Shown here: positions 1 through 47,786 of the stretch, piece after piece | Numbering within the stretch: the first letter of the stretch is position 1 | Layout of the letters: every line of letters begins with the position of its first letter | Source of the DNA: Tannerellaceae bacterium | GTDB lineage: Bacteria; Bacteroidota; Bacteroidia; Bacteroidales; Tannerellaceae | Direction of reading: 5' to 3' | NCBI GenBank assembly: GCA_036654795.1 | Contig: JAVVRI010000002.1 | Span: 1 to 47,786 of the forward strand | Length of the DNA stretch: 47,786 nucleotides | Notes under the pieces: generated by a model | The model's database searches: none | Seen by the model: the letters and a program-made list of their open reading frames with translations, nothing else | Told to the model about the DNA's origin: nothing | Made by a program: the position numbers and the translations under genes

Positions 1-17
1 ATTAGATTAGAGTGATT

Positions 18-55
18 AAAAAAGCCCGGCAGACTGTGAAGTTAGCCGGGCTTTT
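18..55 (-). terminator. Intrinsic-terminator-like hairpin 3' of the 81..521 gene
   Basis: 8-bp GC-rich stem AGCCCGGC (23-30) / GCCGGGCT (45-52) with a 14-nt loop. It is flanked by an A-run (18-22) and a T-run (52-55), so a U-tract follows the stem on the minus-strand transcript. The structure is symmetric and could act in both directions. Confidence 0.6.
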
Positions 56-80
56 GCTCTCTGTGAATTTGTCAAGATCT

Positions 81-521
81 TCAGAGTGTTTGCTCGATAA
101 CCAGAGCTGTACGTTCTATTTTTCCGCTAATATCACGGAGTGCTTGTAATAAGATCTGTTTTTCATCATGGGTAAATTGAACCTCTTTACCGTGAATCAT
201 TAATCCGTTGATTCTTTGATTCACCCACGCCCGGCTTTTATTAAAGTAGGTTCGGGCAATGAAGGACCAGGATATAGACTCGTATATACCATCAAGTTTT
301 TTCCTAAGGACATCATCAATTAATTTATCAGCTCTAACACAGGCTTCATTCGCTCCATTGATAAATGCTTCACTGACTAGTTGTTTTTCTTCGCCACTTT
401 TTGAGTTGACAAATGCTTTCACTTCCGAACGAAAAGACTTGCGCTCTTCATCCGTATCCAGAAGCATAAATTTACTTTTTAAGGCTTCCAGCTCCTGATT
501 GACTTGATCGTAATTAGCCAT
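81..521 (-). CDS. DUF5053-like small protein (typically phage/mobile-element cargo in Bacteroidales) with an HTH-like C-terminal segment
   Basis: 146-aa ORF with an ATG start. The segment SWSFIARTYFNKSRAWVNQRINGL...FTHDEKQILLQAL matches my recollection of DUF5053-type proteins. A terminator hairpin lies directly downstream. Confidence 0.55.
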   Translation of the reverse strand: MANYDQVNQELEALKSKFMLLDTDEERKSFRSEVKAFVNSKSGEEKQLVSEAFINGANEACVRADKLIDDVLRKKLDGIYESISWSFIARTYFNKSRAWVNQRINGLMIHGKEVQFTHDEKQILLQALRDISGKIERTALVIEQTL

Positions 522-565
522 TATATTTAGTTTTAAAAATATTCAATGAAAAGATCTTTTAGATA

Positions 566-583
566 GTACCCCCGAAGGGGTAC
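566..583 (-). other. Stable hairpin with a C(UUCG)G tetraloop on the minus-strand transcript
   Basis: The plus strand reads GTACCCC-CGAA-GGGGTAC. On the minus strand this is a 7-bp stem closing a UUCG loop. It lies between the stop of the 57-aa ORF (590) and the start of the 81..521 gene. Confidence 0.5.
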
Positions 584-589
584 CATCCG

Positions 590-763
590 CTAACCTTTCA
601 ACTTGAGCAACAATGATAGTCTGTCTAAATGCAGATCTATTTGTTTTTCAAGTTCTCTTTCTGAATTGCCTTGAATCAAGTCATCCCAGTAAAGAGAATA
701 GAACAGAAGATTTCTCTTTTCGTGTTCTATCTGAGCTTTTAGCTCTTCATGGTTATCTTCCAT
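590..763 (-). CDS. 57-aa hypothetical ORF, just below the ORF-track length cut-off
   Basis: Hand translation from ATG 763..761 to TAG 592..590 gives MEDNHEELKAQIEHEKRNLLFYSLYWDDLIQGNSERELEKQIDLHLDRLSLLLKLKG. It has the same orientation as the 81..521 gene and lies immediately upstream of it. No family was recognised. Confidence 0.35.
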   Translation of the reverse strand: MEDNHEELKAQIEHEKRNLLFYSLYWDDLIQGNSERELEKQIDLHLDRLSLLLKLKG

Positions 764-863
764 CTAAAAGATCTTGACTCTACAAAGATAGATAAACATT
801 TGTTTATCGTCAATGAATTATCAATTTATTTACTCCTTAATTTATATTTTACTATAAACAGTT

Positions 864-1243
864 ATGGGAATAAGAAATCGTGACGGCGCTCTTTACGCAG
901 CAACAGGAATAGACAATGCGGGTCTGTATGAAGGTCGTCGGGAAGCAAAGGGTATCATTAAGGCTATGGCTGGACAGATAACCTCTTTCGATGTATTCAG
1001 CGGTATAGGTATCAGTGCCGCGACGGCCTTTGCCAGTGCAGCTAAAAGCTCCTACGATTTTGAAAAAGAGTTTCGCAAGAATATGCTGGAAGTAGCCACC
1101 AAATATCTGTTGCGGCAGCCATGGTTATTGAGAATCTTCGTTATCAATCTTCCTTGGCACATATGCAGGGGTTGACAGCCAAGCAACGACAAGCACGATT
1201 CTCAAGAGAACGCAGCAAGGCTACTCTCGCAAATTCTGATTGA
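864..1243 (+). pseudogene. Possible truncated or frameshifted remnant of a phage structural gene (tape-measure-like N-terminus)
   Basis: The 103-aa ORF (864..1175) begins with a Gly/Ala-rich segment followed by SSYDFEKEFRKNMLEVAT, which resembles N-termini of Bacteroidales phage tape-measure proteins. The reading frame then degenerates. An alternative frame stays open from about 1100 to TGA 1241-1243. At a few hundred nt the gene is far too short for an intact tape-measure gene. Confidence 0.3.
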
Positions 1244-1362
1244 CAACCGGAGGTTGAGGGCTATGAGGGAGCTCGCTCAACTGCATAAAAATTACTTCCG
1301 AAACTTGAGAATGTAACCCTCCATATCTGCTTTATCCATCATGAGGTAGAGTACAGTTGTTG

Positions 1363-2619
1363 CTATTTTTGCTGTTTCTTTAATTTATAGACGGCTGTTT
1401 CGAGCGACTCGGTCGGTTCGATGATGTTATAGGATCCCCAGAAGTTTTCATCCATGAAGTCGGTCACCTTGTCGGAGAGTGACTGGCTTATCTTGAAAGA
1501 TTCTTTGTAGGGAATCTTGCTGACGTTTTGATCCTTTCCATCGGTTACTACCATTTCAGATATGATGGTGTAGCTGGTGGAGAATAGTTTCCGTTTCCAA
1601 TCGCATTTAAAGCGGACTTCGTTACGTATATAGCTGAGGTAACTACGCTCGTCGCGTTGTTTATAGGTTACGAGGAAGGAGACTTCTACTGGCTTGAAGC
1701 GTAGTCCGAAGGGCTTTTTCTTGAGAATAGCTTGCGTGGCCTTATTTTGATCGTCCATGCTGAGGCTAAACTCCGCCCGACTGAAGGCGAGCTTTTCTTT
1801 GTCAATATACAACTTGCCGTAATAGAGGGCGTAGGGCAGTAGGACTTGCGGTTGGAAACTGATCACGTAATGCGGACGATTTCCGATCGTGGTTGCCTCC
1901 TCCATGCGAAAAGTATAACAGGATAGGCTTGCCGGATCGAGCAGTATATCCGGATTTTTAACCACATCCAGAAAAACGGAGAGGTTAGGGCCTCCGAGCA
2001 ACTTGACTACTAATGTGTCGCTTGCCTTCTGGCTGAGCAAGCGGCGTCCTTTAAATAGTTGGACGCGGTCATTGTCTATCCTCTCGTTATAGGACGTCTT
2101 AAAAATGTCTATTACTGCTTCGGAAAGGTTGATATATCGGCGCCCTTTTTGAGCTGTTTCGCGATAGAAGCCGGTCAGCCGATTGTCCTTGGTGCTGTAA
2201 TTGTCCGGTATTTTTCGGATGGCTGCTTCTACGAGCAAGAGAGGATCATTGGCTCGCACAATGACTTCGTCCAACACATTGGCGTTGGGGGTGAGCTGTA
2301 TGTTTACCGTTGATAGTTCCTTGTTATCTATCGGCATGCGGTAATCAAGGAATCCGATATGAGATATTTCCACTTGCCTTGCGGATAAGTGCTTGTCTAT
2401 TTTGATGGAGAAGACGCCGTCTGCATTGGTTACCGTCCCGATGTTGGTTCCGGGGACGGAGATGTTGACATTTTCCAGTCTTTTCTTACTCTGTTTGTCT
2501 TTTACCGTACCGCTGATGGTGATGTAGGCGGCACTTTCCTGTGCTTGCAAGGGCAGGGCTGAGGCTATAAACCATGCAATTAAAAGGAATCCGAGGGCTT
2601 TTTTACCTATTGCTTTCAT
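1363..2619 (-). CDS. Secreted CarboxypepD_reg-like (carboxypeptidase regulatory-like beta-sandwich) domain protein
   Basis: 418-aa ORF with ATG at 2619 and signal peptide MKAIGKKALGFLLIAWFIASALPLQAQ. ITISGTVKDKQSKKRLENVNISVPGTNIGTVTNADGVFSIKI is a typical CarboxypepD_reg motif. The remainder is unassigned. Confidence 0.7.
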   Translation of the reverse strand: MKAIGKKALGFLLIAWFIASALPLQAQESAAYITISGTVKDKQSKKRLENVNISVPGTNIGTVTNADGVFSIKIDKHLSARQVEISHIGFLDYRMPIDNKELSTVNIQLTPNANVLDEVIVRANDPLLLVEAAIRKIPDNYSTKDNRLTGFYRETAQKGRRYINLSEAVIDIFKTSYNERIDNDRVQLFKGRRLLSQKASDTLVVKLLGGPNLSVFLDVVKNPDILLDPASLSCYTFRMEEATTIGNRPHYVISFQPQVLLPYALYYGKLYIDKEKLAFSRAEFSLSMDDQNKATQAILKKKPFGLRFKPVEVSFLVTYKQRDERSYLSYIRNEVRFKCDWKRKLFSTSYTIISEMVVTDGKDQNVSKIPYKESFKISQSLSDKVTDFMDENFWGSYNIIEPTESLETAVYKLKKQQK

Positions 2620-2709
2620 TTGACTGTCTGTTTTTTTAGTAAGGTGAATAATCTTGTTTCTACTTATATGATCGCCCAGCTTTGAAATACCCTATGGAAA
2701 AAAGGTATA

Positions 2710-2814
2710 AGCGTATAAAAGTTTCATACCGATGAAACAAAAGTTTCAATGCTATGAAACAAAAGTTTCACCGTGATGAAACAAAAGTTTCAGCTAAATG
2801 TTTATTGTTGAAAC
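2710..2814. repeat. About 3.5 tandem copies of a 22-bp unit, each carrying the palindrome TGAAAC-AAAA-GTTTCA
   Basis: The identical 17-mer ATGAAACAAAAGTTTCA occurs at 2732-2748, 2754-2770 and 2776-2792, an exact 22-bp period. A degenerate half copy (AAAAGTTTCA) lies at 2717-2726 and an extra TGAAAC half-site at 2809-2814. The array sits in the 305-bp divergent intergenic region. Confidence 0.9.
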
Positions 2815-2860
2815 TAAGCATATATTTTTAAAAATGAACCGTGATTTTGGTTGTTCCTGA

Positions 2861-2889
2861 TTGGATGTGCGATTATTTTATTAAGTTTG
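2861..2889 (+). promoter_or_regulatory. Candidate Bacteroides-type promoter for the ECF sigma gene
   Basis: TAAGTTTG (2882-2889) fits the -7 consensus TAnnTTTG. A TTG at 2861-2863 lies 18 bp upstream in the -33 position. The start codon is 35 nt downstream. Confidence 0.4.
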
Positions 2890-2924
2890 CACGAACGGAA
2901 TGAGTAAGAATAAAAGATAAGTCG

Positions 2925-3503
2925 GTGATAGTTATCAATGAAGATATAATAGCTCGTGTAAATGAAGGCGATTCGAAAGCATTCGAACAATTATATACTG
3001 CTTACTATGTGTATTTATGTACGGTGGCAACCAAATACGTATATAATCCGCAGGTGGCGCAGGAGATTGTAAATGATGTCTTTTTGAACGTGTGGAATCA
3101 GCGTGGCGGTTTGACTTATCCTGTGAATGCGTATTTGATACGAGCGGTGCAGAATCGTAGTCTGAATCACCTACGTGAGCGGCACATGGAAATGGTTCCC
3201 CTTTCCGAAGTGCAGGAATATCTGTTTTCTCAGCATGAGCAGCTGGTAATGGCTGATGCCTATCCGTTGGAGCATCTTGAAAATAAAGAGTTTGAGCAAG
3301 TAGTATGTGCGGCAATAGATACGTTACCTGAAAAATGCCGTGATATTTTTGTGCAATATCTTTATCATAATAAAACTTACGACGAGATTGCGCAAATAAA
3401 CCATATTAGTCCAAGTACGGTTCGGGTGCAGATAAAATTGGGATTGGTTAAACTGAAAGATCGTTTGGGGCGGTTCTATCCTCTCTTTCTTCTCTTCTTT
3501 TGA
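2925..3503 (+). CDS. ECF-type RNA polymerase sigma-70 factor (Bacteroides-expansion type)
   Basis: 192 aa. Region-2-like EQLYTAYYVYLCTVATKYVYNPQVAQEIVNDVFLNVW and region-4 HTH KTYDEIAQINHISPSTVRVQIKLGLVKLK are present. The start is GTG at 2925, with no in-frame ATG nearby. No anti-sigma gene follows. Confidence 0.85.
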   Translation: MIVINEDIIARVNEGDSKAFEQLYTAYYVYLCTVATKYVYNPQVAQEIVNDVFLNVWNQRGGLTYPVNAYLIRAVQNRSLNHLRERHMEMVPLSEVQEYLFSQHEQLVMADAYPLEHLENKEFEQVVCAAIDTLPEKCRDIFVQYLYHNKTYDEIAQINHISPSTVRVQIKLGLVKLKDRLGRFYPLFLLFF

Positions 3504-3528
3504 TGAAAGAATAGCTATAAAACCAGAG

Positions 3529-3578
3529 CAACCGTCTTCTCTGCCGAGTCTTATAAAAGGCGGCAGGGAAGACGGTTG
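3529..3578. terminator. Bidirectional terminator-like hairpin between convergent genes
   Basis: 18-bp stem CAACCGTCTTCTCTGCCG (3529-3546) / CGGCAGGGAAGACGGTTG (3561-3578) with one mismatch and a 14-nt loop. It lies between the sigma stop (3503) and the GH84 stop (3596). Confidence 0.6.
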
Positions 3579-3595
3579 TCCGATTGATAGGGGTA

Positions 3596-6112
3596 CTATT
3601 CTTTTACAATCTCGTGAATCTTTACCGGGAATGATCCGATGGTGCTGATTTGGAGATTCTCAATGTCGTCTATCAGCTCTTTGCTGAGGTGGATGTATCC
3701 TGCATAACCATGATAAAGGATACGTTTCTCATCCGCTTTGGAGAGGCCGGTGATGGAGACGATGCTCTCATTTCCTCCGGAGAGGTAGAGCGAGATGTCT
3801 TCTACATCCTTGCAGGGTATCATTATCTTTTCCCCCTCTTTCAACACCTTAGCGGTAGTCAGATTTTGGTCGTACAGCGTGAGGGCTTCGTTTATCTCCG
3901 GAGCTTCCTGAGTTGTGACGTTAAAATTTGTGACGTAGAGCTCGAAGGCTTCGTTCGACTTGTTTATCAGGCGTATGAAGCGTGCTTTGGGGTCGATCTG
4001 ATTTAGTATGCCGTTGACGCTTTCGGTGGCAATGCCTATGAGGGGATTCCACTGCTTACCGTCGGCAGACCATTCGAATGTCCGTCCCTGTTTATTGCTT
4101 TGTGGCAAGTTGTAGCTGAATGACTTTGCGTCCCGCTGCATCTCCCAGCCTAGCCCAATGTATTGGTTTGGTTCCAGCTTGACCACTTCGAATACGGGTA
4201 CATAGGCGAGGGTGCTCTCATCTTCCATAAGCGGCTGGTGCTTCATTTGATTTACGTTTGTCAGGGTGGAGCGAATGTTTACCTTTACCTCTTCGGACGA
4301 GCTTTCCGAGGTAGAGAGCAGGCTTTTACCTGTTAGCCGGTATACTTCTGTGATGAATGGATATAGCACGCGTGATCCCGTTTTGATGCCTCTTTGAAGT
4401 GAGGATTGATTGAAGAAGTGGTTAATCTGCTTCATGCTGTCCATCAGGGCGGTTACTTCTTGGTAGCATTGCCAGGTGTTGGCGTGGTCTTTCTGATAGC
4501 AGGCATGTGCCATTTGCAGAGCGGAAGTTCCCGTTTTGCCCAGCAGTTCGAACTGGATAAGCCAGGGGTTGATTTGCTGAATCATCTGTTTGTTCGTGCT
4601 TTGGCTATAGATCATAGCCGGAGCCATGTTGATTTGCATGAAGAGCGTACCAATTTGGTTGGCATCTGTTTCGCGGAATTGACCTGTTTTATATCCTGCC
4701 AGGAAGGCATCTACTTGTGGTTTGATGCGAACAGACTCGTCGCGGCGATATAGGTGTCCGTTTGGTCCCGGATCGGTGTTGTGCTCAGCGAACGTACGGA
4801 AGGCTAGTGGTGCTTCTGGCATGATTGTCTGGCAAGCCGTTTCCCAAGCTTTTGCTGGATCGTAGCTCTGCATGTTCCAACCATACATAGCAACACTGAA
4901 GATGCCTACCTTCGAAGCTTCTGCATGCTCCATCGGATTGGACACGAAGCCGGAAATGGATTCCGCAATCTCTGTGTCCAGCCCATAAGCCGGCCCCATC
5001 AACAGATGATCGCGGCAATAGTCGTTTACCGGAAAGTTCCACCAGATAAAAGCCGGCCGATGGATGCGTGCATTCACCCATTCCACCCCTTCGCGCGTGA
5101 TGTCGTCCACCACGCGGTCTCCTGTCCACATCACGCGGATAGCCGGATCGAGTTGTGTGCCCAGAATATCCAGATAATCGCCCTTTGCCAGATCGCGTTC
5201 ATACTCGGTTGGGCACATAATCAGAGGCAATAGGTCTTCTTTTTGCGCGATGAACTCTTTCTGTATGTAGTTCATGAGGCCTACTTGCTTTTCGGCACGT
5301 GTCCCTTCGCCGGAGATGTCGTCGAAGAAGACGGCAAACGAACGTACACCCAGATCGTACATCTTTTTGAACTTAACGAGGATAGCGCTGCTATCTTCCA
5401 GTGTCCATTGAATGTCCTTACCCGGATGGACAGCCCATACGAAGTCCACTTTGTTGCGTGCTGCCTCGGCGGTCAGTTCGCTTATCTGAGCAGCCTGCTT
5501 GGCCGGATAGGGTTCGCGCCAAGAGGGAGAACTGTGGTAGGGGTCGTCTTTAGGACCATAAATATATGTATTCATTTTTACTTTACCGTAGAAGCGAAGC
5601 TGCTCGATGCGATCAGCTTGACTCCAAGGAGTACCGTAAAAGCCTTCTACCGTGCCGCGGTAGGTAACGTCAGGATAGTCCGTCACCGTACAGAGTGGTA
5701 GTGTGCGTTTACCTTCCTCATTGCGTCCCGCCATTTGTTTTAGGGTCTGGGCGGCATAGAACAGGGAGCGGCTGTCTGCTATCTCAATCGTGATCCCTCT
5801 TTTCGTGATGGTCAGGCGATAAGCACCGGAGCGTAGCATTTGTGGTGTCTTTTCTTTCAAGGCGCGTATCTCCAAGGGGAGGGATTTGCCTTTATTTACA
5901 ATAGGCAACACTTCGTGGATTAACCGGATGGCATCTACATCAGGATTGTCCATCCCTTTCAACCGATAGCCGGATGGCGGCGTGTACAGTTGATTAGACA
6001 TAACGACCTCCTGCGGCTCAGGATATATGCTGAGCGCGATGCTTTGCGCCTCTAAGGAGGTACTAGTGCAGTGGAGCACCAGAGCGGCAAGTACATACTT
6101 TAGTGTTTTCAT
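3596..6112 (-). CDS. Secreted GH84 beta-N-acetylglucosaminidase (O-GlcNAcase/NagJ-like) with a C-terminal discoidin-like domain
   Basis: 838 aa with a signal peptide. GH84 hallmarks are present: YRGTVEGFYGTPWSQADRIEQLRFYGKVKMNTYIYGPKDDPYH and the FAVFFDDISGEG catalytic Asp-Asp pair. The C-terminal FEWSADGKQWNPL region resembles an F5/8 type C (CBM32-like) module. Confidence 0.85.
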   Translation of the reverse strand: MKTLKYVLAALVLHCTSTSLEAQSIALSIYPEPQEVVMSNQLYTPPSGYRLKGMDNPDVDAIRLIHEVLPIVNKGKSLPLEIRALKEKTPQMLRSGAYRLTITKRGITIEIADSRSLFYAAQTLKQMAGRNEEGKRTLPLCTVTDYPDVTYRGTVEGFYGTPWSQADRIEQLRFYGKVKMNTYIYGPKDDPYHSSPSWREPYPAKQAAQISELTAEAARNKVDFVWAVHPGKDIQWTLEDSSAILVKFKKMYDLGVRSFAVFFDDISGEGTRAEKQVGLMNYIQKEFIAQKEDLLPLIMCPTEYERDLAKGDYLDILGTQLDPAIRVMWTGDRVVDDITREGVEWVNARIHRPAFIWWNFPVNDYCRDHLLMGPAYGLDTEIAESISGFVSNPMEHAEASKVGIFSVAMYGWNMQSYDPAKAWETACQTIMPEAPLAFRTFAEHNTDPGPNGHLYRRDESVRIKPQVDAFLAGYKTGQFRETDANQIGTLFMQINMAPAMIYSQSTNKQMIQQINPWLIQFELLGKTGTSALQMAHACYQKDHANTWQCYQEVTALMDSMKQINHFFNQSSLQRGIKTGSRVLYPFITEVYRLTGKSLLSTSESSSEEVKVNIRSTLTNVNQMKHQPLMEDESTLAYVPVFEVVKLEPNQYIGLGWEMQRDAKSFSYNLPQSNKQGRTFEWSADGKQWNPLIGIATESVNGILNQIDPKARFIRLINKSNEAFELYVTNFNVTTQEAPEINEALTLYDQNLTTAKVLKEGEKIMIPCKDVEDISLYLSGGNESIVSITGLSKADEKRILYHGYAGYIHLSKELIDDIENLQISTIGSFPVKIHEIVKE

Positions 6113-6136
6113 AAAGACCGGATTATTAGGTTTACC

Positions 6137-7885
6137 TTATTTGGAATGAATAAGCAACTGCGTTCCGTTTACATCTGTCCAATGGTTTATCAATGTGCGG
6201 AAGGCAGGAAAGAGAGCCGGCGTGATGGTCTGCTCTTTGAGCACAATCTGGCGGCTGACGGTAACGGTGTTGCTTGTCTGGCCGATCGTGATTGTCAGGT
6301 TGCCTGTGGCGTTGTCTATCTTTCGTGTGCCGACAGGAGTGGCTAGCTTCATTCCTTCGGGCAGTTGGATGCTGTATTCCATCTGTTCCGTTGCCAGATA
6401 GGGGAGGCGGAGGGAGGTTTGGCGGCTGCTGTTGGATGCCACGAAAGGTGAATGCGTCAAGCAGAGAGGCAGGTCGGGAAGAGAAACCAGCACATAACCA
6501 GCCGTCTCCTTCAGCGCCTCTTCAGTGGTATAGGTATAGATTACGTCATTACCCTTGCGCACCATCGTAGCCTCTTTACCGGCACCGGTCAGGGTGGCAG
6601 CGTTGTCGCCATAATAGGGCACTAGCTCTTTACCGATGGTGGCGGTTATTTTGGCTACGGCTTTCTCTGTTGTTAGGGTGATGACGGCTTGGCTATGTAT
6701 ATTGGTGTGGTGAGTGGGCAGCGTAACGACTTCTCCAGCGCGTGTCAGGCTGAGTTGATGTCCTTGGTTGCCAGTCCATACGGCATCAGCAGATTTTGCA
6801 TTTCTTGTGGTAAGTGTGCAAGTGTTACCGTCTGCTTTGGCAAGGACGAACAGTTCGTCGATGGCGCTTAGTCCCAAAGCCTCGGCAGGGAGCTGGGTGT
6901 TATAGGAGGCGACGACCTCGGCTTGTATCCCGGCAGCTATCAGCAGACCACTTATCAGGTTAGCTTTTTCTGCTTCCGTGGCATAGGCGGAATTGATTAC
7001 GTCATTGGCCGGACGAAGGCGGTAATAGCTTCCTTGCAGATTGAGTGCACACTTGCCAAACTGGTTCTGCACGTAGTTATGGATCACTTCCACCTTTTCC
7101 ATCTCCGTCGTTTTCCCTTCGGTCAGCGATTCGGCAATAGTGAGCAGTTGGGCGTCGCCGGCCGGTGTGAACTGGGCAAGCAGCGTTTTTAGTGATGCGG
7201 CAGGTGAAGCGTAAGTCGTAGCTGTCAGTAGCTGAGTGCTCTTTGCTTGATACTCGCGAGGGAGAGCCGTGAGGTTGCGTAGTCTCCAACAGATCTGTTT
7301 CATGCCGTCCACAGTAGTTACTTTGGGCTGAGTGGCGGCGCCTTTCAGGGCGTAATGGCTCGGTTTGCCTTCGGGGAGGTTTAGGGTGACGGTGCATTCC
7401 TTTACCGGCACAGGCTGTTGCAGGTTCTCGTAGATGTCCAGCTCAGTCAGGTAGCCTGGCCGGGTCAGGATGGAGTAGTCCAGATAGATGGTAGCACCTA
7501 GTTCGAGACCGGTATGCACAACGACCATCTCCTTTAGATGATTCCAAGCGGGGGCATCGGCTGCAGCGCGGGGTAAGACTTCTACGAAGGCATTGTCCGG
7601 TGTCTTGACGATGCTTCCATCTTTTTGCCGGGTGTAGGAGGAATGAATCTTCAACTCTTGGAACTCGGGGTTATAGGTGATGAAGCTCTCGCCAAACGTG
7701 CTGTTCATTGCGGTGTGCGTAAAGAGGGTAAGCTCCGTGTTGCAGCGATATTCCTGACTGCCGTCGGCATGCAGTGTATACGTTTTCTGGAGTTTGTCAT
7801 AGCAGGCTTCCTGTGCAGTGGCCGTTGCGGTCATCAGCAGAAGGAGGCAGAGAAAGAGTGCGGATGTATAGTTGTTTTTCGTCAT
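6137..7885 (-). CDS. Secreted DUF3858-like protein (usual partner of DUF3857/transglutaminase proteins)
   Basis: 582 aa with signal peptide ...LLLLMTATATAQE. It sits 7 bp downstream of the DUF3857/transglutaminase gene in the arrangement typical of Bacteroidales. The family call is from recollection only. Confidence 0.55.
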   Translation of the reverse strand: MTKNNYTSALFLCLLLLMTATATAQEACYDKLQKTYTLHADGSQEYRCNTELTLFTHTAMNSTFGESFITYNPEFQELKIHSSYTRQKDGSIVKTPDNAFVEVLPRAAADAPAWNHLKEMVVVHTGLELGATIYLDYSILTRPGYLTELDIYENLQQPVPVKECTVTLNLPEGKPSHYALKGAATQPKVTTVDGMKQICWRLRNLTALPREYQAKSTQLLTATTYASPAASLKTLLAQFTPAGDAQLLTIAESLTEGKTTEMEKVEVIHNYVQNQFGKCALNLQGSYYRLRPANDVINSAYATEAEKANLISGLLIAAGIQAEVVASYNTQLPAEALGLSAIDELFVLAKADGNTCTLTTRNAKSADAVWTGNQGHQLSLTRAGEVVTLPTHHTNIHSQAVITLTTEKAVAKITATIGKELVPYYGDNAATLTGAGKEATMVRKGNDVIYTYTTEEALKETAGYVLVSLPDLPLCLTHSPFVASNSSRQTSLRLPYLATEQMEYSIQLPEGMKLATPVGTRKIDNATGNLTITIGQTSNTVTVSRQIVLKEQTITPALFPAFRTLINHWTDVNGTQLLIHSK

Positions 7886-7892
7886 TGTCTTC

Positions 7893-9863
7893 TTATTTCT
7901 TAATGATTAGATAGTCACTGTAAGCCTTGTGCGCATTGACCGCCGTGCGGAAACCATCCCAGTCGGAGGGCTCATAGACGCGTTTCTTGAGGGAGAGCTT
8001 TTGTTGCAGCACGATGCGGTCGGCTGTTTGAGCCAGCGAGCCTTCAAAGTCTGCCGCGCTGCTCTGCTTGCTATCTGCCTTGGAGGCATTCAGCAGGGTG
8101 TAGCCTTTGGGCAGTTGGATGGTTTCGTCCAACTCCACGAGGCGGGAGCAAGCGTCCTTAAAGCCGTATTGGCGTTCCTTCAGATTGGTATTGATGCGCA
8201 GGTAAGAGCGTACGCTATTATAAAGATTGTTCATCACCATTGGCTTAAACATCAGCTCTTCCTTGCCGACAATGGCGTAGCCGGGTATCTCGTAGGTAAA
8301 GGTGATTTGGATCGGACCAGCCTGATAGTCTTTCGGGTTCTTACCATAATCCACCCGTAGCAGACGGGCGTTGGGACTGACGGAGAGCAGCTGTTTTTCC
8401 AGCATATTCTGCCAGTCGCTCTGCCAACCGAGAGTAAACATGCGGCGGATGTTGCTGTCCGATTGACCTTCGGCGGTGATGGTGAACTGTCCGTTCAAGG
8501 TGCCTTCGGCGTTCAGTTTGTTGTTCGCCTTAATGCGCAGGTAGTGGTTCTCTGGAGCCGAGACGGGAGTGAGGCAGAGGTCAGACCCTTCGGGTACACC
8601 CGGCAGGTAGTTCTGTTGCTGTTCGGCGCTGCTCCAGAGCTCGCGGCAGAAGGGAACCCACGTCGGATCGAGTGGGGTATAGGTACCGTTGGACAGTTTG
8701 ACCACGGCCACACAGTGGTTGAAGTGGTCGGCAGGAATGCTTTCCACGCGACTACCTGCCATCGTCATGGCGGGGTAGGCTTCGAAGCCCGCCATGCGGA
8801 GGAAGGAGATTAGTGTTCCGGCAATATCCTTGCAGACGCCGGCGCGGTCGGTATAGTTCATCTTCGTGTTATGCAGCGTGAAGCCTTCGCCTTTGCCCAT
8901 CGAGATGCCGGAGTAGCGGATGTTGTCTGCTACCCAGTGGGTGAGGACGGCTATCTTCTCCATCTCAGTGGTCTTACCTTTGATCAGCTCGTCCACCTTC
9001 TTCTGTGCTTCGGGCAGGGCGGCAAAGCTTTTATAGTCTTCATTCACCTTGTTAAACCAAAGTGATTTGTCCTGCCAGCGGGGGGTAGAGCTCATCATAA
9101 GCTTCGGCGCGGCATCGAAAAGACCGACCATGTTGGGCTCCTGTCGGACGGGCATCAGGTCGTTCGTTGCGAAGGTGTAGGCCTTTCGTCCCTCTTCGTA
9201 GCGCATCGAGGAGGCGCACTCGCCTTGATAGAATTGGAACTGCATCTCCTTCTCCATCGGGATGGAGACGCGATAGACTTTGCGCACTGTCGGCTCTGTT
9301 GCCCAGAAGGGCACGATGTCGTAAAATTGTCCTTGCATCGGAGGGATGAAGCGGGAATCATCGTCTCCCGTCTCTGTCCCGGTCAGCAAGGCGTAAGTGA
9401 AACCTTTCTTGTCGATCCGGTAGTCCACGATGTCGCCCGGCTCAAGGCGTCCCACTTCGAGCATGATCTGGCGCGCCCCCCAATAGATGGCGCGGGCAGG
9501 GGCGGCATAATCCTTGGCTGCCGTTACGTCCAGATTGACCACGTCGCCATTGGCACGATAGATCGTAGCCCGCCCGAAGGAGGCGTAGGCCGTCAGCGGA
9601 TCGTAGTCGTACTTGATAATCCTATTGGCCACTGCTCCGGCTGTGGTCATTACTTTAAACGTCCGGCAGACGGCAAAGGTGCCTGAGCCGGTTGGCTGTA
9701 CATTGACAGAGGTACTGTCCAGCAACGTCACGCAGTCGAAGCCGGCGTAATGCTGTTGATGTTGAATGGTCGGATCCTGCGGCGTCCGACAACTCTCCCC
9801 GCTCTGTCCGTATGCTGACGAGAGGGCGAGTAGCGAGAGAAGAATAGTGTTAATCTGCTTCAT
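7893..9863 (-). CDS. Secreted DUF3857 + transglutaminase-like cysteine-protease-fold protein
   Basis: 656 aa with signal peptide MKQINTILLSLLALSSAYGQ. The transglutaminase core is present: RAGVCKDIAGTLISFLRMAGFEAYPAM (Cys), FNHCVAVVK (His) and PLDPTW (Asp). Confidence 0.75.
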   Translation of the reverse strand: MKQINTILLSLLALSSAYGQSGESCRTPQDPTIQHQQHYAGFDCVTLLDSTSVNVQPTGSGTFAVCRTFKVMTTAGAVANRIIKYDYDPLTAYASFGRATIYRANGDVVNLDVTAAKDYAAPARAIYWGARQIMLEVGRLEPGDIVDYRIDKKGFTYALLTGTETGDDDSRFIPPMQGQFYDIVPFWATEPTVRKVYRVSIPMEKEMQFQFYQGECASSMRYEEGRKAYTFATNDLMPVRQEPNMVGLFDAAPKLMMSSTPRWQDKSLWFNKVNEDYKSFAALPEAQKKVDELIKGKTTEMEKIAVLTHWVADNIRYSGISMGKGEGFTLHNTKMNYTDRAGVCKDIAGTLISFLRMAGFEAYPAMTMAGSRVESIPADHFNHCVAVVKLSNGTYTPLDPTWVPFCRELWSSAEQQQNYLPGVPEGSDLCLTPVSAPENHYLRIKANNKLNAEGTLNGQFTITAEGQSDSNIRRMFTLGWQSDWQNMLEKQLLSVSPNARLLRVDYGKNPKDYQAGPIQITFTYEIPGYAIVGKEELMFKPMVMNNLYNSVRSYLRINTNLKERQYGFKDACSRLVELDETIQLPKGYTLLNASKADSKQSSAADFEGSLAQTADRIVLQQKLSLKKRVYEPSDWDGFRTAVNAHKAYSDYLIIKK

Positions 9864-9870
9864 TAAGTTA

Positions 9871-9972
9871 TTATTTAAGATTTACTTGTTCGTTGATAAT
9901 GGTTTCTATAGCTACAATAAAGTCGGCGGCTTTGGGCAACAATTCGGTTACCTCTTCGGCTGGTCGTCTCAT
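9871..9972 (-). CDS. Possible 33-aa leader ORF in front of the DUF3857 gene
   Basis: Hand translation gives MRRPAEEVTELLPKAADFIVAIETIINEQVNLK. ATG 9972 lies 20 nt downstream of a -7 box, and the TAA stop ends 7 nt before the DUF3857 ATG. It could equally be untranslated 5' leader. Confidence 0.25.
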   Translation of the reverse strand: MRRPAEEVTELLPKAADFIVAIETIINEQVNLK

Positions 9973-9992
9973 GGTTATTTGTTTTAATTCAA

Positions 9993-10000
9993 CAAATATA
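9993..10000 (-). promoter_or_regulatory. Candidate -7 box (TATATTTG on the minus strand) for the DUF3857/DUF3858/GH84 operon
   Basis: Plus-strand CAAATATA is the reverse complement TATATTTG, a perfect TAnnTTTG. Confidence 0.4.
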
Positions 10001-10108
10001 CATCATTATTCTTTACGGTCTTGCTCTGGATGTGGCTTTTTTGGTGGATGGTTGATTGGTATGAAAGTATAATCAGTGAATTTGGTTGCTGAAACCGTAA
10101 TTCGTCTA

Positions 10109-10139
10109 TTGTTCAACCTTGGGGTAGTCCCTAATTTTG
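10109..10139 (+). promoter_or_regulatory. Candidate promoter of the DUF418 gene
   Basis: TAATTTTG at 10132-10139 fits TAnnTTTG, and a TTG at 10109-10111 lies 20 bp upstream. The box overlaps the TTG start (10137) used by the ORF track, which favours ATG 10161 as the real start. Confidence 0.45.
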
Positions 10140-10160
10140 CAGCATAAAAATCATAAAAGA

Positions 10161-11435
10161 ATGAAACAAGAAAAAGCTATCACCATTCCCCTCCGTCGAA
10201 TTACAGTTATTGATGCTTTAAGAGGATTTGCTCTGCTGGGTGTAATCGTTACGCATATGCTGCAACATTACGGTATTTTTTCATTTTCGGCAGTAGAAGC
10301 AGGGGAGGCTCTCTTTCCAGAAATGGATGCAATCATCCAATGGCTGCTGAGGAATGTGATCATGGGAAAGTTTATTAATATTTTTGCATTTCTGTTTGGA
10401 TTAAGCTTTTTTATACAGATGGATTCCGCGGCAAAGAAAGGAGTTGATTTTCGCCAACGTTTCCTGTGGCGTATGGCGATACTGTTCATTATCGGAATGG
10501 TGGGAAACTGTTTCTATACAGGCGACATACTGTCTATTTATGCTGTGTTTGGGGTGTTGATGGTGGCTCTTTACAGAGTGCGAAACCGGACACTCATTCT
10601 TTTAATATTACTTTTACTCGTTGGCGTTCCACGTATAACAACAGCGACTTACGAGTTGATGAGCGTAAAAACAGAGCAGGTAGTGAACACTGAAACCCGC
10701 CCTTCGATGCAATCTTCAACGCAACGGAGAGAAGAACCTTCATTTCTGAACTCGGCAAAAGAGAATCTGACAAGAGGATTGCAGGGGAAGATGAATTATC
10801 AATTCGGCTTTTATGGGCGCGGATACCTTACGCTGGCTCTCTTTATCTTTGGATTTATAGTCGGACGTTTGCGCTTTTTCGAGGAGGTTCACTTACAAAG
10901 ACGGCGAAACGGGATTCTATTTGTCAGCTTTGTTGTTGCAATTGTAGCAATCAATATAATCCTTGGCCTTTTACCTGAACCTCCGTCAAACCGTATGTTT
11001 ATGACTGGGATAAGAGATGGCAACCTAGACGCTTCGCTATTGGCAACAATGGCTCTGATTGACATTAAAAGTGCACTTTTCTCCGGAGCGCTGTCCATGG
11101 GATTTATTACGCTTTATCAAATTAAAAGCATCGGAAGATGTTTGAACGTAATTTCTCCATACGGACGAATGGGCTTGACAAATTATGAGATGCAGAGCGT
11201 TATCGGCTGCCTGCTATTCTCGGCGTGGGGCTGCGGCTCTATATTCGGTCACTGGGGAACAACAGCAGTATTCGCACTGGCGTTGATTGTTTATGCCTTG
11301 CAAGTGGTTGTGAGTAAATATTGGTTGAAATGTTATCTATACGGACCGCTTGAATGGTTATGGCGTTCTGTCACCTACCTGAAATTGCAACCCTTTAATC
11401 GGACAGGGCACACGTTTTCGGGAGGAAAGCAGTAG
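10161..11435 (+). CDS. DUF418/YeiB-like multi-pass membrane protein
   Basis: The ORF track gives 10137..11435 from a TTG. I prefer ATG 10161 (MKQEKAITIP...). RITVIDALRGFALLGV and many hydrophobic helices are typical of DUF418 proteins. Confidence 0.7.
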   Translation: MKQEKAITIPLRRITVIDALRGFALLGVIVTHMLQHYGIFSFSAVEAGEALFPEMDAIIQWLLRNVIMGKFINIFAFLFGLSFFIQMDSAAKKGVDFRQRFLWRMAILFIIGMVGNCFYTGDILSIYAVFGVLMVALYRVRNRTLILLILLLLVGVPRITTATYELMSVKTEQVVNTETRPSMQSSTQRREEPSFLNSAKENLTRGLQGKMNYQFGFYGRGYLTLALFIFGFIVGRLRFFEEVHLQRRRNGILFVSFVVAIVAINIILGLLPEPPSNRMFMTGIRDGNLDASLLATMALIDIKSALFSGALSMGFITLYQIKSIGRCLNVISPYGRMGLTNYEMQSVIGCLLFSAWGCGSIFGHWGTTAVFALALIVYALQVVVSKYWLKCYLYGPLEWLWRSVTYLKLQPFNRTGHTFSGGKQ

Positions 11436-11478
11436 TGTGCTGCCAGCGCAGATGATCAAAGCTTCTCGATTTGTATGT

Positions 11479-11526
11479 TTTGAACTAACGATTGGCATCA
11501 AAAGTACTAATAGTTCGGATGAATGA
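11479..11526 (+). repeat. Copy A of a 41-bp (extended about 48-bp) repeat, 8 nt beyond the menE stop
   Basis: TTTGAACTAACGATTGGCATCAAAAGTACTAATAGTTCGGA (11479-11519). By hand alignment it is 37/41 identical to the reverse complement of 21784-21824. The adjoining TGAATGA is also shared. Confidence 0.8.
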
Positions 11527-11527
11527 C

Positions 11528-12550
11528 TTACTCTGTTACGATTCGTCGGCAGGTTGCCCTGTCTATTTTACCATTGCCGGTGAGGGGGAGGGAGGAGACT
11601 GTGACAATCTGCTTCGGTCTGTCATAACCCGGAAAGAGATGGGTTAGCAGTACGCTGAGGGAAGTTGTATCCACAGGTGCCTCTACGAGTAGTACAACAG
11701 ATTCGCCAAGGCGTGCATCCGGTCGGGCAGTGATGGCAAATGGGGTCGTAATGTAGGGGCGGAGTATTGCTTCTACCGTTTCAGCCTGCACTTTAATGCC
11801 ACCTGTGTTGATGGTGTTGTCTTTTCTACCTAAAATGATGAAGCTACCGTCCGGAAGGAGGCGGGCGATGTCATTTGTCACCAACCTTTCGCTACAGACC
11901 ATCGGAGCGTCTATCACTAACGCATCGTCTGGTGTGAGGCTGAGGCGGACGGAAGGGAGGGGCGTATAGGCGGCGGAGGCGTCTGGTCCGTTCAGGCGGC
12001 GGAGGGCGATGTGGGAGAGGGTCTCCGTCATGCCATACGTGGAGTAGACGGGGTTTGGCAGGGTGCGGATCTCGGCCTCGAGTGTTGCGTCGATAGCACC
12101 GCCCCCGATGATAAGCCGTCTGATGCGGGCAAGGCGCCTGCGCTCTTCAGGCACGCGAAGGCTGTTATAGACTTGGAGGGGAATCATGGCGGCAAGGTCG
12201 ATCCATTCGTCCATCTCTTTGAGCGGACGGCCGCCGGGGCTGACGACGACGAGGCGCAGACCGCTGACGAGGGCGCGGACGACCATCATCTTGCCGGCGA
12301 TGTATCGGAGGGGCATACAGAGAAGCGCTGCCTCACCCGCTCGAAGGTTGAGGTATGCGGCCGTTTGAAGGGCGCTTTGGCGCATCTGCTCTTTGCGGAC
12401 GGTGTATGGTTTGGGCGTCCCGGTGGAGCCGGAGGTATGCACTGTCACAGTCTCCGATGTGTCTGTCCATTCCGTGAGGAAGGTTTCCAGCTCATTCCGG
12501 AAGGCGGCTGTAAGGGCTGTGGGGGTTATGATCGTTGGTCTCTTTTCCAT
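11528..12550 (-). CDS. menE: O-succinylbenzoate-CoA ligase (short Bacteroidales type)
   Basis: 340 aa. AMP-binding motifs TSGSTGTPKP and YGMTET are present. It is the last gene of the men operon. Confidence 0.8.
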   Translation of the reverse strand: MEKRPTIITPTALTAAFRNELETFLTEWTDTSETVTVHTSGSTGTPKPYTVRKEQMRQSALQTAAYLNLRAGEAALLCMPLRYIAGKMMVVRALVSGLRLVVVSPGGRPLKEMDEWIDLAAMIPLQVYNSLRVPEERRRLARIRRLIIGGGAIDATLEAEIRTLPNPVYSTYGMTETLSHIALRRLNGPDASAAYTPLPSVRLSLTPDDALVIDAPMVCSERLVTNDIARLLPDGSFIILGRKDNTINTGGIKVQAETVEAILRPYITTPFAITARPDARLGESVVLLVEAPVDTTSLSVLLTHLFPGYDRPKQIVTVSSLPLTGNGKIDRATCRRIVTE

Positions 12551-12553
12551 GCT

Positions 12554-13588
12554 TTACTTCTTTTCTTTGTACCACAGCGAACCTCCGACGACGACGAGCG
12601 GCAGATCTATATTATCTGTAAACAAAGCTCCCGTGCCCAGTCCTTGCGGCAGCGGGTTATTCTGCGTTGCGCACCATTGGGCGATGGCATTAAGGCCGAT
12701 GTTCGACTCGAGTGCGCTCGTTGCCCACCAACCGATGTTGCGACGGGCGGCCTCGCCGATCCACTCCTCCGAGCCGACGAATCCACCGACGAGTGAGGGT
12801 TTGAGGATGATGTATTGCGGGCGGATGGCGTCCAGCAGGACTGCTTTCTCCGCCGGTGTGTTGTGGTCGATCAGCTCCTCGTCCAGCGCGATGGGCAGGG
12901 GGCTGCGGGCGGCGAGGCGAGCCATCTCTTCCCATTGCCCGGCGCGTATGGGCTGCTCGATGGAGTGCAGTTTCATTTTGGCGAGTCTTTCGAGCTTCTT
13001 CATGGCATCGGCGGGGGTGAAGGCGCCATTGGCGTCTACCCTCAGCTCGATGTCTTTGGGGCTGAATCGGCGGCGGATGTAATGAAGGAGGTCTATCTCA
13101 TCATCGAAATTGATGGCGCCTATCTTGAGCTTGATGCAGTTGAAGCCTGCCTCCAGCTTCTTTTTGATCTGTTCCAGCATGGCGTGTTGCGGCCCCATCC
13201 AGATGAGTCCGTTGATGGGGGTGCCGGCTTCTCCGCGCGAGAAGGGGGTGTCCCAAAGGGCGAAGTCGTTCGTCTGATAATGGCGTATAGCCGTCTCGAG
13301 CCCGAACAAGATGGAGGGATAGGGGCGGAGTGCTTCCACATCCAGCCTGCCTGTAGCCTCGAACGTCTGGCAGGCGTCGGACAATCGTTGCCCGTAGTCC
13401 GACACATCGTCGCAACTGAGGTTGGGCAGCGGCGCACATTCGCCTATGCCTGTGCGTCCGGGTTCTTCGTCGGACGTGAGGTGCACATACCAGCTGTTTC
13501 GCAGGGTGTAGACACCTCGCGAAGTGCCGGCCGCTTGCTTGAAGTGCAGGGTGCGGGGCACGATCTGCAGGTGATAGTGCGGCATCAT
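12554..13588 (-). CDS. menC: o-Succinylbenzoate synthase (enolase superfamily)
   Basis: 344 aa. MR/MLE-type motifs are present: [29 protein letters not shown] and IALDEEL. Its ATG overlaps the menB stop (ATGA). Confidence 0.8.
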
Positions 13589-14409
13589 GGGAACTTGGGG
13601 TAATCTTCGAAGCGAGGGCGGCGTTTCTCGAGAAAAGCTTTGCCACCTTCCTGTGCCTCGTCGGTCATGTAATAGAGCATTGTCGCGTCTCCGGCCAGCT
13701 CTTGAATGCCGGCTTGGCCATCCAGCTCGGCGTTCAGTCCGGCTTTGATCATGCGCAGGGCGAGCGGACTGAGCAGCATCATCTCTTCAGACCACTCTAC
13801 GTATTCATCTTCCAGCTTATCCAGCGGAACCACTTTGTTCACCAGTCCCATGTCTAATGCCTCTTGCGCCGTGTATTTACGGCAGAGAAACCAGATCTCG
13901 CGTGCCTTCTTCTGGCCCACGATGCGGGCTAAATAAGAAGAGCCGAAGCCGGCGTCGAAGCTGCCCACACGCGGGCCGGTCTGACCGAAGATGGCATTAT
14001 CGGAAGCGATGGTGAGGTCGCAGACGACGTGCAACACGTGTCCACCCCCAATCGCAAAGCCGTTTACCGCCGCAACGACTGGCTTGGGCATCGACCGGAT
14101 CTGCTTCTGCACGTCCAGCACGTTGAGGCGGGCAACTCCGTCTTTGCCCACATAGCCTCCGTGTCCTTTTACGTTCATATCTCCTCCGGCGCAGAAGGCA
14201 GTATCGCCGGCACCGGTCAGTATAATCACACAGATGTCCGGACGCTCGCGGCAGATGTAGAGGGCGTCGCTCATCTCCGTTGTCGTGGTGGGGGTGAAGG
14301 CGTTACGATAGCGCTCGCGGTTGATGGTGATGCGGGCTATGCCGTGATAGAAATCAAACAGAATCTCTTCATATTCTTTGATGGTTGTCCATTCTCTTGT
14401 TGTTGACAT
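13585..14409 (-). CDS. menB: 1,4-dihydroxy-2-naphthoyl-CoA synthase
   Basis: 274 aa with a crotonase fold. Motifs [13 protein letters not shown] and [24 protein letters not shown] are present. Confidence 0.9.
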
Positions 14410-14411
14410 GT

Positions 14412-16079
14412 CTATTCTTGTTTTAATTGATGGTAATATTCTTTCAGTAGGCGTACGTCTTCTGTGCGGTTGGTAAAGACTTCGAGCAGCAGCGGCTTTG
14501 CCTGTGGGGAGGGATCGGCAAGGGCGGTAATGGCCGCTCGCAGTTCCTCCTCATTGTGTGCACTGAGGTAGGCGAAGCCGCGCTCCGTAGCCCAGCCGGT
14601 GGCTGAGGTGGTGTGCTCGGCGGTGACGAAGCGGTGCGTCTCTCCTGTCATTTTGAGGCCGGGCAGTGCTTCAAATATCTCTCCTCCGCCATTGTTAAGC
14701 AGCAGGATGCGTAGGTTTGTTCCGAGGTATCCGTTCCAGAGCGCGTTCATGTCGTAGAAGAAGCTCAGATCGCCTATCACTATAAAGTTTATCTTGTCTG
14801 AAGCGGTGGCATAGCCGATGGCGGTGGATAGTGAGCCTTCAATGCCGCTCGTCCCGCGGTTACAGCATACTTCTACTTCGTCGGGTAGAGGGAAGAGTTG
14901 AGCGTAGCGCACGGTGGAACTGTTGGCCAGATGGAGTGCGGAGGGCGTGGGCAGGGCGGCGATGAGTGCCCCGATAGCTGCCATTTCGGAGTAGGGCAGG
15001 GCGGGTACGGGTAGTGCCTTGGTGCGTTGCTCCCAAAGACGGGGGTATTCGCTCGTCTTATTCTCCATCAGGTAGGCTATCTTTTCGAGAAACTCGAAGG
15101 GATCCATCTCGATGACGGTGGTCAGGCAGCCGTATAAGTCGGCCACAGCTCCGTCTGCTGCCACGTGCCAATGCTCCTTCGGCGGGTGTTGGCGGAGGAA
15201 TTTCTTGAGGCGCTTCGACACGATGTGGCCGCCGTAGGTAATGAGTAGTTCGGGCGTCATCTCGCTCTGTGTCTCGTCGGTGAGGGCGTAGAGGGCGGCG
15301 TCGAAGTTTCGGACGGGGATACCAGGCACGGTCTTGTTTCCAGTGTGTTCCGTTAGCCAAGCAAAGTGCTTGTAGAGCAACTTGGCGTATTTTTTCTCGA
15401 AGAGATAGATGAGGCTCATTTGCCCGACAACGATCATGCGCTTACCGTAATTATTGAGGCGCTCAATGAGCGTATTATATTCCCTGTCGTAGATGTTTAG
15501 CCCTTGATAGCGGGTGATGACGCGCACGGGGAGCAGCTCTTCGGTGGTAAATTGGAAGAGAGGTTCGGAGATGGGTACGTTGATGTGTACCGGTCCCTTC
15601 CCGTGGTGGCTAAGTTCCAGCAAGGCTTCGTTTACAAGGCGGTTGCAGTGCCATTCGTCTTCGTCATTCATGACTTCAGGCAGATTGACCGACTTTTTGA
15701 CTAGCGGGCCGAATATGTCCGGCTGGGGCAGGGTCTGCCCGTCCATCTGTCCGATCCAGGCGGTCGGTCGGTCGGCGGAGATGACGACGAGGGGCACTTG
15801 CTGATAGTAGGCCTCCGCCACGGCGGGGTGGAGGTTGAGCAGCGCCGTGCCGGAGGTGCAGCATACGGCGGCCGGCTGTCCGCCATGCAGCGCCAAGCCG
15901 AGGGCGAAGAAGCCGGCGCTTCGCTCGTCCGTCACCTGATAGCAGGTGAAGTCTGGGTGTGTGGCCAGTGTGTGCACAATAGGCGCGTTGCGGCTACCGG
16001 GGCAAAGTACGATCTTCTTTACACCGTGCTCTTTGAGGAGGGCAACGAGTTGCAGTATGTTTTTCTTGTCTGTGTACAT
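14412..16079 (-). CDS. menD: SEPHCHC synthase (2-succinyl-5-enolpyruvyl-6-hydroxy-3-cyclohexene-1-carboxylate synthase)
   Basis: 555 aa. ThDP-enzyme motifs [12 protein letters not shown]...[10 protein letters not shown] are present. It sits between menF and menB. Confidence 0.9.
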
Positions 16080-16094
16080 AATGTTGTTGTTCTA

Positions 16095-17171
16095 TTATTG
16101 CGTAATACCTAACATGGTTTGCATTTTGTATTCTGTCTCCTGCCACTCCGCGTTGAGGGTAGACGAGGCTAGTAGACCTCCGCCTGCGTAGAGCGTGAGT
16201 TGCCTTTGCCCGATGCACATGCAGCGCAGGTTGACGTAGAGGTCGGTGCGTCCCTCCGGCTCAAGCTGTCCGATGAAGCCTGAGTAGTAGCGGCGGTCGT
16301 ATCCCTCGTGACGGGTGATGAAGTGGTAGGCCTCCTCTTTGGGCAATCCGCATACGGCGGGTGTAGGATGGAGGAGGGCAAGGACGTCGCCCAATGTCCG
16401 GTTGTCCGGTAAGGCGAAATGGAAGTCGCTTCGTAGGTGTGCCAGCGCGGCGGCACGTACGGTGTAAGGCCCCTCTCGGGTGGGGCGGATGCCAAGTGTG
16501 GCAAGTTGCTCCTCAATGTAGGATGCCACGAGGCGCTGCTCTTCGCGGTTTTTGGTATCCCATTCCGTAGGCAAAATTTCGTCTGCGGCGAGGGGTTGTG
16601 TACCGGCTAGAGCGACGGTTTGCCAACGTCCGGCCTCACCGGACAGTAAAATCTCCGGTGTGCCGCCCAGCCATGTCCCGGCAATGGGCGTGTGGCAGAG
16701 GTACACGTAGGAGCGCGTGTATCTTTCCGATGCTGTGAAGAAGGCCTCTGCCGGTGAGAAGCCCTCTGTTCGCTTTATCGTGAGCTTTCGTGAGAGGACA
16801 AGCTTACGGAATCGGCCCTCCTTGACGGGGCGGATGAAGCGGGCGAAGGCGTCGGCGTAGGGGGTGGTCTCAGTCTCGTCGATCTCTTCTAGAGAGGTAG
16901 TGCCGTCATCCGATGTCTTTGCTGATTGTAGTTCGGTGATATCGGGACGGATCAGTAGGATGGGACAGTCTGCCGTCACCCGAAAGGGGGCGATGACGTA
17001 TCCGCTTTGTCCGTTTAGCTCCTCCATGCTGTTAAACAAACAGGCAGAACCGGAGGCTTGCATCACAAAGTGGGGTTGTTGTTCCCCTGGTTGTCTGTAG
17101 ATGGCAAAGCTGCGGTTCTGTCTGATCAAGGTGTCGATGACGCTTTGGTAGTGTGTCTCCTCTTGCGTCAT
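16095..17171 (-). CDS. menF: Isochorismate synthase
   Basis: The chorismate-binding C-terminus carries GGTPE, LHPTPAVCG and YAGGGL. The ORF track extends to 17249. I prefer ATG 17171 (MTQEETHY...), which overlaps the upstream gene's TGA in an ATGA arrangement. Confidence 0.85.
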   Translation of the reverse strand: MTQEETHYQSVIDTLIRQNRSFAIYRQPGEQQPHFVMQASGSACLFNSMEELNGQSGYVIAPFRVTADCPILLIRPDITELQSAKTSDDGTTSLEEIDETETTPYADAFARFIRPVKEGRFRKLVLSRKLTIKRTEGFSPAEAFFTASERYTRSYVYLCHTPIAGTWLGGTPEILLSGEAGRWQTVALAGTQPLAADEILPTEWDTKNREEQRLVASYIEEQLATLGIRPTREGPYTVRAAALAHLRSDFHFALPDNRTLGDVLALLHPTPAVCGLPKEEAYHFITRHEGYDRRYYSGFIGQLEPEGRTDLYVNLRCMCIGQRQLTLYAGGGLLASSTLNAEWQETEYKMQTMLGITQ

Positions 17172-18400
17172 CTCTTCTTTAGTATGCTGTTTACAACGCG
17201 TATGGAGGAGACTAGTTTGTCCGTGGAGGTAAAGACGTCGATGTTCCATACGTGCGAGGAGCGTCCTTTGTGGATGATGGTGCCGACGGCGCGTACGCTG
17301 TCTCCCTCGTGGGCGGAGGACATGTGGTTACCGCTGACCTGCATCCCTACGACAATCTCGTCTGGCTTGCAGAGGATCATGGAACCCAGTCCGGCAACGG
17401 TTTCGGCCAGTGCGAGGGTGGCGCCGCCGTGCAGGATGCCGAAGGGCTGGCGGGTACGCTCGTCCACCGGCATGGTTGCCTCCACACGCTCCTCGGAAGC
17501 GTAGGTATATTGGATGCCGAGATTGCCCATCAGGGCATGCTGTCCGCGTGCGTTTAGTTGGTCGAGTGGAATTTCGGCTGGGCGGATGCGGGCGATGACG
17601 GATTGTTCCACCGCCAAGGCTACACCGTCCATCTCGTTAGAGGCGGTGACGTAGTCGGCGCAAGCTTTTACCGAATCCTGTGCGTTTCCCATCGCGATAC
17701 CGAGGCCTGCTAGCTGAAGCATGCTGACGTCGCACACACCATCTCCGATGGCGATTACCTCTTCGGGCAGTACCTTGAGCATCTCCAGCAATACGCCGAG
17801 TGTGTTACCTTTATTTATGAAGGGGGGCACCACCTCGAGGAAGTAGGTTTCCGAGCGGAATACGTCCAAAGTACCGGCAAGGCGTTTAGCCCAATGGTTT
17901 TCCAATCCGAGGAGCAATTCCTCGTCGTCGCCCACCAGCACGCACTTGCAGGGCTCGAAGTCGATGGTCTCGGGGAAGTTCTCTGTCCGGACGATCTGCA
18001 TTTTGTTTAGTTCGGCCTCCTTTTGTATATGGGGGTTGTTCGGTTTGTCGGTGATGATGGAGTCTTTTAGGTAGGTAAAGATGGCGAAGTCGTTCTTTTT
18101 CGCCTTCTTGTCTATGTAAGGGAGCATCTCCCGATCAATTTTCTTTTCGAAAAGTAGGTCTCCTGTCTGTGCGTTCAGTATTTGCCCTCCGTTGTAGGAG
18201 AGGACAAAGCCGCCGTAGTGATGCAGTTCCAGCATCTGAGCCAGAGGCATGACGCCGTAGGTTGGCCGGCCGGAAGCCAGCACGATGTGTAGCCCCATTT
18301 GCTGTACTTTCAGCAGGGCAGCCAGTGTACGCGGGGTAATCTCTTTTTTGTCATTGAGCAATGTCCCGTCCACATCCAAAACTAATAACTTATACTTCAT
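17168..18400 (-). CDS. Fusion of a Cof-type HAD-IIB phosphatase with a PaaI/YbdB/YdiI-type hotdog thioesterase (candidate DHNA-CoA thioesterase)
   Basis: N-terminus: LLVLDVDGTLL (HAD motif I), LASGRP and IGDGVCDVSML. C-terminus: QPFGILHGGATLALAETVAG...GRSSHVWNIDV (hotdog fold). The ORF track starts at 18541. I prefer ATG 18400 (MKYKLLVLDVDG) because a -7 box lies inside the extension. Confidence 0.75.
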   Translation of the reverse strand: MKYKLLVLDVDGTLLNDKKEITPRTLAALLKVQQMGLHIVLASGRPTYGVMPLAQMLELHHYGGFVLSYNGGQILNAQTGDLLFEKKIDREMLPYIDKKAKKNDFAIFTYLKDSIITDKPNNPHIQKEAELNKMQIVRTENFPETIDFEPCKCVLVGDDEELLLGLENHWAKRLAGTLDVFRSETYFLEVVPPFINKGNTLGVLLEMLKVLPEEVIAIGDGVCDVSMLQLAGLGIAMGNAQDSVKACADYVTASNEMDGVALAVEQSVIARIRPAEIPLDQLNARGQHALMGNLGIQYTYASEERVEATMPVDERTRQPFGILHGGATLALAETVAGLGSMILCKPDEIVVGMQVSGNHMSSAHEGDSVRAVGTIIHKGRSSHVWNIDVFTSTDKLVSSIRVVNSILKKR

Positions 18401-18426
18401 AACCTTTGTGTTTTTATAATCCGATA

Positions 18427-18434
18427 CAAATATA
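18427..18434 (-). promoter_or_regulatory. Candidate -7 box (TATATTTG on the minus strand) for the men operon
   Basis: Plus-strand CAAATATA lies 26 nt upstream of ATG 18400. Confidence 0.45.
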
Positions 18435-18497
18435 CAGAATGTTTTTTCCCTCTTTTCTATCTTGGCGCGGTTTTGTTTGAAATAGTCTGCTTCCGGA

Positions 18498-20387
18498 TTA
18501 CAGTCCGGCGATGTAGGCATAGAGCTCGCGATAGAAAGCATGGCGTGTCAGGGTGGTAGCGTCTCCGATGATGATGAGCTTCATGCGGGCACGGGTGATG
18601 GCTACGTTCATCCGGCGTAGGTCGCCTAAGAAGCCGATCTGCCCCTGCTCGTTCGAGCGGACGAGGCTGATGAGGATCACGTCTCGCTCCTGTCCCTGAA
18701 AGCCGTCCACGGTATGGATAGTGATGAGGCGGCGCAGAGGTTTGAAGAAGTCGTTTGAGCGGATCAGGTTGCGAAGGTAATGCACCTGTGCTTTGTAAGG
18801 AGAGATGAGGCCGAAGTCGATGCCTTCGTCCAATACACGTTCCTTGCCGATCTTTTCTACATAACTTTTAAGGTTGCTGACCAGTTGCTCTGCTTCGGTC
18901 TTGTTGAGGCGGCTCATGCCTTCGCCCTGCTGCTGTTCGCCGGTGTCGTCCGTATCGGTGTTGGTGTCGATCCAGACCATCGGGGTGTCGTATTCTAGGA
19001 TGCCGCGATGTTTCACCTCAGGTGCCGACTGTAGCTTGCCGTGATAGAACCAGCGGGAGGGAAAGCGCATGATGTCATCGTGCATGCGATATTGTACGGT
19101 CAGTAACGAGACGACTTCGGGTTTGCCTGTCGCCACCTTCTCCAGCAGTGTGTGATCCAATCCGCCGCGGGCGGCTTCTATACATTTAATAGTAGGGGGG
19201 AGCTGCTGATGGTCGCCTGCTAGGATAACGCGGTCGGCCTTGCCGATGCCGATCCAGCAAGCAGCCTCCAGCGCTTGTGCCGCTTCGTCAATAAAGAGGG
19301 TGCTAAAGTGGCGGTTGGTAAGCACGCGGTTGGCGGCTCCGACGAGGGTGCAGGCTATTACGCGTGCTTCGTTGAAGAGGTCGTTGTCTATCTGTACCTC
19401 CAGTTCCGTTGCGCGAAAGCGAAGGCGCGAGAGGCGGTTACGTGCTGTCTCTCGTTCGCCGGCACTCTTGCGGCGGAGGGCAGACTGCGTTTCGCGGATG
19501 GCTTTGCGGATGCTCCATAGCTCGGCGTAGTCGGGATGCGCTTCGAAACGCTTTTCGTAGGTAAAGGAGAGCATTTTGTCGTTTACCCGCGTGGGGTTTC
19601 CGATGCGGAGGACAGGGATGCCGCGGTCGGTCAGTTTCTCGGCGATCCAGTCTACCGCTGTGTTGCTCTGTGCGCAGACGATCACTTGGTTTTCGCGGTG
19701 AAGGGTTTCGTAGATAGCCTCGACGAGGGTTGTGGTCTTACCCGTTCCCGGAGGACCGTGTACGATGGCGACATCCTTGGCTGCCAGTACTTGGTTGACG
19801 GCTGCGTCCTGTGTGGCGTTTAACCAAGGGAAGCGGACGGGGAAGAGGCTTCGCTGTTCCGCCGGTAGGCGTCCCAAGAGCACTTCGCGGAGGTGAGCCA
19901 AGCGACCTTCCTTTGCCTTCATCACTTCGCTGAGGGCAGCAAACATGGTGGTGTAGCTGGTCTCGTCGAAGTAGAGCTGCACACCCAGATCGCGTGTGGC
20001 GGTTACTTCCGCCAGAGCTGCGGGGGCGGGAAGGGCTACGACCATCCGGTCTTCTTGCACGTAGCTGATGGTTGCCGTAAAGTTCAGGTAGCGCAGTTTG
20101 CCTCCCGTATCGGTGGTAAAGAAGCAGACGGGGCGGCCATATTCGAAGTTGTGTTCTATCTCTCTGTCCTCCCTTCTTTCTATCTCGACTACCAACTGGT
20201 TCAAGGAGTTGTAGTAACTTCGCCCAAGCAGGACGGGATGCCAGCAGACGCCCTGTTGTTTCTTCTTTAGGATACCGGTGCGCTCGGACTGTTGGCGGTA
20301 GGTTTCCTTCTCGTAGGCATATTCTTGTTGCAGGAGTTTGTGCTGTCGTTGCAAGTCAGCCAGAGGTGGAAGTATATGATTTGTCAT
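18498..20387 (-). CDS. SF1 helicase of the Upf1/DNA2/IGHMBP2-like (AAA_11/AAA_12) type
   Basis: 629 aa. Motifs present: Walker A GPPGTGKTTT, motif II LFIDEAAQ, TVDGFQGQERDVI and NVAITRAR. Confidence 0.8.
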   Translation of the reverse strand: MTNHILPPLADLQRQHKLLQQEYAYEKETYRQQSERTGILKKKQQGVCWHPVLLGRSYYNSLNQLVVEIERREDREIEHNFEYGRPVCFFTTDTGGKLRYLNFTATISYVQEDRMVVALPAPAALAEVTATRDLGVQLYFDETSYTTMFAALSEVMKAKEGRLAHLREVLLGRLPAEQRSLFPVRFPWLNATQDAAVNQVLAAKDVAIVHGPPGTGKTTTLVEAIYETLHRENQVIVCAQSNTAVDWIAEKLTDRGIPVLRIGNPTRVNDKMLSFTYEKRFEAHPDYAELWSIRKAIRETQSALRRKSAGERETARNRLSRLRFRATELEVQIDNDLFNEARVIACTLVGAANRVLTNRHFSTLFIDEAAQALEAACWIGIGKADRVILAGDHQQLPPTIKCIEAARGGLDHTLLEKVATGKPEVVSLLTVQYRMHDDIMRFPSRWFYHGKLQSAPEVKHRGILEYDTPMVWIDTNTDTDDTGEQQQGEGMSRLNKTEAEQLVSNLKSYVEKIGKERVLDEGIDFGLISPYKAQVHYLRNLIRSNDFFKPLRRLITIHTVDGFQGQERDVILISLVRSNEQGQIGFLGDLRRMNVAITRARMKLIIIGDATTLTRHAFYRELYAYIAGL

Positions 20388-20413
20388 TCGATGGATGCTT
20401 TTGTTTCAGCAGA

Positions 20414-20421
20414 CAAAAGTA
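20414..20421 (-). promoter_or_regulatory. Candidate -7 box (TACTTTTG on the minus strand) for the helicase gene
   Basis: Plus-strand CAAAAGTA lies 27 nt upstream of ATG 20387. Confidence 0.4.
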
Positions 20422-20433
20422 CGAATAATTCAT

Positions 20434-20441
20434 TATCTTTG
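20434..20441 (+). promoter_or_regulatory. Candidate -7 box (TATCTTTG) for the UPF0597 gene
   Basis: It fits TAnnTTTG and lies 33 nt upstream of ATG 20475, divergent from the helicase promoter. Confidence 0.4.
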
Positions 20442-20474
20442 CCGTCAGATTAATCAACGTAAAACGTCGTAACC

Positions 20475-21764
20475 ATGGATAATACTACAAAAGCACAAAT
20501 CATTGCGCTTATTCACCGGGAAGTGATCCCCGCAATTGGCTGTACCGAGCCGATTGCCGTAGCACTAGCTGCCGCCAAAGCAGCCGAAGTATTAGGTGTT
20601 TGTCCGGAAAGGACAGAAGTTCTCCTCAGTGCCAATATTCTTAAAAATGCGATGGGCGTAGGTATTCCCGGAACAGGGATGGTGGGTCTTCCCATTGCCA
20701 TCGCCTTAGGCTCCATCATTGGTAAATCAGCATATGGTCTGGAGGTGTTGCGCGATATGAATCCGGAAGGGCTGGTGGCTGCCAAAGCAATGGTAACATC
20801 TAAAAACATCCATATTTCGCTCAAGGAAGAGGTGGACAAGCTCTACATCGAAGTGCATAGCTATGCCGGGACGGATCATGCTTGCGCCATCATCAGCCAC
20901 GAACATACACATATTATATATGTAGAAAAGAACGGAGTCGTGCTGACCGACCTGCGCCAGTCCTCCACCACTACCCATGAGGAGAGTGAAGATGATGCGC
21001 TCAAACTCTCGTTCGACGTCGTCTATCAGTTTGCTACCGAAATGCCGTTAGACGAGATTGCTTTTATTCGCCACACTGCCGAGGTGAATAAAAGTGCTGC
21101 TCAGGCCTCTATGAAGGGACATTTCGGTCATGCGGTAAGCAAAACCGTCTCTGGCGCATTCGGCCGTAAGTTTATGGGCGACTCCCCTTATACCCACATG
21201 CTGATTCTGACCGCTGCCGCTTGCGATGCCCGTATGGACGGTGCTATGATCCCTGTTATGAGTAACTCCGGTAGCGGCAATCAAGGCATTGCCGCCACGT
21301 TGCCGGTCGTTTCGTTTGCCGAAGATATGCACGCCTCCGAGGAACAGTTGACGCGCGCCCTGATGTTGAGCCATCTGATGGTGATTTATATCAAGCAAAG
21401 CTTGGGGCGCCTATCCGCTCTATGCGGCTGCGTGGTGGCAGCTACGGGTGCTAGTTGTGGCATCACCTACCTGATGGGGGGGAGTTGTGCGCAAGTGTCC
21501 TATGCCATTAAAAATATGATTGGTAATATCACCGGCATGATCTGCGATGGCGCCAAGCCCAGTTGCGCCATGAAGGTATCCAGCGGCGTATCCACCGCCA
21601 TGCTTTCCGCCCTGATGGCGATGGAAAACAAAGTGGTCACCTCTGTAGAAGGCATTATTGATGAGAGTGTAGATAAATCTATCCTTAACCTAACTTCCAT
21701 CGGCTCTGTCGGCATGGAAGGAACAGATCGGTTGGTACTGGATATTATGACCAGCAAAAACTAA
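20475..21764 (+). CDS. UPF0597 / serine-dehydratase-alpha-like protein (L-cysteine desulfidase YhaM/CyuA family)
   Basis: 429 aa. PAIGCTEPIAVALAAA and MSNSGSGNQG are characteristic of this family as I recall it. Confidence 0.65.
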   Translation: MDNTTKAQIIALIHREVIPAIGCTEPIAVALAAAKAAEVLGVCPERTEVLLSANILKNAMGVGIPGTGMVGLPIAIALGSIIGKSAYGLEVLRDMNPEGLVAAKAMVTSKNIHISLKEEVDKLYIEVHSYAGTDHACAIISHEHTHIIYVEKNGVVLTDLRQSSTTTHEESEDDALKLSFDVVYQFATEMPLDEIAFIRHTAEVNKSAAQASMKGHFGHAVSKTVSGAFGRKFMGDSPYTHMLILTAAACDARMDGAMIPVMSNSGSGNQGIAATLPVVSFAEDMHASEEQLTRALMLSHLMVIYIKQSLGRLSALCGCVVAATGASCGITYLMGGSCAQVSYAIKNMIGNITGMICDGAKPSCAMKVSSGVSTAMLSALMAMENKVVTSVEGIIDESVDKSILNLTSIGSVGMEGTDRLVLDIMTSKN

Positions 21765-21770
21765 GGACTC

Positions 21771-21824
21771 ATTCATTCATTTGTCCGAACGATTAGTACT
21801 TTCGATACCAATAGTTAGTTCAAA
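21771..21824 (-). repeat. Copy B (inverted) of the 41-bp repeat, 19 nt beyond the UPF0597 stop
   Basis: TCCGAACGATTAGTACTTTCGATACCAATAGTTAGTTCAAA (21784-21824) is the reverse complement of copy A with 4 mismatches. It is preceded by ATTCATTCATTTG. Confidence 0.8.
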
Positions 21825-21865
21825 TTATTACGTATTATTATGCGTTTGGGCAAGCTCGAAATCTA

Positions 21866-21927
21866 TTTTGAGCAGGCTCAAAATTAAATTCAAGCATGGT
21901 GAAAATCAATTACGAGCTGGCTCAAAA
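21866..21927. promoter_or_regulatory. Two related dyads (TTTTGAGC-AG-GCTCAAAA and CGAGC-TG-GCTCAAAA) 44 bp apart
   Basis: The dyads lie at 21866-21883 and 21913-21927, inside an unusually long (362 bp) intergenic region upstream of the IclR gene. Confidence 0.4.
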
Positions 21928-22066
21928 GCATAATAGTATATAGGCAAAAAGGTAAAACATCCTATCTTTTTCATTAAATTTTAGCGTGGTTGCTCTCTAT
22001 CCAATGGGGATGTTAAATTAATTAGTGTATGCTATACAACACACTTAACGTATTTTTGCATACTTC

Positions 22067-22099
22067 TTGCACATCTTTAATCGTCTGCTCTTATATTTG
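22067..22099 (+). promoter_or_regulatory. Candidate promoter of the IclR-headed cluster
   Basis: TATATTTG (22092-22099) is a perfect -7 box. A TTG at 22067-22069 lies 22 bp upstream. The ATG is 27 nt downstream. Confidence 0.45.
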
Positions 22100-22105
22100 A
22101 TATAA

Positions 22106-22126
22106 ATCTGAAACATTATTTCATAT
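22106..22126. promoter_or_regulatory. 21-bp imperfect palindrome ATCTGAAACATTATTTCATAT (core TGAAAC-ATT-ATTTCA), a candidate IclR autoregulatory operator
   Basis: 8 of 10 arm positions are self-complementary. It lies between the -7 box and the IclR ATG (22127). The core resembles my recollection of the KdgR (IclR-family) box TGAAAC-N3-GTTTCA. Confidence 0.4.
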
Positions 22127-22936
22127 ATGGAAAGCACTGTGTTAAATGTGGAAAAGACGGATGAAAGCTATAAGGTGCCTAATCTGGAAAAAGGTATCGC
22201 TGTGCTGGAGTATTTGTCGCTCCATCCAGCAGGAGAAACTTTGCAGGAAATTAAGTCTGTGCTCGATATATCCCAAACAACTGCCTACCGTATATTAAAT
22301 ACGTTGGTTCGTTTGAATTATCTATTGTATAATGAAGACACCAAGCGTTACAGCCTTTCTCGCAAGATGCTTACGCTGGGTTTCCGGTCGCTGAATGAAC
22401 ATAATTTGCTTGAAACTGTTTTGCCTCGTTTACGCGATTTACGTGATGCTGTAAAGGAAACAGCTTGTTTCGGTGTGCTGGGAAATGAAAAGGGGATTTT
22501 TATTGAACAGGCGCAAGGACACCATACTTTTCGTTTTGTGCTTTCTCCCGGCAAACCGTTCGATTTGCATTGTTCTGCTCCCGGCAAAGCCATCATGGCT
22601 TACCTCCCGAACACAGTGCGCGATCGCTATCTTTCTATCATGGAGTTTACTCCTTATAATAGCCGCACGATTACTACCCAAGAAGCCTATTTGAAAGAAC
22701 TAGAACAGGTGCGCAAGCTTGGTTATTCGATGGATAACGAGGAGGAGCTGAATGGCGTGATTTGCATTGGTGCGCCGATTTTTAATTATACCGGTTACCC
22801 GTGCGGTGCTATTTGGATATCAGGTCCGAAAGATCGTCTGACGAAGGAGGTAATCCGCGCTTCTTCCCAGCAGATAAAAGAGGTTGCTAATACTATTTCT
22901 ACGGAATTAGGTTACGGTAAAATATATAAGAAATAA
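22127..22936 (+). CDS. IclR-family transcriptional regulator
   Basis: 269 aa. N-terminal wHTH LEKGIAVLEYLSLHPAGETLQEIKSVLDISQTTAYRILNTLVRLNYL. The C-terminal IclR effector domain carries RTITTQEAYLKELEQVRKLGYSMDNEEELNGVICIGAPIF. Confidence 0.85.
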   Translation: MESTVLNVEKTDESYKVPNLEKGIAVLEYLSLHPAGETLQEIKSVLDISQTTAYRILNTLVRLNYLLYNEDTKRYSLSRKMLTLGFRSLNEHNLLETVLPRLRDLRDAVKETACFGVLGNEKGIFIEQAQGHHTFRFVLSPGKPFDLHCSAPGKAIMAYLPNTVRDRYLSIMEFTPYNSRTITTQEAYLKELEQVRKLGYSMDNEEELNGVICIGAPIFNYTGYPCGAIWISGPKDRLTKEVIRASSQQIKEVANTISTELGYGKIYKK

Positions 22937-22955
22937 CACACAATACACTAGTATC

Positions 22956-24734
22956 ATGAACACACGAAAATATATAAGAACACAGTTGATTACGGCCTGC
23001 TTGATTGGCTTGTCTGTTGCTTTTGCAGCGGCGGGCAATCCTCCATTGTTTACTACGGACGTGGTGCTGAATGCGAAAGGGGAGATGCTTTTTGCACAAA
23101 AAGGTACAAAACGGATAGATGTTTTTTCAACAGACGGAAAAACATTGTTGCGTTCTTATCCGCTGGACGAAGCTCCTACGGGTATTCTTTTGGATGGAGA
23201 CAAGGCGTATGTAACCACCTTTGGCTCTACAGGGCATTTGCAGATTCTGTTGTTGGAGACGGGTAGGGTAGAGGCTTCCATCCATACTGGCTCCGGCTCC
23301 TGTCACCCGATGTTTGGGGTGGACAAGAAAAAAATCTATGTCTGCAACCAGTTTGATAACAATGTGGTAGAAGTGGATTTGGCTCAGCGTAAAGTGGTGC
23401 GTAGTGCCAAGGTGCTGCGCGAACCCAAATCGGCTGTGCTTAGCAAAGATGGCAAATATATGTTTGTGCCCAACTTCCTGCCTGCCCAGCGTGCGGATTT
23501 GGATGTGGTCGCTGCGGCCGTCTCGGTTATTAAAATGGATGACTTCACTAAGGTAAAAGATATTCCGTTGGCAAATGGTAGCAATGCTTTGCGTGGTATT
23601 TGTATCACGCCGGATGGGAAGTATATTTATGTATCCCATAATTTGGGACGTTTCACCGTTCCGACCTCGCAGTTGCAACAAGGATGGATGAACACGAGTG
23701 CATTTAGTGTGATCGATGTCGCTGCTCAGTCGTTTGTCGGAGCCGTTCTGGTGGATGAGCCGGATCGTGGTGCAGCCGGTATATGGAGCATCGCTTGTAA
23801 CAACGAAAAGATATTTATCAGCCATAGTGGTACGCATGAGATTAGCGTGATTGATCATCAAGCTATGCTCGAACGGTTCCTTGCATATAAGGATAAAAGC
23901 CGTTTGGATTATGATTTGAACTTTCTATACGGTTTGCGTGAACGAATACCGGTTAGCGGTAATGGTCCGCGTTGTCTGCTTCTGGCAGGCAATCAACTGA
24001 TTGTTCCTACTTACTTTGCCGATGTGCTCAATGTGATGGATATTCAAACAAACGTAATGAAGTCTGTCGAGTTGAATCCCGGTCGTACGGAAACAGAGGA
24101 ACAGAAAGGTGAAAAATATTTTAATGATGCGATGAACTGCTTTCAAGGCTGGCAGAGTTGTAACGGATGCCATCCCGGCGATGCGCGTACCGATGGGATG
24201 AACTGGGACTTGATGAATGATGGTGTGGGTAATTCGAAAAACTGTAAAAGTATGCTTTATAGCCATGTTACGCCGCGTAACATGATTTCCGGTATTCGCG
24301 CTTCGGCTGAATTGGCTGTACGTGCCGGATTCAAATTTATCCAATTTTATGAAGTTTCTGAGGAGCAAGCCGCCGCGGTGGATGCCTACATGAAGGCTTT
24401 GCGCCCTGTGCCCAGTCCTTACTTGGTGAACGGTGAATTGTCGGACAAGGCAAAAGAGGGACGTAAGATATTTGATAAGCTCAAGTGTGGCGAGTGTCAT
24501 AGCGGTCCTTACTTTACCGACCTAAAGATGCACCGTATTGGTGAAAACGTGGAGTTCGAAGAGGGATGGGATACCCCTACGTTGGTTGAAGTATGGCGCA
24601 CGGCTCCCTACCTGTTTAATGGTCGGGCAGCCACGATGGAAGAGGTGTTTAGCGTTCATAAACACGGCATCGAAAAGAAGCGGGTTTCAAATAAAGAGAT
24701 AGAAGCATTAACAGAATATGTAAATTCACTTTAA
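22956..24734 (+). CDS. Secreted fusion of a beta-propeller (YVTN-like repeats) with a di-haem cytochrome c peroxidase/MauG-like domain
   Basis: 592 aa with a signal peptide. Repeated GK.(I/M)(Y/F)V... blades are present. Two CXXCH sites occur: CNGCH at nt 24159-24173 and CGECH at nt 24486-24500. The second lies in the CCP-typical context CGECHSGPYFTD...WDTPTLVEVWRTAPYLFNGRAATMEEV. Confidence 0.75.
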   Translation: MNTRKYIRTQLITACLIGLSVAFAAAGNPPLFTTDVVLNAKGEMLFAQKGTKRIDVFSTDGKTLLRSYPLDEAPTGILLDGDKAYVTTFGSTGHLQILLLETGRVEASIHTGSGSCHPMFGVDKKKIYVCNQFDNNVVEVDLAQRKVVRSAKVLREPKSAVLSKDGKYMFVPNFLPAQRADLDVVAAAVSVIKMDDFTKVKDIPLANGSNALRGICITPDGKYIYVSHNLGRFTVPTSQLQQGWMNTSAFSVIDVAAQSFVGAVLVDEPDRGAAGIWSIACNNEKIFISHSGTHEISVIDHQAMLERFLAYKDKSRLDYDLNFLYGLRERIPVSGNGPRCLLLAGNQLIVPTYFADVLNVMDIQTNVMKSVELNPGRTETEEQKGEKYFNDAMNCFQGWQSCNGCHPGDARTDGMNWDLMNDGVGNSKNCKSMLYSHVTPRNMISGIRASAELAVRAGFKFIQFYEVSEEQAAAVDAYMKALRPVPSPYLVNGELSDKAKEGRKIFDKLKCGECHSGPYFTDLKMHRIGENVEFEEGWDTPTLVEVWRTAPYLFNGRAATMEEVFSVHKHGIEKKRVSNKEIEALTEYVNSL

Positions 24735-24776
24735 AAACAAAGACGGGCTAATACTGTTAGTACCTCCAAAAGGAAT

Positions 24777-25871
24777 ATGAATTATTGCGAAAAGATACAT
24801 TATAATATATATATTGCCAAGAAAGCAGACTTTTTGACGATGGTCGATGAATTGTTGGCTCAGATACCCGAGAATGAATCGCTTTTGCGGTTAGCGTTTT
24901 TTGGTACACCGAGTAGTAATGAGGAGTATGTTGATCGGCGCGTTTTATTACGTGAAAAGATACGTCGCCGGTATGGCAATCATGAACCCGTGTTGAGTTA
25001 TGTATCTCAGCCACCACTTCATGCAACATTGATATTGGAGGTGCATAGTTATATCCCTGACGAAGATGATCATATAACCTATAAGAGCCTGCGGGGTTTT
25101 CCGTATGTGTTATTAGAAAACAGCGAAGGGCGGTTCCTTTTTGCAGGAGGCTTTCATGGGGATGTAATCAATTTCGCGGTGGAACAGCAGTCGATCGAAG
25201 TGTTTCGACTCGTTGCCGAAGTGATGCGTCGTGAAGGTTTCCCGATTAATAGCATTATTCGCCAATGGAACTACATCGAACAAATCACTCGTTTTGATGG
25301 CGAGAACCAGCACTATCAGACCTTTAATAATGCAAGAGGTGACTATTATGCTATGACGGGATGGCCGGATGGATATCCGGCTGCAACAGGTATTGGGGCA
25401 AATCTGGGTGGTATTCTAGTTGATCTTGATGCTGCAGTTTTTAAGGATTCAACTTGTTTCGCTACGCCGATAGATAATAAATTGCAAGTAGCAGCTCATG
25501 CTTATTCGGAACAAGTTCTGGCATCTGCTCGTCATCGTAAAGCAACGCCGAAATTCGAGCGCGCCAAGAGCATGACTTTTGGGGATCGGAGGTTGGTCTA
25601 TATTTCCGGTACGGCGGCCATTCGGGGAGAAGAAAGTTTGATTGGAGTAGGACTGGCGCGCCAGCTACACATTACGATGGAAAACATCGACCAACTGATT
25701 GGTCAGGCGCGTCTCACGATGCTTAGAGTTTATCTGAAAGAACCCTCTTTTTATGAAGAGGCAGAGGACTTGCTCGAAGCCTATCATTTGGGAATACCCA
25801 TATCTTATATGTGGGCTGACGTATGTCGTGATGAATTGCTTATTGAAATTGAAGGTATAGCTATTGAATAA
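24777..25871 (+). CDS. FkbO/Hyg5-type chorismatase-like protein (YjgF/RidA-fold C-terminus)
   Basis: 364 aa. IRQWNYIEQITRFDGENQHYQTFNNARGDYY and VYISGTAAIRGEES...ITMENIDQLI...LLIEIEGIA match my recollection of the FkbO/Hyg5/XanB2 family. At minimum it contains a RidA-like domain. The start could also be an internal Met (MVDELL). Confidence 0.5.
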   Translation: MNYCEKIHYNIYIAKKADFLTMVDELLAQIPENESLLRLAFFGTPSSNEEYVDRRVLLREKIRRRYGNHEPVLSYVSQPPLHATLILEVHSYIPDEDDHITYKSLRGFPYVLLENSEGRFLFAGGFHGDVINFAVEQQSIEVFRLVAEVMRREGFPINSIIRQWNYIEQITRFDGENQHYQTFNNARGDYYAMTGWPDGYPAATGIGANLGGILVDLDAAVFKDSTCFATPIDNKLQVAAHAYSEQVLASARHRKATPKFERAKSMTFGDRRLVYISGTAAIRGEESLIGVGLARQLHITMENIDQLIGQARLTMLRVYLKEPSFYEEAEDLLEAYHLGIPISYMWADVCRDELLIEIEGIAIE

Positions 25872-25903
25872 ATAAATTTTACTAACATATAAACAAAGAG
25901 AAA

Positions 25904-26641
25904 ATGAGAAAAGGATTAAATGTGAAAACAATGGTAATGGGGATGTTATTATTCTCCATGGTGGCTTGCACTGGCAAGACAAATGGTACGGCTGATTCAG
26001 CCGCATGTGCTGATTCGACACAATGTGCCGGATGTACTACAGATAAATCTAACTGTAAAAATAATAAAGAGATGACTTACACTAAAAAGTACACAAACGC
26101 CGACTTCTACAAGGACGGCAAGTTTAATCAGGAAGTAGCCATGCAGGCTTACAAGGATATGTTCGAATTTTACGGCGTTCCTTTTACTGAGTTAATGGCG
26201 AAAGACATGTGGGTAACAGACTTTGGTTTGGGCGATTTCGAAAACGTAGGTATGGGTGGTATCTTCTGGGTAAACGATTCAGAATACAAGTATTTCGCAC
26301 ATGCTATCTATCTGTTGCCTAACCAAATGATACCCGAACATGCGCACGTAAAAACAGCGTTTCCTGCCAAACATGAATCATGGATGGTTGAAAAAGGCTG
26401 GGTCTATAACTTCTCTGAAGTGGGCGACGAAACGCCAAATGCACCTGCAATTCCTGCCGGTCATGGTCCTATCAAGAGCAAAAACTTCACTGTACAGAAG
26501 GTGGGCGACGTGCTTCGTTTGAAGAAATTGGAAACATTCCACTTTATGATGGCAGGTCCCGAAGGAGCTGTGGTTGACGAGTGGGCATGTTATCACGACA
26601 ACGCAGGTCTGCGCTTTACAAACGCAAAGGCAGCACTTTAA
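25904..26641 (+). CDS. Lipoprotein with a Cys-rich linker and a cupin domain resembling D-lyxose/D-mannose ketol-isomerases
   Basis: 245 aa. Lipobox LFSMVAC|TGK. Linker ...AACADSTQCAGCTTDKSNC. Cupin metal-ligand pattern PEHAHV...KHESW...FHFM. Confidence 0.45.
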   Translation: MRKGLNVKTMVMGMLLFSMVACTGKTNGTADSAACADSTQCAGCTTDKSNCKNNKEMTYTKKYTNADFYKDGKFNQEVAMQAYKDMFEFYGVPFTELMAKDMWVTDFGLGDFENVGMGGIFWVNDSEYKYFAHAIYLLPNQMIPEHAHVKTAFPAKHESWMVEKGWVYNFSEVGDETPNAPAIPAGHGPIKSKNFTVQKVGDVLRLKKLETFHFMMAGPEGAVVDEWACYHDNAGLRFTNAKAAL

Positions 26642-26658
26642 TTCATATCTCATAAAAT

Positions 26659-26699
26659 CGCCGGCAGACATTCCCTACTAAGGGGATTGTCTGCCGACG
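26659..26699 (+). terminator. Long imperfect hairpin after the cupin gene (no U-tract)
   Basis: CGCCGGCAGACATTCCCT / AGGGGATTGTCTGCCGACG give about 16 pairs with 2 mismatches and 1 bulge around a 4-nt loop. It is followed by TTAAAAAC rather than a T-run. Confidence 0.4.
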
Positions 26700-26728
26700 T
26701 TAAAAACAACCTTAGTAAGTAATAACAC

Positions 26729-29700
26729 ATGAATAAATATAACTTATTAGTGTCGCTTTTCTTATCCTCCTCTTTTCTGGTATCGGCTGTGCCAAAGCAG
26801 AAGACGGTGGAGACGTGGATTGATGCTTCTGTAAAAGCGAAATCAGAATTGCGCGCACAACTTCAGAAGTCAGGTATGCCTGTTCTGTCTAAATGGATGA
26901 AGCATAAAAGTAATGCTGCTCCCTTTGTTGTAGACCTTAAGGGAGTAGATAAGTTGGTGCTGATCACTTCCGGAGGCCCTGACGGTTCCGAATACGATCA
27001 AGCTGTATGGGGTAACGCCCGTTTAATAGCAGCCGATGGTACTTCGGTGTGGTTGGATGAAATTCCTTTTGAATATGGCATAGCTGGTTGGGCTAAACCC
27101 AAGATGAATATCAATGCCTATGATAAAGAAATTTACATCGGTGGAAAACTCTATCCGCATGGTGTGTTTTGCCATGCGAACGGTACGCTGGTCTATCCTG
27201 TAAACAATAAATATGTACGCTTTGAAGCCGAAGTAGGTATAGAAGATACCTCTAGCGGAGGGAGCGTATTCTTTCAGGCGCTGAATGTGTTTCCTAAAAC
27301 GATTGGGGATGCGTTGATCCAGAAATATCCGAGTCAGATCGGTTTGTTGAGTGCCGGTATGGATGGATTGGATACTTGGTTGATTACACCCGATGCTTCT
27401 GTTGAAAAACAGGCTGTAGCGGACGTAGTAGCCAAACTGAAAGATGGCTCTTATTTTAAAAATGCCATGCAGACGATTGACGGAGAGAAAGATCTGAACG
27501 CGCAAATACGTAAATACCTAGAACTGTTTGAAAAGGTACAGGATGTATATACAGTACAATGCGACTTGCAGTGGCTCAATATGGATGCTATCAAGTTGGC
27601 CTTCGACGATATGAAGAAACAGAAAGGCTTTGATGTTGCCAAATACGAACCGATGTACAAAGAATTATTGCAGCTTCAGCAGAAAGGCTTTACCGGTATC
27701 TATAAAGGGGATGCCACAGCATTGGCTGATGCCCGTAAGGCATTGGATAATAAGCGTTCGATATTACTTGGCAACCCGTTGCTGAATGGCGATAAGGTTG
27801 TAGCTACTCACTTTAAATTGGGATCGCGTGCCCGCCAAGCTATGGCTCCCGATTTGGGCACACAGGCTAACAACTGGAGTAATCAAGAGTCTGCTCGTCG
27901 TATCGGTTTTGATGCTGAGATTGTGGAACTGAGTAATCTGCGCGGTGACATCAAAACACGTAGCGTATACAAAGCACCGAATGCCTCTTCTATTGCTGAC
28001 CTGCGTCTGCATTGGGATGGCGACCGGATGATGTTTACACAAACAATGCCCGACAAACGTTGGAATGTATTTGAAGTGAAGATGGATGGAACCGGATGCA
28101 AACCGTTGATTGAAAACGAAGAGCCGGATCTGGAATTCTATGACGGAACTTATCTACCCGACGGACGCATTATTGCAAACTCGAATATTGGTTATCAGGG
28201 TGTTCCCTGCGTAAGTGGTGACGACCCTGTCGGCAACATGGTGCAGTACGATCCGAAGAGCAAGACGCTGCGTCGTTTGACTTTCGATCAGGATGCCAAC
28301 TGGAATCCGGTAGTGATGAATAACGGTCGTGTGATGTATACTCGTTGGGAGTACACGGACTTGACGCACTACTATTCACGTATCATTATGCACATGAATC
28401 CGGACGGAACGGAAAATAAAGCGCTTTATGGTAGTGGCTCTATGTTCCCGAATAGTACGTTCGACGTACAACCTCTTCCGGGACATTCTTCTGCTTTTGT
28501 AGGTGTTATTTCCGGACACCACGGTATTGCTCGCTCGGGGCGTCTGATCGTATTCGATCCGACAAAAGCTCGTAAGGGAACAGCTGGTATTGTACAGGAG
28601 ATTCCTTATCGTAATCGTCCAGTAGTAGAGTTAATAAAAGATGAATTGGTAAATGGCGTATGGCCTCAGTTCATCAAACCGACTCCGCTAAATGACAAAT
28701 ACTTCTTAGTTGCTGCGAAGTTAGATCAGCAATCCTTGTGGGGTATCTATTTGGTGGATATCTATGATAATGTAACTTGTCTGATGCAGGCAGAAGGCGA
28801 AGGTTTTATCAGTCCCGTTGTACTGCGCAAGACGGCAACACCTCCGGCCATTCCAGACCGTGTGAAGCTGAATGACAAGGAAGCTACCGTCTTTATTCAG
28901 GACATTTACGAAGGAGAGGGTTTGATGGGTGTGCCTCGTGGTATCGTCAAATCACTCCGTCTGCATGCTTATGAATATGCTTATGTGAAGACGACTTCCG
29001 ATCATAACTGGCATGGTATTCAGAGTGGGTGGGACATCAAGCGTCAATTGGGTACGGTACCTGTTGAGTCGGATGGTTCTGTGATCTTTAAAGTTCCGGC
29101 CAATACGCCTATCTCCATTCAACCGTTGGATGAAAACGGAGTTGCCATTCAATGGATGCGTAGCTGGTTTACAGCACAACCGGGTGAAGTAGTTTCTTGC
29201 GTAGGTTGCCATGAAGATCAAAATCAGATCCCGATGCCGAAGCGTGTCATTGCTTCTCAGAAGGCTCCTTCCCGATTGGCTACCCCTGAAGGTGGTGTCC
29301 GTTCGTTCACATTCGACCTCGAGATACAACCTATTTTGGATCGTGCTTGTATTGCCTGCCATAATGGTGAAGGTAAAGCGTTCGATATGCGTGGTGGTAA
29401 GAAGGATAAGCGTGGTTATGGTTCATCCTATCTAAACCTTCATCCTTACGTTCATCGTCAAGGAGGAGAAGGAGATATGGTCGTATTGCAACCTTACGAA
29501 TATCATCCCAATACCAGCGAATTGGTTCGTATGTTGAAGAAGGGTCATCACAATGTGAAACTGACCGATGCCGAATGGTTGAAACTTTATAACTGGATTG
29601 ATTACAATGCTCCGGATAAGGGTTATTTCAATGCCAATAAGATCACAGACTTCCCTTATAAGGGTTTCGATCAGATTGCTCGTCGTAAGGAGTTGACCGA

Positions 29701-30724
29701 CAAATATGCCGGTGGTGCCGGGGTCGATTGGAAAAAAGAAATCTCCGACTATGCCGGATACTTGAAGAGTAAAGGAGAAATCAAACCCGTAATGCCTGAA
29801 AAACTACCTCCTGTAAAGGAAAAGACAGTGAAGGTAAAGGGCTGGCCATTTGACGCAACTGCTATTAAAGCAATGTTAGCGAACGAAAAGGAAACTCGCA
29901 AAGAGATAGAACTGATGCCGGGTGTTAAAATGACATTTGTACGCATCCCTGCCGGTACGTTTGTTATGGGTAGTTATCAGGGTGAACCTGACGCTTATCC
30001 TATATCCAAAGTGAAGATTGCAAAATCTTTCTGGATGGCGGAAATGGAAGTAACGAACGAACAGTTCCGTACGATCTATCCCGACCATGACAGCCGCTTT
30101 GTCGATCAGATGTGGAAAGACCACGTTGTGCAAGGTTATCCTGCCAACAATCCGGAGCAACCAGTTATCCGCGTAAGCTATAACGACGCTATGGAATATT
30201 GCAAGAAACTGAGTGAAAAGACAGGTCTCCACATTACGCTTCCTACCGAGGCACAATGGGAGTGGGCTTGTCGCGCAGGTAGTGCTGAAGACTTCTGGTA
30301 TGGTAACATGAATGCTAATTTTGGCAAGTTCGAAAACCTGGCCGATGTTACGACACTCAAGTTTGCTGTAAGCGGTGTTAATCCGCAGCCGATGCCAAAG
30401 ACATCAAGCTGGTACAAGTACTATACATATCTTCCGAAAGAAGAAGGTGTTGATGATGGAAATCTGATTCAGGTAAATTCGAAAGCCTATCAGGCTAATC
30501 CCTTCGGATTGTACAGTATGCATGGTAATATTGCCGAGTGGACTCGTTCTGATTACGCGTCTTATCCGTACTCTGAAAAAGTTAAAACTCCTTCAGAATA
30601 CAAAGTTGTGCGCGGAGGTTCGTATATTGAGCGCCCGAAGTACTCTACGGCTTATTCCCGCAAGGCATATTATCCGTATCAACGCGTGTTCAACGTGGGC
30701 TTCCGGGTAGTGATTGAAGATTAA
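26729..30724 (+). CDS. 1331-aa secreted multidomain protein: NPCBM-like carbohydrate-binding module, helical region, TolB/PD40-like propeller, two CXXCH haem-c motifs (HzsA-middle-domain-like region), and a C-terminal FGE-sulfatase-fold domain
   Basis: Signal peptide MNKYNLLVSLFLSSSFLVSA. NPCBM-like segment YIGGKLYPHGVFCHANGTLVYPVNNKYVRFEAEVGIEDTSSGGSVFFQ. CVGCH lies at nt 29198-29212 and CIACH at nt 29348-29362. The FGE-fold covers about nt 29905-30721, with FWMAEMEVTNEQF, GLYSMHGNIAEWT, VVRGGSY and NVGFRVV. Confidence 0.7.
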   Translation: MNKYNLLVSLFLSSSFLVSAVPKQKTVETWIDASVKAKSELRAQLQKSGMPVLSKWMKHKSNAAPFVVDLKGVDKLVLITSGGPDGSEYDQAVWGNARLIAADGTSVWLDEIPFEYGIAGWAKPKMNINAYDKEIYIGGKLYPHGVFCHANGTLVYPVNNKYVRFEAEVGIEDTSSGGSVFFQALNVFPKTIGDALIQKYPSQIGLLSAGMDGLDTWLITPDASVEKQAVADVVAKLKDGSYFKNAMQTIDGEKDLNAQIRKYLELFEKVQDVYTVQCDLQWLNMDAIKLAFDDMKKQKGFDVAKYEPMYKELLQLQQKGFTGIYKGDATALADARKALDNKRSILLGNPLLNGDKVVATHFKLGSRARQAMAPDLGTQANNWSNQESARRIGFDAEIVELSNLRGDIKTRSVYKAPNASSIADLRLHWDGDRMMFTQTMPDKRWNVFEVKMDGTGCKPLIENEEPDLEFYDGTYLPDGRIIANSNIGYQGVPCVSGDDPVGNMVQYDPKSKTLRRLTFDQDANWNPVVMNNGRVMYTRWEYTDLTHYYSRIIMHMNPDGTENKALYGSGSMFPNSTFDVQPLPGHSSAFVGVISGHHGIARSGRLIVFDPTKARKGTAGIVQEIPYRNRPVVELIKDELVNGVWPQFIKPTPLNDKYFLVAAKLDQQSLWGIYLVDIYDNVTCLMQAEGEGFISPVVLRKTATPPAIPDRVKLNDKEATVFIQDIYEGEGLMGVPRGIVKSLRLHAYEYAYVKTTSDHNWHGIQSGWDIKRQLGTVPVESDGSVIFKVPANTPISIQPLDENGVAIQWMRSWFTAQPGEVVSCVGCHEDQNQIPMPKRVIASQKAPSRLATPEGGVRSFTFDLEIQPILDRACIACHNGEGKAFDMRGGKKDKRGYGSSYLNLHPYVHRQGGEGDMVVLQPYEYHPNTSELVRMLKKGHHNVKLTDAEWLKLYNWIDYNAPDKGYFNANKITDFPYKGFDQIARRKELTDKYAGGAGVDWKKEISDYAGYLKSKGEIKPVMPEKLPPVKEKTVKVKGWPFDATAIKAMLANEKETRKEIELMPGVKMTFVRIPAGTFVMGSYQGEPDAYPISKVKIAKSFWMAEMEVTNEQFRTIYPDHDSRFVDQMWKDHVVQGYPANNPEQPVIRVSYNDAMEYCKKLSEKTGLHITLPTEAQWEWACRAGSAEDFWYGNMNANFGKFENLADVTTLKFAVSGVNPQPMPKTSSWYKYYTYLPKEEGVDDGNLIQVNSKAYQANPFGLYSMHGNIAEWTRSDYASYPYSEKVKTPSEYKVVRGGSYIERPKYSTAYSRKAYYPYQRVFNVGFRVVIED

Positions 30725-30744
30725 AAAATGATGAACAGATAGTT

Positions 30745-30781
30745 GCCGGAGCGGGGAGGGTTTCCCCTTTACCGTTCCGGC
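30745..30781 (+). terminator. Terminator-like hairpin followed by a T-rich stretch
   Basis: Outer stem GCCGGAGCGG (30745-30754) pairs with CCGTTCCGGC (30772-30781), including one G-U pair. An inner GGG/CCC stem lies around a TTT loop. GATTTATCTTTT follows. Confidence 0.45.
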
Positions 30782-30815
30782 GATTTATCTTTTAAGATTG
30801 AACTAAAACGGTCAA

Positions 30816-33266
30816 ATGAAAACAACGCTCAACAGAATTATTTCCTCTTATGTGACGACTGTCGTCTTACTTTTAGTCTATGCCCTTGTCTTGGCATTGG
30901 CCACTTTTATAGAAAAGTATCACGGTACACCGGCGGCTAAAGCGATGGTTTACTACTCACCTTTATTCTTTCTGTTGCATTTTCTGCTAGTTCTTAATTT
31001 TATCTCAGCCCTTTTAAAGCACCAGTTACTTAAAAAACGTAAATGGGGATTGATGCTGACTCACCTCTCTTTTATTATTATTCTATTAGGAGCTTTGGTC
31101 TCTTTCCTTTTTGGGGAAGAGGGCATCCTTCATCTCCGTGAAGGAGAAAGCAGCGACCGTATAGCTGTTCATGCTGACGGTAAAACAACCTTTCACACGC
31201 TGCCTTTCAGTGTGGAGCTTGTCAAATTTAATTTAACCCGTTATCCCGGTTCGGCTAGTCCGTCATCGTATGAAAGCGAATTGTTGGTGCATGTGGACGG
31301 GACGACACGCAATGAACGAGTATTTATGAATAACATCCTTGACGTAAAAGGATATCGTTTCTTTCAGGCCTCTTATGATACGGACGAACAGGGGACTGTT
31401 CTCTCTGTAAATCGTGACGTAGCCGGAAGAAATATAACGTATACCGGTTACCTATTATTGGTGATCGGATTTATCTTTTGTTTTATTGGGAAAAACTCCC
31501 GTTTTATGAAGTTGAGCCGTCGGCTGAAAGAGCTGCGCGCTTCTGCTTCGGTTGTGGGGACACTTCTGTTGTTACTAATATCCACGGTTTCGCTGAGTGC
31601 GAAGGAAAGTGCTTCGCCTATGTTAGACGCTGTATTAAAGTATCAGATTAGTCCGGCTCATGCCGCCACCTTTGGTGCGCTGCCGGTACAGTTGGGTAAC
31701 GGACGTATGGTTCCGGTTAATACTTTCTCCTCCGAAATTCTTCGTAAATTACATAAATCAGAACGAATCGGTACGATCAACTCCGATCAATTCTTGTTAA
31801 GCCTTTTGGCTATGCCGGATATGTGGATGCGGGTGCCATTCATTGCTAACGGCAATCAAGAGCTCAGCTCGTATTACGATCTGAGCAAGGATGAATGCGC
31901 CTACATTGAGCTTTTCGATAGCAACGGTAACTACAAGTTACAAGAGAAGTTGGACGAGGCTTACAATAAAATGCCTGCCGATCGTAATCGCTTCGACAAA
32001 GACCTGCTCAAACTGGACGAGCAAATCAACATACTCCACCAACTGATGAATGAGCAAATGCTAAACCTCTTTCCGCGCGAAGAGGCGCCAGACCATAAAT
32101 GGTATGCTCCGGGTGATGATTTGTCCGATTTCAATGGTAAGGATTCGATGTTTGTTTCCCGCATTATGGACTGGTACCTGTCAGAGGTACAGACTGCTTT
32201 GCAGAGTGGCGAATGGTCGAAAGCGGATGAGGTCGTCGGCATGATCTCTACCTACCAACAGGCAAAAAACAAGACGCTAGATATTAGTCCGAAAAAGATA
32301 CAAGCCGAATTGAAATATAACAAAATGGAGGTGTTCCGTTATTGTAAGATTGGCTACTTGATTCTAGGCGGGCTCTTGCTGACACTTTCGTTCGTTATGC
32401 TTTTCCGGCAGCGGAGGTGGATGAAGGGAATGATCTGGGTGCTGGGTATTGGTGTGCTGATCGTTTTCCATTTCCATATGTTGGGGATGGGGATGCGATG
32501 GTATATTGCTGGTTATGCCCCCTGGAGTAATTCGTATGAAACGATGGTTTATGTGGCTTGGGCTACTATTTTGGGCGGTTTGCTGTTTGTGCGTCGTAGC
32601 ACGATCACTTTCTCGCTCGCCACATTGTTTGGAGGGATTATTCTCTTTGTTTCCGGTCTGAGTTGGATGGATCCGCAGATCAATCAGCTGGTGCCGGTGC
32701 TGAAGTCGCCTTGGCTGATGTTTCATGTAGCTGTCATTGTGGCGGCTTATGGTTTCTTTGGCATCAGTTGCCTGATCGGGTTGACGAATCAAGTAATGAT
32801 GTGCATCGGTGGTAAGAAAAGTCGCGCCTTATTGCGCAACCGCATACAAGAATTGACGATTGTAAACGAAATGTCCCTATTGGTCGGCTTGGCGTTGATG
32901 ACGATTGGCACCTTCCTTGGAGCTGTCTGGGCAAACGAGTCGTGGGGACGTTATTGGGGCTGGGATCCGAAAGAGACTTGGGCATTAATTACAATGGTGC
33001 TCTATGCCGTGGTTATTCATTTGCGCTTAGTGAAGCGCTGGGACAATCCGTGGTTGCTTAACTTGGGTTCAGTCGTAGTCTTCTTCTCTGTGCTGATGAC
33101 CTTCTTTGGTGTCAATTATTTATTGAGCGGCATGCACTCCTACGGTCAAAGTGATGTGGCGAACAGTTTGTTTGTCTATCTTTACGTGGCCGCAGGCTTG
33201 GTGGTAGTATTGGCCTGCTTTAGCCGCAAGGGATGGTTCAAACTTGAAGATAAAGAACAGAAATAA
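30816..33266 (+). CDS. ccsBA: Fused system II cytochrome c synthase CcsBA (ResB/Ccs1-like N-terminus + CcsA C-terminus)
   Basis: 816 aa. The N-terminus has TM helices and a large soluble loop as in ResB. The C-terminus carries the Trp-rich haem-handling motif WANESWGRYWGWDPKETWALI and multiple TM helices. Confidence 0.8.
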   Translation: MKTTLNRIISSYVTTVVLLLVYALVLALATFIEKYHGTPAAKAMVYYSPLFFLLHFLLVLNFISALLKHQLLKKRKWGLMLTHLSFIIILLGALVSFLFGEEGILHLREGESSDRIAVHADGKTTFHTLPFSVELVKFNLTRYPGSASPSSYESELLVHVDGTTRNERVFMNNILDVKGYRFFQASYDTDEQGTVLSVNRDVAGRNITYTGYLLLVIGFIFCFIGKNSRFMKLSRRLKELRASASVVGTLLLLLISTVSLSAKESASPMLDAVLKYQISPAHAATFGALPVQLGNGRMVPVNTFSSEILRKLHKSERIGTINSDQFLLSLLAMPDMWMRVPFIANGNQELSSYYDLSKDECAYIELFDSNGNYKLQEKLDEAYNKMPADRNRFDKDLLKLDEQINILHQLMNEQMLNLFPREEAPDHKWYAPGDDLSDFNGKDSMFVSRIMDWYLSEVQTALQSGEWSKADEVVGMISTYQQAKNKTLDISPKKIQAELKYNKMEVFRYCKIGYLILGGLLLTLSFVMLFRQRRWMKGMIWVLGIGVLIVFHFHMLGMGMRWYIAGYAPWSNSYETMVYVAWATILGGLLFVRRSTITFSLATLFGGIILFVSGLSWMDPQINQLVPVLKSPWLMFHVAVIVAAYGFFGISCLIGLTNQVMMCIGGKKSRALLRNRIQELTIVNEMSLLVGLALMTIGTFLGAVWANESWGRYWGWDPKETWALITMVLYAVVIHLRLVKRWDNPWLLNLGSVVVFFSVLMTFFGVNYLLSGMHSYGQSDVANSLFVYLYVAAGLVVVLACFSRKGWFKLEDKEQK

Positions 33267-33297
33267 CCTATATAAAAACATTTAAAACAAAGTAATC

Positions 33298-33612
33298 ATG
33301 AGAACATTTAATCACGTAGGTATTCCTACAACTGAAAGTAAAGCAGGAGCAGTCTATAACGAAGGTCTGAGTGTCTGGCTGACTGATTATAGTAAAAGTA
33401 CAAACCGCATTGAATTTTTAAAGTTTGAGGCAGGTAGCTGCATGCCTGAATTGATTCAAACAACAGCTCATTTGGCTTATACCGTGCCTTGTCTCAAAAC
33501 AGAACTGGAAGGTAAAAAGGTCATCTTTGGCCCGGCTGTATGCGACGAGCATCTGACGATTGCTTTTATCGAAGAAGAGGGTATTGCTATTGAAATTATG
33601 GAAATTAAATAA
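33298..33612 (+). CDS. Small VOC (glyoxalase/bleomycin-resistance fold) family protein
   Basis: 104 aa. The FNHVGIPT start, HLAYTV and IAFIEEEGIAIEIMEI fit the paired beta-alpha-beta-beta-beta module pattern. Confidence 0.5.
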   Translation: MRTFNHVGIPTTESKAGAVYNEGLSVWLTDYSKSTNRIEFLKFEAGSCMPELIQTTAHLAYTVPCLKTELEGKKVIFGPAVCDEHLTIAFIEEEGIAIEIMEIK

Positions 33613-33635
33613 TAAAAAAAAGGAGGAATCACATT

Positions 33636-34652
33636 ATGTCAGCTATTAAAACAAAATTCATTAACGAACCGGATCAGATCACACCCGAATTGCTGGAAGG
33701 TTATGTGTTAGCTTATAAAGATAAAGTAAAATTGGCTAGTGAGAATATCGTCGTACGCGTACAGCCGAAGAGCGAAGACAAAGTGGCTGTTGTTACTTTG
33801 GGCGGATCTGGACACGAACCTGCCTTGAGCGGTTTCGTTGGCGAAGGTATGTTGGACTGTTCCGTAGTGGGCGATGTTTTTGCTGCTCCAGGTGCACAAC
33901 GTCTTTTTCAGGCTTTGCAACTGATGAAGCGCGAAGCTGGTATCCTGTTGGTGGTGCTTAACCATTCCGGCGACATTATGAGTGCAAACATGGCTTGCCA
34001 GTTGGCTGCCCGCGTAGGTATCAAAGTAAAGCAAATCATTACACACGATGACATTAGTGCTGGTGTAGGTACGGACAATAACGATCGTCGTGGTCTGGCT
34101 GGTTGCGTTCCGTTATATAAAATATTGGGCGCTGCCGCTGAAGAAGGCAAATCATTGGACGAACTGATCGAAATAGGCGAACGTTTCAATAACAAATTGG
34201 CTACACTGGCTGTGGCTATGCGCTCATGTACACACCCGCAGAATGGTGGTATCATTACCGACCTGCCCGAAGGCGTGATGGAGATTGGTATGGGACAGCA
34301 TGGTGAAGGTGGTGGCGGTTGCCAACCTCTTGTGTCGGCTGACGCTACTGCCACCCAGATGATCGATTTGCTTTGTCAGCAATTGAAACCGGCAGCCGGA
34401 GACAAGATGCTTCTTGTCATCAATGGCGTAGGTGCTACGACCCACATGGAGCTAAACATCATCTTCCGTAAAGCTTATATGGAGCTTGAAGCCCGTGGCC
34501 TCGAAGTTGCAGAAAGCCGTATTCAGGAGATCTTGACCGTACAGGAACAGGCTGGTTTCCAGATGATCCTTGCCGGACTGGATGCTGATCATATCGACTA
34601 TTTGAAGAACAAACGCTCCGATGCTCCTTACTGGACTGTTATCGGCAAATAA
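33636..34652 (+). CDS. dhaK: DhaK-type (dihydroxyacetone/ketose kinase) substrate-binding subunit
   Basis: 338 aa. LGGSGHEPALSGFVGEGMLDCSVVGDVFAAP and EIGMGQHGEGG are DhaK signatures. An AGGAGG sequence lies 9 nt upstream of the ATG. Confidence 0.85.
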   Translation: MSAIKTKFINEPDQITPELLEGYVLAYKDKVKLASENIVVRVQPKSEDKVAVVTLGGSGHEPALSGFVGEGMLDCSVVGDVFAAPGAQRLFQALQLMKREAGILLVVLNHSGDIMSANMACQLAARVGIKVKQIITHDDISAGVGTDNNDRRGLAGCVPLYKILGAAAEEGKSLDELIEIGERFNNKLATLAVAMRSCTHPQNGGIITDLPEGVMEIGMGQHGEGGGGCQPLVSADATATQMIDLLCQQLKPAAGDKMLLVINGVGATTHMELNIIFRKAYMELEARGLEVAESRIQEILTVQEQAGFQMILAGLDADHIDYLKNKRSDAPYWTVIGK

Positions 34653-34666
34653 TAAATAATAACGCT

Positions 34667-35281
34667 ATGAAACAATTAACAACAGATGCTTTCAAAACCA
34701 TGCTTCAGCATGCGTTGACACAGATTAAGGCTCGCGAAGATGAGTTCTCAAAGTTGGATGCCGTGATTGGTGACGGCGACCATGGTATGGCCATCGTTTC
34801 TGCTTTTTCCGTAGCTGTGGAAGCAGCAGAGAAAGGAACAGAGTTTAAGGCCATGCTTAATGATATGGGCTTTGGTGTTATGCTGGCAACGAGTGGCTCA
34901 ACCAGTACCTTAATGGGTGCCTTCTTCTTGGGTATGAGCGATCATGCTGCTGGTACGGAGCTGGATGCTACTGCTGTAAAGGCGATGTTTGCTGGTGGAC
35001 TAGCAAACATACAACAACAGACCAAAGCCCAGAAGGGGGATAAAACGATGATGGATGCTCTTATTCCTGCTATCGAAGCAATGGAAGCTTGTACGTCGGA
35101 CGATGTGAAAGAGATACTGACCGCCGGTGCCACGGCTGCTCTTGCCGGAGCCGAAGCTACTATACAAATGAAGGCAAATTTCGGACGCGCGCGCAACTAT
35201 GGTGAACGCTCTATCGGTTATGCGGACAGCGGCGCTACTTCTTGGAGTTGCATGCTGGCCTCTTTCGCTGAAGCTTTTTGA
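34667..35281 (+). CDS. dhaL: DhaL-type nucleotide-binding subunit of the DhaK/DhaL kinase
   Basis: 204 aa. LDAVIGDGDHGMA (Mg-nucleotide-binding Asp cluster) and GDKTMMDALIPA are present. Confidence 0.85.
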   Translation: MKQLTTDAFKTMLQHALTQIKAREDEFSKLDAVIGDGDHGMAIVSAFSVAVEAAEKGTEFKAMLNDMGFGVMLATSGSTSTLMGAFFLGMSDHAAGTELDATAVKAMFAGGLANIQQQTKAQKGDKTMMDALIPAIEAMEACTSDDVKEILTAGATAALAGAEATIQMKANFGRARNYGERSIGYADSGATSWSCMLASFAEAF

Positions 35282-35327
35282 CCTCAGATAGCAATTAAAA
35301 TAATAAACAATAAAAACAACTTAAGTA

Positions 35328-36200
35328 ATGGCAGATTTAGATGATTTAAGAGAAGGTAACGACTTTGGTGTAGGAGTATCCTCTCAGAACCAGAGTTTTC
35401 ATGTAAAGGGTGCGGCCAACCAAGCTTGGGGCATGAAGGATCGCTTGTCGCGCATATTCAATCCCGAAACAGGTAAGGCCGTTATGCTGGCTTTCGACCA
35501 TGGTTTCATTATGGGGCCTACCTCCGGATTGGAGCGTATTGACCTCAATATTGTACCTCTGATTGAGTATGCTGACTGCTTGATGTGTACGCGTGGTATT
35601 CTGCAATCTACTATTCCCGCAAACGTAAACAAGCCGATTTGTCTTCGTTCTGATGCTGGTACGACGATTTTGACAGAGCTAAACAACAACGTGCTAATCG
35701 ATATTGAAGATGCTATACGCATGAACGTATCTGCTATGGCTGTTATGTTGGCTATTGGCGATCCTGCCTTCGAAGCTACAACAGTTGCCAATCTGTTTAA
35801 AGCAGCAGACAAAGGAGCTCGTTACGGTATTCCTGTTATGGGAGTAACTGCAGTAGGCAAGCAAATGGCTCGTGACGCCCGCTACTTTGGTTTGGCCTCA
35901 CGTATTTGTGCTGAGAACGGTGCAAACATCGTGAAGACTTACTATTGCGAAGGCTTTGAGAAAGTAGCTGCTGCCTGCCCCGTGCCGGTAGTAATTGCCG
36001 GAGGTAAGAAATTGCCCGAAAAGGAAGCGCTGGAGTTATGCTACAACGCCATCAATGACGGTGCTGCCGGTGTGGACATGGGACGTAATGTATTCCAAAG
36101 TGCTCATCCTGTTGCTATGATTCAAGCAGTACGTGCCGTGGTACACGACGGATTAACACCCGACCAAGCCATGGAGTTATTCCGCGACATCGCAGAATAA
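35328..36200 (+). CDS. Class I aldolase of the DhnA/FbaB family, LsrF-like (LsrF is 3-hydroxy-5-phosphonooxypentane-2,4-dione thiolase)
   Basis: 290 aa. These segments align along the whole length with my recollection of E. coli LsrF: MADLDDLREGNDF..., WGMKDRLSRIFNPETGKAVMLAFDHG, GLERIDLNIVPL, ADCLMCTRGIL, GANIVKTYY, CPVPVVIAGGKKLPEKEALE and GVDMGRNVFQSAHPVAM. Confidence 0.7.
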   Translation: MADLDDLREGNDFGVGVSSQNQSFHVKGAANQAWGMKDRLSRIFNPETGKAVMLAFDHGFIMGPTSGLERIDLNIVPLIEYADCLMCTRGILQSTIPANVNKPICLRSDAGTTILTELNNNVLIDIEDAIRMNVSAMAVMLAIGDPAFEATTVANLFKAADKGARYGIPVMGVTAVGKQMARDARYFGLASRICAENGANIVKTYYCEGFEKVAAACPVPVVIAGGKKLPEKEALELCYNAINDGAAGVDMGRNVFQSAHPVAMIQAVRAVVHDGLTPDQAMELFRDIAE

Positions 36201-36259
36201 GCATAGGCATATTAGAGAATAAATATCACACAGATGATGTAGATCTAAATAGAAGTGTC

Positions 36260-36291
36260 CGCAGCTCTTATCTTTACGGAAAAGAGCTGCG
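36260..36291 (+). terminator. Rho-independent-type terminator after the LsrF-like gene
   Basis: 10-bp stem CGCAGCTCTT / AAGAGCTGCG with a 12-nt loop, followed by the T-rich TTCGCTTATTCTATTATTT. Confidence 0.6.
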
Positions 36292-36339
36292 TTCGCTTAT
36301 TCTATTATTTAACCATACATAATAAAACAAACACATACC

Positions 36340-37224
36340 ATGAATAAAGCTTATATGTTATTAATTGCTGCCCTACTGCTATTGGTCGGTACCTCTTGCC
36401 AACCTAAGGCAGAAAAGTTATTGCTGGGTGGTTCCGGTTGGAATAAAATAGTAATCATCGACAAAGAGACAAAGGCTATTGAATGGGAGCATCCCATGGA
36501 AGCTGGTTGGGAATGTAACTCCGTAGCCGCTACGACGGACGGGAACATCCTTTTCTCATACGCCAAAGGTGCCAAACTAATCACAAAGGATCATAAAGAG
36601 CTTTGGAATATACCTGCCCCTGAAGGTGCAGAGATGCAGACCGCCGCTATCCTGGCAGACGGCAACTTTTTGCTGGCTTGGTGCGGCCATCCGGCTACCA
36701 TTATGGAAGTATCGCCTAAGGGTGAAATGCTGAAAAAGGTAGAATACGAAACTGGTGTAGAAGCACCTCACGCACAGTTCCGCCACGTAAGCAAGGCGGC
36801 TAACGGCAATTATTTGATGCCTATCTTTGCCACTTCCGACGTGCGCGAAATAAGTCCCGAAGGTACATTGGTTAAGACGATCGCCCTCGAAGGTACTCCT
36901 TTCTGTATTGTTCCGTTAGCGAATGGAAACTCGCTGGCTGCTTGTGGCGATGCGCATAGCTATGTGGAGTTGGATGCAAACGGTGCGATTGTACGTAAAG
37001 TGAGCGGTACTGATATTGAAGGCACTTCTCTTTACTTTGTTGCCGAACTGTTACCCCTTGCGGATGGCAGTCTATACGTATGTAACTGGCAAGGACATGG
37101 AGGCGATGCTGCCGCAGGCACTTTCCCCCAATTGATCGAAGTGGACAAAACCGGCAAGATGATCTGGAGCCTAAACGACAATGCCGCTTTTGGCATGATA
37201 TCGGCTATCTGTCCGGTGAAGTAG
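36340..37224 (+). CDS. Lipoprotein, predicted small beta-propeller (family not identified)
   Basis: 294 aa. Lipobox LLLVGTSC|QPK. Repeated motifs of the type DGN(I/F)L...G....(V/I) suggest blades. Confidence 0.45.
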   Translation: MNKAYMLLIAALLLLVGTSCQPKAEKLLLGGSGWNKIVIIDKETKAIEWEHPMEAGWECNSVAATTDGNILFSYAKGAKLITKDHKELWNIPAPEGAEMQTAAILADGNFLLAWCGHPATIMEVSPKGEMLKKVEYETGVEAPHAQFRHVSKAANGNYLMPIFATSDVREISPEGTLVKTIALEGTPFCIVPLANGNSLAACGDAHSYVELDANGAIVRKVSGTDIEGTSLYFVAELLPLADGSLYVCNWQGHGGDAAAGTFPQLIEVDKTGKMIWSLNDNAAFGMISAICPVK

Positions 37225-37274
37225 GACTTTGCCCTTCCTGATCCAAGTATGTACTAAATAATACAATCAACAAT

Positions 37275-39158
37275 ATGAAGTTGCATCTTATCGACGTACT
37301 TATTATAGCACTCTACCTGGTGGTGATGGTCATCATCGGGTTGGTGCTTAAAAAGAAAGCGTCAAAGAATCTGGACTCTTACTTCCTGGGGGGTAAGAGT
37401 TTGCCTTTTTATATGCTGGGGCTGTCCAATGCCTCGGGGATGTTCGATATCTCCGGGACGATGTGGATGGTTTACCTTGCGTTCGTTTATGGATTAAAGA
37501 GCCTTTGGATACCTTGGCTGTGGCCGGTATTCAATCAAATCTTCCTCATGATATACCTTTCCATCTGGCTGCGCCGCTCGAATGTACTGACGGGAGCGGA
37601 GTGGATCCGTACGCGCTTCGGCTTCGGACGTGGGGCTACGCTTTCGCATACCATTGTGGTGATATACGCTGTGGTCGGTGTGTTGGGCTTCTTGAGTTAC
37701 GGCTTCATTGGTATTGGTAAGTTTATGGAGATTTTCTTCCCCTGGGAGATTGTGTCGCAATATGTACCTTTCGACGTGGCGCCTGAGTATGTACCGCATG
37801 TGTATGGCATCTTCTTTACTACCATTGCTACCTTCTATGTGATGATGGGGGGGATGTTGAGCATTGTCTGGACGGACGTGGTGCAGTTTGGTATTATGAC
37901 CGTTGCCGGTGTCGTGATTGCTGTGATTGCAATGATGAAGGTAACGCCTGAGATGCTTTCTGCTCATGTACCGGTAGGATGGGATACCCCTTTCTTTGGC
38001 TGGACGCTGGATATGGACTGGAGCCAGCTGATACCTGCCGTGACGGATAAGATGGCGGCAGATCAGTATGGACTCTTTACGATTGTCATCATGATGATGC
38101 TCTTTAAAGGAGTATTCCTTAGCATGGCCGGTCCGGCGCCTAACTATGACATGCAGAAAATTCTTGCCTGTAAGACACCGAAGGAGGCTGCCCTGATGAG
38201 TGGTTCCGTGCCGGTGATTCTGCTTATACCGCGCTATCTGATGATTATGGGTTTTGCCGTGTTGGCTATTGTCTTCTTTAGTGAAGACTTCCGGTCGATG
38301 GGTGCGGCGGTGGACTTTGAAACGATTTTGCCCCGTGCTATTGGCGAGTTTGTGCCGGTAGGGTTGGCCGGGCTGTTGCTGGCGGGATTGCTGGCTGCCT
38401 TTATGTCGACCTTCGCCTCTACGGTGAACGCCGCGCCGGCTTATCTGGTGAACGATGTGTATTTGAAGTATATTAACCCGAAGGCTTCTGCCCGCACGCA
38501 GATTCGTGCCAGTTACCTGATTTCGGTGCTGGTCGTGGTGGTCAGTACGGTGATAGGTCTCTTTGTGCTCAATATCAACTCGGTGTTACAGTGGATTGTT
38601 TCTGCTCTTTATGGTGGATATATCGCTGCCAACTTGTTGAAGTGGCATTGGTGGCGCTTCAACGGATATGGATACTTCTGGGGTATGTTGGCCGGCATCT
38701 TGGCCGCTATGATTGTGCCGCAGTTCTTCCCGAATACCTTGCCGCTCTATTATTTCCCGTTGCTAATGTTCGTATCGTTCATCGGTTGTATTGTGGGTAC
38801 GTTGCTGAACGAACCGACGGACGACGAGACACTGATCAACTTCTATGTGCGTGTTCGTCCGTGGGGCTTCTGGAAGCCGATAGCAGACAAGGCCGTGGCA
38901 CGTTATCCGAAGGTGGAGCGTAATACGCATTTTAAACGCGATATGTTTAACGTAGCCATCGGTATTGTCTGGCAGTTGAGTTTGACCATTATCCCGATGT
39001 ACATCGTAATCAAAGAGGGCATGCCGCTCTTTACTTCCATTATTATCCTAGGTGTAACAACGCTGATCTTAAAGAAGAACTGGTACGACAAGATGGATAA
39101 GGAGTCGAAGGAATACGACACGTTGATGGACGAACTGAAACTGGAAGAAAAGAAATAG
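37275..39158 (+). CDS. Sodium:solute symporter (SSS) family transporter
   Basis: 627 aa with about 13-14 hydrophobic helices and N-terminal LDSYFLGGKSLP typical of SSS carriers. Confidence 0.75.
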   Translation: MKLHLIDVLIIALYLVVMVIIGLVLKKKASKNLDSYFLGGKSLPFYMLGLSNASGMFDISGTMWMVYLAFVYGLKSLWIPWLWPVFNQIFLMIYLSIWLRRSNVLTGAEWIRTRFGFGRGATLSHTIVVIYAVVGVLGFLSYGFIGIGKFMEIFFPWEIVSQYVPFDVAPEYVPHVYGIFFTTIATFYVMMGGMLSIVWTDVVQFGIMTVAGVVIAVIAMMKVTPEMLSAHVPVGWDTPFFGWTLDMDWSQLIPAVTDKMAADQYGLFTIVIMMMLFKGVFLSMAGPAPNYDMQKILACKTPKEAALMSGSVPVILLIPRYLMIMGFAVLAIVFFSEDFRSMGAAVDFETILPRAIGEFVPVGLAGLLLAGLLAAFMSTFASTVNAAPAYLVNDVYLKYINPKASARTQIRASYLISVLVVVVSTVIGLFVLNINSVLQWIVSALYGGYIAANLLKWHWWRFNGYGYFWGMLAGILAAMIVPQFFPNTLPLYYFPLLMFVSFIGCIVGTLLNEPTDDETLINFYVRVRPWGFWKPIADKAVARYPKVERNTHFKRDMFNVAIGIVWQLSLTIIPMYIVIKEGMPLFTSIIILGVTTLILKKNWYDKMDKESKEYDTLMDELKLEEKK

Positions 39159-39186
39159 TATAACCATTTAATTTAAGACAAAGAAA

Positions 39187-40185
39187 ATGACAGACTTGAA
39201 GATTATTGGAAATGCCTTACCCGATATGCCGTGGGAGGAGCGGCCGGAAGGATGCAAAGACGTGTTATGGCGTTACTCCGCCAATCCGGTGATTCCTCGT
39301 GATATTACCTCTACCTCGAACAGCGTGTTTAACAGTGCCGTGGTGCCTTTCAAGGGTGGCTATGCCGGCGTGTTCCGCTGCGACGACACCAACCGACGCA
39401 TGCGTTTGCATGTGGGCTTTAGTGCTGATGCCATTCATTGGTCTATTGCAGAGGAGAAGTTGGAGTTTACCTGCGACGATGCGGAGATAGGCGAATTTGT
39501 TTATGCCTACGACCCGCGCGTATGCTTCATCGAAGATCGTTACTACATTACTTGGTGCAATGGCTATCATGGCCCGACGATTGGTGTGGCGTATACGTTC
39601 GACTTCGTAACTTTCCACCAGTTGGAGAATGCTTTCTTGCCTTTTAATCGTAACGGAGTGCTTTTTCCGCGCAAGATCAATGGTAACTTCGCCATGTTGA
39701 GCCGTCCGAGCGACAACGGACATACTCCCTTTGGTGACATATTTTATAGCGAAACACCGGATATGTGCTTCTGGGGAAAGCATCGCCATGTGATGTCTCC
39801 CGCTCCTTTCGAGCAGAGCGCTTGGCAGTGCATGAAGATTGGTGCCGGACCGATCCCGATCGAAACATCGGAAGGTTGGTTACTGATCTATCATGGTGTG
39901 CTTCATTCCTGCAACGGTTATGTGTATAGTTTTGGTGCTGCACTGTTGGACAGAGACGAGCCTTGGAAGGTAAAATACCGCTCCGGCCCCTATCTGCTTT
40001 CACCGCAAAAGGATTATGAATGTATGGGCGATGTGCCGAACGTAACTTTCCCGTGTGCCGCTCTGCATGATCCGGAGACGCGCCGCATTGCTATTTATTA
40101 TGGCTGTGCCGACACCGTGACTGGTCTTGCCTTTGGATATATTGACGAGATCGTTGAGTTTACGAAGAAGCATTCCATCATTTGA
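39187..40185 (+). CDS. GH130 beta-mannoside phosphorylase-like enzyme (short, GH130_2-like)
   Basis: 332 aa with no signal peptide. [45 protein letters not shown] and WLLIYHGV are GH130 five-bladed-propeller signatures as I recall them. Confidence 0.75.
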
Positions 40186-40252
40186 CTCTAAAGGAAATGT
40201 GACGTTTTTAGACGAACGGCAGTTGGTAGGATACCGCTCGTTAGCAATAGGA

Positions 40253-40314
40253 AAATGGCTCGTCAGCAAATAAAAATGGCTCACGAGCCATTTTTATTTG
40301 CTGACGAGCCATTT
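40253..40314. terminator. Perfect 30-bp inverted repeat (62-bp palindrome) between convergent GH130 and corA genes
   Basis: AAATGGCTCGTCAGCAAATAAAAATGGCTC (40253-40282), AC, then GAGCCATTTTTATTTGCTGACGAGCCATTT (40285-40314). The arms are exact reverse complements. Each arm contains AAATGGCTC twice. Confidence 0.7.
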
Positions 40315-40338
40315 AATCTTTCAAAACGGATGACATTA

Positions 40339-41412
40339 TTAATACCATTCTTTTCTTTTTAGGTAGAGCCAAGTGATGACTGCGGTCAGGATCATAATTC
40401 CCCAAGCGGCCAAGTAGCCGAAAGAAAATTCTAGTTCCGGCATGTTTTTGAAGTTCATTCCCCATACGCCCACGAGGAAGGTAAGGGGGATGAATATGGT
40501 GGAGACGACAGTCAGGCGCTTCATGATGGCATTCATCCGAAGGTCGTTGTTCGATATGTAGAGATCTACTAGTGATGAGATGATTTCGCGGCAACTCTCA
40601 TTGGTTTGTGTTACGAACATCAACTGGTCGGCGAGGTCGGTATATATCGGTTGTATTTCGGACGTGATAATGCCGTTTTCGGTGCGTAGCAATTTTCCGA
40701 ACTGTTCCTTTAGCGGTTGGCTGTTCTTGCGGATGATCATATATTCGCGGCGGCGTTGCTGGATGACGGAACCCATGTTTCCTTGGTCGCTCTTGATGTC
40801 GAGGAGGGTTTCTTCGATGTCTTCCAGTAGCTCTTCTATCTTTGCAGCGGTCTCTACCAGATTGGCAATAATCGTGTTGAGCAGGAAGGCTAGCAGTAGG
40901 CCGGAACCTTTGCGGCGTACGTTTAGCATGTTCGATTCCAGTGCTTTCATGGTGTTTTCGAAGACGGGGTTGCTGCTTTCAGTAAAGGTAACAAGCGTAT
41001 GTCCGGCGATGAGCAGGCTGATATGCTCAGTGTGTATCTCCTGATTGTTGTCGTAGTAGCAGGAGTTTAGGATGATCAGCATGCGACCGTCGTAGTCTTC
41101 AATCTTCACCACGTGCTGTGGCGTGAGGATATCCTTGGCGTCTAGGTTGTGCATGCCGAAGTCCTTAACGATCTGAGTGACGACGGCGGCATCCGTCAGA
41201 CCGCTTACCTGAAACCAGTTGATGGCGTGCTCGTCTACCAGGTTGGCAAAGGGGGCATTCGTCTTAATCTCCCGCGATTGAAGCATTTCCTCATTGTATT
41301 GAACGAGACGTATGCCAGTGGCTGTTTCGTGCTCTCCGGTGTATAGGTAGCGGTCGGAGAGGTGGCGATTGGTGGCGGCATGGCGCTTGCGAGATGTTTC
41401 TTTTCGTTTCAT
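40339..41412 (-). CDS. corA: CorA-family magnesium/cobalt transporter
   Basis: 357 aa. The GMNF motif is present (LVGVWGMNFKNMPE), followed by two C-terminal TM helices. Confidence 0.85.
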   Translation of the reverse strand: MKRKETSRKRHAATNRHLSDRYLYTGEHETATGIRLVQYNEEMLQSREIKTNAPFANLVDEHAINWFQVSGLTDAAVVTQIVKDFGMHNLDAKDILTPQHVVKIEDYDGRMLIILNSCYYDNNQEIHTEHISLLIAGHTLVTFTESSNPVFENTMKALESNMLNVRRKGSGLLLAFLLNTIIANLVETAAKIEELLEDIEETLLDIKSDQGNMGSVIQQRRREYMIIRKNSQPLKEQFGKLLRTENGIITSEIQPIYTDLADQLMFVTQTNESCREIISSLVDLYISNNDLRMNAIMKRLTVVSTIFIPLTFLVGVWGMNFKNMPELEFSFGYLAAWGIMILTAVITWLYLKRKEWY

Positions 41413-41430
41413 GAGGGATGATGTGCTTTG

Positions 41431-43905
41431 TTAATCGAGTTCTACAACTGTGATGCCCGAACCGCCCAACTGAACGTGTTCGTCCTGAAAGTGGGCTACT
41501 CCGGGTACGGTGTGCAGGTATTCGCGAATCATCTGGCGGAGGGCGCCTGTCCCTGTGCCGTGTAGGATGCGCACGCGTCCGGCACCTACCTGTATGGCGT
41601 CATCGATGAAGTAGGTTACGGTTTGTAGGGCTTCGTCGCCGCGCATGCCTCTTACGTCTATCTCCTGCTTGAAGTTTAGCTTTTTCTCGTGCATGCTGTC
41701 GGTTGTCTGGGTGCTGACAAAGGTACTCTTTTGCACCTCCTTCTTGATCTGACCTTTACTTACTTTCTCAAGCATCTCTAATTTGACGGTACTTTTAATC
41801 ATCCCGAAGGCAATCAGCGCCTGCTTTCCTTGCACTTCAATGACTGTACCTGCGGATACTTGTCCTTTAAGGCGCACAAAGTCGCCGGTGGCGATAACCT
41901 CTTTGTCGAATACTTTGGCGGCAGAGTTGTATTTTTGCTTCTCTTTCTTTCGCTCGTTTCGTTCCTTTAGTTTGGCCATTTGGCGGGCTATTTTGTCGTC
42001 CATCTCTTCGGTGGCTACGACGGAGGCTTTAAAATCTTCCAGTGCCTTTCTGGCCATCTTTGTCTGCTCCTTCTCTGCCTGCGCCTCTTTGATTTCGCGG
42101 ATGGTGTTTTCGATGCGAGCGTTGGCATCGGAGAGGATGCGTGCGGCCTCGGCCTTAGCTTCGCGCATGATCTCTTTGCGCTGTTTGTTTACCTCTTCTA
42201 GGTCTTGACTGTAACGGGCGGTAATCTCCTCCAACTTCTTTTCCTGCTGGCGGATGTTTTGGCGCTTGCTTTCCCAGTAGCGTTTGTCGCGAACAATATC
42301 TTGTAGGTATTTGTCCATGTCGATATAGTCCGAGCCCACCTTGGCGGCTGCGTCGGCTATTACTTCTTCTGGCAGCCCTATCTTGCGGGCAATCTCAACG
42401 GCAAAAGAGCTACCAGGATTGCCTATAGAGAGCTTGAATAGGGGTTGCATCAGGTGGCGGTCGTAGAGCATGGCACCGTTTATGATGCCTTCGGCTCCTT
42501 CTGCAAAATGCTTTAAGTTCTGGTAGTGAGTGGTAATGACGCCAAAACTATGGTTGCCGTTAAAGCGTTCCAATAGGGCTTCGGCAATGGCACCGCCAAT
42601 CTGCGGCTCGGTGCCGCTTCCAAACTCGTCTATTAGGATTACGGTTTTCGGGTTACAGTTACGCACGAAGTACTTCATGTTCGTCAGGTGCGAACTGTAG
42701 GTACTCAGGTCGTTCTCGATGCTCTGCTCGTCGCCAATGTCGATAAAGATGTGTTCGAATAGGCCAGCGCGCGAACTCTCGTGCAGCGGTATAGGCAGTC
42801 CGCATTGCAACATGTATTGTAGCAATCCTACGGTCTTGAGGCAAACAGACTTACCACCGGCGTTCGGACCGGAGATGATAAGTATCCGCTTTTTCTCGTC
42901 CAACGTGATGTCCAGTGGGATGACCTGTTTGTTCTGCTTTTGTAAGGAGAGGTAGAGTAGGGGGTGTACGGCCTGTACCCAGTCTATCTGTTGTTTGTTT
43001 TCCACAACCGGCCGGATGCCTTTGATCTGTTCTGTGAAGAGTGCTTTGGCGCGGATGAAATCTATTTCGGCCATAAACTCATACGATTGCAGAATTTCGG
43101 GTACCATTGGGCGTACTACGTTTGTAAAGGTAGTAAGTATTTTGAGTATTTCCCGTCGTTCTTCTCCCTCCAGTTCTCGGATGCGGTTGTTGGCTTCTAC
43201 CACTACTTCGGGTTCTATAAATACAGTCTTTCCGCTGGCAGATTCGTCGTGGACGATACCGCGTATCTTGCGTTTGAAGGCGGGTGCTACGGGTATCATC
43301 AGGCGGCCATCGCGCATGGTGGGGCTGACGTCTTTATCCACTACACCTTCTGATTGCGCAGCGCGAAGGATGGATTGCAGGCTGCGGGAGATACCGTTCA
43401 TGGTGACGCTGATTTCCTTGCGTATCTGTGCTAGGCCGGGCGAAGCGTTGTCTTTCACCCGTCCGTATTTGTCCAAAATGGAGTCTATTTTGCCAATCAA
43501 TGCGGGGAATACCTGTATGTCTCCCGAAAGGGCTGTTAGTGCGGGATATTCAATTTCATCCTCATCGTCCGCAGAACGGAAGAAGCGCACAATGTCGTTA
43601 ATGGTTTCCAGTGAGCGCTTCAGGTCGAACAGCTCCTTTTCGTCCAGATAGGTACCTTCGGGGCGTATTCGCTTGAGCGAGTAGCGCACGTCAAAATAGC
43701 AGCCGGACGGGAAGTCTGTGTCACCATGAAGGATGCGTAGGAATTCGTCAGTCTGTTCGAGGCGTTCGTTAACCGTGGCATAGTCGGCCGAGAAGTCCAT
43801 TTCGGCCACCCGCTCTTCTCCGAGCGGGCTTAGGCATTTGTCAGTAATGAGACGGCGTACTTTATCAAAGCCCGTCTTAGTTTCGAAGTTTTGTGGGTAT
43901 ATCAC
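41431..43905 (-). CDS. mutS2: Endonuclease MutS2 (MutS-family ATPase with a C-terminal Smr domain)
   Basis: 824 aa. Walker A GPNAGGKS, a long coiled-coil and the Smr domain IDVRGMRGDEAL...RILHGTGTGALR are present. The start appears to be GTG at 43905. Confidence 0.9.
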   Translation of the reverse strand: MIYPQNFETKTGFDKVRRLITDKCLSPLGEERVAEMDFSADYATVNERLEQTDEFLRILHGDTDFPSGCYFDVRYSLKRIRPEGTYLDEKELFDLKRSLETINDIVRFFRSADDEDEIEYPALTALSGDIQVFPALIGKIDSILDKYGRVKDNASPGLAQIRKEISVTMNGISRSLQSILRAAQSEGVVDKDVSPTMRDGRLMIPVAPAFKRKIRGIVHDESASGKTVFIEPEVVVEANNRIRELEGEERREILKILTTFTNVVRPMVPEILQSYEFMAEIDFIRAKALFTEQIKGIRPVVENKQQIDWVQAVHPLLYLSLQKQNKQVIPLDITLDEKKRILIISGPNAGGKSVCLKTVGLLQYMLQCGLPIPLHESSRAGLFEHIFIDIGDEQSIENDLSTYSSHLTNMKYFVRNCNPKTVILIDEFGSGTEPQIGGAIAEALLERFNGNHSFGVITTHYQNLKHFAEGAEGIINGAMLYDRHLMQPLFKLSIGNPGSSFAVEIARKIGLPEEVIADAAAKVGSDYIDMDKYLQDIVRDKRYWESKRQNIRQQEKKLEEITARYSQDLEEVNKQRKEIMREAKAEAARILSDANARIENTIREIKEAQAEKEQTKMARKALEDFKASVVATEEMDDKIARQMAKLKERNERKKEKQKYNSAAKVFDKEVIATGDFVRLKGQVSAGTVIEVQGKQALIAFGMIKSTVKLEMLEKVSKGQIKKEVQKSTFVSTQTTDSMHEKKLNFKQEIDVRGMRGDEALQTVTYFIDDAIQVGAGRVRILHGTGTGALRQMIREYLHTVPGVAHFQDEHVQLGGSGITVVELD

Positions 43906-43920
43906 GTGTTTGTTATGCTT

Positions 43921-45345
43921 TTATTTAATCTCAACCGTCACTTCTGAACGGATTGTGGGGCGGATCATCAGTTCCATTTCGTTCTTACCCCTTTTGATGC
44001 TGAACGTGCAAGCGTTGTTGCCGGACGGATTAATGTAGGGGGCAAAGAAGTATAGGTAAGAGAATGCTGCCATATAATTTGTGTTTTGAATGGCGTCGGC
44101 TACTTGTGGATACTTGAATGTATCCCAAAACATACAGCGTTTGAATCCGTTTGCATCTGTAAATTGCGTCTTTGCGTCGCGACAGCTCATTGTCTTAGTG
44201 ATAAACTGCTTGTAGGCTGCCGAGAATTCTTCGGCCGAATGGTTCATCCGATGGTCGCCTATTTTCTCAATAATATCCTTCGGGCGGATACCGGCGGCGT
44301 AGGCAGGAGAGTTGCGATTTACATCGGCAACCAGCTCCAGACGGTCTATGTCGTAGCTGATACCTGTGTAGTTGTAGGTTTTCTGATTGACTCGGTACTG
44401 CATGTTGCGTGTGTATTTTACGTACGGATATTGCATGCACATAAGGGGTGTGTGGATGCGGGCGTATTCGTCCAGACGGTAGGATTCTTCCATCAGCTCG
44501 TTTGCTTCGCATTCCCAGATGATGCGTCCCGGCACTCGGCGCTGGTCTACCAGCCGAAAACCATATTGCAACAAGTATTCAGCTTCCGACTCTGCTGAAT
44601 CATTACTAAGGAAGGGGAACTTCTCCATTTTGCTGACTGTGAAGTTGTAGCGGTAGGTTGGCTCTCTGTCCATCACAACCTTATTTTTTCCTTTATAGTT
44701 TGGATTCTTGTCGAAGAAGTAGAAGGTCTGGATTAGTAAGTCCGGTTTGGTTAGGCTCAATTTGAGCCCCTTCTTCACCAGTTCTTTTTCGATGCAGTCG
44801 TTGATGATTGTTTCTAGGTGTGAGTTGTTCTCGTCGATGGCGGCAAAAGCAAACGTTTTGAAAATGCCGAAGTTGACACTGTCCGTCGTTACAGTTGTTT
44901 TAAATGGGCAGGCAAAGATGCGGTCGCTGGTATATTCCGTGCTGTACATACTGAAGGCAGCAGCCAACTGGTCTTCTGTTATCGCATTGCTCCGTTTACA
45001 GTCCTTGCGCACCAACACCTGTTTTGCTGTGTTGGCAAGGTTGCGAATGGTTAGCAGCACTTCGTTTTTACCTGCCGGGTTCAGTAACTGAGGAATTTCT
45101 GCCGATGAAACGTCTGTTGTGAGGACGCCGTCTATCTCATCAATCAAATCGCCCGGTTTGATGCCGGCCTGCTCGGCAGGTGTATAAGGAAGGATGCCGG
45201 TTACGATGGGTCTGTTTTTTCCCCAGTTTGGGCTACGACTAATCTCATACGTAATGCCCAGACGACAAATGGAGCCATTTTTGCTTTGTGCATGACCTCC
45301 TAGAAAAGCAAACATTAGTAACATTGACAGAACTACTCGTTTCAT
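43921..45345 (-). CDS. Secreted protein with two PDZ domains
   Basis: PDZ-like GILPYTPAEQAGIKPGDLIDEIDG and NSPAYAAGIRPKDIIEKIGD are present. The ORF track starts at ATG 45399. I prefer ATG 45345 because MKRVVLSMLLMFAFLGGHAQ is a clean signal peptide. The 45399 start remains possible. Confidence 0.65.
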   Translation of the reverse strand: MKRVVLSMLLMFAFLGGHAQSKNGSICRLGITYEISRSPNWGKNRPIVTGILPYTPAEQAGIKPGDLIDEIDGVLTTDVSSAEIPQLLNPAGKNEVLLTIRNLANTAKQVLVRKDCKRSNAITEDQLAAAFSMYSTEYTSDRIFACPFKTTVTTDSVNFGIFKTFAFAAIDENNSHLETIINDCIEKELVKKGLKLSLTKPDLLIQTFYFFDKNPNYKGKNKVVMDREPTYRYNFTVSKMEKFPFLSNDSAESEAEYLLQYGFRLVDQRRVPGRIIWECEANELMEESYRLDEYARIHTPLMCMQYPYVKYTRNMQYRVNQKTYNYTGISYDIDRLELVADVNRNSPAYAAGIRPKDIIEKIGDHRMNHSAEEFSAAYKQFITKTMSCRDAKTQFTDANGFKRCMFWDTFKYPQVADAIQNTNYMAAFSYLYFFAPYINPSGNNACTFSIKRGKNEMELMIRPTIRSEVTVEIK

Positions 45346-45431
45346 AATTTCTTCTATAAAATTGACTAATTGGGGTTTGATGATTGACGAAAAACACATA
45401 CGTACATCACCTATCCATCCATTCTTTAAGG

Positions 45432-45439
45432 CAAAGGTA
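45432..45439 (-). promoter_or_regulatory. Candidate -7 box (TACCTTTG on the minus strand) for the PDZ/mutS2/corA transcription unit
   Basis: Plus-strand CAAAGGTA lies 33 nt upstream of ATG 45399 and 87 nt upstream of ATG 45345. Confidence 0.35.
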
Positions 45440-45446
45440 AAGATAT

Positions 45447-45480
45447 TTTGCTAACTGCAGAATAGTTGGCAGTATATTTG
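45447..45480 (+). promoter_or_regulatory. Candidate grpE-dnaJ promoter
   Basis: TTTG at 45447-45450 (-33) and TATATTTG at 45473-45480 (-7) are spaced 22 bp apart. This implies a 5' leader of about 110 nt before the grpE ATG. Confidence 0.45.
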
Positions 45481-45595
45481 ATGTTATTCTCACGTACGCA
45501 TGCAGCATTAACACAGTTGGCACACTTGGCATGAACAAGTAGGTCTTCTTGTATGTTCCTTATAATTAAGTAGTAATATAATAAATAGATAAATT

Positions 45596-46180
45596 ATGGA
45601 TAACATGAACCAGAACGGAAAAAAAGAAACTTCAGCGGATGGTGAATATCAGAACGATGAAGAAACGACAAATTTGCAGGAAGAACAGGCAAATGCGACA
45701 GACGAAACAGAGTCTACTGACAATGTGTCGGATGAACTGTCTGACTTAAAGAAGAAATGTTCCGAGCTGAATGACTCCCATTTGCGTCTTATGGCAGAGT
45801 TCGACAATTACCGCAAGCGTACGCTTCGCGAGAAGGCAGACCTGATTAAAACCGGAGGCGAATCGGTTCTTTGCCAATTGTTGCCTGTGGTGGATGACTT
45901 TGAACGTGCTTTGCAAAACATCCGTACGGCGGAAGATATGTCCGCTGTCGTAGAAGGCGTAGAACTGATCTATACTAAATTCATGGCATACCTCTCTGCT
46001 CAGGGCGTAAAGCCAATTGAGCCTGTCGGTAAGCTTTTCGACACGGAACATTCGGAGGCTATCGCCACGATTCCTGCTCCAGAAGCGGATTCGAAAGGAA
46101 TGGTGCTCGACTGTGTACAGACTGGATATACATTATATGAAAAGGTGATTCGTCACGCGAAAGTAGTGGTTGGCGAATAA
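45596..46180 (+). CDS. grpE: Nucleotide exchange factor GrpE
   Basis: 194 aa. An acidic N-terminus is followed by LRLMAEFDNYRKRTLREKADL and a C-terminal beta domain. Confidence 0.9.
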   Translation: MDNMNQNGKKETSADGEYQNDEETTNLQEEQANATDETESTDNVSDELSDLKKKCSELNDSHLRLMAEFDNYRKRTLREKADLIKTGGESVLCQLLPVVDDFERALQNIRTAEDMSAVVEGVELIYTKFMAYLSAQGVKPIEPVGKLFDTEHSEAIATIPAPEADSKGMVLDCVQTGYTLYEKVIRHAKVVVGE

Positions 46181-46225
46181 CCGATTGTTTTTTTTAAGAG
46201 AGAGAACAAATAACAAATAACAAAG

Positions 46226-47395
46226 ATGGCTAAGAGAGATTATTATGAGATACTGGGCGTAGATAAAAATGCGTCGGTGGAAGAGATAAAGAAAGCGTAT
46301 CGCAAAAAGGCGATCCAATTTCATCCGGACAAGAACCCGGGAGATAAACAGGCAGAAGAAAACTTTAAGGAGGCTGCTGAGGCATATGATGTGTTGGGTA
46401 GTCCGGAGAAGCGTCAGCGTTACGACCAGTTTGGCCATGCCGGCGTGAGCGGAGCTTCGCAAGGTGGTGGCTTTAGTGGGGCAGGAATGTCTATGGATGA
46501 CATCTTCTCTCAGTTTGGCGACATTTTTGGCGGACACTTTGGCGGTGGCTTTAGTGGCTTCGGCGGCTTTGGTGGTGGAGGAGGTTCTCGTGGCGGACGC
46601 CGTGTGAACCGCGGCTCCGATCTGCGCGTAAAGGTGAAGCTGAATTTGAAAGAGATAGCTAACGGGGTAGAGAAAAAGATAAAGGTAAAGAAATATGTCT
46701 GCTGCTCGAAATGTAACGGCAGCGGCGCGGAGGATGCAAACAGCACTTCCACCTGTTCTACTTGCAAAGGTAGCGGAGTGGTAACGCGTATTGCCAACAC
46801 GATTTTGGGACAGATGCAGACACAATCTGTTTGTCCTACTTGTGGTGGCGAGGGCAAGATCATCACGAAGAAGTGTACCGAATGTAATGGTGAAGGCATC
46901 GTTCGCGATGAAGAGGTAATCACAATCAACATTCCTGCCGGTGTGGCCGAAGGTATGCAACTGTCGATGAATGGCAAAGGAAACGCCGCCCGTCACGGAG
47001 GCATCAACGGTGACCTGCTGATTTTGGTAGAGGAGGAGCAACACCCTGAGCTAATTCGCGATGAAAACGACCTGCTTTACAACTTGTTGCTTAGCTTCCC
47101 GCAAGCCGCTTTGGGCGATACCGTAGAGGTGCCCACTGTGGATGGTAAGGCGAAGGTTAAGATTGAGCCGGGCACACAGCCGGGCAAGGTGCTTCGCCTG
47201 CGTAACAAGGGGCTACCTTCCGTAAATAGTTATGGAACGGGAGACTTGTTGGTCAACGTTAGTATCTACATTCCAGAAACGTTGTCCTCTTCAGAACGTG
47301 AAACGCTGAATGGTTTGGAAAATTCTCCGAACTTTCAACCGAACAAGTCTATGAAGGATCGCATCTTTAGCAAGTTTAGAAACATGTTTGATTAA
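46226..47395 (+). CDS. dnaJ: Molecular chaperone DnaJ
   Basis: 389 aa. The J-domain carries HPD (QFHPDKNP). A G/F-rich linker and four CxxCxGxG zinc-finger repeats are present ([32 protein letters not shown]). Confidence 0.95.
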
Positions 47396-47731
47396 GTCAT
47401 AAAAGTCTTAAATTGTCATAATCGTATGTTATGTAGCATGTATTGGTTAATTCAGGTTAAATAAATGAGATTTGCAAGTCATTTGCTATGCTGCATAACA
47501 TAAAACACCTATATTTGCATTGTGTTTTTCATGGTATTAGATTTAAGGTTAACAATTAAAGATTGGTTGTCCGTGAGGATAGCCTTTTTTTTTGCCCGTA
47601 TATGAAGTGTTTGTAATTAACCCAACTTGCAACCCTTTTCTTGAGCTGATACTGTACTGTGGATACTATCCCAATGGTTTTCGTAATCATCATTGTCAGT
47701 TTATTCAATACGGATTTTAGAATTATTACTT

Positions 47732-47783
47732 CACGTTTCACACCTCCATCTATTTGTCACTCTGTTAGTTCGTGTGAAACGTG
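47732..47783. repeat. 12-bp perfect inverted repeat at the window edge
   Basis: CACGTTTCACAC (47732-47743) and GTGTGAAACGTG (47772-47783) are separated by 28 nt. The context is cut off by the end of the window. Confidence 0.6.
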
Positions 47784-47786
47784 TGA

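Follow-up and report, generated by a model that had tools for sequence, protein, structure and literature searches.

The window analysed here, i.e. the whole stretch of 47,786 nucleotides from a Tannerellaceae MAG, contains a run of 13 open reading frames (ORFs) between positions 22127 and 40185, all on the + strand and exactly where the original prediction had placed them. Each minus-strand ORF of at least 100 aa in this interval lies inside a longer + strand ORF with family hits. From g1 to g13 the intergenic gaps are 19, 42, 32, 87, 91, 31, 23, 14, 46, 139, 50 and 28 bp, so that only the first differs from the predicted list (19 instead of 20 bp). The genes and other features are the following.

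22051..22123, +: putative promoter/operator region upstream of iclR (two -7 boxes and an inverted repeat)
22127..22936, +: g1, IclR-family transcription regulator, 269 aa (HTH_IclR and IclR_C, E 7e-41)
22956..24734, +: g2, exported beta-propeller and dihaem cytochrome c (HZS beta/gamma matches, signal peptide)
24777..25871, +: g3, cytoplasmic FkbO/Hyg5-N and RidA-fold protein, 364 aa (PF21168, PF01042)
25904..26641, +: g4, cupin lipoprotein with a Cys-rich linker (PDB matches, lipobox LFSMVAC)
26659..26699, +: hairpin 1, between g4 and g5 (-27.3 kcal/mol, z -7.2)
26729..30724, +: g5, exported HZS-alpha-like protein, 1331 aa (Pfam matches, AF2 model, Foldseek)
30745..30781, +: hairpin 2, after g5 (-31.9 kcal/mol, z -5.5)
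30816..33266, +: g6, fused CcsBA cytochrome c synthase, system II (ResB and Cytochrom_C_asm)
33298..33612, +: g7, putative minimal VOC (glyoxalase-fold) metalloenzyme, 104 aa (profile match, metal tetrad)
33636..34652, +: g8, DhaK, substrate-binding subunit of a dihydroxyacetone-type kinase (Dak1 E 5e-95)
34667..35281, +: g9, DhaL, nucleotide-binding subunit (Dak2 E 3e-36)
35328..36200, +: g10, predicted LsrF orthologue (NF006081, 462.6 bits, cut-off 297)
36260..36291, +: hairpin 3, after lsrF (-22.9 kcal/mol, z -6.4)
36340..37224, +: g11, lipoprotein with a six-bladed Mala_s_1-like beta-propeller (PF22701 E 2e-68)
37275..39158, +: g12, sodium:solute symporter, SSS (SSF E 2e-25)
39187..40185, +: g13, GH130 beta-1,4-mannosyl-N-acetylglucosamine phosphorylase, UhgbMP type (PDB 4udg)
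40249..40318, unstranded: long, nearly perfect hairpin on which the GH130 and CorA genes converge (gap 40186-40338, -62.7 kcal/mol)

Profile searches agreed with the predicted IclR, Dak1, Dak2, DeoC/LsrF, SSF and GH130 families, as well as with FkbO_N plus RidA in g3 and ResB plus CcsA in g6. The predicted cupin lipoprotein (g4) and VOC protein (g7) have no Pfam hit and were nevertheless upheld, g4 by its lipobox and a match to PDB 7nzo, g7 by a profile of its homologues that matches glyoxalase I. Export signals (signal peptides, lipoboxes, Tat/Sec) were judged by eye.

The g2 protein has an N-terminal signal peptide and CXXCH motifs at residues 402 and 511. It had been described as a beta-propeller with a di-haem CCP; the propeller and both haem motifs were recovered, but a fusion of hydrazine synthase (HZS) beta-gamma type fits better than CCP. 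In the PDB it matches best the HZS beta (E 1e-14) and gamma (E 5e-14) subunits of 5c2v, and g2 resembles an HZS beta-gamma fusion; its score for NCBIfam hydrazine_BC is 87 bits (cut-off 1250). Cys165 of HZS gamma, the HZS-specific third haem-Cys link, is replaced by Tyr in g2. In g5 the predicted NPCBM, two CXXCH and FGE-sulfatase matches were found together with HZS_alpha, and the domain order is NPCBM, beta-propeller, HZS-alpha middle domain (with the CXXCH motifs at residues 824 and 874) and C-terminal FGE-like domain. The AF2 model of residues 330-1060 (pLDDT 88) has HZS alpha as its top Foldseek match over the whole chain (5c2v_A, E 5e-23, TM 0.63/0.60), and both CXXCH motifs align with those of HZS haems alpha-I and alpha-II, i.e. 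the modelled alpha core matches the HZS-alpha fold from end to end. The FGE family match also stood, but GGSYIERPKYST is found in place of the FGE Cys pair and, since both catalytic cysteines are missing, the domain is predicted to be non-catalytic.

The cytochrome c synthase g6 carries the WWD motif WGRYWGWDPKE at residues 710-720. CcsBA was found in the Bacteroidales versions of the cluster (L001, L003, L004, L005, L146 and, in two copies, L159), and in the gene-neighbourhood comparison it was missing from the high-GC versions of the core. The alpha family is huge: g2-type genes adjoin alpha-like genes in 9 of the 47 alpha-centred genome loci, plus metagenome loci, and since DhaKL-LsrF lies nearby in only one of the 47, the haem pair is not dedicated to the DhaKL-LsrF route. 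Neither an electron acceptor nor a quinone link nor a conserved inner-membrane transporter is encoded, and, the host being an anaerobe, the oxidant of the haem proteins (perhaps H2O2 or O2) is a guess.

Two further exported proteins accompany the haem pair. The g4 cupin has a remote likeness to D-lyxose/D-mannose isomerase (7nzo, E 3.6e-10; 2y0o, E 4e-8), and 27 of 86 LsrF loci contain a homologue, which in most cases has a Tat, Sec or lipoprotein signal. The g11 protein, predicted only as a lipoprotein, can be refined to a Mala_s_1-like six-bladed propeller; it is 62% identical to PDB 3NO2 (BACCAC_01654), and exported homologues (25-63% identity) lie within the core set of L005, L020, L086, L089 and L114. 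Cupin and propeller bear export signals wherever the haem genes occur, and g11 is a functional part of the core, in its periplasmic half.

Among the cytoplasmic proteins, g3 matches PF21168 (E 8e-11) and PF01042 (E 3e-7), scores 90 bits against the TIGR04444 cut-off of 325 and has no signal peptide; L024, L089 (two), L140 and L163 contain either homologues or plain RidA proteins. The profile of 15 g7 homologues matches glyoxalase I (2qh0, 3hdp) only remotely (E 9e-5), and the VOC metal tetrad H6, E44, H58 and E99 is invariant. Such VOC genes are present in 22 of 86 LsrF loci, each time beside DhaK, and we propose that g7 is a ketol isomerase, a functional analogue of LsrG. DhaL is found in 20 of the 26 well-flanked LsrF loci. 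The scores of DhaK (282 bits, cut-off 406) and DhaL are under the respective equivalog cut-offs and do not point to a particular kinase substrate. The g10 protein shares 57.7% identity with E. coli LsrF over 284 residues and retains the Schiff-base Lys in a KTYY motif, which identifies it at the sequence level as an LsrF orthologue of the 3-hydroxy-5-phosphonooxypentane-2,4-dione thiolase family. LsrF is a CoA-dependent thiolase that gives DHAP and acetyl-CoA (PMC8016206). Directly downstream of LsrF there is a Pta-Ack fusion or SucCD-like genes in L109, L130, L133, L006 and L094, which argues that the LsrF-type enzyme makes an acyl-CoA.

Two Bacteroidetes-type -7 boxes (TAnnTTTG, 22051-22058 and 22092-22099) lie upstream of iclR and are the only + strand matches to this motif in the intergenic DNA of the cluster. 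They are followed by an inverted repeat, TGAAAC-ATT-ATTTCA (22109-22123), a candidate IclR operator, and the whole block is kept in P. goldsteinii (L001) and in the MAG L005. The regulator g1 scores under all NCBIfam equivalog cut-offs; homologues with 35-53% identity are found at the head or the flank of this gene set in L032, L043, L086, L089, L109, L139 and L149.

The three hairpins said to interrupt the run were all far more stable than shuffled sequences (z-scores compare the folding energies), and theirs are the only ones among the 12 internal gaps that fold below -7 kcal/mol. As no T-run follows any of them, they were missed by a simple scan for terminators. Neither L001 nor L004 has a counterpart of hairpin 1 in the corresponding place, both of these loci have a hairpin of unrelated sequence at the position of hairpin 2, and the position of hairpin 3 is conserved in L001, while in L004 a hairpin there ends the operon ahead of a convergent gene. 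The hairpins after g5 and g10 could be transcription terminators. As module borders, which they had been suggested to be, they fared differently: that at 30745-30781 is not a module border, and that at 36260-36291 agrees with the operon end in L004, but g11, functionally a core gene, lies downstream of it. The hairpin at 40249-40318, ahead of the CorA gene (minus strand, 40339-41412), is the right border of the cluster.

P. goldsteinii carries the same 13 genes with different flanks. A core of IclR, HZS-beta-gamma-like, HZS-alpha-like, cupin, six-bladed propeller, VOC, DhaK, DhaL and LsrF recurs in at least 8 gene orders, both among Bacteroidales and on higher-GC contigs of unassigned taxonomy whose LsrF resembles PVC-type sequences; in at least 8 orders the haem genes are directly beside DhaK-DhaL-LsrF on the same strand. 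The order is FkbO-cupin-CcsBA-alpha-betagamma-VOC-DhaK-DhaL-LsrF in Proteiniphilum (L003) and IclR-propeller-cupin-VOC-DhaK-DhaL-LsrF-alpha/FGE-betagamma in L086 and L089 (GC 57%); further orders are seen in L091, L114, L129, L140, L149, L150, L155 and L159. CcsBA and the FkbO/RidA-like gene are add-ons, chiefly of Bacteroidales. The minimal cassette cupin-VOC-DhaK-DhaL-LsrF also stands alone, often with Pta-Ack or SucCD-like genes after it, and the alpha gene is present in 7 of the 26 well-flanked metagenomic LsrF loci; as the other 19 are without it, the haem pair is an optional front end.

Judged by this co-localisation, with its shuffled orders across several bacterial phyla, g1-g11 (11 of the 13 genes) form one conserved functional set that was previously undescribed, and a literature search found no paper on this gene combination, in agreement with the original prediction, which knew of no characterised pathway with these families together. 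No SusC/SusD, HTCS or ECF genes lie within 22127-40185, so the reported absence of PUL hallmarks holds there, but SusC/SusD directly adjoin iclR upstream in the related mouse-gut MAG L005. A glycan context is also indicated by the NPCBM domain of g5, by GH78, GH95, GH127 and GH123 genes as neighbours, and by GFO_IDH_MocA and a 3-keto-disaccharide-hydrolase protein that adjoin haem-less cassettes. An AI-2E-family permease is near the cassette in L130.

From the families, folds, export signals and cross-phylum linkage observed, we infer the reactions, substrate, oxidant and operon structure of a model in which g1-g11 are one catabolic system under IclR control, its front end periplasmic and its back end cytoplasmic, and we would give this model roughly even chances. 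The dihaem cytochromes g5 (the HZS-like-fold alpha subunit, with its glycan-binding NPCBM module and non-catalytic FGE-like domain) and g2 (its fused beta-gamma-like partner), with haems attached by CcsBA, would cooperate with the ketol-isomerase-like cupin and the propeller lipoprotein to oxidise and isomerise a glycan-derived sugar to a hydroxymethyl-ketone or diketone. After uptake, the back end would mirror the LsrK/LsrG/LsrF route with non-orthologous parts: g7 would perform a ketol shift, g8/g9 would phosphorylate the hydroxymethyl-ketone end with ATP as donor, and g10 would split a 3-hydroxy-2,4-dione phosphate with CoA into DHAP and an acyl-CoA, which for a 5-carbon deoxy substrate would be acetyl-CoA. 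The g3 protein probably removes a reactive enol or imine side product. The cluster would thus connect periplasmic haem proteins similar to the hydrazine synthase of anammox bacteria with a kinase and a CoA-dependent cleavage step in the cytoplasm. The predicted single pathway is strongly supported with respect to the linkage of g1-g11, while its oxidation chemistry stays at the level of a suggestion.

It is conceivable, though unlikely, that the genes consume AI-2, VOC-DhaKL-LsrF acting as a non-orthologous LsrG-LsrK-LsrF that converts the interspecies signal 4,5-dihydroxy-2,3-pentanedione (DPD) to DHAP and acetyl-CoA, the exported cupin interconverting AI-2 forms and the haem proteins, as an accessory front end, supplying DPD-like diketones or clearing oxidants. 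Against this, DhaK requires a carbonyl adjoining a hydroxymethyl group, and linear DPD has no such carbonyl until it is isomerised. Moreover, no LsrB/ACD transporter, LsrR or LsrK was found in the cluster or in those flanks that were examined, the context of glycoside hydrolases, SusC/SusD and NPCBM favours glycans over a signal molecule, and two large dihaem proteins are left without a role. On the other hand, g10 looks like a true LsrF orthologue, the logic of kinase, small isomerase and thiolase is that of the Lsr route (PMC8016206), Pta-Ack downstream in three loci suits an acetyl-CoA product, and the L130 permease belongs to the AI-2E family. A classical route of isomerase, kinase and aldolase, with L-rhamnose, L-fucose or 5-deoxyribose as the deoxy-sugar, also seems improbable. 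Here the cupin would form the ketose, DhaKL the ketose-1-phosphate and g10, as an LsrF-like class I aldolase, DHAP and an aldehyde, with the haem complex at another step, e.g. aldehyde or lactone oxidation. The isomerase likeness of the cupin, the neighbouring GH78 rhamnosidase, GH95 fucosidase-family and GH127 genes, and the place of g10 in the DeoC/LacD class I aldolase superfamily agree with this; yet g10 is close to a proven thiolase and above that equivalog cut-off, acyl-CoA-to-ATP genes (Pta-Ack, SucCD-like) stand at the operon end in five loci, the conserved VOC enzyme would have no role, and, because the cupin is exported, the ketose would form outside the cytoplasm.

We consider it very unlikely that the haem pair performs HZS-like nitrogen chemistry. 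In this scheme the beta-gamma-like haem would reduce a small N-oxide (NO or nitrite-derived) and the alpha-like haem would couple nitrogen on, or remove it from, an amine or amino-sugar; the resulting imines would be hydrolysed by proteins of RidA/FkbO type, and DhaKL/LsrF would receive the keto product. In its favour are the HZS-type fold and subunit architecture and the recurrence of RidA-fold proteins, but the Cys165 position is changed in g2, non-anammox HZS homologues are without key HZS residues and have a CCP/MauG-type Trp (PMC12758564), no other N-cycle gene lies within the window, and RidA-type genes are absent in many core versions. The chance that three unrelated modules (haem genes, DhaKL/LsrF genes, GH130 pair) merely share a strand is slight indeed. 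Stable hairpins follow g5 and g10, g12-g13 are separable and each half is also found alone elsewhere, but the comparative data largely refute such a juxtaposition: the haem genes directly adjoin DhaK-DhaL-LsrF in distant lineages, and the 7 of 26 LsrF loci with an alpha gene stand against a chance rate of about a few per cent, a rough, uncomputed estimate. The prediction of juxtaposed modules is retained for g12-g13 only, both of which are absent from L004, L086 and L089, loci that keep the core.

The genes g12-g13 are a separate pair downstream of g1-g11, which our preferred model treats as one catabolic system. Of the relatives, only the nearest ones (L001, L002 and L146) have the symporter g12, which might serve as an importer for the core pathway. 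The match of g13 to UhgbMP (PDB 4udg) has an E value of 9e-199 (663 bits, 319 residues), and by homology the pair is the known module for uptake and phosphorolysis of Man-beta-1,4-GlcNAc, an N-glycan salvage function distinct from the core.

The original prediction placed 13 ORFs on the + strand between 22127 and 40185; all of them were found, and their coordinates agree exactly. The distances between the genes agree as well (42, 32, 87, 91, 31, 23, 14, 46, 139, 50 and 28 bp), with the exception of the first one, which is 19 bp rather than 20 bp. The features, in serial order, are as follows.

22127-40185, + strand, the whole cluster, g1 to g13
g1, + strand, IclR regulator
g2, + strand, exported propeller and dihaem protein
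g3, + strand, FkbO-N and RidA fold, no signal peptide
g4, + strand, lipoprotein with a Cys-rich linker and a cupin related to D-lyxose/D-mannose isomerase
g5, + strand, exported protein with NPCBM, propeller, HZS_alpha middle domain, two CXXCH motifs and FGE-like domain
g6, + strand, CcsBA
g7, + strand, minimal VOC protein
g8, + strand, DhaK
g9, + strand, DhaL
g10, + strand, LsrF
g11, + strand, Mala_s_1-like six-bladed propeller lipoprotein
g12, + strand, SSS transporter
g13, + strand, GH130

The three hairpins reported within the run are real (-27.3, -31.9 and -22.9 kcal/mol; z -7.2, -5.5 and -6.4 against shuffles), and the gaps that hold them are the only ones among the 12 internal gaps that fold below -7 kcal/mol. 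At the left edge a UPF0597/SDH_alpha gene is followed by a 362-bp gap, which contains the only intergenic + strand copies of the Bacteroidetes -7 box TAnnTTTG (at 22051 and 22092). At the right edge a hairpin of -62.7 kcal/mol is followed by a convergent CorA gene. Simple sigma-70 and terminator scans told us little, the genome being of the Bacteroidales, and Rfam found no riboswitch in the cluster. The hairpins after the alpha gene (g5) and after lsrF are also present in the Parabacteroides goldsteinii locus (L001) and in a related locus, L004, where their position is kept but their sequence is not. These two hairpins are therefore probably functional, either as attenuators or stabilisers or as an ancestral terminator 3' of lsrF.

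The cluster had been read in two ways, as a single pathway (periplasmic haem oxidation, then DhaKL, then DHAP) or as juxtaposed modules with the hairpins as borders. The window comes from a Tannerellaceae MAG. In P. goldsteinii all 13 genes are present in identical order next to a different upstream neighbour. In L004 lsrF is the last gene of the operon, followed by a hairpin and a convergent gene, and g11-g13 are missing. Other loci carry the genes in rearranged orders, of which the following are examples (alpha and betagamma denote homologues of the hydrazine synthase, HZS, subunits).

L003, Proteiniphilum: FkbO-cupin-CcsBA-alpha-betagamma-VOC-DhaK-DhaL-LsrF, alpha without NPCBM and FGE domains
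L005, mouse-gut MAG: SusC-SusD-IclR-betagamma-FkbO-cupin-alpha-CcsBA-propeller
L159, Bacteroidales-type metagenome contig, 234-12384: CcsBA-VOC-DhaK-DhaL-LsrF-alpha-CcsBA
L086 and L089, outside Bacteroidota: IclR-propeller-cupin-VOC-DhaK-DhaL-LsrF-alpha/FGE-betagamma

In L005 the SusC/SusD pair (L005:3-5091) lies directly upstream of iclR, and the propeller gene is directly 3' of CcsBA, without VOC-DhaKL-LsrF in between. More permutations of the gene set, again outside Bacteroidota, occur in L091, L114, L129, L140, L149, L150 and L155. The non-Bacteroidota loci were found with a Verrucomicrobiota LsrF query and with an LsrF alignment against metagenomes; in high-GC loci the genes were placed by tblastn mapping and a GC3-aware caller. 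In a Verrucomicrobiota locus (L006) alpha and DhaKL-LsrF are 4.4 kb apart and on opposite strands; since alone this is judged compatible with chance, we did not count it as key linkage evidence.

Co-occurrence was counted in the 26 metagenomic LsrF loci that are flanked by 3 kb or more on each side. DhaL is present in 20 of these and DhaK in 19, the cupin and the VOC protein in 13 each, and alpha in 7. Around alpha in genome loci, beta-gamma was found in 9/47 and DhaKL-LsrF in 1/47. The family of the haem pair amounts to 2198 clusters at 50% identity (E < 1e-30), with hosts in Planctomycetota, Verrucomicrobiota, Kiritimatiellia, Armatimonadota, Hydrogenedentota and others. From the locus comparisons and these counts it follows that the haem pair is a broad family, one branch of which has repeatedly been recruited as a front end to cupin-VOC-DhaK-DhaL-LsrF, and that g12-g13 stand apart. 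The cupin-VOC-DhaK-DhaL-LsrF cassette is smaller and more widely spread than the haem-linked set.

The product of g13 is a near-identical orthologue of UhgbMP (4udg; E 9e-199, 663 bits over 319 residues); it lacks a signal peptide, and its gene adjoins the transporter gene. UhgbMP is a beta-1,4-mannosyl-GlcNAc phosphorylase (GH130_2), and g12-g13 resemble the UhgbMP/BT1033 module for the N-glycan core disaccharide, a likeness that is confined to these two genes. Their known function is unrelated to the conserved core and they are outside it. In other words, the modular reading stands for g12-g13 alone, which have a known function and are found in the nearest relatives only, and it fails for g1-g11, which recur together in permuted orders. 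The single-pathway reading fares the other way: we consider it highly probable that g1-g11 are functionally linked, given their recurrence in rearranged orders in several lineages, whereas g12-g13 have to be excluded.

The closest solved relatives of g2 are HZS beta (5c2v_B) and gamma (5c2v_C), both with E about 1e-14, and its top NCBIfam match is the HZS beta-gamma fusion model, with a score far under the cut-off. The AlphaFold model of g5 residues 330-1060 (pLDDT 88, pTM 0.87) gave a whole-chain Foldseek match to HZS alpha (5c2v_A; E 5e-23, TM 0.63/0.60), and the next matches (TolB) covered the propeller only. The CXXCH pair of g5 aligns with both HZS-alpha haem motifs, the alignment ending at the CXXCH motif, short of the Tyr591 ligand/Zn site. 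Relatives retrieved by a protein search with g5 were all at least 80% identical to it, which gave no taxonomic breadth; residues 132-1331 were used in the representative search, the full 1331 aa being too long.

The likeness to HZS thus extends to the architecture of alpha (propeller, middle haem domain and second haem), to a partner with a propeller and a CCP-like dihaem domain fused as in Scalindua, and to the co-location of the two genes. On the other hand, the position of gamma Cys165, the third covalent haem link, is a Tyr in the aligned g2 (the mapping of Cys165 to the chain numbering is inferred), alpha has gained the NPCBM and FGE-like domains, and the pair is tied to sugar-type catabolic genes in a gut Bacteroidales host. 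The annotated ORFs of the window include no HAO/HDH-type gene. Key HZS residues are missing from non-anammox homologues (PMC12758564). The Tyr at the Cys165 position, the residues missing from non-anammox homologues and the absence of anammox partner genes among the annotated ORFs led us to reject hydrazine synthase as the identity of the pair. Co-located, uncharacterised alpha and beta-gamma homologues outside anammox bacteria were described by Hagglund et al. 2025, who assigned no function to them and did not report the link to catabolic genes (PMC12758564).

The nearest solved relative of the FGE-like domain of g5 is PvdO (E 2e-15). Where the catalytic Cys pair would be expected, behind the GGS[WY] motif, the domain has RGGSYIERPKYSTAYS and RGGSYIERPKYST, and there is no Cys beyond residue 1181; no match to an EgtB-type DinB iron-binding domain was found in g5. 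An FGE function is thereby ruled out, and since both catalytic cysteines are missing the database name "SUMF1/EgtB/PvdO nonheme iron enzyme" is unsupported as a function of g5.

The CcsBA protein g6 contains PF05140 (ResB-like) and PF01578 (CcsA), with the WWD motif WGRYWGWDPKE at residues 710-720. Dedicated cytochrome c synthases may be encoded beside their client cytochromes, as are Wolinella NrfI and CcsA1, and g6 likewise lies in the midst of genes for specific c-type cytochromes. Unlike in Wolinella, all four haem motifs of the cluster are plain CXXCH, which rules out a special motif as the reason for a private synthase, and the gene may simply have been carried along with the cluster. 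In L159 a pair of divergent CcsBA paralogues, with 78% and 47% identity to g6, flanks VOC-DhaK-DhaL-LsrF-alpha.

The product of g10 is an LsrF orthologue: it scores 462.6 bits against NF006081 (cut-off 297), shares 57.7% identity with its E. coli counterpart and conserves the Schiff-base lysine of KTYY. The VOC protein g7, an assignment that rests on the sequence profile, matches glyoxalase I at E 9e-5, and its H/E/H/E metal tetrad (H6, E44, H58, E99) is invariant in 15 homologues. Neither the 13 genes nor the flanking ORFs that were examined include a DhaM/PTS-type family; g8 and g9 are predicted to be ATP-dependent. The reaction of LsrF is a CoA-dependent thiolysis giving DHAP and acetyl-CoA (PMC8016206). 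Directly 3' of lsrF there is a Pta-Ack fusion in three loci (L109:10274-12397, L130:11243-13339 and L133:3013-5057; single polypeptides of ~700 aa, each immediately after lsrF) and a SucCD-like pair in two (L006 and L094). To judge from gene order, this placement would fit a harvest of the acyl-CoA product of LsrF for ATP. In six well-flanked LsrF loci (L110, L119, L124, L126, L135 and L141; LsrF 68-76% identical to the query) neither DhaK nor DhaL lies nearby. The clusters of at least L110, L119 and L124 include Zn-ADH, GFO_IDH_MocA, LutA-like CCG and Fe-S/NarI-like proteins. These loci look like a third context of LsrF-type enzymes.

Signal or lipoprotein N-termini were recognised by eye on g2, g4, g5, g11 and their homologues, and several cupin homologues have Tat-type signals. 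Between the lipobox and the cupin of g4 (window 25904-26070) there is the Cys-rich linker CADSTQCAGCTTDKSNC, with a weak NCBIfam match to DmsB (Fe-S subunit). Such linkers also follow the lipoprotein signal in L146 and in several metagenome cupins, and are absent from the Proteiniphilum and L004 versions. For g11, a single-sequence structure model (pLDDT 71) led to PDB 3NO2, a protein without assigned function that is 62% identical. PDB 3NO2 is a structural-genomics structure of BACCAC_01654 from Bacteroides caccae, and on the strength of this identity part of the system may also be present in B. caccae.

DhaK-type kinases phosphorylate a hydroxymethyl group adjoining a carbonyl, and a VOC metalloenzyme would be suited to the enediolate ketol shift that is the reaction of LsrG. 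For these reasons VOC-DhaKL-LsrF may be read as a non-orthologous analogue of LsrK/LsrG/LsrF acting on a 1-hydroxy-2,3- or 1-hydroxy-2,4-diketone. The exported cupin would supply the ketose end, and the second carbonyl would be introduced in the periplasm by the HZS-like cytochromes. As an oxidant we can only guess at peroxide, acting via the CCP-like haem; there is no electron partner gene within the cluster. In haem-less loci the GFO_IDH_MocA neighbours could take over the second-carbonyl step; they were seen in 11 such loci, one of which has a 3-keto-disaccharide-hydrolase protein. The NPCBM domain, the SusC/SusD pair of L005 and the GH78, GH95, GH127 and GH123 neighbours suggest that the substrate derives from a glycan. 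We found no way to fit D-apiose, aceric acid or ascorbate-breakdown substrates to the LsrF chemistry, and these candidates were rejected. We give the model as a whole about an even chance of being correct, and any particular substrate a much smaller one.

The resemblance to the enterobacterial Lsr pathway for AI-2 consists in the orthologous terminal enzyme and, as read from genes alone, in the same logic of kinase, small isomerase and CoA-dependent cleavage to DHAP and acetyl-CoA. The kinase here is DhaK/DhaL, whereas LsrK is of the FGGY family, and the isomerase is VOC-fold instead of LsrG-type. The regulator is IclR, the cluster adds an exported cupin, a propeller and two dihaem cytochromes, and its context is glycan utilisation rather than quorum sensing. 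LsrK, LsrG, LsrACDB and LsrR had no Pfam/NCBIfam match in the 13 genes or the flanking ORFs examined, and the cluster was accordingly rejected as an Lsr operon.

Sugar routes with periplasmic oxidation before uptake include the glucoside 3-dehydrogenase/3-keto-glycoside pathway and the Pseudomonas gluconate/2-ketogluconate route. By analogy, the sugar would here also be oxidised outside the cytoplasm and then taken up and phosphorylated, and GFO_IDH_MocA, 3-keto-disaccharide-hydrolase and xylose-isomerase-like TIM-barrel genes adjoin the haem-less cassettes. The oxidisers, however, would be HZS-like c-type cytochromes instead of FAD, PQQ or NAD enzymes, and the final step would be thiolytic, to DHAP and acyl-CoA, rather than re-reduction or ED/PP. 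Polysaccharide utilisation loci share with the cluster the exported lipoproteins, the carbohydrate-binding module and the co-located GH and transporter genes, and L005 has SusC/SusD immediately upstream. Nevertheless, as predicted, SusC/SusD, HTCS and ECF/anti-sigma genes are absent within 22127-40185, the regulator is IclR, and the core is common to non-Bacteroidota without Sus systems; a canonical locus of this kind was rejected for lack of SusC/SusD.

It had also been claimed that no characterised pathway combines these families, and indeed we found no paper describing the gene combination, nor one on LsrF together with DhaK in the literature searched. The gene set is undescribed and conserved across phyla. 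We rate the cluster as a putative variant on periplasmic oxidation followed by uptake, phosphorylation and cleavage, with enzyme families that are not known to have been connected before. To our knowledge, HZS-like alpha/beta-gamma cytochrome c complexes have been characterised in anammox bacteria only, and LsrF is known only from quorum-signal destruction. A broader and rather doubtful proposal is that such complexes are widespread periplasmic carbohydrate-modifying redox enzymes feeding a cupin-VOC-DhaKL-LsrF "diketose thiolysis" route in gut Bacteroidales and PVC-type bacteria. Oxidised sugars or AI-2-like diketones would thereby give DHAP and acyl-CoA, with ATP via Pta-Ack/SucCD, and the role of LsrF would be primary-metabolic, AI-2 processing being a special case. 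The cluster suggests that LsrF stands at the end of a widespread catabolic cassette that yields energy. Should the periplasmic step prove to be the haem-dependent oxidation of a sugar in a gut anaerobe, this would amount to a new mode of glycan use for Bacteroidales, possibly coupled to peroxide or micro-oxic niches by the mucosa; with an AI-2-like substrate, the pathway would be a new gut signal-quenching route. The cluster offers a first functional context for the non-anammox HZS relatives, whose role is open (PMC12758564), in a host, P. goldsteinii, that is culturable and genetically tractable.

Elsewhere in the window, a GH84 beta-N-acetylglucosaminidase with CBM32 is followed by two paralogous DUF3857/transglutaminase-like genes (3596-9863, - strand), which together with the GH130 gene suggests a neighbourhood of host-glycan (N-/O-glycan) foraging. 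A menaquinone-biosynthesis operon (11528-18541, - strand) comprises MenE-like, MenC, an ORF without annotation where MenB would be expected, MenD, MenF and a HAD + 4HBT thioesterase fusion. The GC content of this operon is 55-59%, compared with 44-50% for the cluster and 42% where the window begins; the upstream mobile element that this jump brought to mind was rejected, the region being the men operon. An SF1 helicase-like gene (AAA_11/AAA_12, 18498-20387, within 17168-20387, - strand) shares 44 bp with the start of the HAD-thioesterase ORF, and the start codon of the latter may have been called too far upstream. The sole Rfam match in the window is the Bacteroidetes FopS small RNA (RF04319; 47522-47594, + strand), with 72.6 bits against a gathering score of 56.

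Follow-up and report, generated by a model that had tools for sequence, protein, structure and literature searches.

The two haem proteins encoded in the stretch of DNA analysed here (the window, 47,786 nt) are, judged by sequence and structure comparison, true but catalytically divergent relatives of hydrazine synthase (HZS), the enzyme of anammox bacteria, secreted and provided with a haem-attachment enzyme of their own, in a gut Bacteroidales bacterium. Encoded within a conserved sugar-catabolism operon, these proteins, an alpha-like protein (A) and a fused beta+gamma-like protein (BC), most likely oxidise a compound derived from carbohydrate rather than making hydrazine. The three open reading frames that a sequence-only reading had grouped as a haem complex with its own cytochrome c synthase (22956-24734, 26729-30724 and 30816-33266) are indeed present, all on the + strand, and given that the four CXXCH motifs (two in A, two in BC) are invariant across several phyla, this observation is not due to chance. 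The extent proposed for the cluster (22956-33266) was too narrow, however: the conserved unit comprises 13 genes, from an IclR regulator gene to a GH130 gene (22127-40185), with all inter-gene gaps between 14 and 139 nt (Table 1). Parabacteroides goldsteinii keeps the entire block and Bacteroides salyersiae keeps it from IclR through DhaK, and the flanks differ in both.

Table 1. Genes of the conserved block and features of the two haem proteins, in window coordinates.
Feature	Position	Strand	Evidence and remarks
IclR-family transcriptional regulator	22127-22936	+	HTH_IclR + IclR_C (Pfam), 7e-41; first block gene
BC	22956-24734	+	592 aa; secreted 7-bladed propeller fused to di-haem domain; fused HZS beta+gamma homologue
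BC haem motif 1, CNGCH	24159-24173	+	aa 402-406; aligned to HZS gamma-I motif; preceded by family-invariant Cys395
BC haem motif 2, CGECH	24486-24500	+	aa 511-515; aligned to HZS gamma-II motif
Cytoplasmic chorismatase (FkbO/Hyg5)-like protein with RidA-like domain	24777-25871	+	Pfam FkbO_Hyg5-like_N + Ribonuc_L-PSP; PDB 5ag3, 7.6e-17
Exported cupin lipoprotein, D-lyxose/D-mannose isomerase-like	25904-26641	+	PDB 7nzo, 3.6e-10; 2y0o, 4.4e-8; lipobox MVAC
A	26729-30724	+	1331 aa; secreted; NPCBM - TolB-like propeller - HZS-alpha middle domain - C-terminal haem domain - FGE-like domain (Pfam)
NPCBM/NEW2 carbohydrate-binding-type module of A	27044-27277	+	aa 106-183; PF08305, 2.2e-22
HZS_alpha middle domain of A	28940-29215	+	aa 738-829; PF18582, 1.5e-36; ends in haem motif 1
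A haem motif 1, CVGCH	29198-29212	+	aa 824; His828 aligned to HZS alpha His587
A haem motif 2, CIACH	29348-29362	+	aa 874-878; in C-terminal haem domain
FGE-sulfatase-like (PvdO-like) domain of A	29933-30712	+	aa 1069-1328; PF03781, 3e-42; nearest PDB entry PvdO
CcsBA, fused System II cytochrome c synthase	30816-33266	+	816 aa; Pfam ResB + Cytochrom_C_asm; NCBIfam ccsB, 2.9e-50
Glyoxalase-I/VOC-like small protein	33298-33612	+	104 aa; profile A5 vs glyoxalase I 3hdp, 1.9e-4
DhaK, dihydroxyacetone-type kinase subunit	33636-34652	+	Pfam Dak1, 4.7e-95
DhaL, dihydroxyacetone-type kinase subunit	34667-35281	+	Pfam Dak2, 3.3e-36
LsrF-type class I aldolase/thiolase	35328-36200	+	PDB 3gkf, 4.6e-108
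Exported Mal s 1-like beta-propeller lipoprotein	36340-37224	+	PF22701, 1.6e-68; lipobox GTSC
SSF sodium:solute symporter	37275-39158	+	Pfam; kept in P. goldsteinii
Cytoplasmic GH130	39187-40185	+	Pfam; last block gene; kept in P. goldsteinii

The architectures proposed from the sequence alone reflect real homology to HZS in both proteins, by profile and by structure comparison, and the signal peptides proposed for both are seen as N-terminal signal segments. In BC, this hydrophobic segment is followed by a YVTN-type propeller and by CXXCH motifs at aa 402 and aa 511. Searched against the PDB, the single BC sequence matched HZS-beta (5c2v_B, 1e-14) and HZS-gamma (5c2v_C, 5e-14), and the BC family profile (A3) matched the same chains at 6.9e-37 and 2.1e-28, respectively. 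The best Foldseek match of the predicted BC model, whose confidence is low in the haem domain, was again 5c2v_B (TMt 0.82). An invariant His in BC aligns with the MHG motif of HZS-gamma.

The core of A (aa 380-1061) is collinear with HZS-alpha: its profile (A2) matched 5c2v_A at 5.2e-26, and an AF2 model of the core (pLDDT 87.8) had the same chain as its best Foldseek match (8.9e-21, TMq 0.58). Invariant His940 falls at most one position from the distal ligand of the alpha-II haem, HZS alpha His772, in the alignment. Together, the alpha-like core and the FGE-like domain define a large family, often with carbohydrate-binding modules attached; its N-termini carry NPCBM, F5/8-type-C, CBM6, Laminin_G_3 or SASA domains. 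The FGE-like part of A had been considered as a possible recipient of electrons, but both FGE catalytic cysteines are missing, Cys336 and Cys341 of human FGE being replaced by Glu and Ser in A. CcsBA shows numerous hydrophobic segments and a WWD motif (WGRYWGWD) at aa 710 (32943-32966). As noted from the sequence alone, its gene follows that of A on the same strand, an arrangement that recurs in gut Bacteroides and Parabacteroides loci and only there. Because the operon thus encodes its own CcsBA, this enzyme presumably attaches haem to A and BC.

Co-occurrence of the two families in other genomes had been proposed as a check, and the answer differs between lineages. A and BC genes are adjacent in all Bacteroidota loci examined (Parabacteroides, Bacteroides, another Bacteroidales MAG and Carboxylicivirga). 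Beyond Bacteroidota, they adjoin each other in loci from Phycisphaerae, Planctomycetes, Opitutaceae and Hydrogenedentota, the count being four loci of other phyla plus a fifth found from the BC side (L039). Elsewhere the expectation fails: in the other phyla, the majority of alpha-like genes lack a BC gene within 10 kb, and none was found within this distance in 7 of the 11 genome-contig loci with full 10-kb flanks, so that the alpha-like protein is apparently able to work without an adjacent partner. Where both are present, their divergence is correlated (r = 0.91 for pairwise identities, 28 locus pairs), and the four non-Bacteroidota loci, although from different phyla, group together for A and for BC alike.

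The accompanying genes also recur. An IclR gene lies 5' of BC in loci L001-L005, L027 and L031; the chorismatase/RidA-like gene is found in L024, L027 and L031; and cupin homologues, two of the four with Tat-like signals, adjoin alpha-like genes in L006, L025, L027 and L031. DhaK/DhaL and an LsrF-like gene lie near an alpha-like gene in L007 (Verrucomicrobiota) and L027, a Mal s 1-like gene lies beside alpha/BC in L003-L005, L028 and L031, and GH130 is near BC in L019 and L038. More generally, alpha-like/BC loci are surrounded by SusC/SusD (L005), GH29, GH3, GH43, GH2, GH130, GH67N-like proteins and sulfatases. In PVC loci the neighbour families are mixed, carbohydrate-active genes being frequent in PVC genomes in any case. 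Within the block, export signals are carried by A, BC, the cupin and the Mal s 1-like protein, and by none of the cytoplasmic enzymes. The VOC-like protein has no Pfam match, and its residues H6, E39, H58 and E99 are invariant.

We propose that A and BC would cooperate in the periplasm as a four-haem oxidoreductase, with a glycan-derived sugar as substrate, a proposal to which we give, as a whole, an even chance. A may serve as the substrate-binding module, with its NPCBM lectin-type domain, a propeller over haem 1 and the PvdO-like FGE-fold domain. By analogy with HZS, BC would be the CCP/MauG-related di-haem partner, giving or taking redox equivalents via two low-spin relay haems. Since the operon encodes no quinol-linked component, H2O2 or another soluble oxidant would be the likely co-substrate. 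The substrate itself may be a glycan-derived sugar or a small sugar derivative rather than NO or ammonium. In the periplasm, the A/BC complex and the two exported lipoproteins (the isomerase-like cupin and the Mal s 1-like propeller) would convert it to a keto- or dicarbonyl sugar, which the SSF transporter would import. DhaK/DhaL would then phosphorylate the sugar, the glyoxalase-like protein would isomerise it and the LsrF-type thiolase would cleave it to DHAP and an acyl-CoA. The IclR regulator would control the whole block (22127-40185), and the 13 genes could make up more than one functional unit.

BC might alternatively be a transient maturase of the MauG/MbnH type and not a stable subunit, driving peroxide- or O2-dependent cofactor formation in a partner (A, the cupin or the Mal s 1-like propeller), so that the modified partner and not the haem pair would be the catalyst. 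The haem domain of BC is a member of the CCP/MauG superfamily, and there are weak matches to MauG, to MbnH-family and SAM_quin_mod MauG-like models and to 6e1c ('Di-heme enzyme'). A shared helper would also fit the loci where one BC gene sits beside two alpha-like paralogues (L019, L024 and L039), as well as the many alpha-like genes without an adjacent BC, and the invariant Cys494, His-His pair and RWEY motif of the A propeller are a possible cofactor site. Nevertheless, BC is far nearer to HZS beta/gamma, which are stable subunits in HZS, than to any CCP/MauG structure (~1e-9 or weaker); the bridging Trp of MauG/CCP is Ile444 in BC, a position variable across the family; and A has two invariant haem sites of its own, superfluous in a protein that served only as substrate. 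Altogether, we consider a maturase role unlikely.

There is a slim chance that BC does no more than remove H2O2, as a periplasmic cytochrome c peroxidase, with A as its electron donor or as an unrelated lectin-like cytochrome and the sugar genes as mere neighbours. Gut anaerobes do meet H2O2 near the mucosa, the Pfam CCP_MauG model scores 25.3 bits on BC, just below its cut-off of 25.6, and bacterial CCP structures match the BC profile weakly (3o5c, 1.8e-9; 1iqc, 8.4e-9). Several points speak against this: the gene order and short gaps kept between different flanks in P. goldsteinii and B. salyersiae, the IclR regulator, not an oxidative-stress regulator, that heads the block, and the return of the alpha/BC/Mal s 1-like trio with GH43/GH2 in L028. 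By eye, moreover, BC has Leu (APYLFNG) where CCP has its haem Met ligand.

The LsrF-type thiolase, the Dha-type kinase and the VOC protein could instead form a non-orthologous route for the catabolism of AI-2 (DPD) or a DPD-like dione, the haem proteins only making or processing this signal-like molecule. In favour, the LsrF-type protein shares 57% identity with E. coli LsrF along its full length and keeps the catalytic Lys203, a kinase and a metallo-isomerase-type protein stand where LsrK and LsrG would act, and an importer is encoded. Yet the small VOC protein has no similarity to LsrG, the window holds no LsrB/ACD/R-type genes, AI-2 uptake needs no haem machinery, and both the glycoside hydrolases and the CBM-type modules suggest a link with glycans, which makes an AI-2 route very unlikely.

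This leaves a periplasmic N-oxide chemistry as in HZS, in which the pair would reduce NO to hydroxylamine and/or condense or detoxify hydroxylamine, NO or hydrazine: homology to all three HZS subunits, the four-haem layout and the RidA-like (imine deaminase-type) domain speak for it, and we find it highly improbable given the HZS differences set out below and the predominance of carbohydrate modules and neighbours. The sequence-only reading had offered N-species chemistry as one option, and the sugar-catabolic context gives it no backing; its warning that some chemistry other than hydrazine formation may be at work agrees with the absence of the HZS-specific active-site residues.

A and BC were tried as hydrazine synthase itself and rejected. 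NCBIfam HZS equivalog models score 43-87 bits on the pair against cut-offs of 560-1250 (hydrazine_BC on BC: 6.5e-25, 87 bits against 1250). In A, no Tyr comes after the first CXXCH motif, and the Tyr591-ligated alpha-I haem of HZS is therefore absent. HZS gamma Cys165 and Asp168, whose roles are taken from PMC12758564 and PMC12607021, are absent too: they lie in or beside an HZS-specific insertion that is missing from BC. No anammox gene lies nearby, and the window is free of hydrazine dehydrogenase, HAO, nitrite reductase and any other N-cycle gene. Hagglund et al. were likewise negative on HZS-type chemistry for their own homologues. Our literature search found no biochemically characterised member of the alpha-like/BC family. 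The earlier remark that no such system is characterised in Bacteroidales holds for the Bacteroidales form, which had not been described before, and for the function of the class, but the class itself was published in 2025 as co-localised non-anammox HZS homologues, with no function assigned (PMC12758564). On our best reading, A and BC represent this non-anammox hydrazine-synthase-like pair in Bacteroidales.

Thirteen ORFs lie on the forward strand between positions 22127 and 40185, running from an IclR regulator to a GH130 enzyme with intergenic gaps of 14-139 nt. The three ORFs singled out by the sequence-only reading were found exactly as it had described them: BC, the fused hydrazine synthase (HZS) beta+gamma-like protein (592 aa), A, the HZS-alpha-like protein (1331 aa), and CcsBA, a cytochrome c synthase (816 aa). 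This conserved, IclR-headed operon, rich in sugar genes, encodes two exported homologues of HZS alpha and beta-gamma that carry haem c motifs, together with a CcsBA. CcsBA matched both Pfam ResB (1.4e-20) and Cytochrom_C_asm (7.7e-35) and contains the many hydrophobic segments of a polytopic membrane protein, in keeping with System II; its score against NCBIfam ccsB, 171 bits, falls slightly under the cut-off of 188. In current databases, the family is annotated as 'SUMF1/EgtB/PvdO family nonheme iron enzyme' and 'YncE family protein'. The window is 100% identical to a Tannerellaceae MAG protein, and the closest cultured relative is Parabacteroides goldsteinii (about 81%).

Features of the haem-protein operon, with positions in the window or in the protein (aa)
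Feature	Position	Strand	Location	Description
BC	22956-24734	+		N-terminal hydrophobic signal segment; YVTN-type beta-propeller; CXXCH at aa 402 and 511
Cupin lipoprotein	25904-26641		exported	resembles D-lyxose/D-mannose isomerases (7nzo, 3.6e-10)
A	26729-30724	+		signal segment; NPCBM at aa 106-183
A, middle domain	aa 738-829			Pfam HZS_alpha, E = 1.5e-36
A, haem motifs	aa 824 and 874			CXXCH
A, C-terminal domain	aa 1069-1328			FGE-sulfatase fold, PF03781 at 3e-42
CcsBA	30816-33266	+	membrane	ResB + CcsA fusion; WWD motif WGRYWGWD at aa 710
SSF symporter			membrane	
Mal s 1-like propeller lipoprotein			exported	
Chorismatase/RidA-like protein			cytoplasmic	
Small protein, 104 aa			cytoplasmic	weak glyoxalase-I/VOC profile match; invariant H/E/H/E set
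LsrF-type aldolase			cytoplasmic	57% identity to E. coli LsrF, 287 aa; Lys203 kept
DhaK			cytoplasmic	
DhaL			cytoplasmic	
GH130			cytoplasmic	

The similarity to HZS is real for all three subunits, as single-sequence, profile and structure tests agree. As a single sequence searched against the PDB, BC already matched the HZS beta chain (5c2v_B, 1e-14) and gamma chain (5c2v_C, 5e-14), and it matched NCBIfam hydrazine_BC at E = 6.5e-25. A profile of ten BC sequences from loci of several phyla (alignment A3) extended these matches to 6.9e-37 over residues 70-349 of 352 in 5c2v_B and to 2.1e-28 over residues 42-313 of 314 in 5c2v_C, while ordinary bacterial cytochrome c peroxidases reached only about 1e-9 with the same profile. 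For A, the profile of 23 core sequences (alignment A2, core aa 380-1061) had the HZS alpha chain as its top PDB match (5c2v_A, 5.2e-26), collinear with it through the middle and C-terminal haem domains and, weakly, through the propeller. Structure prediction, for which alignments A1 and A4 served as input, gave the same picture. The AlphaFold2 model of the A core (pLDDT 87.8, pTM 0.87) found 5c2v_A as its best Foldseek match (E = 8.9e-21, TMq 0.58, about 750 columns), and the next matches were TolB propellers that covered the propeller part only, less than half of the model. In the BC model, the propeller was confident and the haem domain poor; its best Foldseek match was 5c2v_B (E = 1.1e-20, TMt 0.82). 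The proposed kinship with the HZS domains is thus upheld by both profile and structure comparison.

Judged from family scores, key residues and gene context, A and BC are nevertheless not a hydrazine synthase. Their NCBIfam scores were 43.4 bits for hydrazine_alpha (equivalog cut-off 800), 58.6 for beta (560), 56.3 for gamma (625) and 87.4 for BC (1250). In HZS, haem alpha-I is ligated by Tyr591 and the CXXCH His587 is diverted to a Zn site; gamma Cys165 provides a third covalent link to haem gamma-I and gamma Asp168 belongs to the distal pocket (residue roles per PMC12758564 and PMC12607021). His828 of the first CXXCH motif in A aligns with alpha His587, the alignment stopping at the motif, short of the Zn site, and there is no Tyr in the next 30 residues, so that a Tyr591-ligated haem alpha-I is absent. 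On the gamma side, Cys165 (chain residue 126) sits in an insertion, 'sldrvcg', that is missing from the BC profile, the Asp168 position is Phe or His in the BC family, and the His144 position is Ile444 in BC and variable in the family. Other ligands appear to be kept: the invariant His940 of A (KGHHNV) lies one position off the residue aligned with the alpha-II distal ligand His772, and the invariant His570 of BC aligns with the His of the HZS-gamma MHG motif. Because of these two histidines, bis-His ligation like that of HZS is plausible for both relay-type haems. Both proteins also hold family-invariant residues with no HZS counterpart, namely Cys395 (window 24138-24140, within C-x6-C-x2-C-H), His437 and Met443 in BC and Cys494 (window 28208-28210), RWEY (aa 539-542) and His597-His598 in the A propeller; these could serve as an additional link or ligand to haem, or else form a site for a metal or cofactor. 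Within the window, a Pfam search of ORFs of at least 150 aa, excluding those nested antisense in longer annotated genes, found no anammox or N-cycle gene (hydrazine dehydrogenase, HAO-type, nitrite reduction). The sequence-only reading had left the chemistry open; since the key HZS residues are missing and the window has no N-cycle gene, a reaction on nitrogen species appears unlikely.

The C-terminal domain of A was also considered as a true formylglycine-generating enzyme, and this was rejected. When GGSYIERPKYSTAY of A is aligned to human FGE GGSYM(C)HRSY(C)YRY, Cys336 becomes Glu and Cys341 becomes Ser, so both catalytic cysteines are replaced. The domain is nonetheless present in 31/31 close representatives of the A core, and the N-termini of these representatives carry NPCBM, F5/8-type-C, CBM6, Laminin_G_3 or SASA domains, that is, glycan-binding or glycan-esterase modules. 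The family is also large: searches with the A core returned 5,079 clusters at 50% identity (E <= 1e-3), or 1,248 at E <= 1e-30, and the homologue clusters contain thousands of member sequences.

We examined how A and BC are linked across genomes. In P. goldsteinii, synteny extends over the entire block, IclR and GH130 included, with a different upstream flank, and in Bacteroides salyersiae over the IclR to DhaK part, the comparison covering DNA as far as DhaK. The genes for A and BC are 2 kb apart in the window and are also adjacent in the homologous loci L001-L005, L014, L019, L022, L024, L027, L028, L031 and L039; in L039, found from the BC side and of Planctomycetota-type context, two alpha-like genes lie directly upstream of BC. 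In a scan of one genome per species, 32 loci encoded the A core, and an HMM search found BC in 8/32 within the locus DNA examined. Four of these (4/4 for Bacteroidota) came from a Bacteroides MAG, a Bacteroidales MAG, Carboxylicivirga and a Parabacteroides sp., and the other four from Phycisphaerae, Planctomycetes, Opitutaceae and Hydrogenedentota. Pairwise identities of A core and BC were correlated (r = 0.91, 8 loci, 28 pairs, which are not independent), and the four non-Bacteroidota loci, although from different phyla, group together for both proteins. This clustering fits inheritance or transfer of the two genes as a unit. The expected co-occurrence thus holds for all four Bacteroidota loci and for four loci of other phyla, but not throughout: among the loci with full 10-kb flanks, BC was present in 4 and absent in 7 of 11. 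Recent horizontal transfer between gut genera was not supported, the copies in Bacteroides and Parabacteroides being only 66-76% identical in DNA.

The ratio of the two genes also varies. Two alpha-like paralogues stand beside a single BC in a Planctomycetes MAG (L019:9443-19523), a Hydrogenedentota MAG (L024:9620-18170) and an unassigned metagenome contig (L039:3855-11869), where one paralogue has the FGE-like domain and the other does not, which suggests that several alpha-like proteins may share a single BC. In L038:9417-11890, the only ORF upstream of BC is one of 154 aa similar to the alpha-like C-terminal haem domain (E = 1.9e-18), and a GH67N-like protein, a GH29 fucosidase and GH130 lie downstream. 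A second, shorter system was seen in an uncultured Parabacteroides sp. (UMGS407, L028:149-10014), with a Zn-ADH, a DeoC-type aldolase, an alpha-like protein of 827 aa lacking NPCBM and FGE, a BC of 599 aa, a Mal s 1-like propeller, GH43 and GH2. B. thetaiotaomicron WP_011109257.1 (844 aa), listed in the PMC12758564 supplement, may belong to this shorter type. The dedicated haem lyase proposed at the outset was confirmed as the fused CcsBA downstream of A. CcsBA follows A only in Bacteroides and Parabacteroides loci; it seems to have been added in lineages where c-type cytochromes are few.

The gap between IclR and BC in the window is only 19 nt, and two ENA gene calls (P0123 and P0124) merge the regulator and BC into one product of 830-851 aa; these entries are probably gene-calling or frameshift artefacts. 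Scans of the operon against shuffled sequence gave no excess of sigma-70 promoters (24 found, 33 expected) or of intrinsic terminators (19 against 17), models that are uninformative for Bacteroidales. By eye, two matches to the Bacteroides -7 consensus TAnnTTTG, TATTTTTG and TATATTTG, occur upstream of the IclR start (window 22050-22100).

The neighbours of A and BC point to sugar metabolism. The operon aldolase shows full-length similarity to LsrF, with IVKTYY aligned to IIKTYY around the Schiff-base Lys203. The small ORF was rejected as an LsrG homologue (BLASTP E = 1.0), and its profile (A5) points weakly to the glyoxalase I/VOC group. An exported aldose-ketose-isomerase-like cupin is unusual; its Cys-rich low-complexity linker (aa 33-51) is found only in the Bacteroides and Parabacteroides copies, and homologues of other lineages carry the twin-arginine-like signals SRRNAIG and KRRDVLK (L006:12986-13675 and L031:7038-7748). 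A SusC/SusD pair, the hallmark of polysaccharide utilisation loci (PULs), was absent from the Pfam annotation of the window; such a pair lies directly upstream of the homologous cluster in L005. Elsewhere, GH29 and an MFS transporter (L027), or GH3, an FGGY kinase and a xylose-isomerase-like TIM protein (L031) lie nearby, and Planctomycetota loci have GH67N-like proteins, GH29, GH130 and sulfatases. Among 132 neighbour ORFs counted in the non-Bacteroidota (PVC) loci, the carbohydrate signal was only diffuse, with sulfatase the commonest family (4/132) and GH43 seen in 2/132.

A menaquinone cluster (MenF-, MenD-, MenB-, MenC- and MenE-like) occupies 11528-18541 on the reverse strand, with a GC content of 0.53-0.59, against 0.39-0.50 in the operon and 0.46-0.51 in the right flank. 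A functional link to this cluster, which the chorismatase-like gene might have suggested, was rejected, as this flank is not the same in either P. goldsteinii or B. salyersiae. The ORFs 16095-17249 and 17168-18541 overlap by 82 nt, and the latter is a fusion of HAD (Cof-type) and 4HBT thioesterase, possibly a fused DHNA-CoA thioesterase. Genes at 1363-9863 are unrelated to the HZS-like pair and include a CarboxypepD_reg-like protein, an ECF-type sigma factor (2925-3503) and, on the reverse strand, a GH84 + CBM32 beta-N-acetylglucosaminidase (3596-6112) and two tandem DUF3857/transglutaminase-like proteins (6137-9863).

From this domain make-up and gene context, we infer that A and BC together would form a periplasmic four-haem oxidoreductase acting on a glycan-derived sugar. 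A would bind the substrate through its NPCBM, its PvdO-like domain and the propeller that lies over haem 1, and BC would bring in redox chemistry of the CCP/MauG type. The co-substrate may be H2O2, because no quinol-linked partner is encoded. The cytoplasmic Dha-type kinase, VOC-type protein and LsrF-type thiolase suggest that the imported product would be a keto- or dicarbonyl sugar, which would be cleaved to DHAP and an acyl-CoA, by analogy with the handling of phospho-AI-2 by LsrG and LsrF; candidate substrates are fucose, mannose, a pentose or DPD-like compounds. A bolder proposal, which we put forward tentatively and consider rather doubtful as a whole, is that the alpha-like/FGE core and BC constitute a new class of carbohydrate-active redox enzyme, a haem c oxidase, peroxide-driven or otherwise quinone-independent, with which gut and PVC anaerobes would oxidise or oxidatively cleave glycans or sugars and feed the products into an unrecognised keto-sugar route (Dha-type kinase, VOC isomerase and LsrF-type thiolase, yielding DHAP and acyl-CoA).

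Were this carbohydrate-oxidase reading true, HZS would be one specialised branch within a far larger group of carbohydrate oxidoreductases. Sugar oxidation provides a concrete hypothesis for a family numbering 1,248 clusters or more (50% identity, E <= 1e-30); if it is correct, anaerobic glycan catabolism would gain a redox step based on haem, and the ancestral function behind HZS evolution would be indicated. An HZS-like pair is now placed in common human-gut Bacteroidales, and its tightly packed, regulator-headed catabolic operon makes for a tractable genetic system.

Among known systems, HZS of Kuenenia stuttgartiensis (5C2V/5C2W) has the same domain order as A and BC and, like them, four c-type haems in total; A and BC are both exported. 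HZS-alpha, with its propeller, middle haem and C-terminal haem domains, is the only solved structure that spans the whole A core; HZS-beta, a 7-bladed propeller with a helical insertion, is the structure that the BC propeller matches best; and HZS-gamma shares the di-haem CCP-like domain of BC. In contrast to HZS, A and BC are only 15-18% identical to it, beta and gamma are fused in BC, A has additional NPCBM and FGE-like domains, and the context is sugar catabolism, not anammox. A beta-gamma fusion occurs in Scalindua too (PMC12758564).

The di-haem peroxidase superfamily is a further point of comparison. MauG and MbnH carry out peroxide- or O2-driven oxidation of proteins, RoxA oxidises a polymer, and E. 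coli Ccp makes H2O2 usable as an anaerobic electron acceptor. As in the CCP/MauG/MbnH/RoxA group, the C-terminal half of BC is a CCP_MauG-type domain with two CXXCH motifs; its Pfam CCP_MauG score is 25.3 bits, below the cut-off of 25.6. However, HZS-gamma is a much closer match for BC than any structure of a CCP or of MauG, BC is fused to a propeller, and the family alignment shows no conserved Trp at the position of the CCP/MauG bridging Trp (Ile444). Among non-catalytic proteins of the FGE fold (PvdO 5HHA, GldK/PorK), PvdO is the closest relative of the A domain (1e-17) and likewise lacks the FGE catalytic cysteines. PvdO is periplasmic and bears the NCBIfam name dihydropyoverdine dehydrogenase; the A domain differs in being fused to a di-haem HZS-alpha-like core, with the pyoverdine context missing. 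In the cytoplasm, the operon parallels the E. coli Lsr (AI-2) pathway in its LsrF-like aldolase and in the logic of kinase, isomerase-type protein, thiolase and importer, but the kinase is DhaK/DhaL instead of the FGGY-type LsrK, the small protein is VOC-like instead of the ABM-fold LsrG, the transporter is SSF instead of ABC, and LsrR and LsrB are missing.

For a long time, hydrazine synthase was considered to have no relatives. In 2025, Hagglund et al. (Genome Biol Evol, PMC12758564) described HZS homologues from Planctomycetota, Desulfobacterota and other groups in which an alpha-like gene is co-localised with a fused beta-gamma-like one, in clades I-IV, with key HZS residues not conserved and function unassigned; Bacteroidota are mentioned in the beta-gamma tree, and a B. 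thetaiotaomicron alpha-like protein is among the matches in the supplement. The terms NPCBM, FGE, sulfatase and Parabacteroides are absent from the main text of that study, and Parabacteroides also from the accessible part of the supplements; likewise, NPCBM/FGE-like fusions, a dedicated CcsBA and a DhaKL/LsrF-type module are found neither in the main text nor in that part of the supplements. As the sequence-only reading had supposed, our literature search found no paper characterising A/BC-type proteins or any such Bacteroidales system, and no description of the NPCBM/FGE-fused form, a dedicated CcsBA or the sugar-operon context. The published pairs resemble the present one in having an alpha-like gene beside a fused beta-gamma-like gene, a canonical haem alpha-I without the Tyr, and loss of the key HZS residues. 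They differ in gene order, which in the window is BC, two genes, A; in the FG-GAP/CRTAC1 and ABC-binding-protein genes of clades I-III, both lacking from the window operon; at the gamma His144 position, reported as Trp in clades I-III and Ile444 in BC; and in the alpha-II distal His, reported absent in clade I and apparently retained in A. The locus is a further form of this recently recognised, uncharacterised pair, and its Bacteroidales NPCBM/FGE form and sugar operon appear to be new.

Follow-up and report, generated by a model that had tools for sequence, protein, structure and literature searches.

An exported hydrazine synthase alpha-like protein with two predicted c-haems and a C-terminal FGE/PvdO-fold domain in a sugar-catabolism operon of a gut Tannerellaceae bacterium

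The target gene lies in a window, that is, the whole 47,786-nucleotide stretch of Tannerellaceae DNA that was analysed, and it encodes an exported protein whose whole 700-aa core, beyond the middle domain alone, is a homologue of the hydrazine synthase alpha subunit HzsA. Two c-type haems are predicted for this protein, their occupancy and ligation being deduced from motifs. With slightly better than even confidence, we propose that it is the alpha-like subunit of a periplasmic haem-c redox enzyme of HzsA ancestry that performs other chemistry on a glycan-derived substrate. The family to which it belongs is very large and uncharacterised, and occurs in glycan-degrading bacteria including gut Parabacteroides.

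Table 1. Coordinates of the target gene, its domains and the surrounding gene block in the window
Feature	Position (nt)	Strand	Basis
IclR-family regulator, head of the gene block	22127..22936	+	Pfam
Probable partner subunit, exported HzsB-like propeller + HzsC-like di-haem fusion	22956..24734	+	PDB 5C2V_B and 5C2V_C matches
Cytoplasmic FkbO/Hyg5-RidA-like protein	24777..25871	+	
Lipoprotein, D-lyxose/D-mannose-isomerase-like cupin domain	25904..26641	+	PDB 7NZO at 3.6e-10; lipobox read from sequence
Target gene: 1331-aa exported HzsA-like protein, predicted di-haem, N-terminal NPCBM module, C-terminal FGE/PvdO-fold domain	26729..30724	+	
Sec-type signal peptide MNKYNLLVSLFLSSSFLVSA	26729..26791	+	Read from sequence; low-confidence helix in model
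NPCBM-type beta-sandwich, aa 50-185, putative glycan-binding module	26876..27283	+	Pfam PF08305; model
All-alpha linker domain, aa 189-347	27293..27769	+	Model
TolB/HzsA-like beta-propeller, aa about 356-699	27794..28825	+	Model, ~23 strands; Foldseek 5C2V_A and TolB
HZS-alpha 'middle' domain ending in haem motif 1 CVGCH, aa 824-828 (nt 29198-29212)	28880..29215	+	Pfam PF18582, E 1.5e-36
Helical cytochrome-c-like domain, haem motif 2 CIACH, aa 874-878 (nt 29348-29362), conserved H940/H941	29312..29770	+	Alignment with HzsA
FGE/PvdO-fold domain, aa 1069-1328	29933..30712	+	Pfam E 3e-42; Foldseek; 6MUJ alignment
CcsBA (ResB + CcsA fusion), system II cytochrome c haem-attachment protein	30816..33266	+	Pfam ResB, Cytochrom_C_asm
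Cytoplasmic catabolic genes: 104-aa protein, DhaK-like, DhaL-like, LsrF-type thiolase/aldolase	33298..36200	+	
Mal s 1-like lipoprotein, sodium:solute symporter, GH130 enzyme	36340..40185	+	

The target ORF is intact with an ATG start, and NCBI holds an identical protein from a Tannerellaceae MAG. A sequence-only reading of this DNA had described a signal peptide followed by NPCBM, propeller, two CXXCH motifs and an FGE domain, and both Pfam and the AlphaFold model agreed with this order. All the motifs it quoted were found at their residues: WDGDRMMF (429), DGRIIANS (478), NGRVMYTRWEY (532), NPDGTENKALYG (557), GRLIVFDP (604), CVGCH (824), CIACH (874), RGGSY (1295) and GFRVV (1324). The signal helix was visible as a hydrophobic helix in the N-terminal model, consistent with export, and the signal peptide as read from the sequence has no lipobox Cys. 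The three HMM searches that the reading had proposed all scored above their cut-offs, with NPCBM (PF08305) at aa 106-183 (80 bits against 23.9; E 2e-22 to 1e-24), HZS_alpha (PF18582) at aa 738-829 (125 against 26.6) and the PF03781-type FGE-sulfatase domain (145 against 23.3). In the N-terminal model, beta strands run across aa 64-185. The helical region, put at about 200 aa, is indeed all-alpha, but about 160 aa long; it had no Pfam match and no convincing Foldseek match, and belongs to no recognisable family. For the PD40/TolB-like propeller, the fold held, as the propeller in the model of aa 340-1331 matched TolB structures (TMt about 0.52) and HzsA, but Pfam detected no PD40 repeat. Residues C494, R539, W540, Y542, D559 and G560 and the GHHG motif at 596-599 of the propeller are invariant in the family.

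The likeness of the propeller and CXXCH part to hydrazine synthase alpha-like proteins of non-anammox bacteria, suggested in the sequence-only reading, was confirmed and extends over the whole core. In a Foldseek search with the AlphaFold model (pLDDT 91.5), the top PDB structural match was HzsA (5C2V_A; E 3.2e-25, 797 aligned columns, TMt 0.61), spanning the propeller, middle and C-terminal haem domains, and the family profile aligned with the same chain at E 3.3e-40 in four collinear stretches over all three domains. Haem motif 1 aligns with the haem αI motif of HzsA (CSGCH), and motif 2 with the haem αII motif. Conservation of the CXXCH motifs in orthologues had been set as a test; both are invariant in 37 full-length relatives (35-60% identity) and, together with many polar propeller residues, in 48 core sequences down to 25% identity, and the two lie 50 ± 2 residues apart in 114 of 122 representatives. 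H941 of the target aligns with His772, the αII distal ligand of HzsA, and the neighbouring H940 is invariant among relatives. Tyr591 and Cys303 are a haem ligand and a zinc ligand, respectively, in hydrazine synthase (PMC12758564). None of the 122 representatives has a Tyr at His+4, and the position aligned with Cys303 is Gly or Ser. As neither residue is kept, haem 1 is probably an ordinary His-ligated haem.

The sequence-only reading had overlooked a fused HzsB-HzsC homologue, CcsBA and the sugar-catabolism genes in the same operon. The beta-gamma-like gene lies two genes upstream of the target; its HzsB-like part is a seven-bladed-type propeller, and the di-haem motifs are CNGCH (402) and CGECH (511). 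The protein matched 5C2V_B at 1e-14 and 5C2V_C at 5e-14 to 1.6e-15, and NCBIfam hydrazine_BC at 6.5e-25, below the cut-off. Its gamma-like haem region is close to HzsC (WQSCxxCH...NWDLxNDGxGNxKNxKS); γCys165 and Asp168 of HzsC were unmatched in the pairwise alignment. On the same strand, such a gene adjoins or lies near relatives of the target in Bacteroidota, Opitutaceae, Phycisphaerae, Planctomycetota and Hydrogenedentota, also beside FGE-less relatives, and both haem motifs are kept in all full-length neighbour copies. Within the fetched flanks it was present at 7 of 24 FGE-fused and 4 of 27 FGE-less loci, an undercount, as many contigs are short. Alternatively, the alpha-like protein may act alone or with a distant partner. 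CcsBA, which scored 171 bits against TIGR03144, just under the cut-off of 187.6, is encoded directly downstream of the target, a position kept at two loci of relatives.

Genes of sugar catabolism form part of the operon, and a neighbourhood of this kind is met again in different phyla. The IclR gene was found beside relatives at five loci, the FkbO/Hyg5-RidA-like gene at four and the cupin lipoprotein gene at six, and Mal s 1-like genes adjoin relatives at six. The DhaK/DhaL/LsrF-type block sits between the beta-gamma-like gene and the target's relative at one locus and close to the relative at another; the LsrF-type ORF scored 462.6 bits against the LsrF equivalog (cut-off 297). Cupin isomerase-like, DhaK/DhaL, LsrF-type, Mal s 1-like and IclR genes thus accompany relatives in other phyla, and other loci have fucosidase, GH38, GH3 and sulfatase genes in the vicinity. 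The relatives carry NPCBM, F5/8 type C, Laminin_G_3, CBM6, PA14 or SASA esterase domains at their N-termini, with a recognised carbohydrate module in only 14 or so of the 37 representatives. Some of this adjacency could be chance, given how often genes in these glycan-degrading phyla have carbohydrate-related neighbours. The architecture had been called unprecedented-looking, which did not hold: of the 150 best cluster representatives (50% identity), at least 106 combine the core with FGE, and the combination is spread over Bacteroidota, Verrucomicrobiota, Kiritimatiellia, Lentisphaerae, Planctomycetota, Armatimonadota and Hydrogenedentota.

The FGE-fold domain is closest to PvdO (TMt 0.77 in Foldseek, about 0.67 for human FGE), and it scored 82 bits with the PvdO model (cut-off 500). 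The sequence-only reading had suggested ligand binding or different chemistry, as in the GldJ/GldK, EgtB or PvdO branches, of which PvdO is the closest. GldJ/GldK was ruled out, with 26 and 75 bits against cut-offs of 458 and 350. In alignment with copper-bound Streptomyces coelicolor FGE (6MUJ), Glu1301 and Ser1306 stand in the two places of the catalytic, copper-binding Cys pair. The pair is lost across the family, with a conserved acidic residue (D/E) where the first Cys would be; N1257, G1266 and E1270, which resemble a calcium site, are invariant. None of the 11 Cys of the protein lies between 1295 and 1324, as had been noticed. Because the catalytic pair is replaced, the domain is unlikely to make formylglycine, in line with the earlier view, and neither the conserved Bacteroidota block nor the window, examined in its ORFs of at least 150 aa, contains a sulfatase.

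The FGE-fold domain could nevertheless be the catalytic centre, performing an oxygen-independent or haem-assisted modification of a protein or substrate, for example the maturation of periplasmic sulfatases or another client, with the haems as an electron sink. A periplasmic oxidation step depends on PvdO, the protein to which the domain is closest, and the conserved fold, the three invariant residues and the conserved D/E favour such a role, as do sulfatase genes near relatives at 8 of 51 loci. However, five of these eight loci hold FGE-less relatives, sulfatases are very abundant in those phyla, and neither the window nor the conserved block has one; the family-wide loss of the copper-binding pair also speaks against it. 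There are core homologues that lack FGE and yet have this beta-gamma-like partner, an indication that the conserved catalytic unit is the haem core, and we consider a catalytic FGE-fold domain unlikely.

Still less probable, in our view, is an active enzyme of nitrogen-oxide chemistry on the pattern of hydrazine synthase, in which the beta-gamma-like subunit would reduce NO (or nitrite/hydroxylamine) and the alpha-like subunit would condense or detoxify the product, for example guarding gut bacteria against NO or hydroxylamine. The subunits of hydrazine synthase are the only solved homologues of both proteins, the gamma-like haem region is closely similar to HzsC, and in some bacteria NirV, an FGE-fold protein, is encoded together with copper nitrite reductase. 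These points are set against the loss of Tyr591 and Cys303, the unmatched γCys165 and Asp168, NCBIfam scores far under the equivalog cut-offs (43 against 800 and 87 against 1250), a window with no other nitrogen-cycle genes, and the carbohydrate-related N-terminal modules and operon neighbours. A mainly non-catalytic surface or periplasmic scaffold or adhesin (GldJ, GldK, PorK-like), with lectin-like modules binding glycans and vestigial or structural haems, is very improbable. Binding modules at both protein ends and short best matches of the C-terminal part of the FGE domain to PorK/GldK agree with it, whereas the GldK and GldJ scores, the missing lipoprotein signal, the invariance of CXXCH and polar propeller residues down to 25% identity, the co-encoded haem lyase and di-haem partner, and the position inside a catabolic operon do not.

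For the favoured periplasmic redox enzyme, the following course can be envisaged. After Sec export, the NPCBM module would hold the protein on glycan, other carbohydrate modules serving instead in relatives, and CcsBA from the adjoining gene would attach the haems. The catalytic core would consist of the TolB-like propeller and the middle domain with c-haem 1 (Cys824/Cys827/His828), most probably with ordinary His ligation. C-haem 2 (Cys874/Cys877/His878), on the small cytochrome-c-like domain, would relay electrons; its ligation is probably bis-His, the second ligand being His940 or His941. The PvdO/FGE-fold domain would hold no copper through the FGE Cys pair and would most likely bind the substrate or help its oxidation. 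The HzsB-HzsC-like di-haem protein is the most likely working partner, and outside the cytoplasm the complex would oxidise or reduce a sugar derived from glycan, or one of the groups on that sugar. This reading is put forward because the operon holds sugar-catabolism genes; the product could pass to the cupin lipoprotein, be imported, phosphorylated by DhaK/DhaL and cleaved by the LsrF-type enzyme. Hydrazine synthase acts on small nitrogen compounds rather than on sugars, and a sugar substrate therefore finds no support in ancestry.

With PvdO (5HHA), the C-terminal domain shares the FGE fold, the periplasmic location and the lack of the Cys pair, and with FGE (human SUMF1; 6MUJ) the fold, with Glu and Ser where the two catalytic Cys stand; unlike both, it is joined to a predicted di-haem core and has no pyoverdine or sulfatase context. 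Non-anammox homologues of the hydrazine synthase alpha and beta-gamma subunits have been described as clades I-IV (Hagglund et al. 2025; PMC12758564), where, as at the target, distant alpha-like genes lie together with fused beta-gamma-like ones, the two CXXCH motifs persist and HZS-specific residues are lost; the conserved His near His772 was reported absent from clade I, whereas the target has it. That study describes 'few' alpha homologues, in Planctomycetota, Desulfobacterota and a few other groups, which often come with multi-haem beta-gamma proteins and with FG-GAP or ABC-transporter genes nearby. Sugar operons, alpha homologues from Bacteroidota, carbohydrate modules and fusion to FGE are not among its topics, and one 'SUMF1/EgtB/PvdO' protein of 1110 aa, from Opitutales, is confined to the raw table of hits; we found no paper on an FGE-fused, glycan-linked HzsA-like subfamily. 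With HzsA (kuste2861; 5C2V chain A), the target shares the three-domain core of propeller, middle domain with CXXCH 1 and C-terminal domain with CXXCH 2, a conserved His at or beside the αII distal-ligand position, the WIDLxA motif and a beta- and gamma-like partner encoded in the operon. In contrast to HzsA, to which it is only about 15% identical, it lacks Tyr591 and Cys303, its partner is a beta-gamma fusion without γCys165, and it adds the NPCBM, helical and FGE-fold domains; HzsA comes from an anammox bacterium, whereas the target belongs to a gut Tannerellaceae bacterium and to a gene context of carbohydrate catabolism.

The ORF of the target protein was intact, and each motif listed in the sequence-only reading was found at its residue; the observation is real and lies well above chance. 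The 1331-aa product carries a signal peptide without a lipobox Cys and contains 11 cysteines, 4 of which fall within the motifs CVGCH (residue 824) and CIACH (residue 874). All three domains for which HMM searches had been proposed scored above the cut-off: NPCBM/NEW2 (PF08305) at aa 106-183, with 80-87 bits against a gathering cut-off of 23.9; the middle domain of the hydrazine synthase (HZS) alpha subunit (HZS_alpha) at aa 738-829, with 125 bits (E 1.5e-36); and FGE-sulfatase (PF03781) at aa 1069-1328, with 145.5 bits (E 3e-42). Pfam scans of separate regions gave no match for the propeller (aa 405-737) or for the helical part (aa 190-404) and, for the C-terminal haem region, only a marginal match to PccH. 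In the AlphaFold model of aa 1-404 (pLDDT 85), a signal helix was followed by a beta-sandwich (aa 50-185) and by a segment made up of helices alone (aa 189-347), and the model of aa 340-1331 (pLDDT 91.5, pTM 0.89) consisted of a propeller of about 23 strands with beta-rich middle, helical and FGE-type domains. As Pfam is blind to the isolated propeller, this domain is confirmed by structure only. The Pfam score and the predicted beta-sandwich suggest that the NPCBM segment is a putative carbohydrate-binding module, and a Foldseek search of the PDB with the helical domain of the N-terminal model returned no convincing match.

The best PDB match of the target model by Foldseek was the HZS alpha subunit, HzsA (5C2V_A), with an E value of 3.2e-25 over 797 aligned columns (TMt 0.61), and next in rank came PvdO and FGE, which matched the C-terminal domain, and TolB, which matched the propeller. 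A single-sequence phmmer search of the PDB detected HzsA weakly (E 6.6e-4 to 2.7e-5). A profile of the core, comprising propeller, middle and haem-2 domains (48 sequences from many phyla), reached E 3.3e-40 with 5C2V_A, the match running through HzsA residues 80-766 as four collinear stretches, which indicates homology over all three domains of the core and not just the Pfam 'middle'. The HZS-alpha-like identity proposed for the propeller and CXXCH part was thus borne out for the whole core. CVGCH at 824 aligned with the HzsA haem αI motif CSGCH, and the target segment IQPILDRACIACH aligned with the HzsA haem αII motif IQPILDAKCAMCH, with CIACH at 874 opposite CAMCH. Both CXXCH motifs, whose lack of conservation in orthologues would have counted against the earlier proposal, were invariant across the family (37 full-length relatives and 48 core sequences). 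H941 aligned with HzsA His772, the distal ligand of αII, and is directly preceded by the invariant H940, suggesting that haem 2 is probably a bis-His electron-transfer haem. Family-invariant residues also include C494, H597/H598 and R539-Y542.

In true HzsA, Tyr591 ligates haem αI, and His587 and Cys303 hold a zinc ion (PMC12758564). The residue four positions after the motif His was N, S, R or G in 122 representatives and never a conserved Tyr, and HzsA Cys303 aligned with the Gly/Ser segment YGSGS of the target, which has no equivalent of this zinc ligand. The target scored 43.4 bits against the cut-off of 800 for the NCBIfam HzsA equivalog NF052339, with residues 771-829 alone matched, and no anammox context (hydrazine dehydrogenase or HAO paralogues) was encoded in the window. 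A genuine hydrazine synthase was rejected on account of the missing key residues and the non-anammox host; the target is an HzsA homologue, not a hydrazine synthase.

The nearest relatives of the C-terminal domain were PvdO (NCBIfam E 2.5e-23; PDB 5HHA; Foldseek TMt 0.77) and FGE, with Foldseek values of about 1e-14 against human and bacterial FGE. The segment between RGGSY (1295) and GFRVV (1324) lacks Cys, as had been noted from the sequence, and in the alignment with Cu-bound S. coelicolor FGE (6MUJ) the catalytic Cys pair (human Cys336/Cys341) corresponded to Glu1301 and Ser1306. Among 72 representatives with a recognisable RGGS...GFR segment, 56 had no Cys in it, and the rest carried Cys at the second catalytic position in the ones inspected; the first catalytic position is Asp or Glu in the family. 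A genuine FGE was ruled out because the copper-binding Cys pair is missing. The claim that the domain is unlikely to make formylglycine is supported, the pair being replaced in the target and its loss being mostly family-wide. No sulfatase domain was found in the ORFs of the window or in the conserved Bacteroidota block.

PvdO comes closest in fold alone, since the target reached 82.5 bits against a PvdO equivalog cut-off of 500 and its context holds no pyoverdine genes. Scores for GldK/PorK (74.9 bits against 350) and GldJ (26.4 bits against 458) fell well short of the cut-offs, and the signal peptide has no lipobox Cys, so that a gliding or adhesin component, which the sequence-only reading had kept in mind, was rejected. 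The EgtB/OvoA/SenA equivalogs gave 38-42 bits against 360-420, from the FGE part alone, and no DinB-type iron-binding domain was detected by Pfam; an EgtB-type sulfoxide synthase, the 'nonheme iron enzyme' of the NCBI name, was rejected for want of that domain.

The context had been read incompletely, as the beta-gamma-like gene, CcsBA and the sugar-catabolism genes had gone unmentioned. The beta-gamma-like ORF, a fused homologue of the HZS beta and gamma subunits (HzsB and HzsC), matched 5C2V_B at E 1e-14 and 5C2V_C at E 5e-14 (1.6e-15 with the C-terminal part alone), and the NCBIfam beta-gamma fusion model at E 6.5e-25, under its cut-off. Its motifs CNGCH (402) and CGECH (511) aligned with haems gammaI and gammaII, and gammaCys165 and Asp168 were unmatched in the alignment. 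The pairing of alpha-like and beta-gamma-like genes was seen again in 11 other loci; within the fetched flanks, many on short contigs, it was present at 7/24 FGE-fused and 4/27 FGE-less loci. The neighbouring beta-gamma-like proteins of relatives kept both haem motifs and long conserved stretches. The beta-gamma-like protein is probably the partner subunit of the target.

Positions of the target, its neighbours and other features in the window, and same-strand gene orders at loci of target-family relatives in other genomes (L handles; positions are those of the paralogues)
Feature or locus	Position	Strand	Description
Target	26729-30724	+	1331 aa
Beta-gamma-like	22956-24734	+	592 aa, exported; HzsB-like propeller and HzsC-like di-haem domain; two genes upstream of target
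Cupin lipoprotein	25904-26641	+	D-lyxose/D-mannose-isomerase-like; 7NZO E 3.6e-10; lipoprotein signal
Inverted repeat, 17 nt	26659-26675 / 26683-26699		In the 87-nt gap 5' of the target ATG
Alternative pairing	26670-26683 / 26710-26723		Same gap; ends just short of the target ATG
CcsBA	30816-33266	+	816-aa ResB-CcsA fusion, system II cytochrome c maturation; directly 3' of target
DhaK/DhaL-like genes	33636-35281	+	Adjoin LsrF-type gene
LsrF-type ('DeoC') gene	35328-36200	+	NCBIfam LsrF thiolase equivalog, 462.6 vs 297 bits
Menaquinone biosynthesis set	11528-18541	-	MenF-, MenD-, MenB-, MenC- and MenE-like, and HAD-thioesterase fusion
GH84 neighbourhood	3596-9863	-	GH84 beta-N-acetylglucosaminidase with CBM32, then two DUF3857 transglutaminase-like / DUF3858 proteins
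L018		 	Bacteroidales MAG, 56% identity: IclR - beta-gamma-like - FkbO - cupin - 104-aa - DhaK - DhaL - LsrF-type - target
L024			Carboxylicivirga: IclR - beta-gamma-like - FkbO - cupin - Mal s 1-like - target
L020			Opitutaceae: beta-gamma-like - target - Mal s 1-like
L026	6570-9758; 9779-13189		Hydrogenedentota: two target paralogues - beta-gamma-like - FkbO-like
L011			Phycisphaerae: target - beta-gamma-like
L022			Kiritimatiellia: IclR - target - cupin - 104-aa
L004			Unclassified MAG ('uncultured bacterium'): target - cupin
L047, L051, L052			FGE-less relatives: core gene with beta-gamma-like directly upstream
L006	548-4564; 9005-13039		Two target-family paralogues

CcsBA is encoded by the gene next after the target, which points to dedicated attachment of haem; this position was kept in P. 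goldsteinii and a Bacteroides MAG, and CcsBA was not found near relatives in other phyla. On the same strand, the block further holds an IclR regulator, an FkbO/RidA-like protein, the cupin lipoprotein, a 104-aa protein, DhaK- and DhaL-like proteins, the LsrF-type enzyme, a Mal s 1-like lipoprotein, a sodium:solute symporter and a GH130 enzyme. Its gene order is identical in P. goldsteinii, where target orthologues of about 81% identity are universal among the records; a protein identical to the target comes from a Tannerellaceae MAG. The LsrF thiolase acts in AI-2 breakdown. Here DhaK/DhaL-like genes stand in place of LsrK/LsrG, and together with the LsrF-type enzyme they may provide another way to make a phosphorylated hydroxy-diketone and cleave it to DHAP.

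The cupin gene adjoins target relatives in at least four phyla. Its product has a Cys-rich linker, AACADSTQCAGCTTDKSNC, and it is unusual for a protein resembling a sugar isomerase to lie outside the cytoplasm. The inverted repeat between the cupin gene and the target (26659-26723 with its alternative pairing) could be a regulatory RNA structure. Elsewhere in the window, the menaquinone set has a G+C of 0.55-0.59, compared with about 0.44 for the HZS-like block, and the GH84 region is an ordinary glycan-degradation neighbourhood.

A full HMMER scan with the core (aa 368-1064) against 1.84 billion representatives of 50% identity clusters matched 5081 proteins at E <= 1e-3 and 1249 at E <= 1e-30. 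Domain content of the best 150 was assigned by local phmmer with the target's own domains: 106 combined propeller, middle, haem-2 and FGE domains, most of the others were fragments or FGE-less, and almost all complete proteins had exactly two CXXCH motifs. The architecture is therefore not 'unprecedented', as had been thought; the HZS-like core and the disabled FGE domain are the parts of that interpretation that held. Pfam analysis of 37 diverse full-length members (35-60% identity) found HZS_alpha and FGE-sulfatase in 37/37, with N-termini that included NPCBM (5), F5/8 type C (5), Laminin_G_3, CBM6, PA14, a SASA carbohydrate esterase and others. In a scan of one genome per species, genes joining core and FGE occurred in Bacteroidota (including Carboxylicivirga sediminis), Verrucomicrobiota, Kiritimatiellia, Victivallales, Planctomycetota, Armatimonadia, Hydrogenedentota and one Nitrospiraceae-labelled bin. 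Homology, domain order, motif invariance and a recurrent gene neighbourhood are thus what the analysis showed.

Other neighbours at distant loci were sulfatases, GFO/IDH/MocA oxidoreductases (with Tat-like signals at 5 loci), GH29 fucosidases, GH38, GH3 and sugar transporters. At 4 loci (L004, L006, L018, L036) relatives lay near GH29 alpha-L-fucosidases that carry F5/8 type C modules, and the genomes of L006, L008, L026 and L042 each encoded two target-family paralogues, in tandem or close to each other. Sulfatases were found at 8 loci (L012, L017, L020, L030, L034, L041, L042, L050); their adjacency was given little weight as support for an FGE role, because 5 of these 8 hold FGE-less relatives and sulfatases are abundant in those phyla.

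On balance, we favour a periplasmic hetero-complex of the alpha-like target and the beta-gamma-like di-haem protein engaged in glycan-linked redox chemistry. CcsBA would mature the haems of the complex, and the variable N-terminal carbohydrate module would direct the enzyme to its glycan. Haem 1, at the junction of propeller and middle domain, would be the reactive centre and haem 2 an electron relay, and the PvdO-like domain might bind the substrate or help in its oxidation. The product could pass to the periplasmic cupin and, after import, to DhaK/DhaL and the LsrF-type enzyme on a short cytoplasmic route towards DHAP. Haem occupancy and ligation, complex formation, a carbohydrate substrate and the direction of electron flow are what we infer here. 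The homology to HZS could also point to nitrogen-oxide chemistry of the HZS type, which we consider improbable given the loss of key residues and the carbohydrate-related context. That the FGE-fold domain is the real catalyst, with the haems as an electron sink, is unlikely, since its Cys pair is absent and FGE-less relatives retain the same partner; a non-catalytic scaffold or adhesin is very hard to reconcile with invariant haem motifs and a dedicated haem lyase. On these counter-points, each ranks below the hetero-complex in glycan-linked redox.

A broader possibility, which we put forward tentatively, is that these proteins form a new class of carbohydrate-active redox enzyme ('auxiliary activity') that depends on haem c and uses the hydrazine synthase scaffold. 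A CBM-targeted alpha-like protein and a peroxidase-like beta-gamma protein would act in the periplasm, oxidising (or reducing) a glycan or a substituent on a sugar. The hosts would be glycan degraders among the Bacteroidota and PVC bacteria, some of them strict anaerobes of the gut, and the catabolic route opened in this way would finish with phosphorylation by DhaK/DhaL and cleavage by the LsrF-type enzyme. On this view, hydrazine synthase would have branched off, as a specialised form, from an ancient family of sugar-processing enzymes; a glycan or sugar substrate would also mean a new type of redox step in anaerobic polysaccharide breakdown and would reframe the evolutionary origin of anammox. 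The HZS alpha core heads a very large family, mostly with a fused Cys-less FGE-fold domain and often with a carbohydrate-binding module, which is present in a common human gut genus (Parabacteroides). The recurrent operon of beta-gamma-like, periplasmic cupin, DhaK/DhaL and LsrF-type genes offers a tractable handle on the role of the ancestral scaffold.

To our knowledge, hydrazine synthase was long thought to be without relatives. Hagglund et al. (Genome Biol Evol 2025; PMC12758564) described, as clades I-IV, distant homologues of alpha and of fused beta-gamma that are co-localised in the genomes of non-anammox bacteria, and concluded that HZS key residues are not conserved in them. In their text there is no reference to an FGE fusion, to carbohydrate modules, to Parabacteroides or to sugar operons, and a 1110-aa 'SUMF1/EgtB/PvdO' protein of Opitutales stands in their raw supplementary hit table. 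Our literature searches found no paper on an FGE-fused HZS-alpha-like subfamily, and nothing relevant on HZS with formylglycine or polysaccharide utilisation, LsrF with DhaK, or the NCBI product name with Parabacteroides. The target system belongs to these recently recognised non-anammox HZS-like systems, and its FGE-fused variant is new. Whereas alpha homologues were called 'few' in that study, the exhaustive core scan returned thousands of clusters. Tyr591, Cys303, the anammox host and gene context and the equivalog score set HzsA apart from the target, but both have the same three-domain fold and c-type haem motifs at the αI and αII positions. Like the systems of PMC12758564, the target combines co-localised alpha-like and fused beta-gamma-like genes, the loss of HZS-specific residues and the retention of the haem motifs.

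Follow-up and report, generated by a model that had tools for sequence, protein, structure and literature searches.

In gut Bacteroidales, a conserved four-gene unit couples LsrF, the enzyme of the final step in autoinducer-2 breakdown, to a dihydroxyacetone-type kinase and a small predicted metal-enzyme that replace its usual partners. In the 47,786-nucleotide stretch of Tannerellaceae DNA analyzed here (the window), this unit spans 33298-36200, where four co-directional + strand ORFs of 104, 338, 204 and 290 aa lie as the initial annotation had placed them, separated by gaps of 23, 14 and 46 nt. These encode, in order, a minimal glyoxalase/epimerase-type protein predicted to be a VOC-fold metalloprotein (33298..33612), the substrate-binding DhaK (33636..34652) and nucleotide-binding DhaL (34667..35281) subunits of a dihydroxyacetone-kinase-family kinase, and an LsrF orthologue with a class-I-aldolase fold, predicted to be a 3-hydroxy-5-phosphonooxypentane-2,4-dione (P-HPD) thiolase (35328..36200). 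We propose that the module is a self-sufficient cytoplasmic catabolic unit, equivalent to LsrK-LsrG-LsrF, that would convert a C5 hydroxy-diketone of the DPD/HPD type to DHAP and acetyl-CoA, a reading to which we assign an even chance. It draws on family membership, catalytic-residue conservation, synteny, LsrK exclusivity and the phylogenetic intermixing of LsrFs; the substrate, step order, ATP use and products are what we infer.

The product of the last gene aligned end to end with Escherichia coli LsrF (PDB 3gkf; E 4.6e-108, 57.7% identity), and the LsrF motifs named in the initial annotation were all present in this alignment. It scored 462.6 bits against the LsrF equivalog model NF006081 (cut-off 297), while the next-best NCBIfam models, for ADH synthase and aldolase, gave 176 bits or less (best 175.7). 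A PDB search ranked LsrF (364 bits) above the ADH synthase MJ0400 (108) and an archaeal class I FBP aldolase (51). The Schiff-base lysine K203 and the general base D57 were kept in the window protein and in 77/77 aligned sequences, as were the LsrF-specific D251 of the GVDMGRN motif and the phosphate-binding H58, G226, G227, G253 and R254; M252, also within the active-site set, was likewise kept. The roles of these residues follow the excerpted text of the E. coli LsrF structure report, according to which Asp251, beside the lysine, is Ala or Ser in other aldolases; in the same excerpt the depositors state that the expected activity has so far not been obtained (PMC2728841). A grouping with generic FbaB/DhnA aldolases, which would have spoken against the first reading of this ORF, did not occur, since both the LsrF model and the 3gkf alignment favor LsrF. 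The ORF is thus an LsrF orthologue by sequence, with a predicted P-HPD thiolase activity. Two loci, and only two, carry acyl-kinase neighbors, i.e., a Pta-Ack fusion directly 3′ of LsrF (L134) and, in Aureibacter, a butyrate kinase (Buk) gene ~2.5 kb upstream of the VOC gene; these neighbors point to an acyl-CoA product.

The kinase genes belong to the dihydroxyacetone kinase family. DhaK matched PF02733 (Dak1, 4.7e-95) and PDB 3ct4 (1.5e-57), and DhaL matched PF02734 (Dak2, 3.3e-36) and PDB 2btd (5.5e-23). Neither reached its equivalog cut-off, with DhaK at 282.4 for TIGR02363 (cut-off 406.25), and under every NCBIfam DhaK equivalog cut-off, and DhaL at 126.2 for TIGR02365 (cut-off 138.3). 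The catalytic motifs are intact: the DhaK motifs GGSGHEP, NHSGD and GQHGE, the last bearing the hemiaminal His, were kept across 104 loci together with the His/Asp catalytic pair, and the Mg/nucleotide motif GDGDHG of DhaL was kept at 97/103 loci (DAVIGDGDHG in the window). Kinases of the DhaK family phosphorylate a hydroxymethyl group adjoining a carbonyl. Pfam scans of the window’s other long ORFs detected no EIIA-Man, HPr, EI or other PTS domain, which upholds the earlier remark that no dhaM-like gene is present there, and no glycerol dehydrogenase among the same scanned ORFs. The module operons likewise contained no recurrent extra gene.

For the 104-aa protein, searches of Pfam and NCBIfam returned no match, and among its relatives only 10/43 matched Glyoxalase_4 in Pfam (best E 0.013). 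Its AlphaFold2 model, however, has a pLDDT of 96.3 and eight main strands in a paired beta-alpha-beta-beta-beta fold, the first half of which is without the usual helix. Foldseek matches to the PDB were all VOC proteins at the top (probability 1.0, TM 0.6-0.7), including methylmalonyl-CoA epimerase, glyoxalase I, HPPD and two uncharacterized VOC-fold entries, and a family profile reached Clostridium glyoxalase I (6.4e-6). Candidate metal ligands are contributed by strands 1, 4, 5 and 8; two of them, H6 and E99, never vary in the family, and the other two, E39 and H58, are at least 90% conserved. On this evidence, membership of the VOC superfamily, as originally suggested, is confirmed, with a predicted H/E/H/E metal tetrad. 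The VOC gene adjoins DhaK at 74/80 genome loci, and at metagenome loci it accompanies DhaKL and never LsrK. Some members of the VOC family lie in unrelated gene contexts.

Overall, the association of the four genes is non-random, with synteny kept across phyla and in several gene orders. VOC-DhaK-DhaL-LsrF occurred in identical order and strand at 72/80 species-level genome loci of Bacteroidota, in genera that include Parabacteroides, Bacteroides, Alistipes, Dysgonomonas, Massilibacteroides and Sediminicola, and other organisms carry DhaL-DhaK-LsrF-VOC (L082 and L090) or DhaL-VOC-DhaK-LsrF (L089). At two loci (L016 and L033) the four genes stand alone among unrelated flanking genes and, because such stand-alone copies exist, the module would need no further dedicated enzyme.

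Pfam scans of the window’s other long ORFs revealed no FGGY, ABM, ribose-type ABC or SorC domain, confirming the reported absence of LsrK, LsrG, LsrACDB and LsrR. Among 81 LsrF-centered metagenome loci, 33 had DhaK/DhaL within 6 kb and ~24 had a bona fide LsrK (766 bits, cut-off 528) with LsrB-like and LsrR-like genes, while none (0/81) had both the DhaK/L and the LsrK set; within 6 kb of DhaKL-type LsrFs we found no lsrK, lsrG, lsrACDB or lsrR. LsrFs from LsrK and DhaKL contexts intermix in a neighbor-joining tree built without support values or an outgroup, where E. coli LsrF groups within a clade of the DhaKL type. This exclusivity and the tree, together with the conserved residues, support the core idea of the initial annotation that LsrF is served by DhaKL and a VOC protein instead of LsrK and LsrG, and replacement of the latter pair by the former is the best reading of these sequences. 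Some other organisms have ABC-type binding proteins next to the module, none of them LsrB-like, and SorC regulators that score nearer to Bacillus DeoR than to LsrR; these neighbors therefore give no independent sign of AI-2 as the ligand.

In the proposed pathway, the VOC metalloenzyme would act on a DPD-family C5 hydroxy-diketone through a metal-stabilized enediolate, shifting the carbonyl between adjacent carbons (a 1,2-carbonyl shift) to yield 1,3-dihydroxypentane-2,4-dione (HPD) or to equilibrate the isomers. The conserved His of DhaK would then bind the carbonyl adjoining the terminal CH2OH, and DhaL would transfer a phosphate, presumably from ATP because there is no DhaM, to give P-HPD. 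Finally, the LsrF lysine equivalent to K203 would form a Schiff base, and the enzyme would pass the acetyl group to CoA, releasing DHAP and acetyl-CoA. The initial annotation had the VOC enzyme isomerize phosphorylated DPD; action before the kinase seems at least as likely, since the -CO-CH2OH group on which DhaK enzymes place a phosphate is found in HPD and not in DPD. Instead of free DPD, the module may naturally take in a more reduced compound resembling a sugar, as suggested by the dehydrogenases that adjoin it elsewhere (L103, L104 and L160) and by the haem proteins and sugar-isomerase-type cupin that adjoin it in the window.

These haem proteins and cupin are part of a larger conserved operon, overlooked in the initial annotation, that surrounds the module at 22127-37224 (about 22.1-37.2 kb), all on the + strand. 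At its head is an IclR-family regulator (22127..22936; PF01614 and PF09339), found at the same place in P. distasonis and variable at other loci. It is followed by an exported protein combining a beta-propeller with a di-haem CCP/MauG-like domain, similar to a hydrazine synthase beta-gamma fusion (22956..24734; NF052342 6.5e-25; PDB 5c2v_B 1e-14 and 5c2v_C 5e-14; 59/80 loci), in which a signal peptide and two CxxCH motifs can be read, and by a cytoplasmic chorismatase-family protein with an FkbO/Hyg5 N-terminal and a RidA-like domain (24777..25871; PF21168 and PF01042; PDB 5ag3 7.6e-17; no signal peptide; 56/80 loci), whose gene also occurs after LsrF at one locus (L130). The next gene encodes a cupin lipoprotein whose linker is Cys-rich (25904..26641; 68/80 loci). 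Its family profile (A2) matched PDB 7nzo (5.8e-15) and 2y0o (1e-11), and its alignment conserves a signal peptide with Cys and the metal motif PEHAH...E...H, which place it in the D-lyxose/D-mannose isomerase family with a putative isomerase activity. Two further genes precede the module: one for an exported 1331-aa protein (26729..30724; 63/80 loci) with NPCBM (PF08305), hydrazine-synthase-alpha middle (PF18582, 1.5e-36) and C-terminal FGE/PvdO-like (PF03781, 3e-42) domains, two CxxCH motifs, and PDB matches to PvdO, ToxD, FGE and HZS-alpha, and one for a fused CcsB/CcsA (CcsBA) cytochrome c maturation protein (30816..33266; PF05140 and PF01578; TIGR03144 2.9e-50; 63/80 loci). A Mala s 1-like beta-propeller lipoprotein (36340..37224; PF22701 1.6e-68) directly follows LsrF in the window and at 51/80 loci in all. 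Downstream, also on the + strand, an SSS-family transporter (37275-39158; PF00474) and a GH130 enzyme (39187-40185; PF04041) are accessory rather than core, being found at only 11/80 and 14/80 loci; P. distasonis has an MFS transporter and a GH130 gene at the corresponding position.

The same genes could be read as a ketose-1-phosphate aldolase route, in which the cupin and/or the VOC protein would turn an aldose into a ketose, DhaKL would phosphorylate C1, and the LsrF-like protein would split the product into DHAP and an aldehyde, candidate substrates being 5-deoxyribose (via 5-deoxyribulose-1-P), erythrulose, xylulose from lyxose and fructose from mannose. Such aldol cleavage is chemically possible because LsrF folds as a class I aldolase (DeoC/LacD in Pfam), and phosphorylation of a hydroxymethyl beside a carbonyl is established DhaK-family chemistry. 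The conserved isomerase-family cupin, the sugar-type transporter and GH130 gene downstream in both the window and P. distasonis, and the sugar-type ABC binding proteins that adjoin the module elsewhere would also suit it. This route has to contend, however, with the preference for the LsrF model (462 bits) over aldolase and ADH-synthase models (176 at most), the invariant Asp251, and the nesting of E. coli LsrF among module LsrFs in the unrooted tree without support values. Stand-alone modules have no cupin, and in the window the cupin is exported while the kinase is cytoplasmic. In addition, a census of 97 neighboring proteins placed no aldehyde- or alcohol-dehydrogenase family in its top 25 Pfam families, and the Pta-Ack and Buk neighbors indicate an acyl-CoA product. 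We also count against it the depositors’ statement, as excerpted, on the activity so far not obtained for E. coli LsrF (PMC2728841). Overall, the ketose route is less well supported than an LsrK-LsrG-LsrF-like one, and we consider it unlikely.

A methylglyoxal-type cleavage seems highly unlikely. Here DhaKL would act on a 6-deoxy-5-keto-hexulose, the LsrF-like enzyme would run the archaeal formation of DKFP in reverse to give DHAP and methylglyoxal, and the VOC protein would be a glyoxalase-I-type detoxifier. In sequence, the VOC family profile does match glyoxalase I best among PDB entries, and the nearest characterized LsrF paralogue is MJ0400, whose substrate is 6-deoxy-5-ketofructose-1-phosphate; however, in fold, methylmalonyl-CoA epimerase and HPPD match the VOC protein as closely as glyoxalase I does, no gene for glyoxalase II or a thiol cofactor is linked, and LsrF orthology, from model score, residues and tree, counts against it. 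The public annotation (DhaK, DAK2, linked to glycerol metabolism) would instead suggest an ordinary dihydroxyacetone/glycerol kinase that lies beside unrelated genes by chance. Four-gene synteny across phyla in several orders brings this explanation close to refutation, and with both subunits under their equivalog cut-offs and neither DhaM nor glycerol dehydrogenase among the scanned window ORFs, we give it almost no weight.

Compared to the Lsr pathway of E. coli and Salmonella, the module keeps all catalytic and phosphate-binding residues of LsrF and, as predicted, the sequence of kinase, isomerase and thiolytic cleavage to DHAP and acetyl-CoA, in a compact, co-transcribed arrangement. It differs in using two-subunit DhaK/DhaL rather than the FGGY kinase LsrK and a 104-aa VOC candidate isomerase rather than the ABM-fold LsrG, in being without LsrACDB and LsrR and embedded here in a haem-protein operon, and in that its isomerase probably precedes its kinase. 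With the DhaKLM systems of E. coli and Lactococcus lactis it shares the division of the kinase into DhaK and DhaL, together with the hemiaminal His, the His/Asp pair and the GDGDHG site, but it has no DhaM, its subunits score under the equivalog cut-offs, its partner is LsrF instead of glycerol genes, and the residue before the hemiaminal His is an invariant Gln (GQHGE) rather than the Ile of the E. coli and L. lactis enzymes. The 5-deoxyribose salvage or DHAP shunt (DrdK-DrdI-DrdA; MtnK/MtnA/Ald2-type) follows the same logic, i.e., kinase, isomerase and C-C cleavage of a methyl-terminated C5 sugar to DHAP and a C2 unit, but through entirely different enzyme families and with a class II aldolase that releases acetaldehyde, whereas the LsrF-type enzyme would yield acetyl-CoA. 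Archaeal ADH synthase (MJ0400) and class I FBP aldolase have the TIM-barrel class I aldolase fold and Schiff-base lysine in common with the module LsrF, but are far less similar to it and, in the excerpt of the structure report, carry Ala at the Asp251 position (PMC2728841).

The haem proteins resemble anammox hydrazine synthase alpha/beta/gamma in that a beta-gamma-like fusion and a protein with the alpha middle domain are co-localized, with four CxxCH motifs together. The similarity is weak, however: scores were 87 for the beta-gamma fusion (equivalog cut-off 1250) and 43 for alpha (cut-off 800), indicating homologous domains only, the alpha-like protein adds NPCBM and FGE-like domains, and the genes belong to an anaerobic gut Bacteroidales. 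In a survey of non-anammox hydrazine synthase homologues, key hydrazine synthase residues were not conserved (PMC12758564). More speculatively, these exported haem proteins and the cupin may make the diketone from an extracellular precursor. The module would then be the cytoplasmic end of a widespread, undescribed pathway in which exported hydrazine-synthase-like c-type cytochromes, the exported cupin and a chorismatase-like hydrolase lead to an HPD/DPD-level diketone and on to DHAP and acetyl-CoA, an extension that we regard as quite unlikely; the precursor might be a deoxy-sugar, with 5-deoxyribose as one candidate, a 4-hydroxy-3(2H)-furanone (e.g., norfuraneol) or AI-2 itself.

In the proposed module, two of three Lsr-type activities would be supplied by unrelated protein families. 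The pairing of DhaKL and a VOC protein with LsrF points to an undescribed route from a five-carbon hydroxy-diketone to central metabolites. If the wider pathway through cytochromes and cupin were true, non-anammox homologues of hydrazine synthase would for the first time have a function, and gut Bacteroidales would have an AI-2-family scavenging or quenching route.

Four co-directional ORFs of 104, 338, 204 and 290 aa, separated by spacers of 23, 14 and 46 nt, are present on the + strand at 33298–36200, as read in the initial annotation, and form a VOC-DhaK-DhaL-LsrF module. Over its whole length, the 290-aa protein aligned with E. coli LsrF (PDB 3gkf; E = 4.6e-108, 57.7% identity), and all LsrF motifs previously listed for it fell within this alignment. 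Because it scored 462.6 bits against the NCBI LsrF equivalog NF006081 (cut-off 297) vs. ≤176 bits against ADH synthase and archaeal aldolase models, it groups with LsrF and not, as might have been the case, with generic DhnA/FbaB aldolases. In the structural report on LsrF (Diaz et al., PMC2728841), Lys203 is the Schiff-base residue, Asp57 the general base, and His58, Gly226, Gly227, Gly253 and Arg254 bind phosphate, while Asp251 is replaced by Ala in close homologues; all of these residues, Asp251 included, are kept in the window protein and in 77/77 aligned sequences.

The kinase subunits were likewise recognized by Pfam (338-aa DhaK, PF02733, 4.7e-95; 204-aa DhaL, PF02734, 3.3e-36), with intact hemiaminal histidine, His/Asp pair and GDGDHG nucleotide motif. 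Neither subunit reaches the NCBI DhaK or DhaL equivalog cut-off, which on sequence grounds marks the DhaKL of the module as a distinct subfamily. In 103/104 loci, the residue just before this histidine is Gln (GQHGE, DhaK residues 219–223, window 34290–34304), whereas E. coli and L. lactis DhaK have Ile there, and this Gln may be considered a candidate specificity determinant. Scanning the remaining long ORFs of the window with Pfam yielded no PTS/DhaM, FGGY, ABM, ribose-type ABC or SorC domain, in line with the earlier claim that the canonical partners of LsrF are missing here.

The 104-aa protein had no match in Pfam or NCBIfam. Its assignment to the VOC fold nonetheless proved right: the AlphaFold2 model (pLDDT 96.3) had only VOC proteins as best PDB matches (methylmalonyl-CoA epimerase, glyoxalase I, HPPD and two uncharacterized VOC-fold entries), a profile of 43 diverse relatives matched Clostridium glyoxalase I at 6.4e-6, and the conserved H6, E39, H58 and E99 map to strands 1, 4, 5 and 8, i.e., at the places of VOC metal ligands. 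Among distant relatives, genomic context was readable for P0312 (contigs of P0256, P0251 and P0340 were too short) and was unrelated to LsrF, so that membership in the VOC family does not by itself imply a link to LsrF.

Next, we collected 80 species-level genome loci via the VOC gene, mainly from Parabacteroides, Bacteroides, Alistipes, Massilibacteroides, Dysgonomonas, Muribaculaceae and the flavobacterium Sediminicola. DhaK was found in 74, DhaL in 73 and LsrF in 72 of these 80 loci, in identical order and on the same strand; a chance adjacency of a plain dihydroxyacetone kinase to its neighbors was rejected on the basis of this conserved synteny. In three Alistipes loci (L032, L033, L037) and one from Parabacteroides (L016), the module stands alone amid unrelated genes, and it is therefore an autonomous unit. 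Three further loci (L082–L084) carry a rearranged DhaL-DhaK-LsrF-VOC operon adjoining a chemotaxis-receptor gene, with a VOC protein only 38% identical.

We then examined the association from the LsrF side, scanning metagenomes with an LsrF alignment (the VOC family alignment being too divergent to serve as seed) and clustering the neighbors of 80 further LsrF genes, for 81 LsrF-centered loci. In this biased sample, DhaK/DhaL lay ≤6 kb from LsrF in 33 loci, and about 24 carried the canonical partners, i.e., the FGGY kinase LsrK, an LsrB-like binding protein and an LsrR-like regulator, the kinase being a bona fide LsrK (766 bits vs. a cut-off of 528). The DhaKL and LsrK sets co-occurred in 0/81 loci, and the VOC gene goes with DhaKL, never with LsrK. 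In a neighbor-joining tree without support values or outgroup, LsrFs from the two contexts were mixed, and in this same tree E. coli LsrF fell within a DhaKL-type clade beside Bacteroidota sequences. This pattern is the one expected if DhaKL and VOC had displaced LsrK and LsrG non-orthologously, with LsrF unchanged. Separately, a 115-aa Cupin_2 protein adjoins bona fide LsrK in nine canonical loci (L096, L101, L106, L108, L115, L128, L135, L141 and L161) and may likewise stand in for the LsrG isomerase by non-orthologous replacement; one locus (L103) has both the VOC gene and such a small Cupin_2 protein, which elsewhere goes with LsrK.

HPD (CH3-CO-CHOH-CO-CH2OH) is in effect an acetyl-substituted dihydroxyacetone, its -CO-CH2OH being the group that DhaK enzymes bind via a hemiaminal and phosphorylate, and DPD is the HPD isomer with a 3,4-carbonyl shift. 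LsrF reportedly turns P-HPD and CoA into DHAP and acetyl-CoA. For the module, family membership, conserved residues, synteny and exclusivity are observed, and from these we infer its substrate, the sequence of steps, the use of ATP and the products as follows: the VOC enzyme would convert a DPD-type diketone to HPD, an enediolate shift of glyoxalase-I type to which a metal-dependent VOC enzyme would be suited; DhaKL would phosphorylate HPD to P-HPD, presumably with ATP as donor since there is no DhaM; and LsrF would cleave P-HPD to DHAP and acetyl-CoA. The stand-alone modules argue for an input already at the diketone oxidation level. Acyl-kinase genes neighbor only 2/170 loci, namely a phosphotransacylase-acetate kinase (Pta-Ack) fusion directly 3′ of LsrF (L134, 8971–11091) and a butyrate kinase gene on Aureibacter plasmid pAT4, located ~2.5 kb upstream of the module (L170, 8416–9489), and both are compatible with an acyl-CoA product.

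In most Bacteroidales loci, Sediminicola and several metagenomic loci, the module belongs to a larger conserved cluster, which in the window spans 22127–37224 with gaps ≤139 nt. A sigma-70 promoter and terminator scan of 21.5–41 kb gave counts no higher than shuffle expectation, Bacteroidota promoters differing from the sigma-70 type. The cluster encodes an IclR regulator, a predicted exported beta-propeller/di-heme protein resembling a hydrazine-synthase beta-gamma fusion, a chorismatase-family protein predicted to be cytoplasmic, a cupin lipoprotein of the D-lyxose/D-mannose isomerase family (assigned by profile-versus-PDB search, the AlphaFold2 model at pLDDT 53 being set aside), a predicted exported protein of 1331 aa that combines NPCBM, the middle domain of hydrazine synthase alpha, two CxxCH and an FGE/PvdO-like domain, a CcsBA fused cytochrome c maturation protein, the four module proteins, and a Mala s 1-like beta-propeller lipoprotein. 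The beta-gamma-like fusion, the alpha-middle-domain protein and the fused CcsBA make up a hydrazine-synthase-like set at 22956–33266, with four CxxCH in total, in a Bacteroidales host that is anaerobic, and the CcsBA is dedicated to this set. The FGE-like C-terminal domain of the 1331-aa protein (29933–30724) has PvdO and ToxD, the latter of the toxoflavin pathway, as best PDB matches, both closer than true formylglycine-generating enzymes, and the last ~40 residues contain no Cys.

This hydrazine-synthase-like set is kept with the module in about 60/80 genomes, and the heme-protein genes flank the module on both sides in Sediminicola, which argues for a functional linkage. A 2025 survey (PMC12758564) described hydrazine-synthase homologues outside anammox bacteria in which key residues are not conserved, and assigned no function. 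Purely as a hypothesis, the exported cluster proteins would derive the diketone from a precursor outside the cell. An SSS transporter (11/80 loci) and a GH130 gene (14/80 loci) downstream of the cluster are accessory. The whole cluster is also borne by a 170-kb P. distasonis “plasmid 3” (L169, NZ_OY725748.1), typed as non-mobilizable, where an MFS transporter takes the place of the SSS transporter before GH130; this record may be a chromosomal fragment. The four module proteins of P. distasonis have the accessions WP_005857750, WP_009275032, WP_008779698 and WP_005857742. In Alistipes/Rikenellaceae loci L076–L080 (e.g., L078, 9402–10312), a cupin and a VOC gene (products sharing 58% and 46% identity, respectively, with their window counterparts) occur as a pair without DhaKL or LsrF, and the cupin there has no signal peptide, so that the two proteins may work as a pair. 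Elsewhere in the window, 12001–20000 has a G+C content of 56–60%, vs. 43–50% in most of the window, and holds minus-strand men-type genes (MenC, MenB, MenD, MenF-like), a HAD-thioesterase fusion and an SF1 helicase; foreign origin or an assembly join is possible. A GH84 beta-N-acetylglucosaminidase followed by two paralogous DUF3857/transglutaminase-like proteins (3596–9863) is unrelated to the module.

The cupin of the cluster, the downstream transporter/GH130 pair and the aldolase fold of the LsrF-like protein would also suit a ketose-1-phosphate aldolase route through DhaKL and the LsrF-like enzyme. However, the LsrF-specific residues and model scores, the existence of stand-alone modules lacking the cupin, and the export of the cupin all speak against this route, as does the absence of aldehyde-handling families from the most frequent neighbor families (no aldehyde- or alcohol-dehydrogenase family is among the 25 commonest Pfam families in a census of 97 neighboring proteins), and we consider it unlikely. 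Little speaks for a DKFP/methylglyoxal-type cleavage with the VOC protein as a glyoxalase, which appears very improbable, and plain dihydroxyacetone metabolism is less credible still, as the synteny effectively excludes it.

For the preferred route through P-HPD, the module does not require free AI-2 as input. Independent signs of an AI-2 ligand beside DhaKL-type modules were all negative: the binding proteins of adjacent ABC transporters (L104, L105, L112) matched allose/xylose models weakly and lacked LsrB motifs, and adjacent SorC regulators scored nearer to Bacillus DeoR than to LsrR. Some module operons include extra genes, i.e., a 2-hydroxyacid dehydrogenase (L103, L104) or an SDR (L160), and in two low-GC loci (L092, 9391–12357; L122, 9548–12513) genes for a PTS EIICB and a Lyase_1/adenylosuccinate-lyase-like protein come after DhaL-DhaK-LsrF-VOC. 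Given these neighbors and added genes, the physiological input may be a more reduced, sugar-like compound oxidized to the HPD level, e.g., 5-deoxyribose via 5-deoxyribulose.

To our knowledge, the only role described for LsrF is the final step in the processing of AI-2 by Lsr, chiefly in enterobacteria and some Firmicutes. Public annotation already names lsrF, DhaK and DAK2 and leaves the VOC gene “hypothetical”, and an incomplete literature search returned no account of a DhaKL-VOC-LsrF module or of its hydrazine-synthase-like link. Orthologous LsrFs occur across Bacteroidota and other organisms, and in a biased sample LsrK is their partner no more often than the alternative kinase and isomerase are. 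Therefore, either many organisms deemed Lsr-less, including gut Parabacteroides, Bacteroides and Alistipes, may catabolize AI-2/DPD-type compounds, or P-HPD may have a broader role as a metabolic intermediate supplied by non-AI-2 sources. Abundant gut genera widely carry the module, and its link to hydrazine-synthase-like cytochromes offers a metabolic handle on a family that has no known function outside anammox bacteria.
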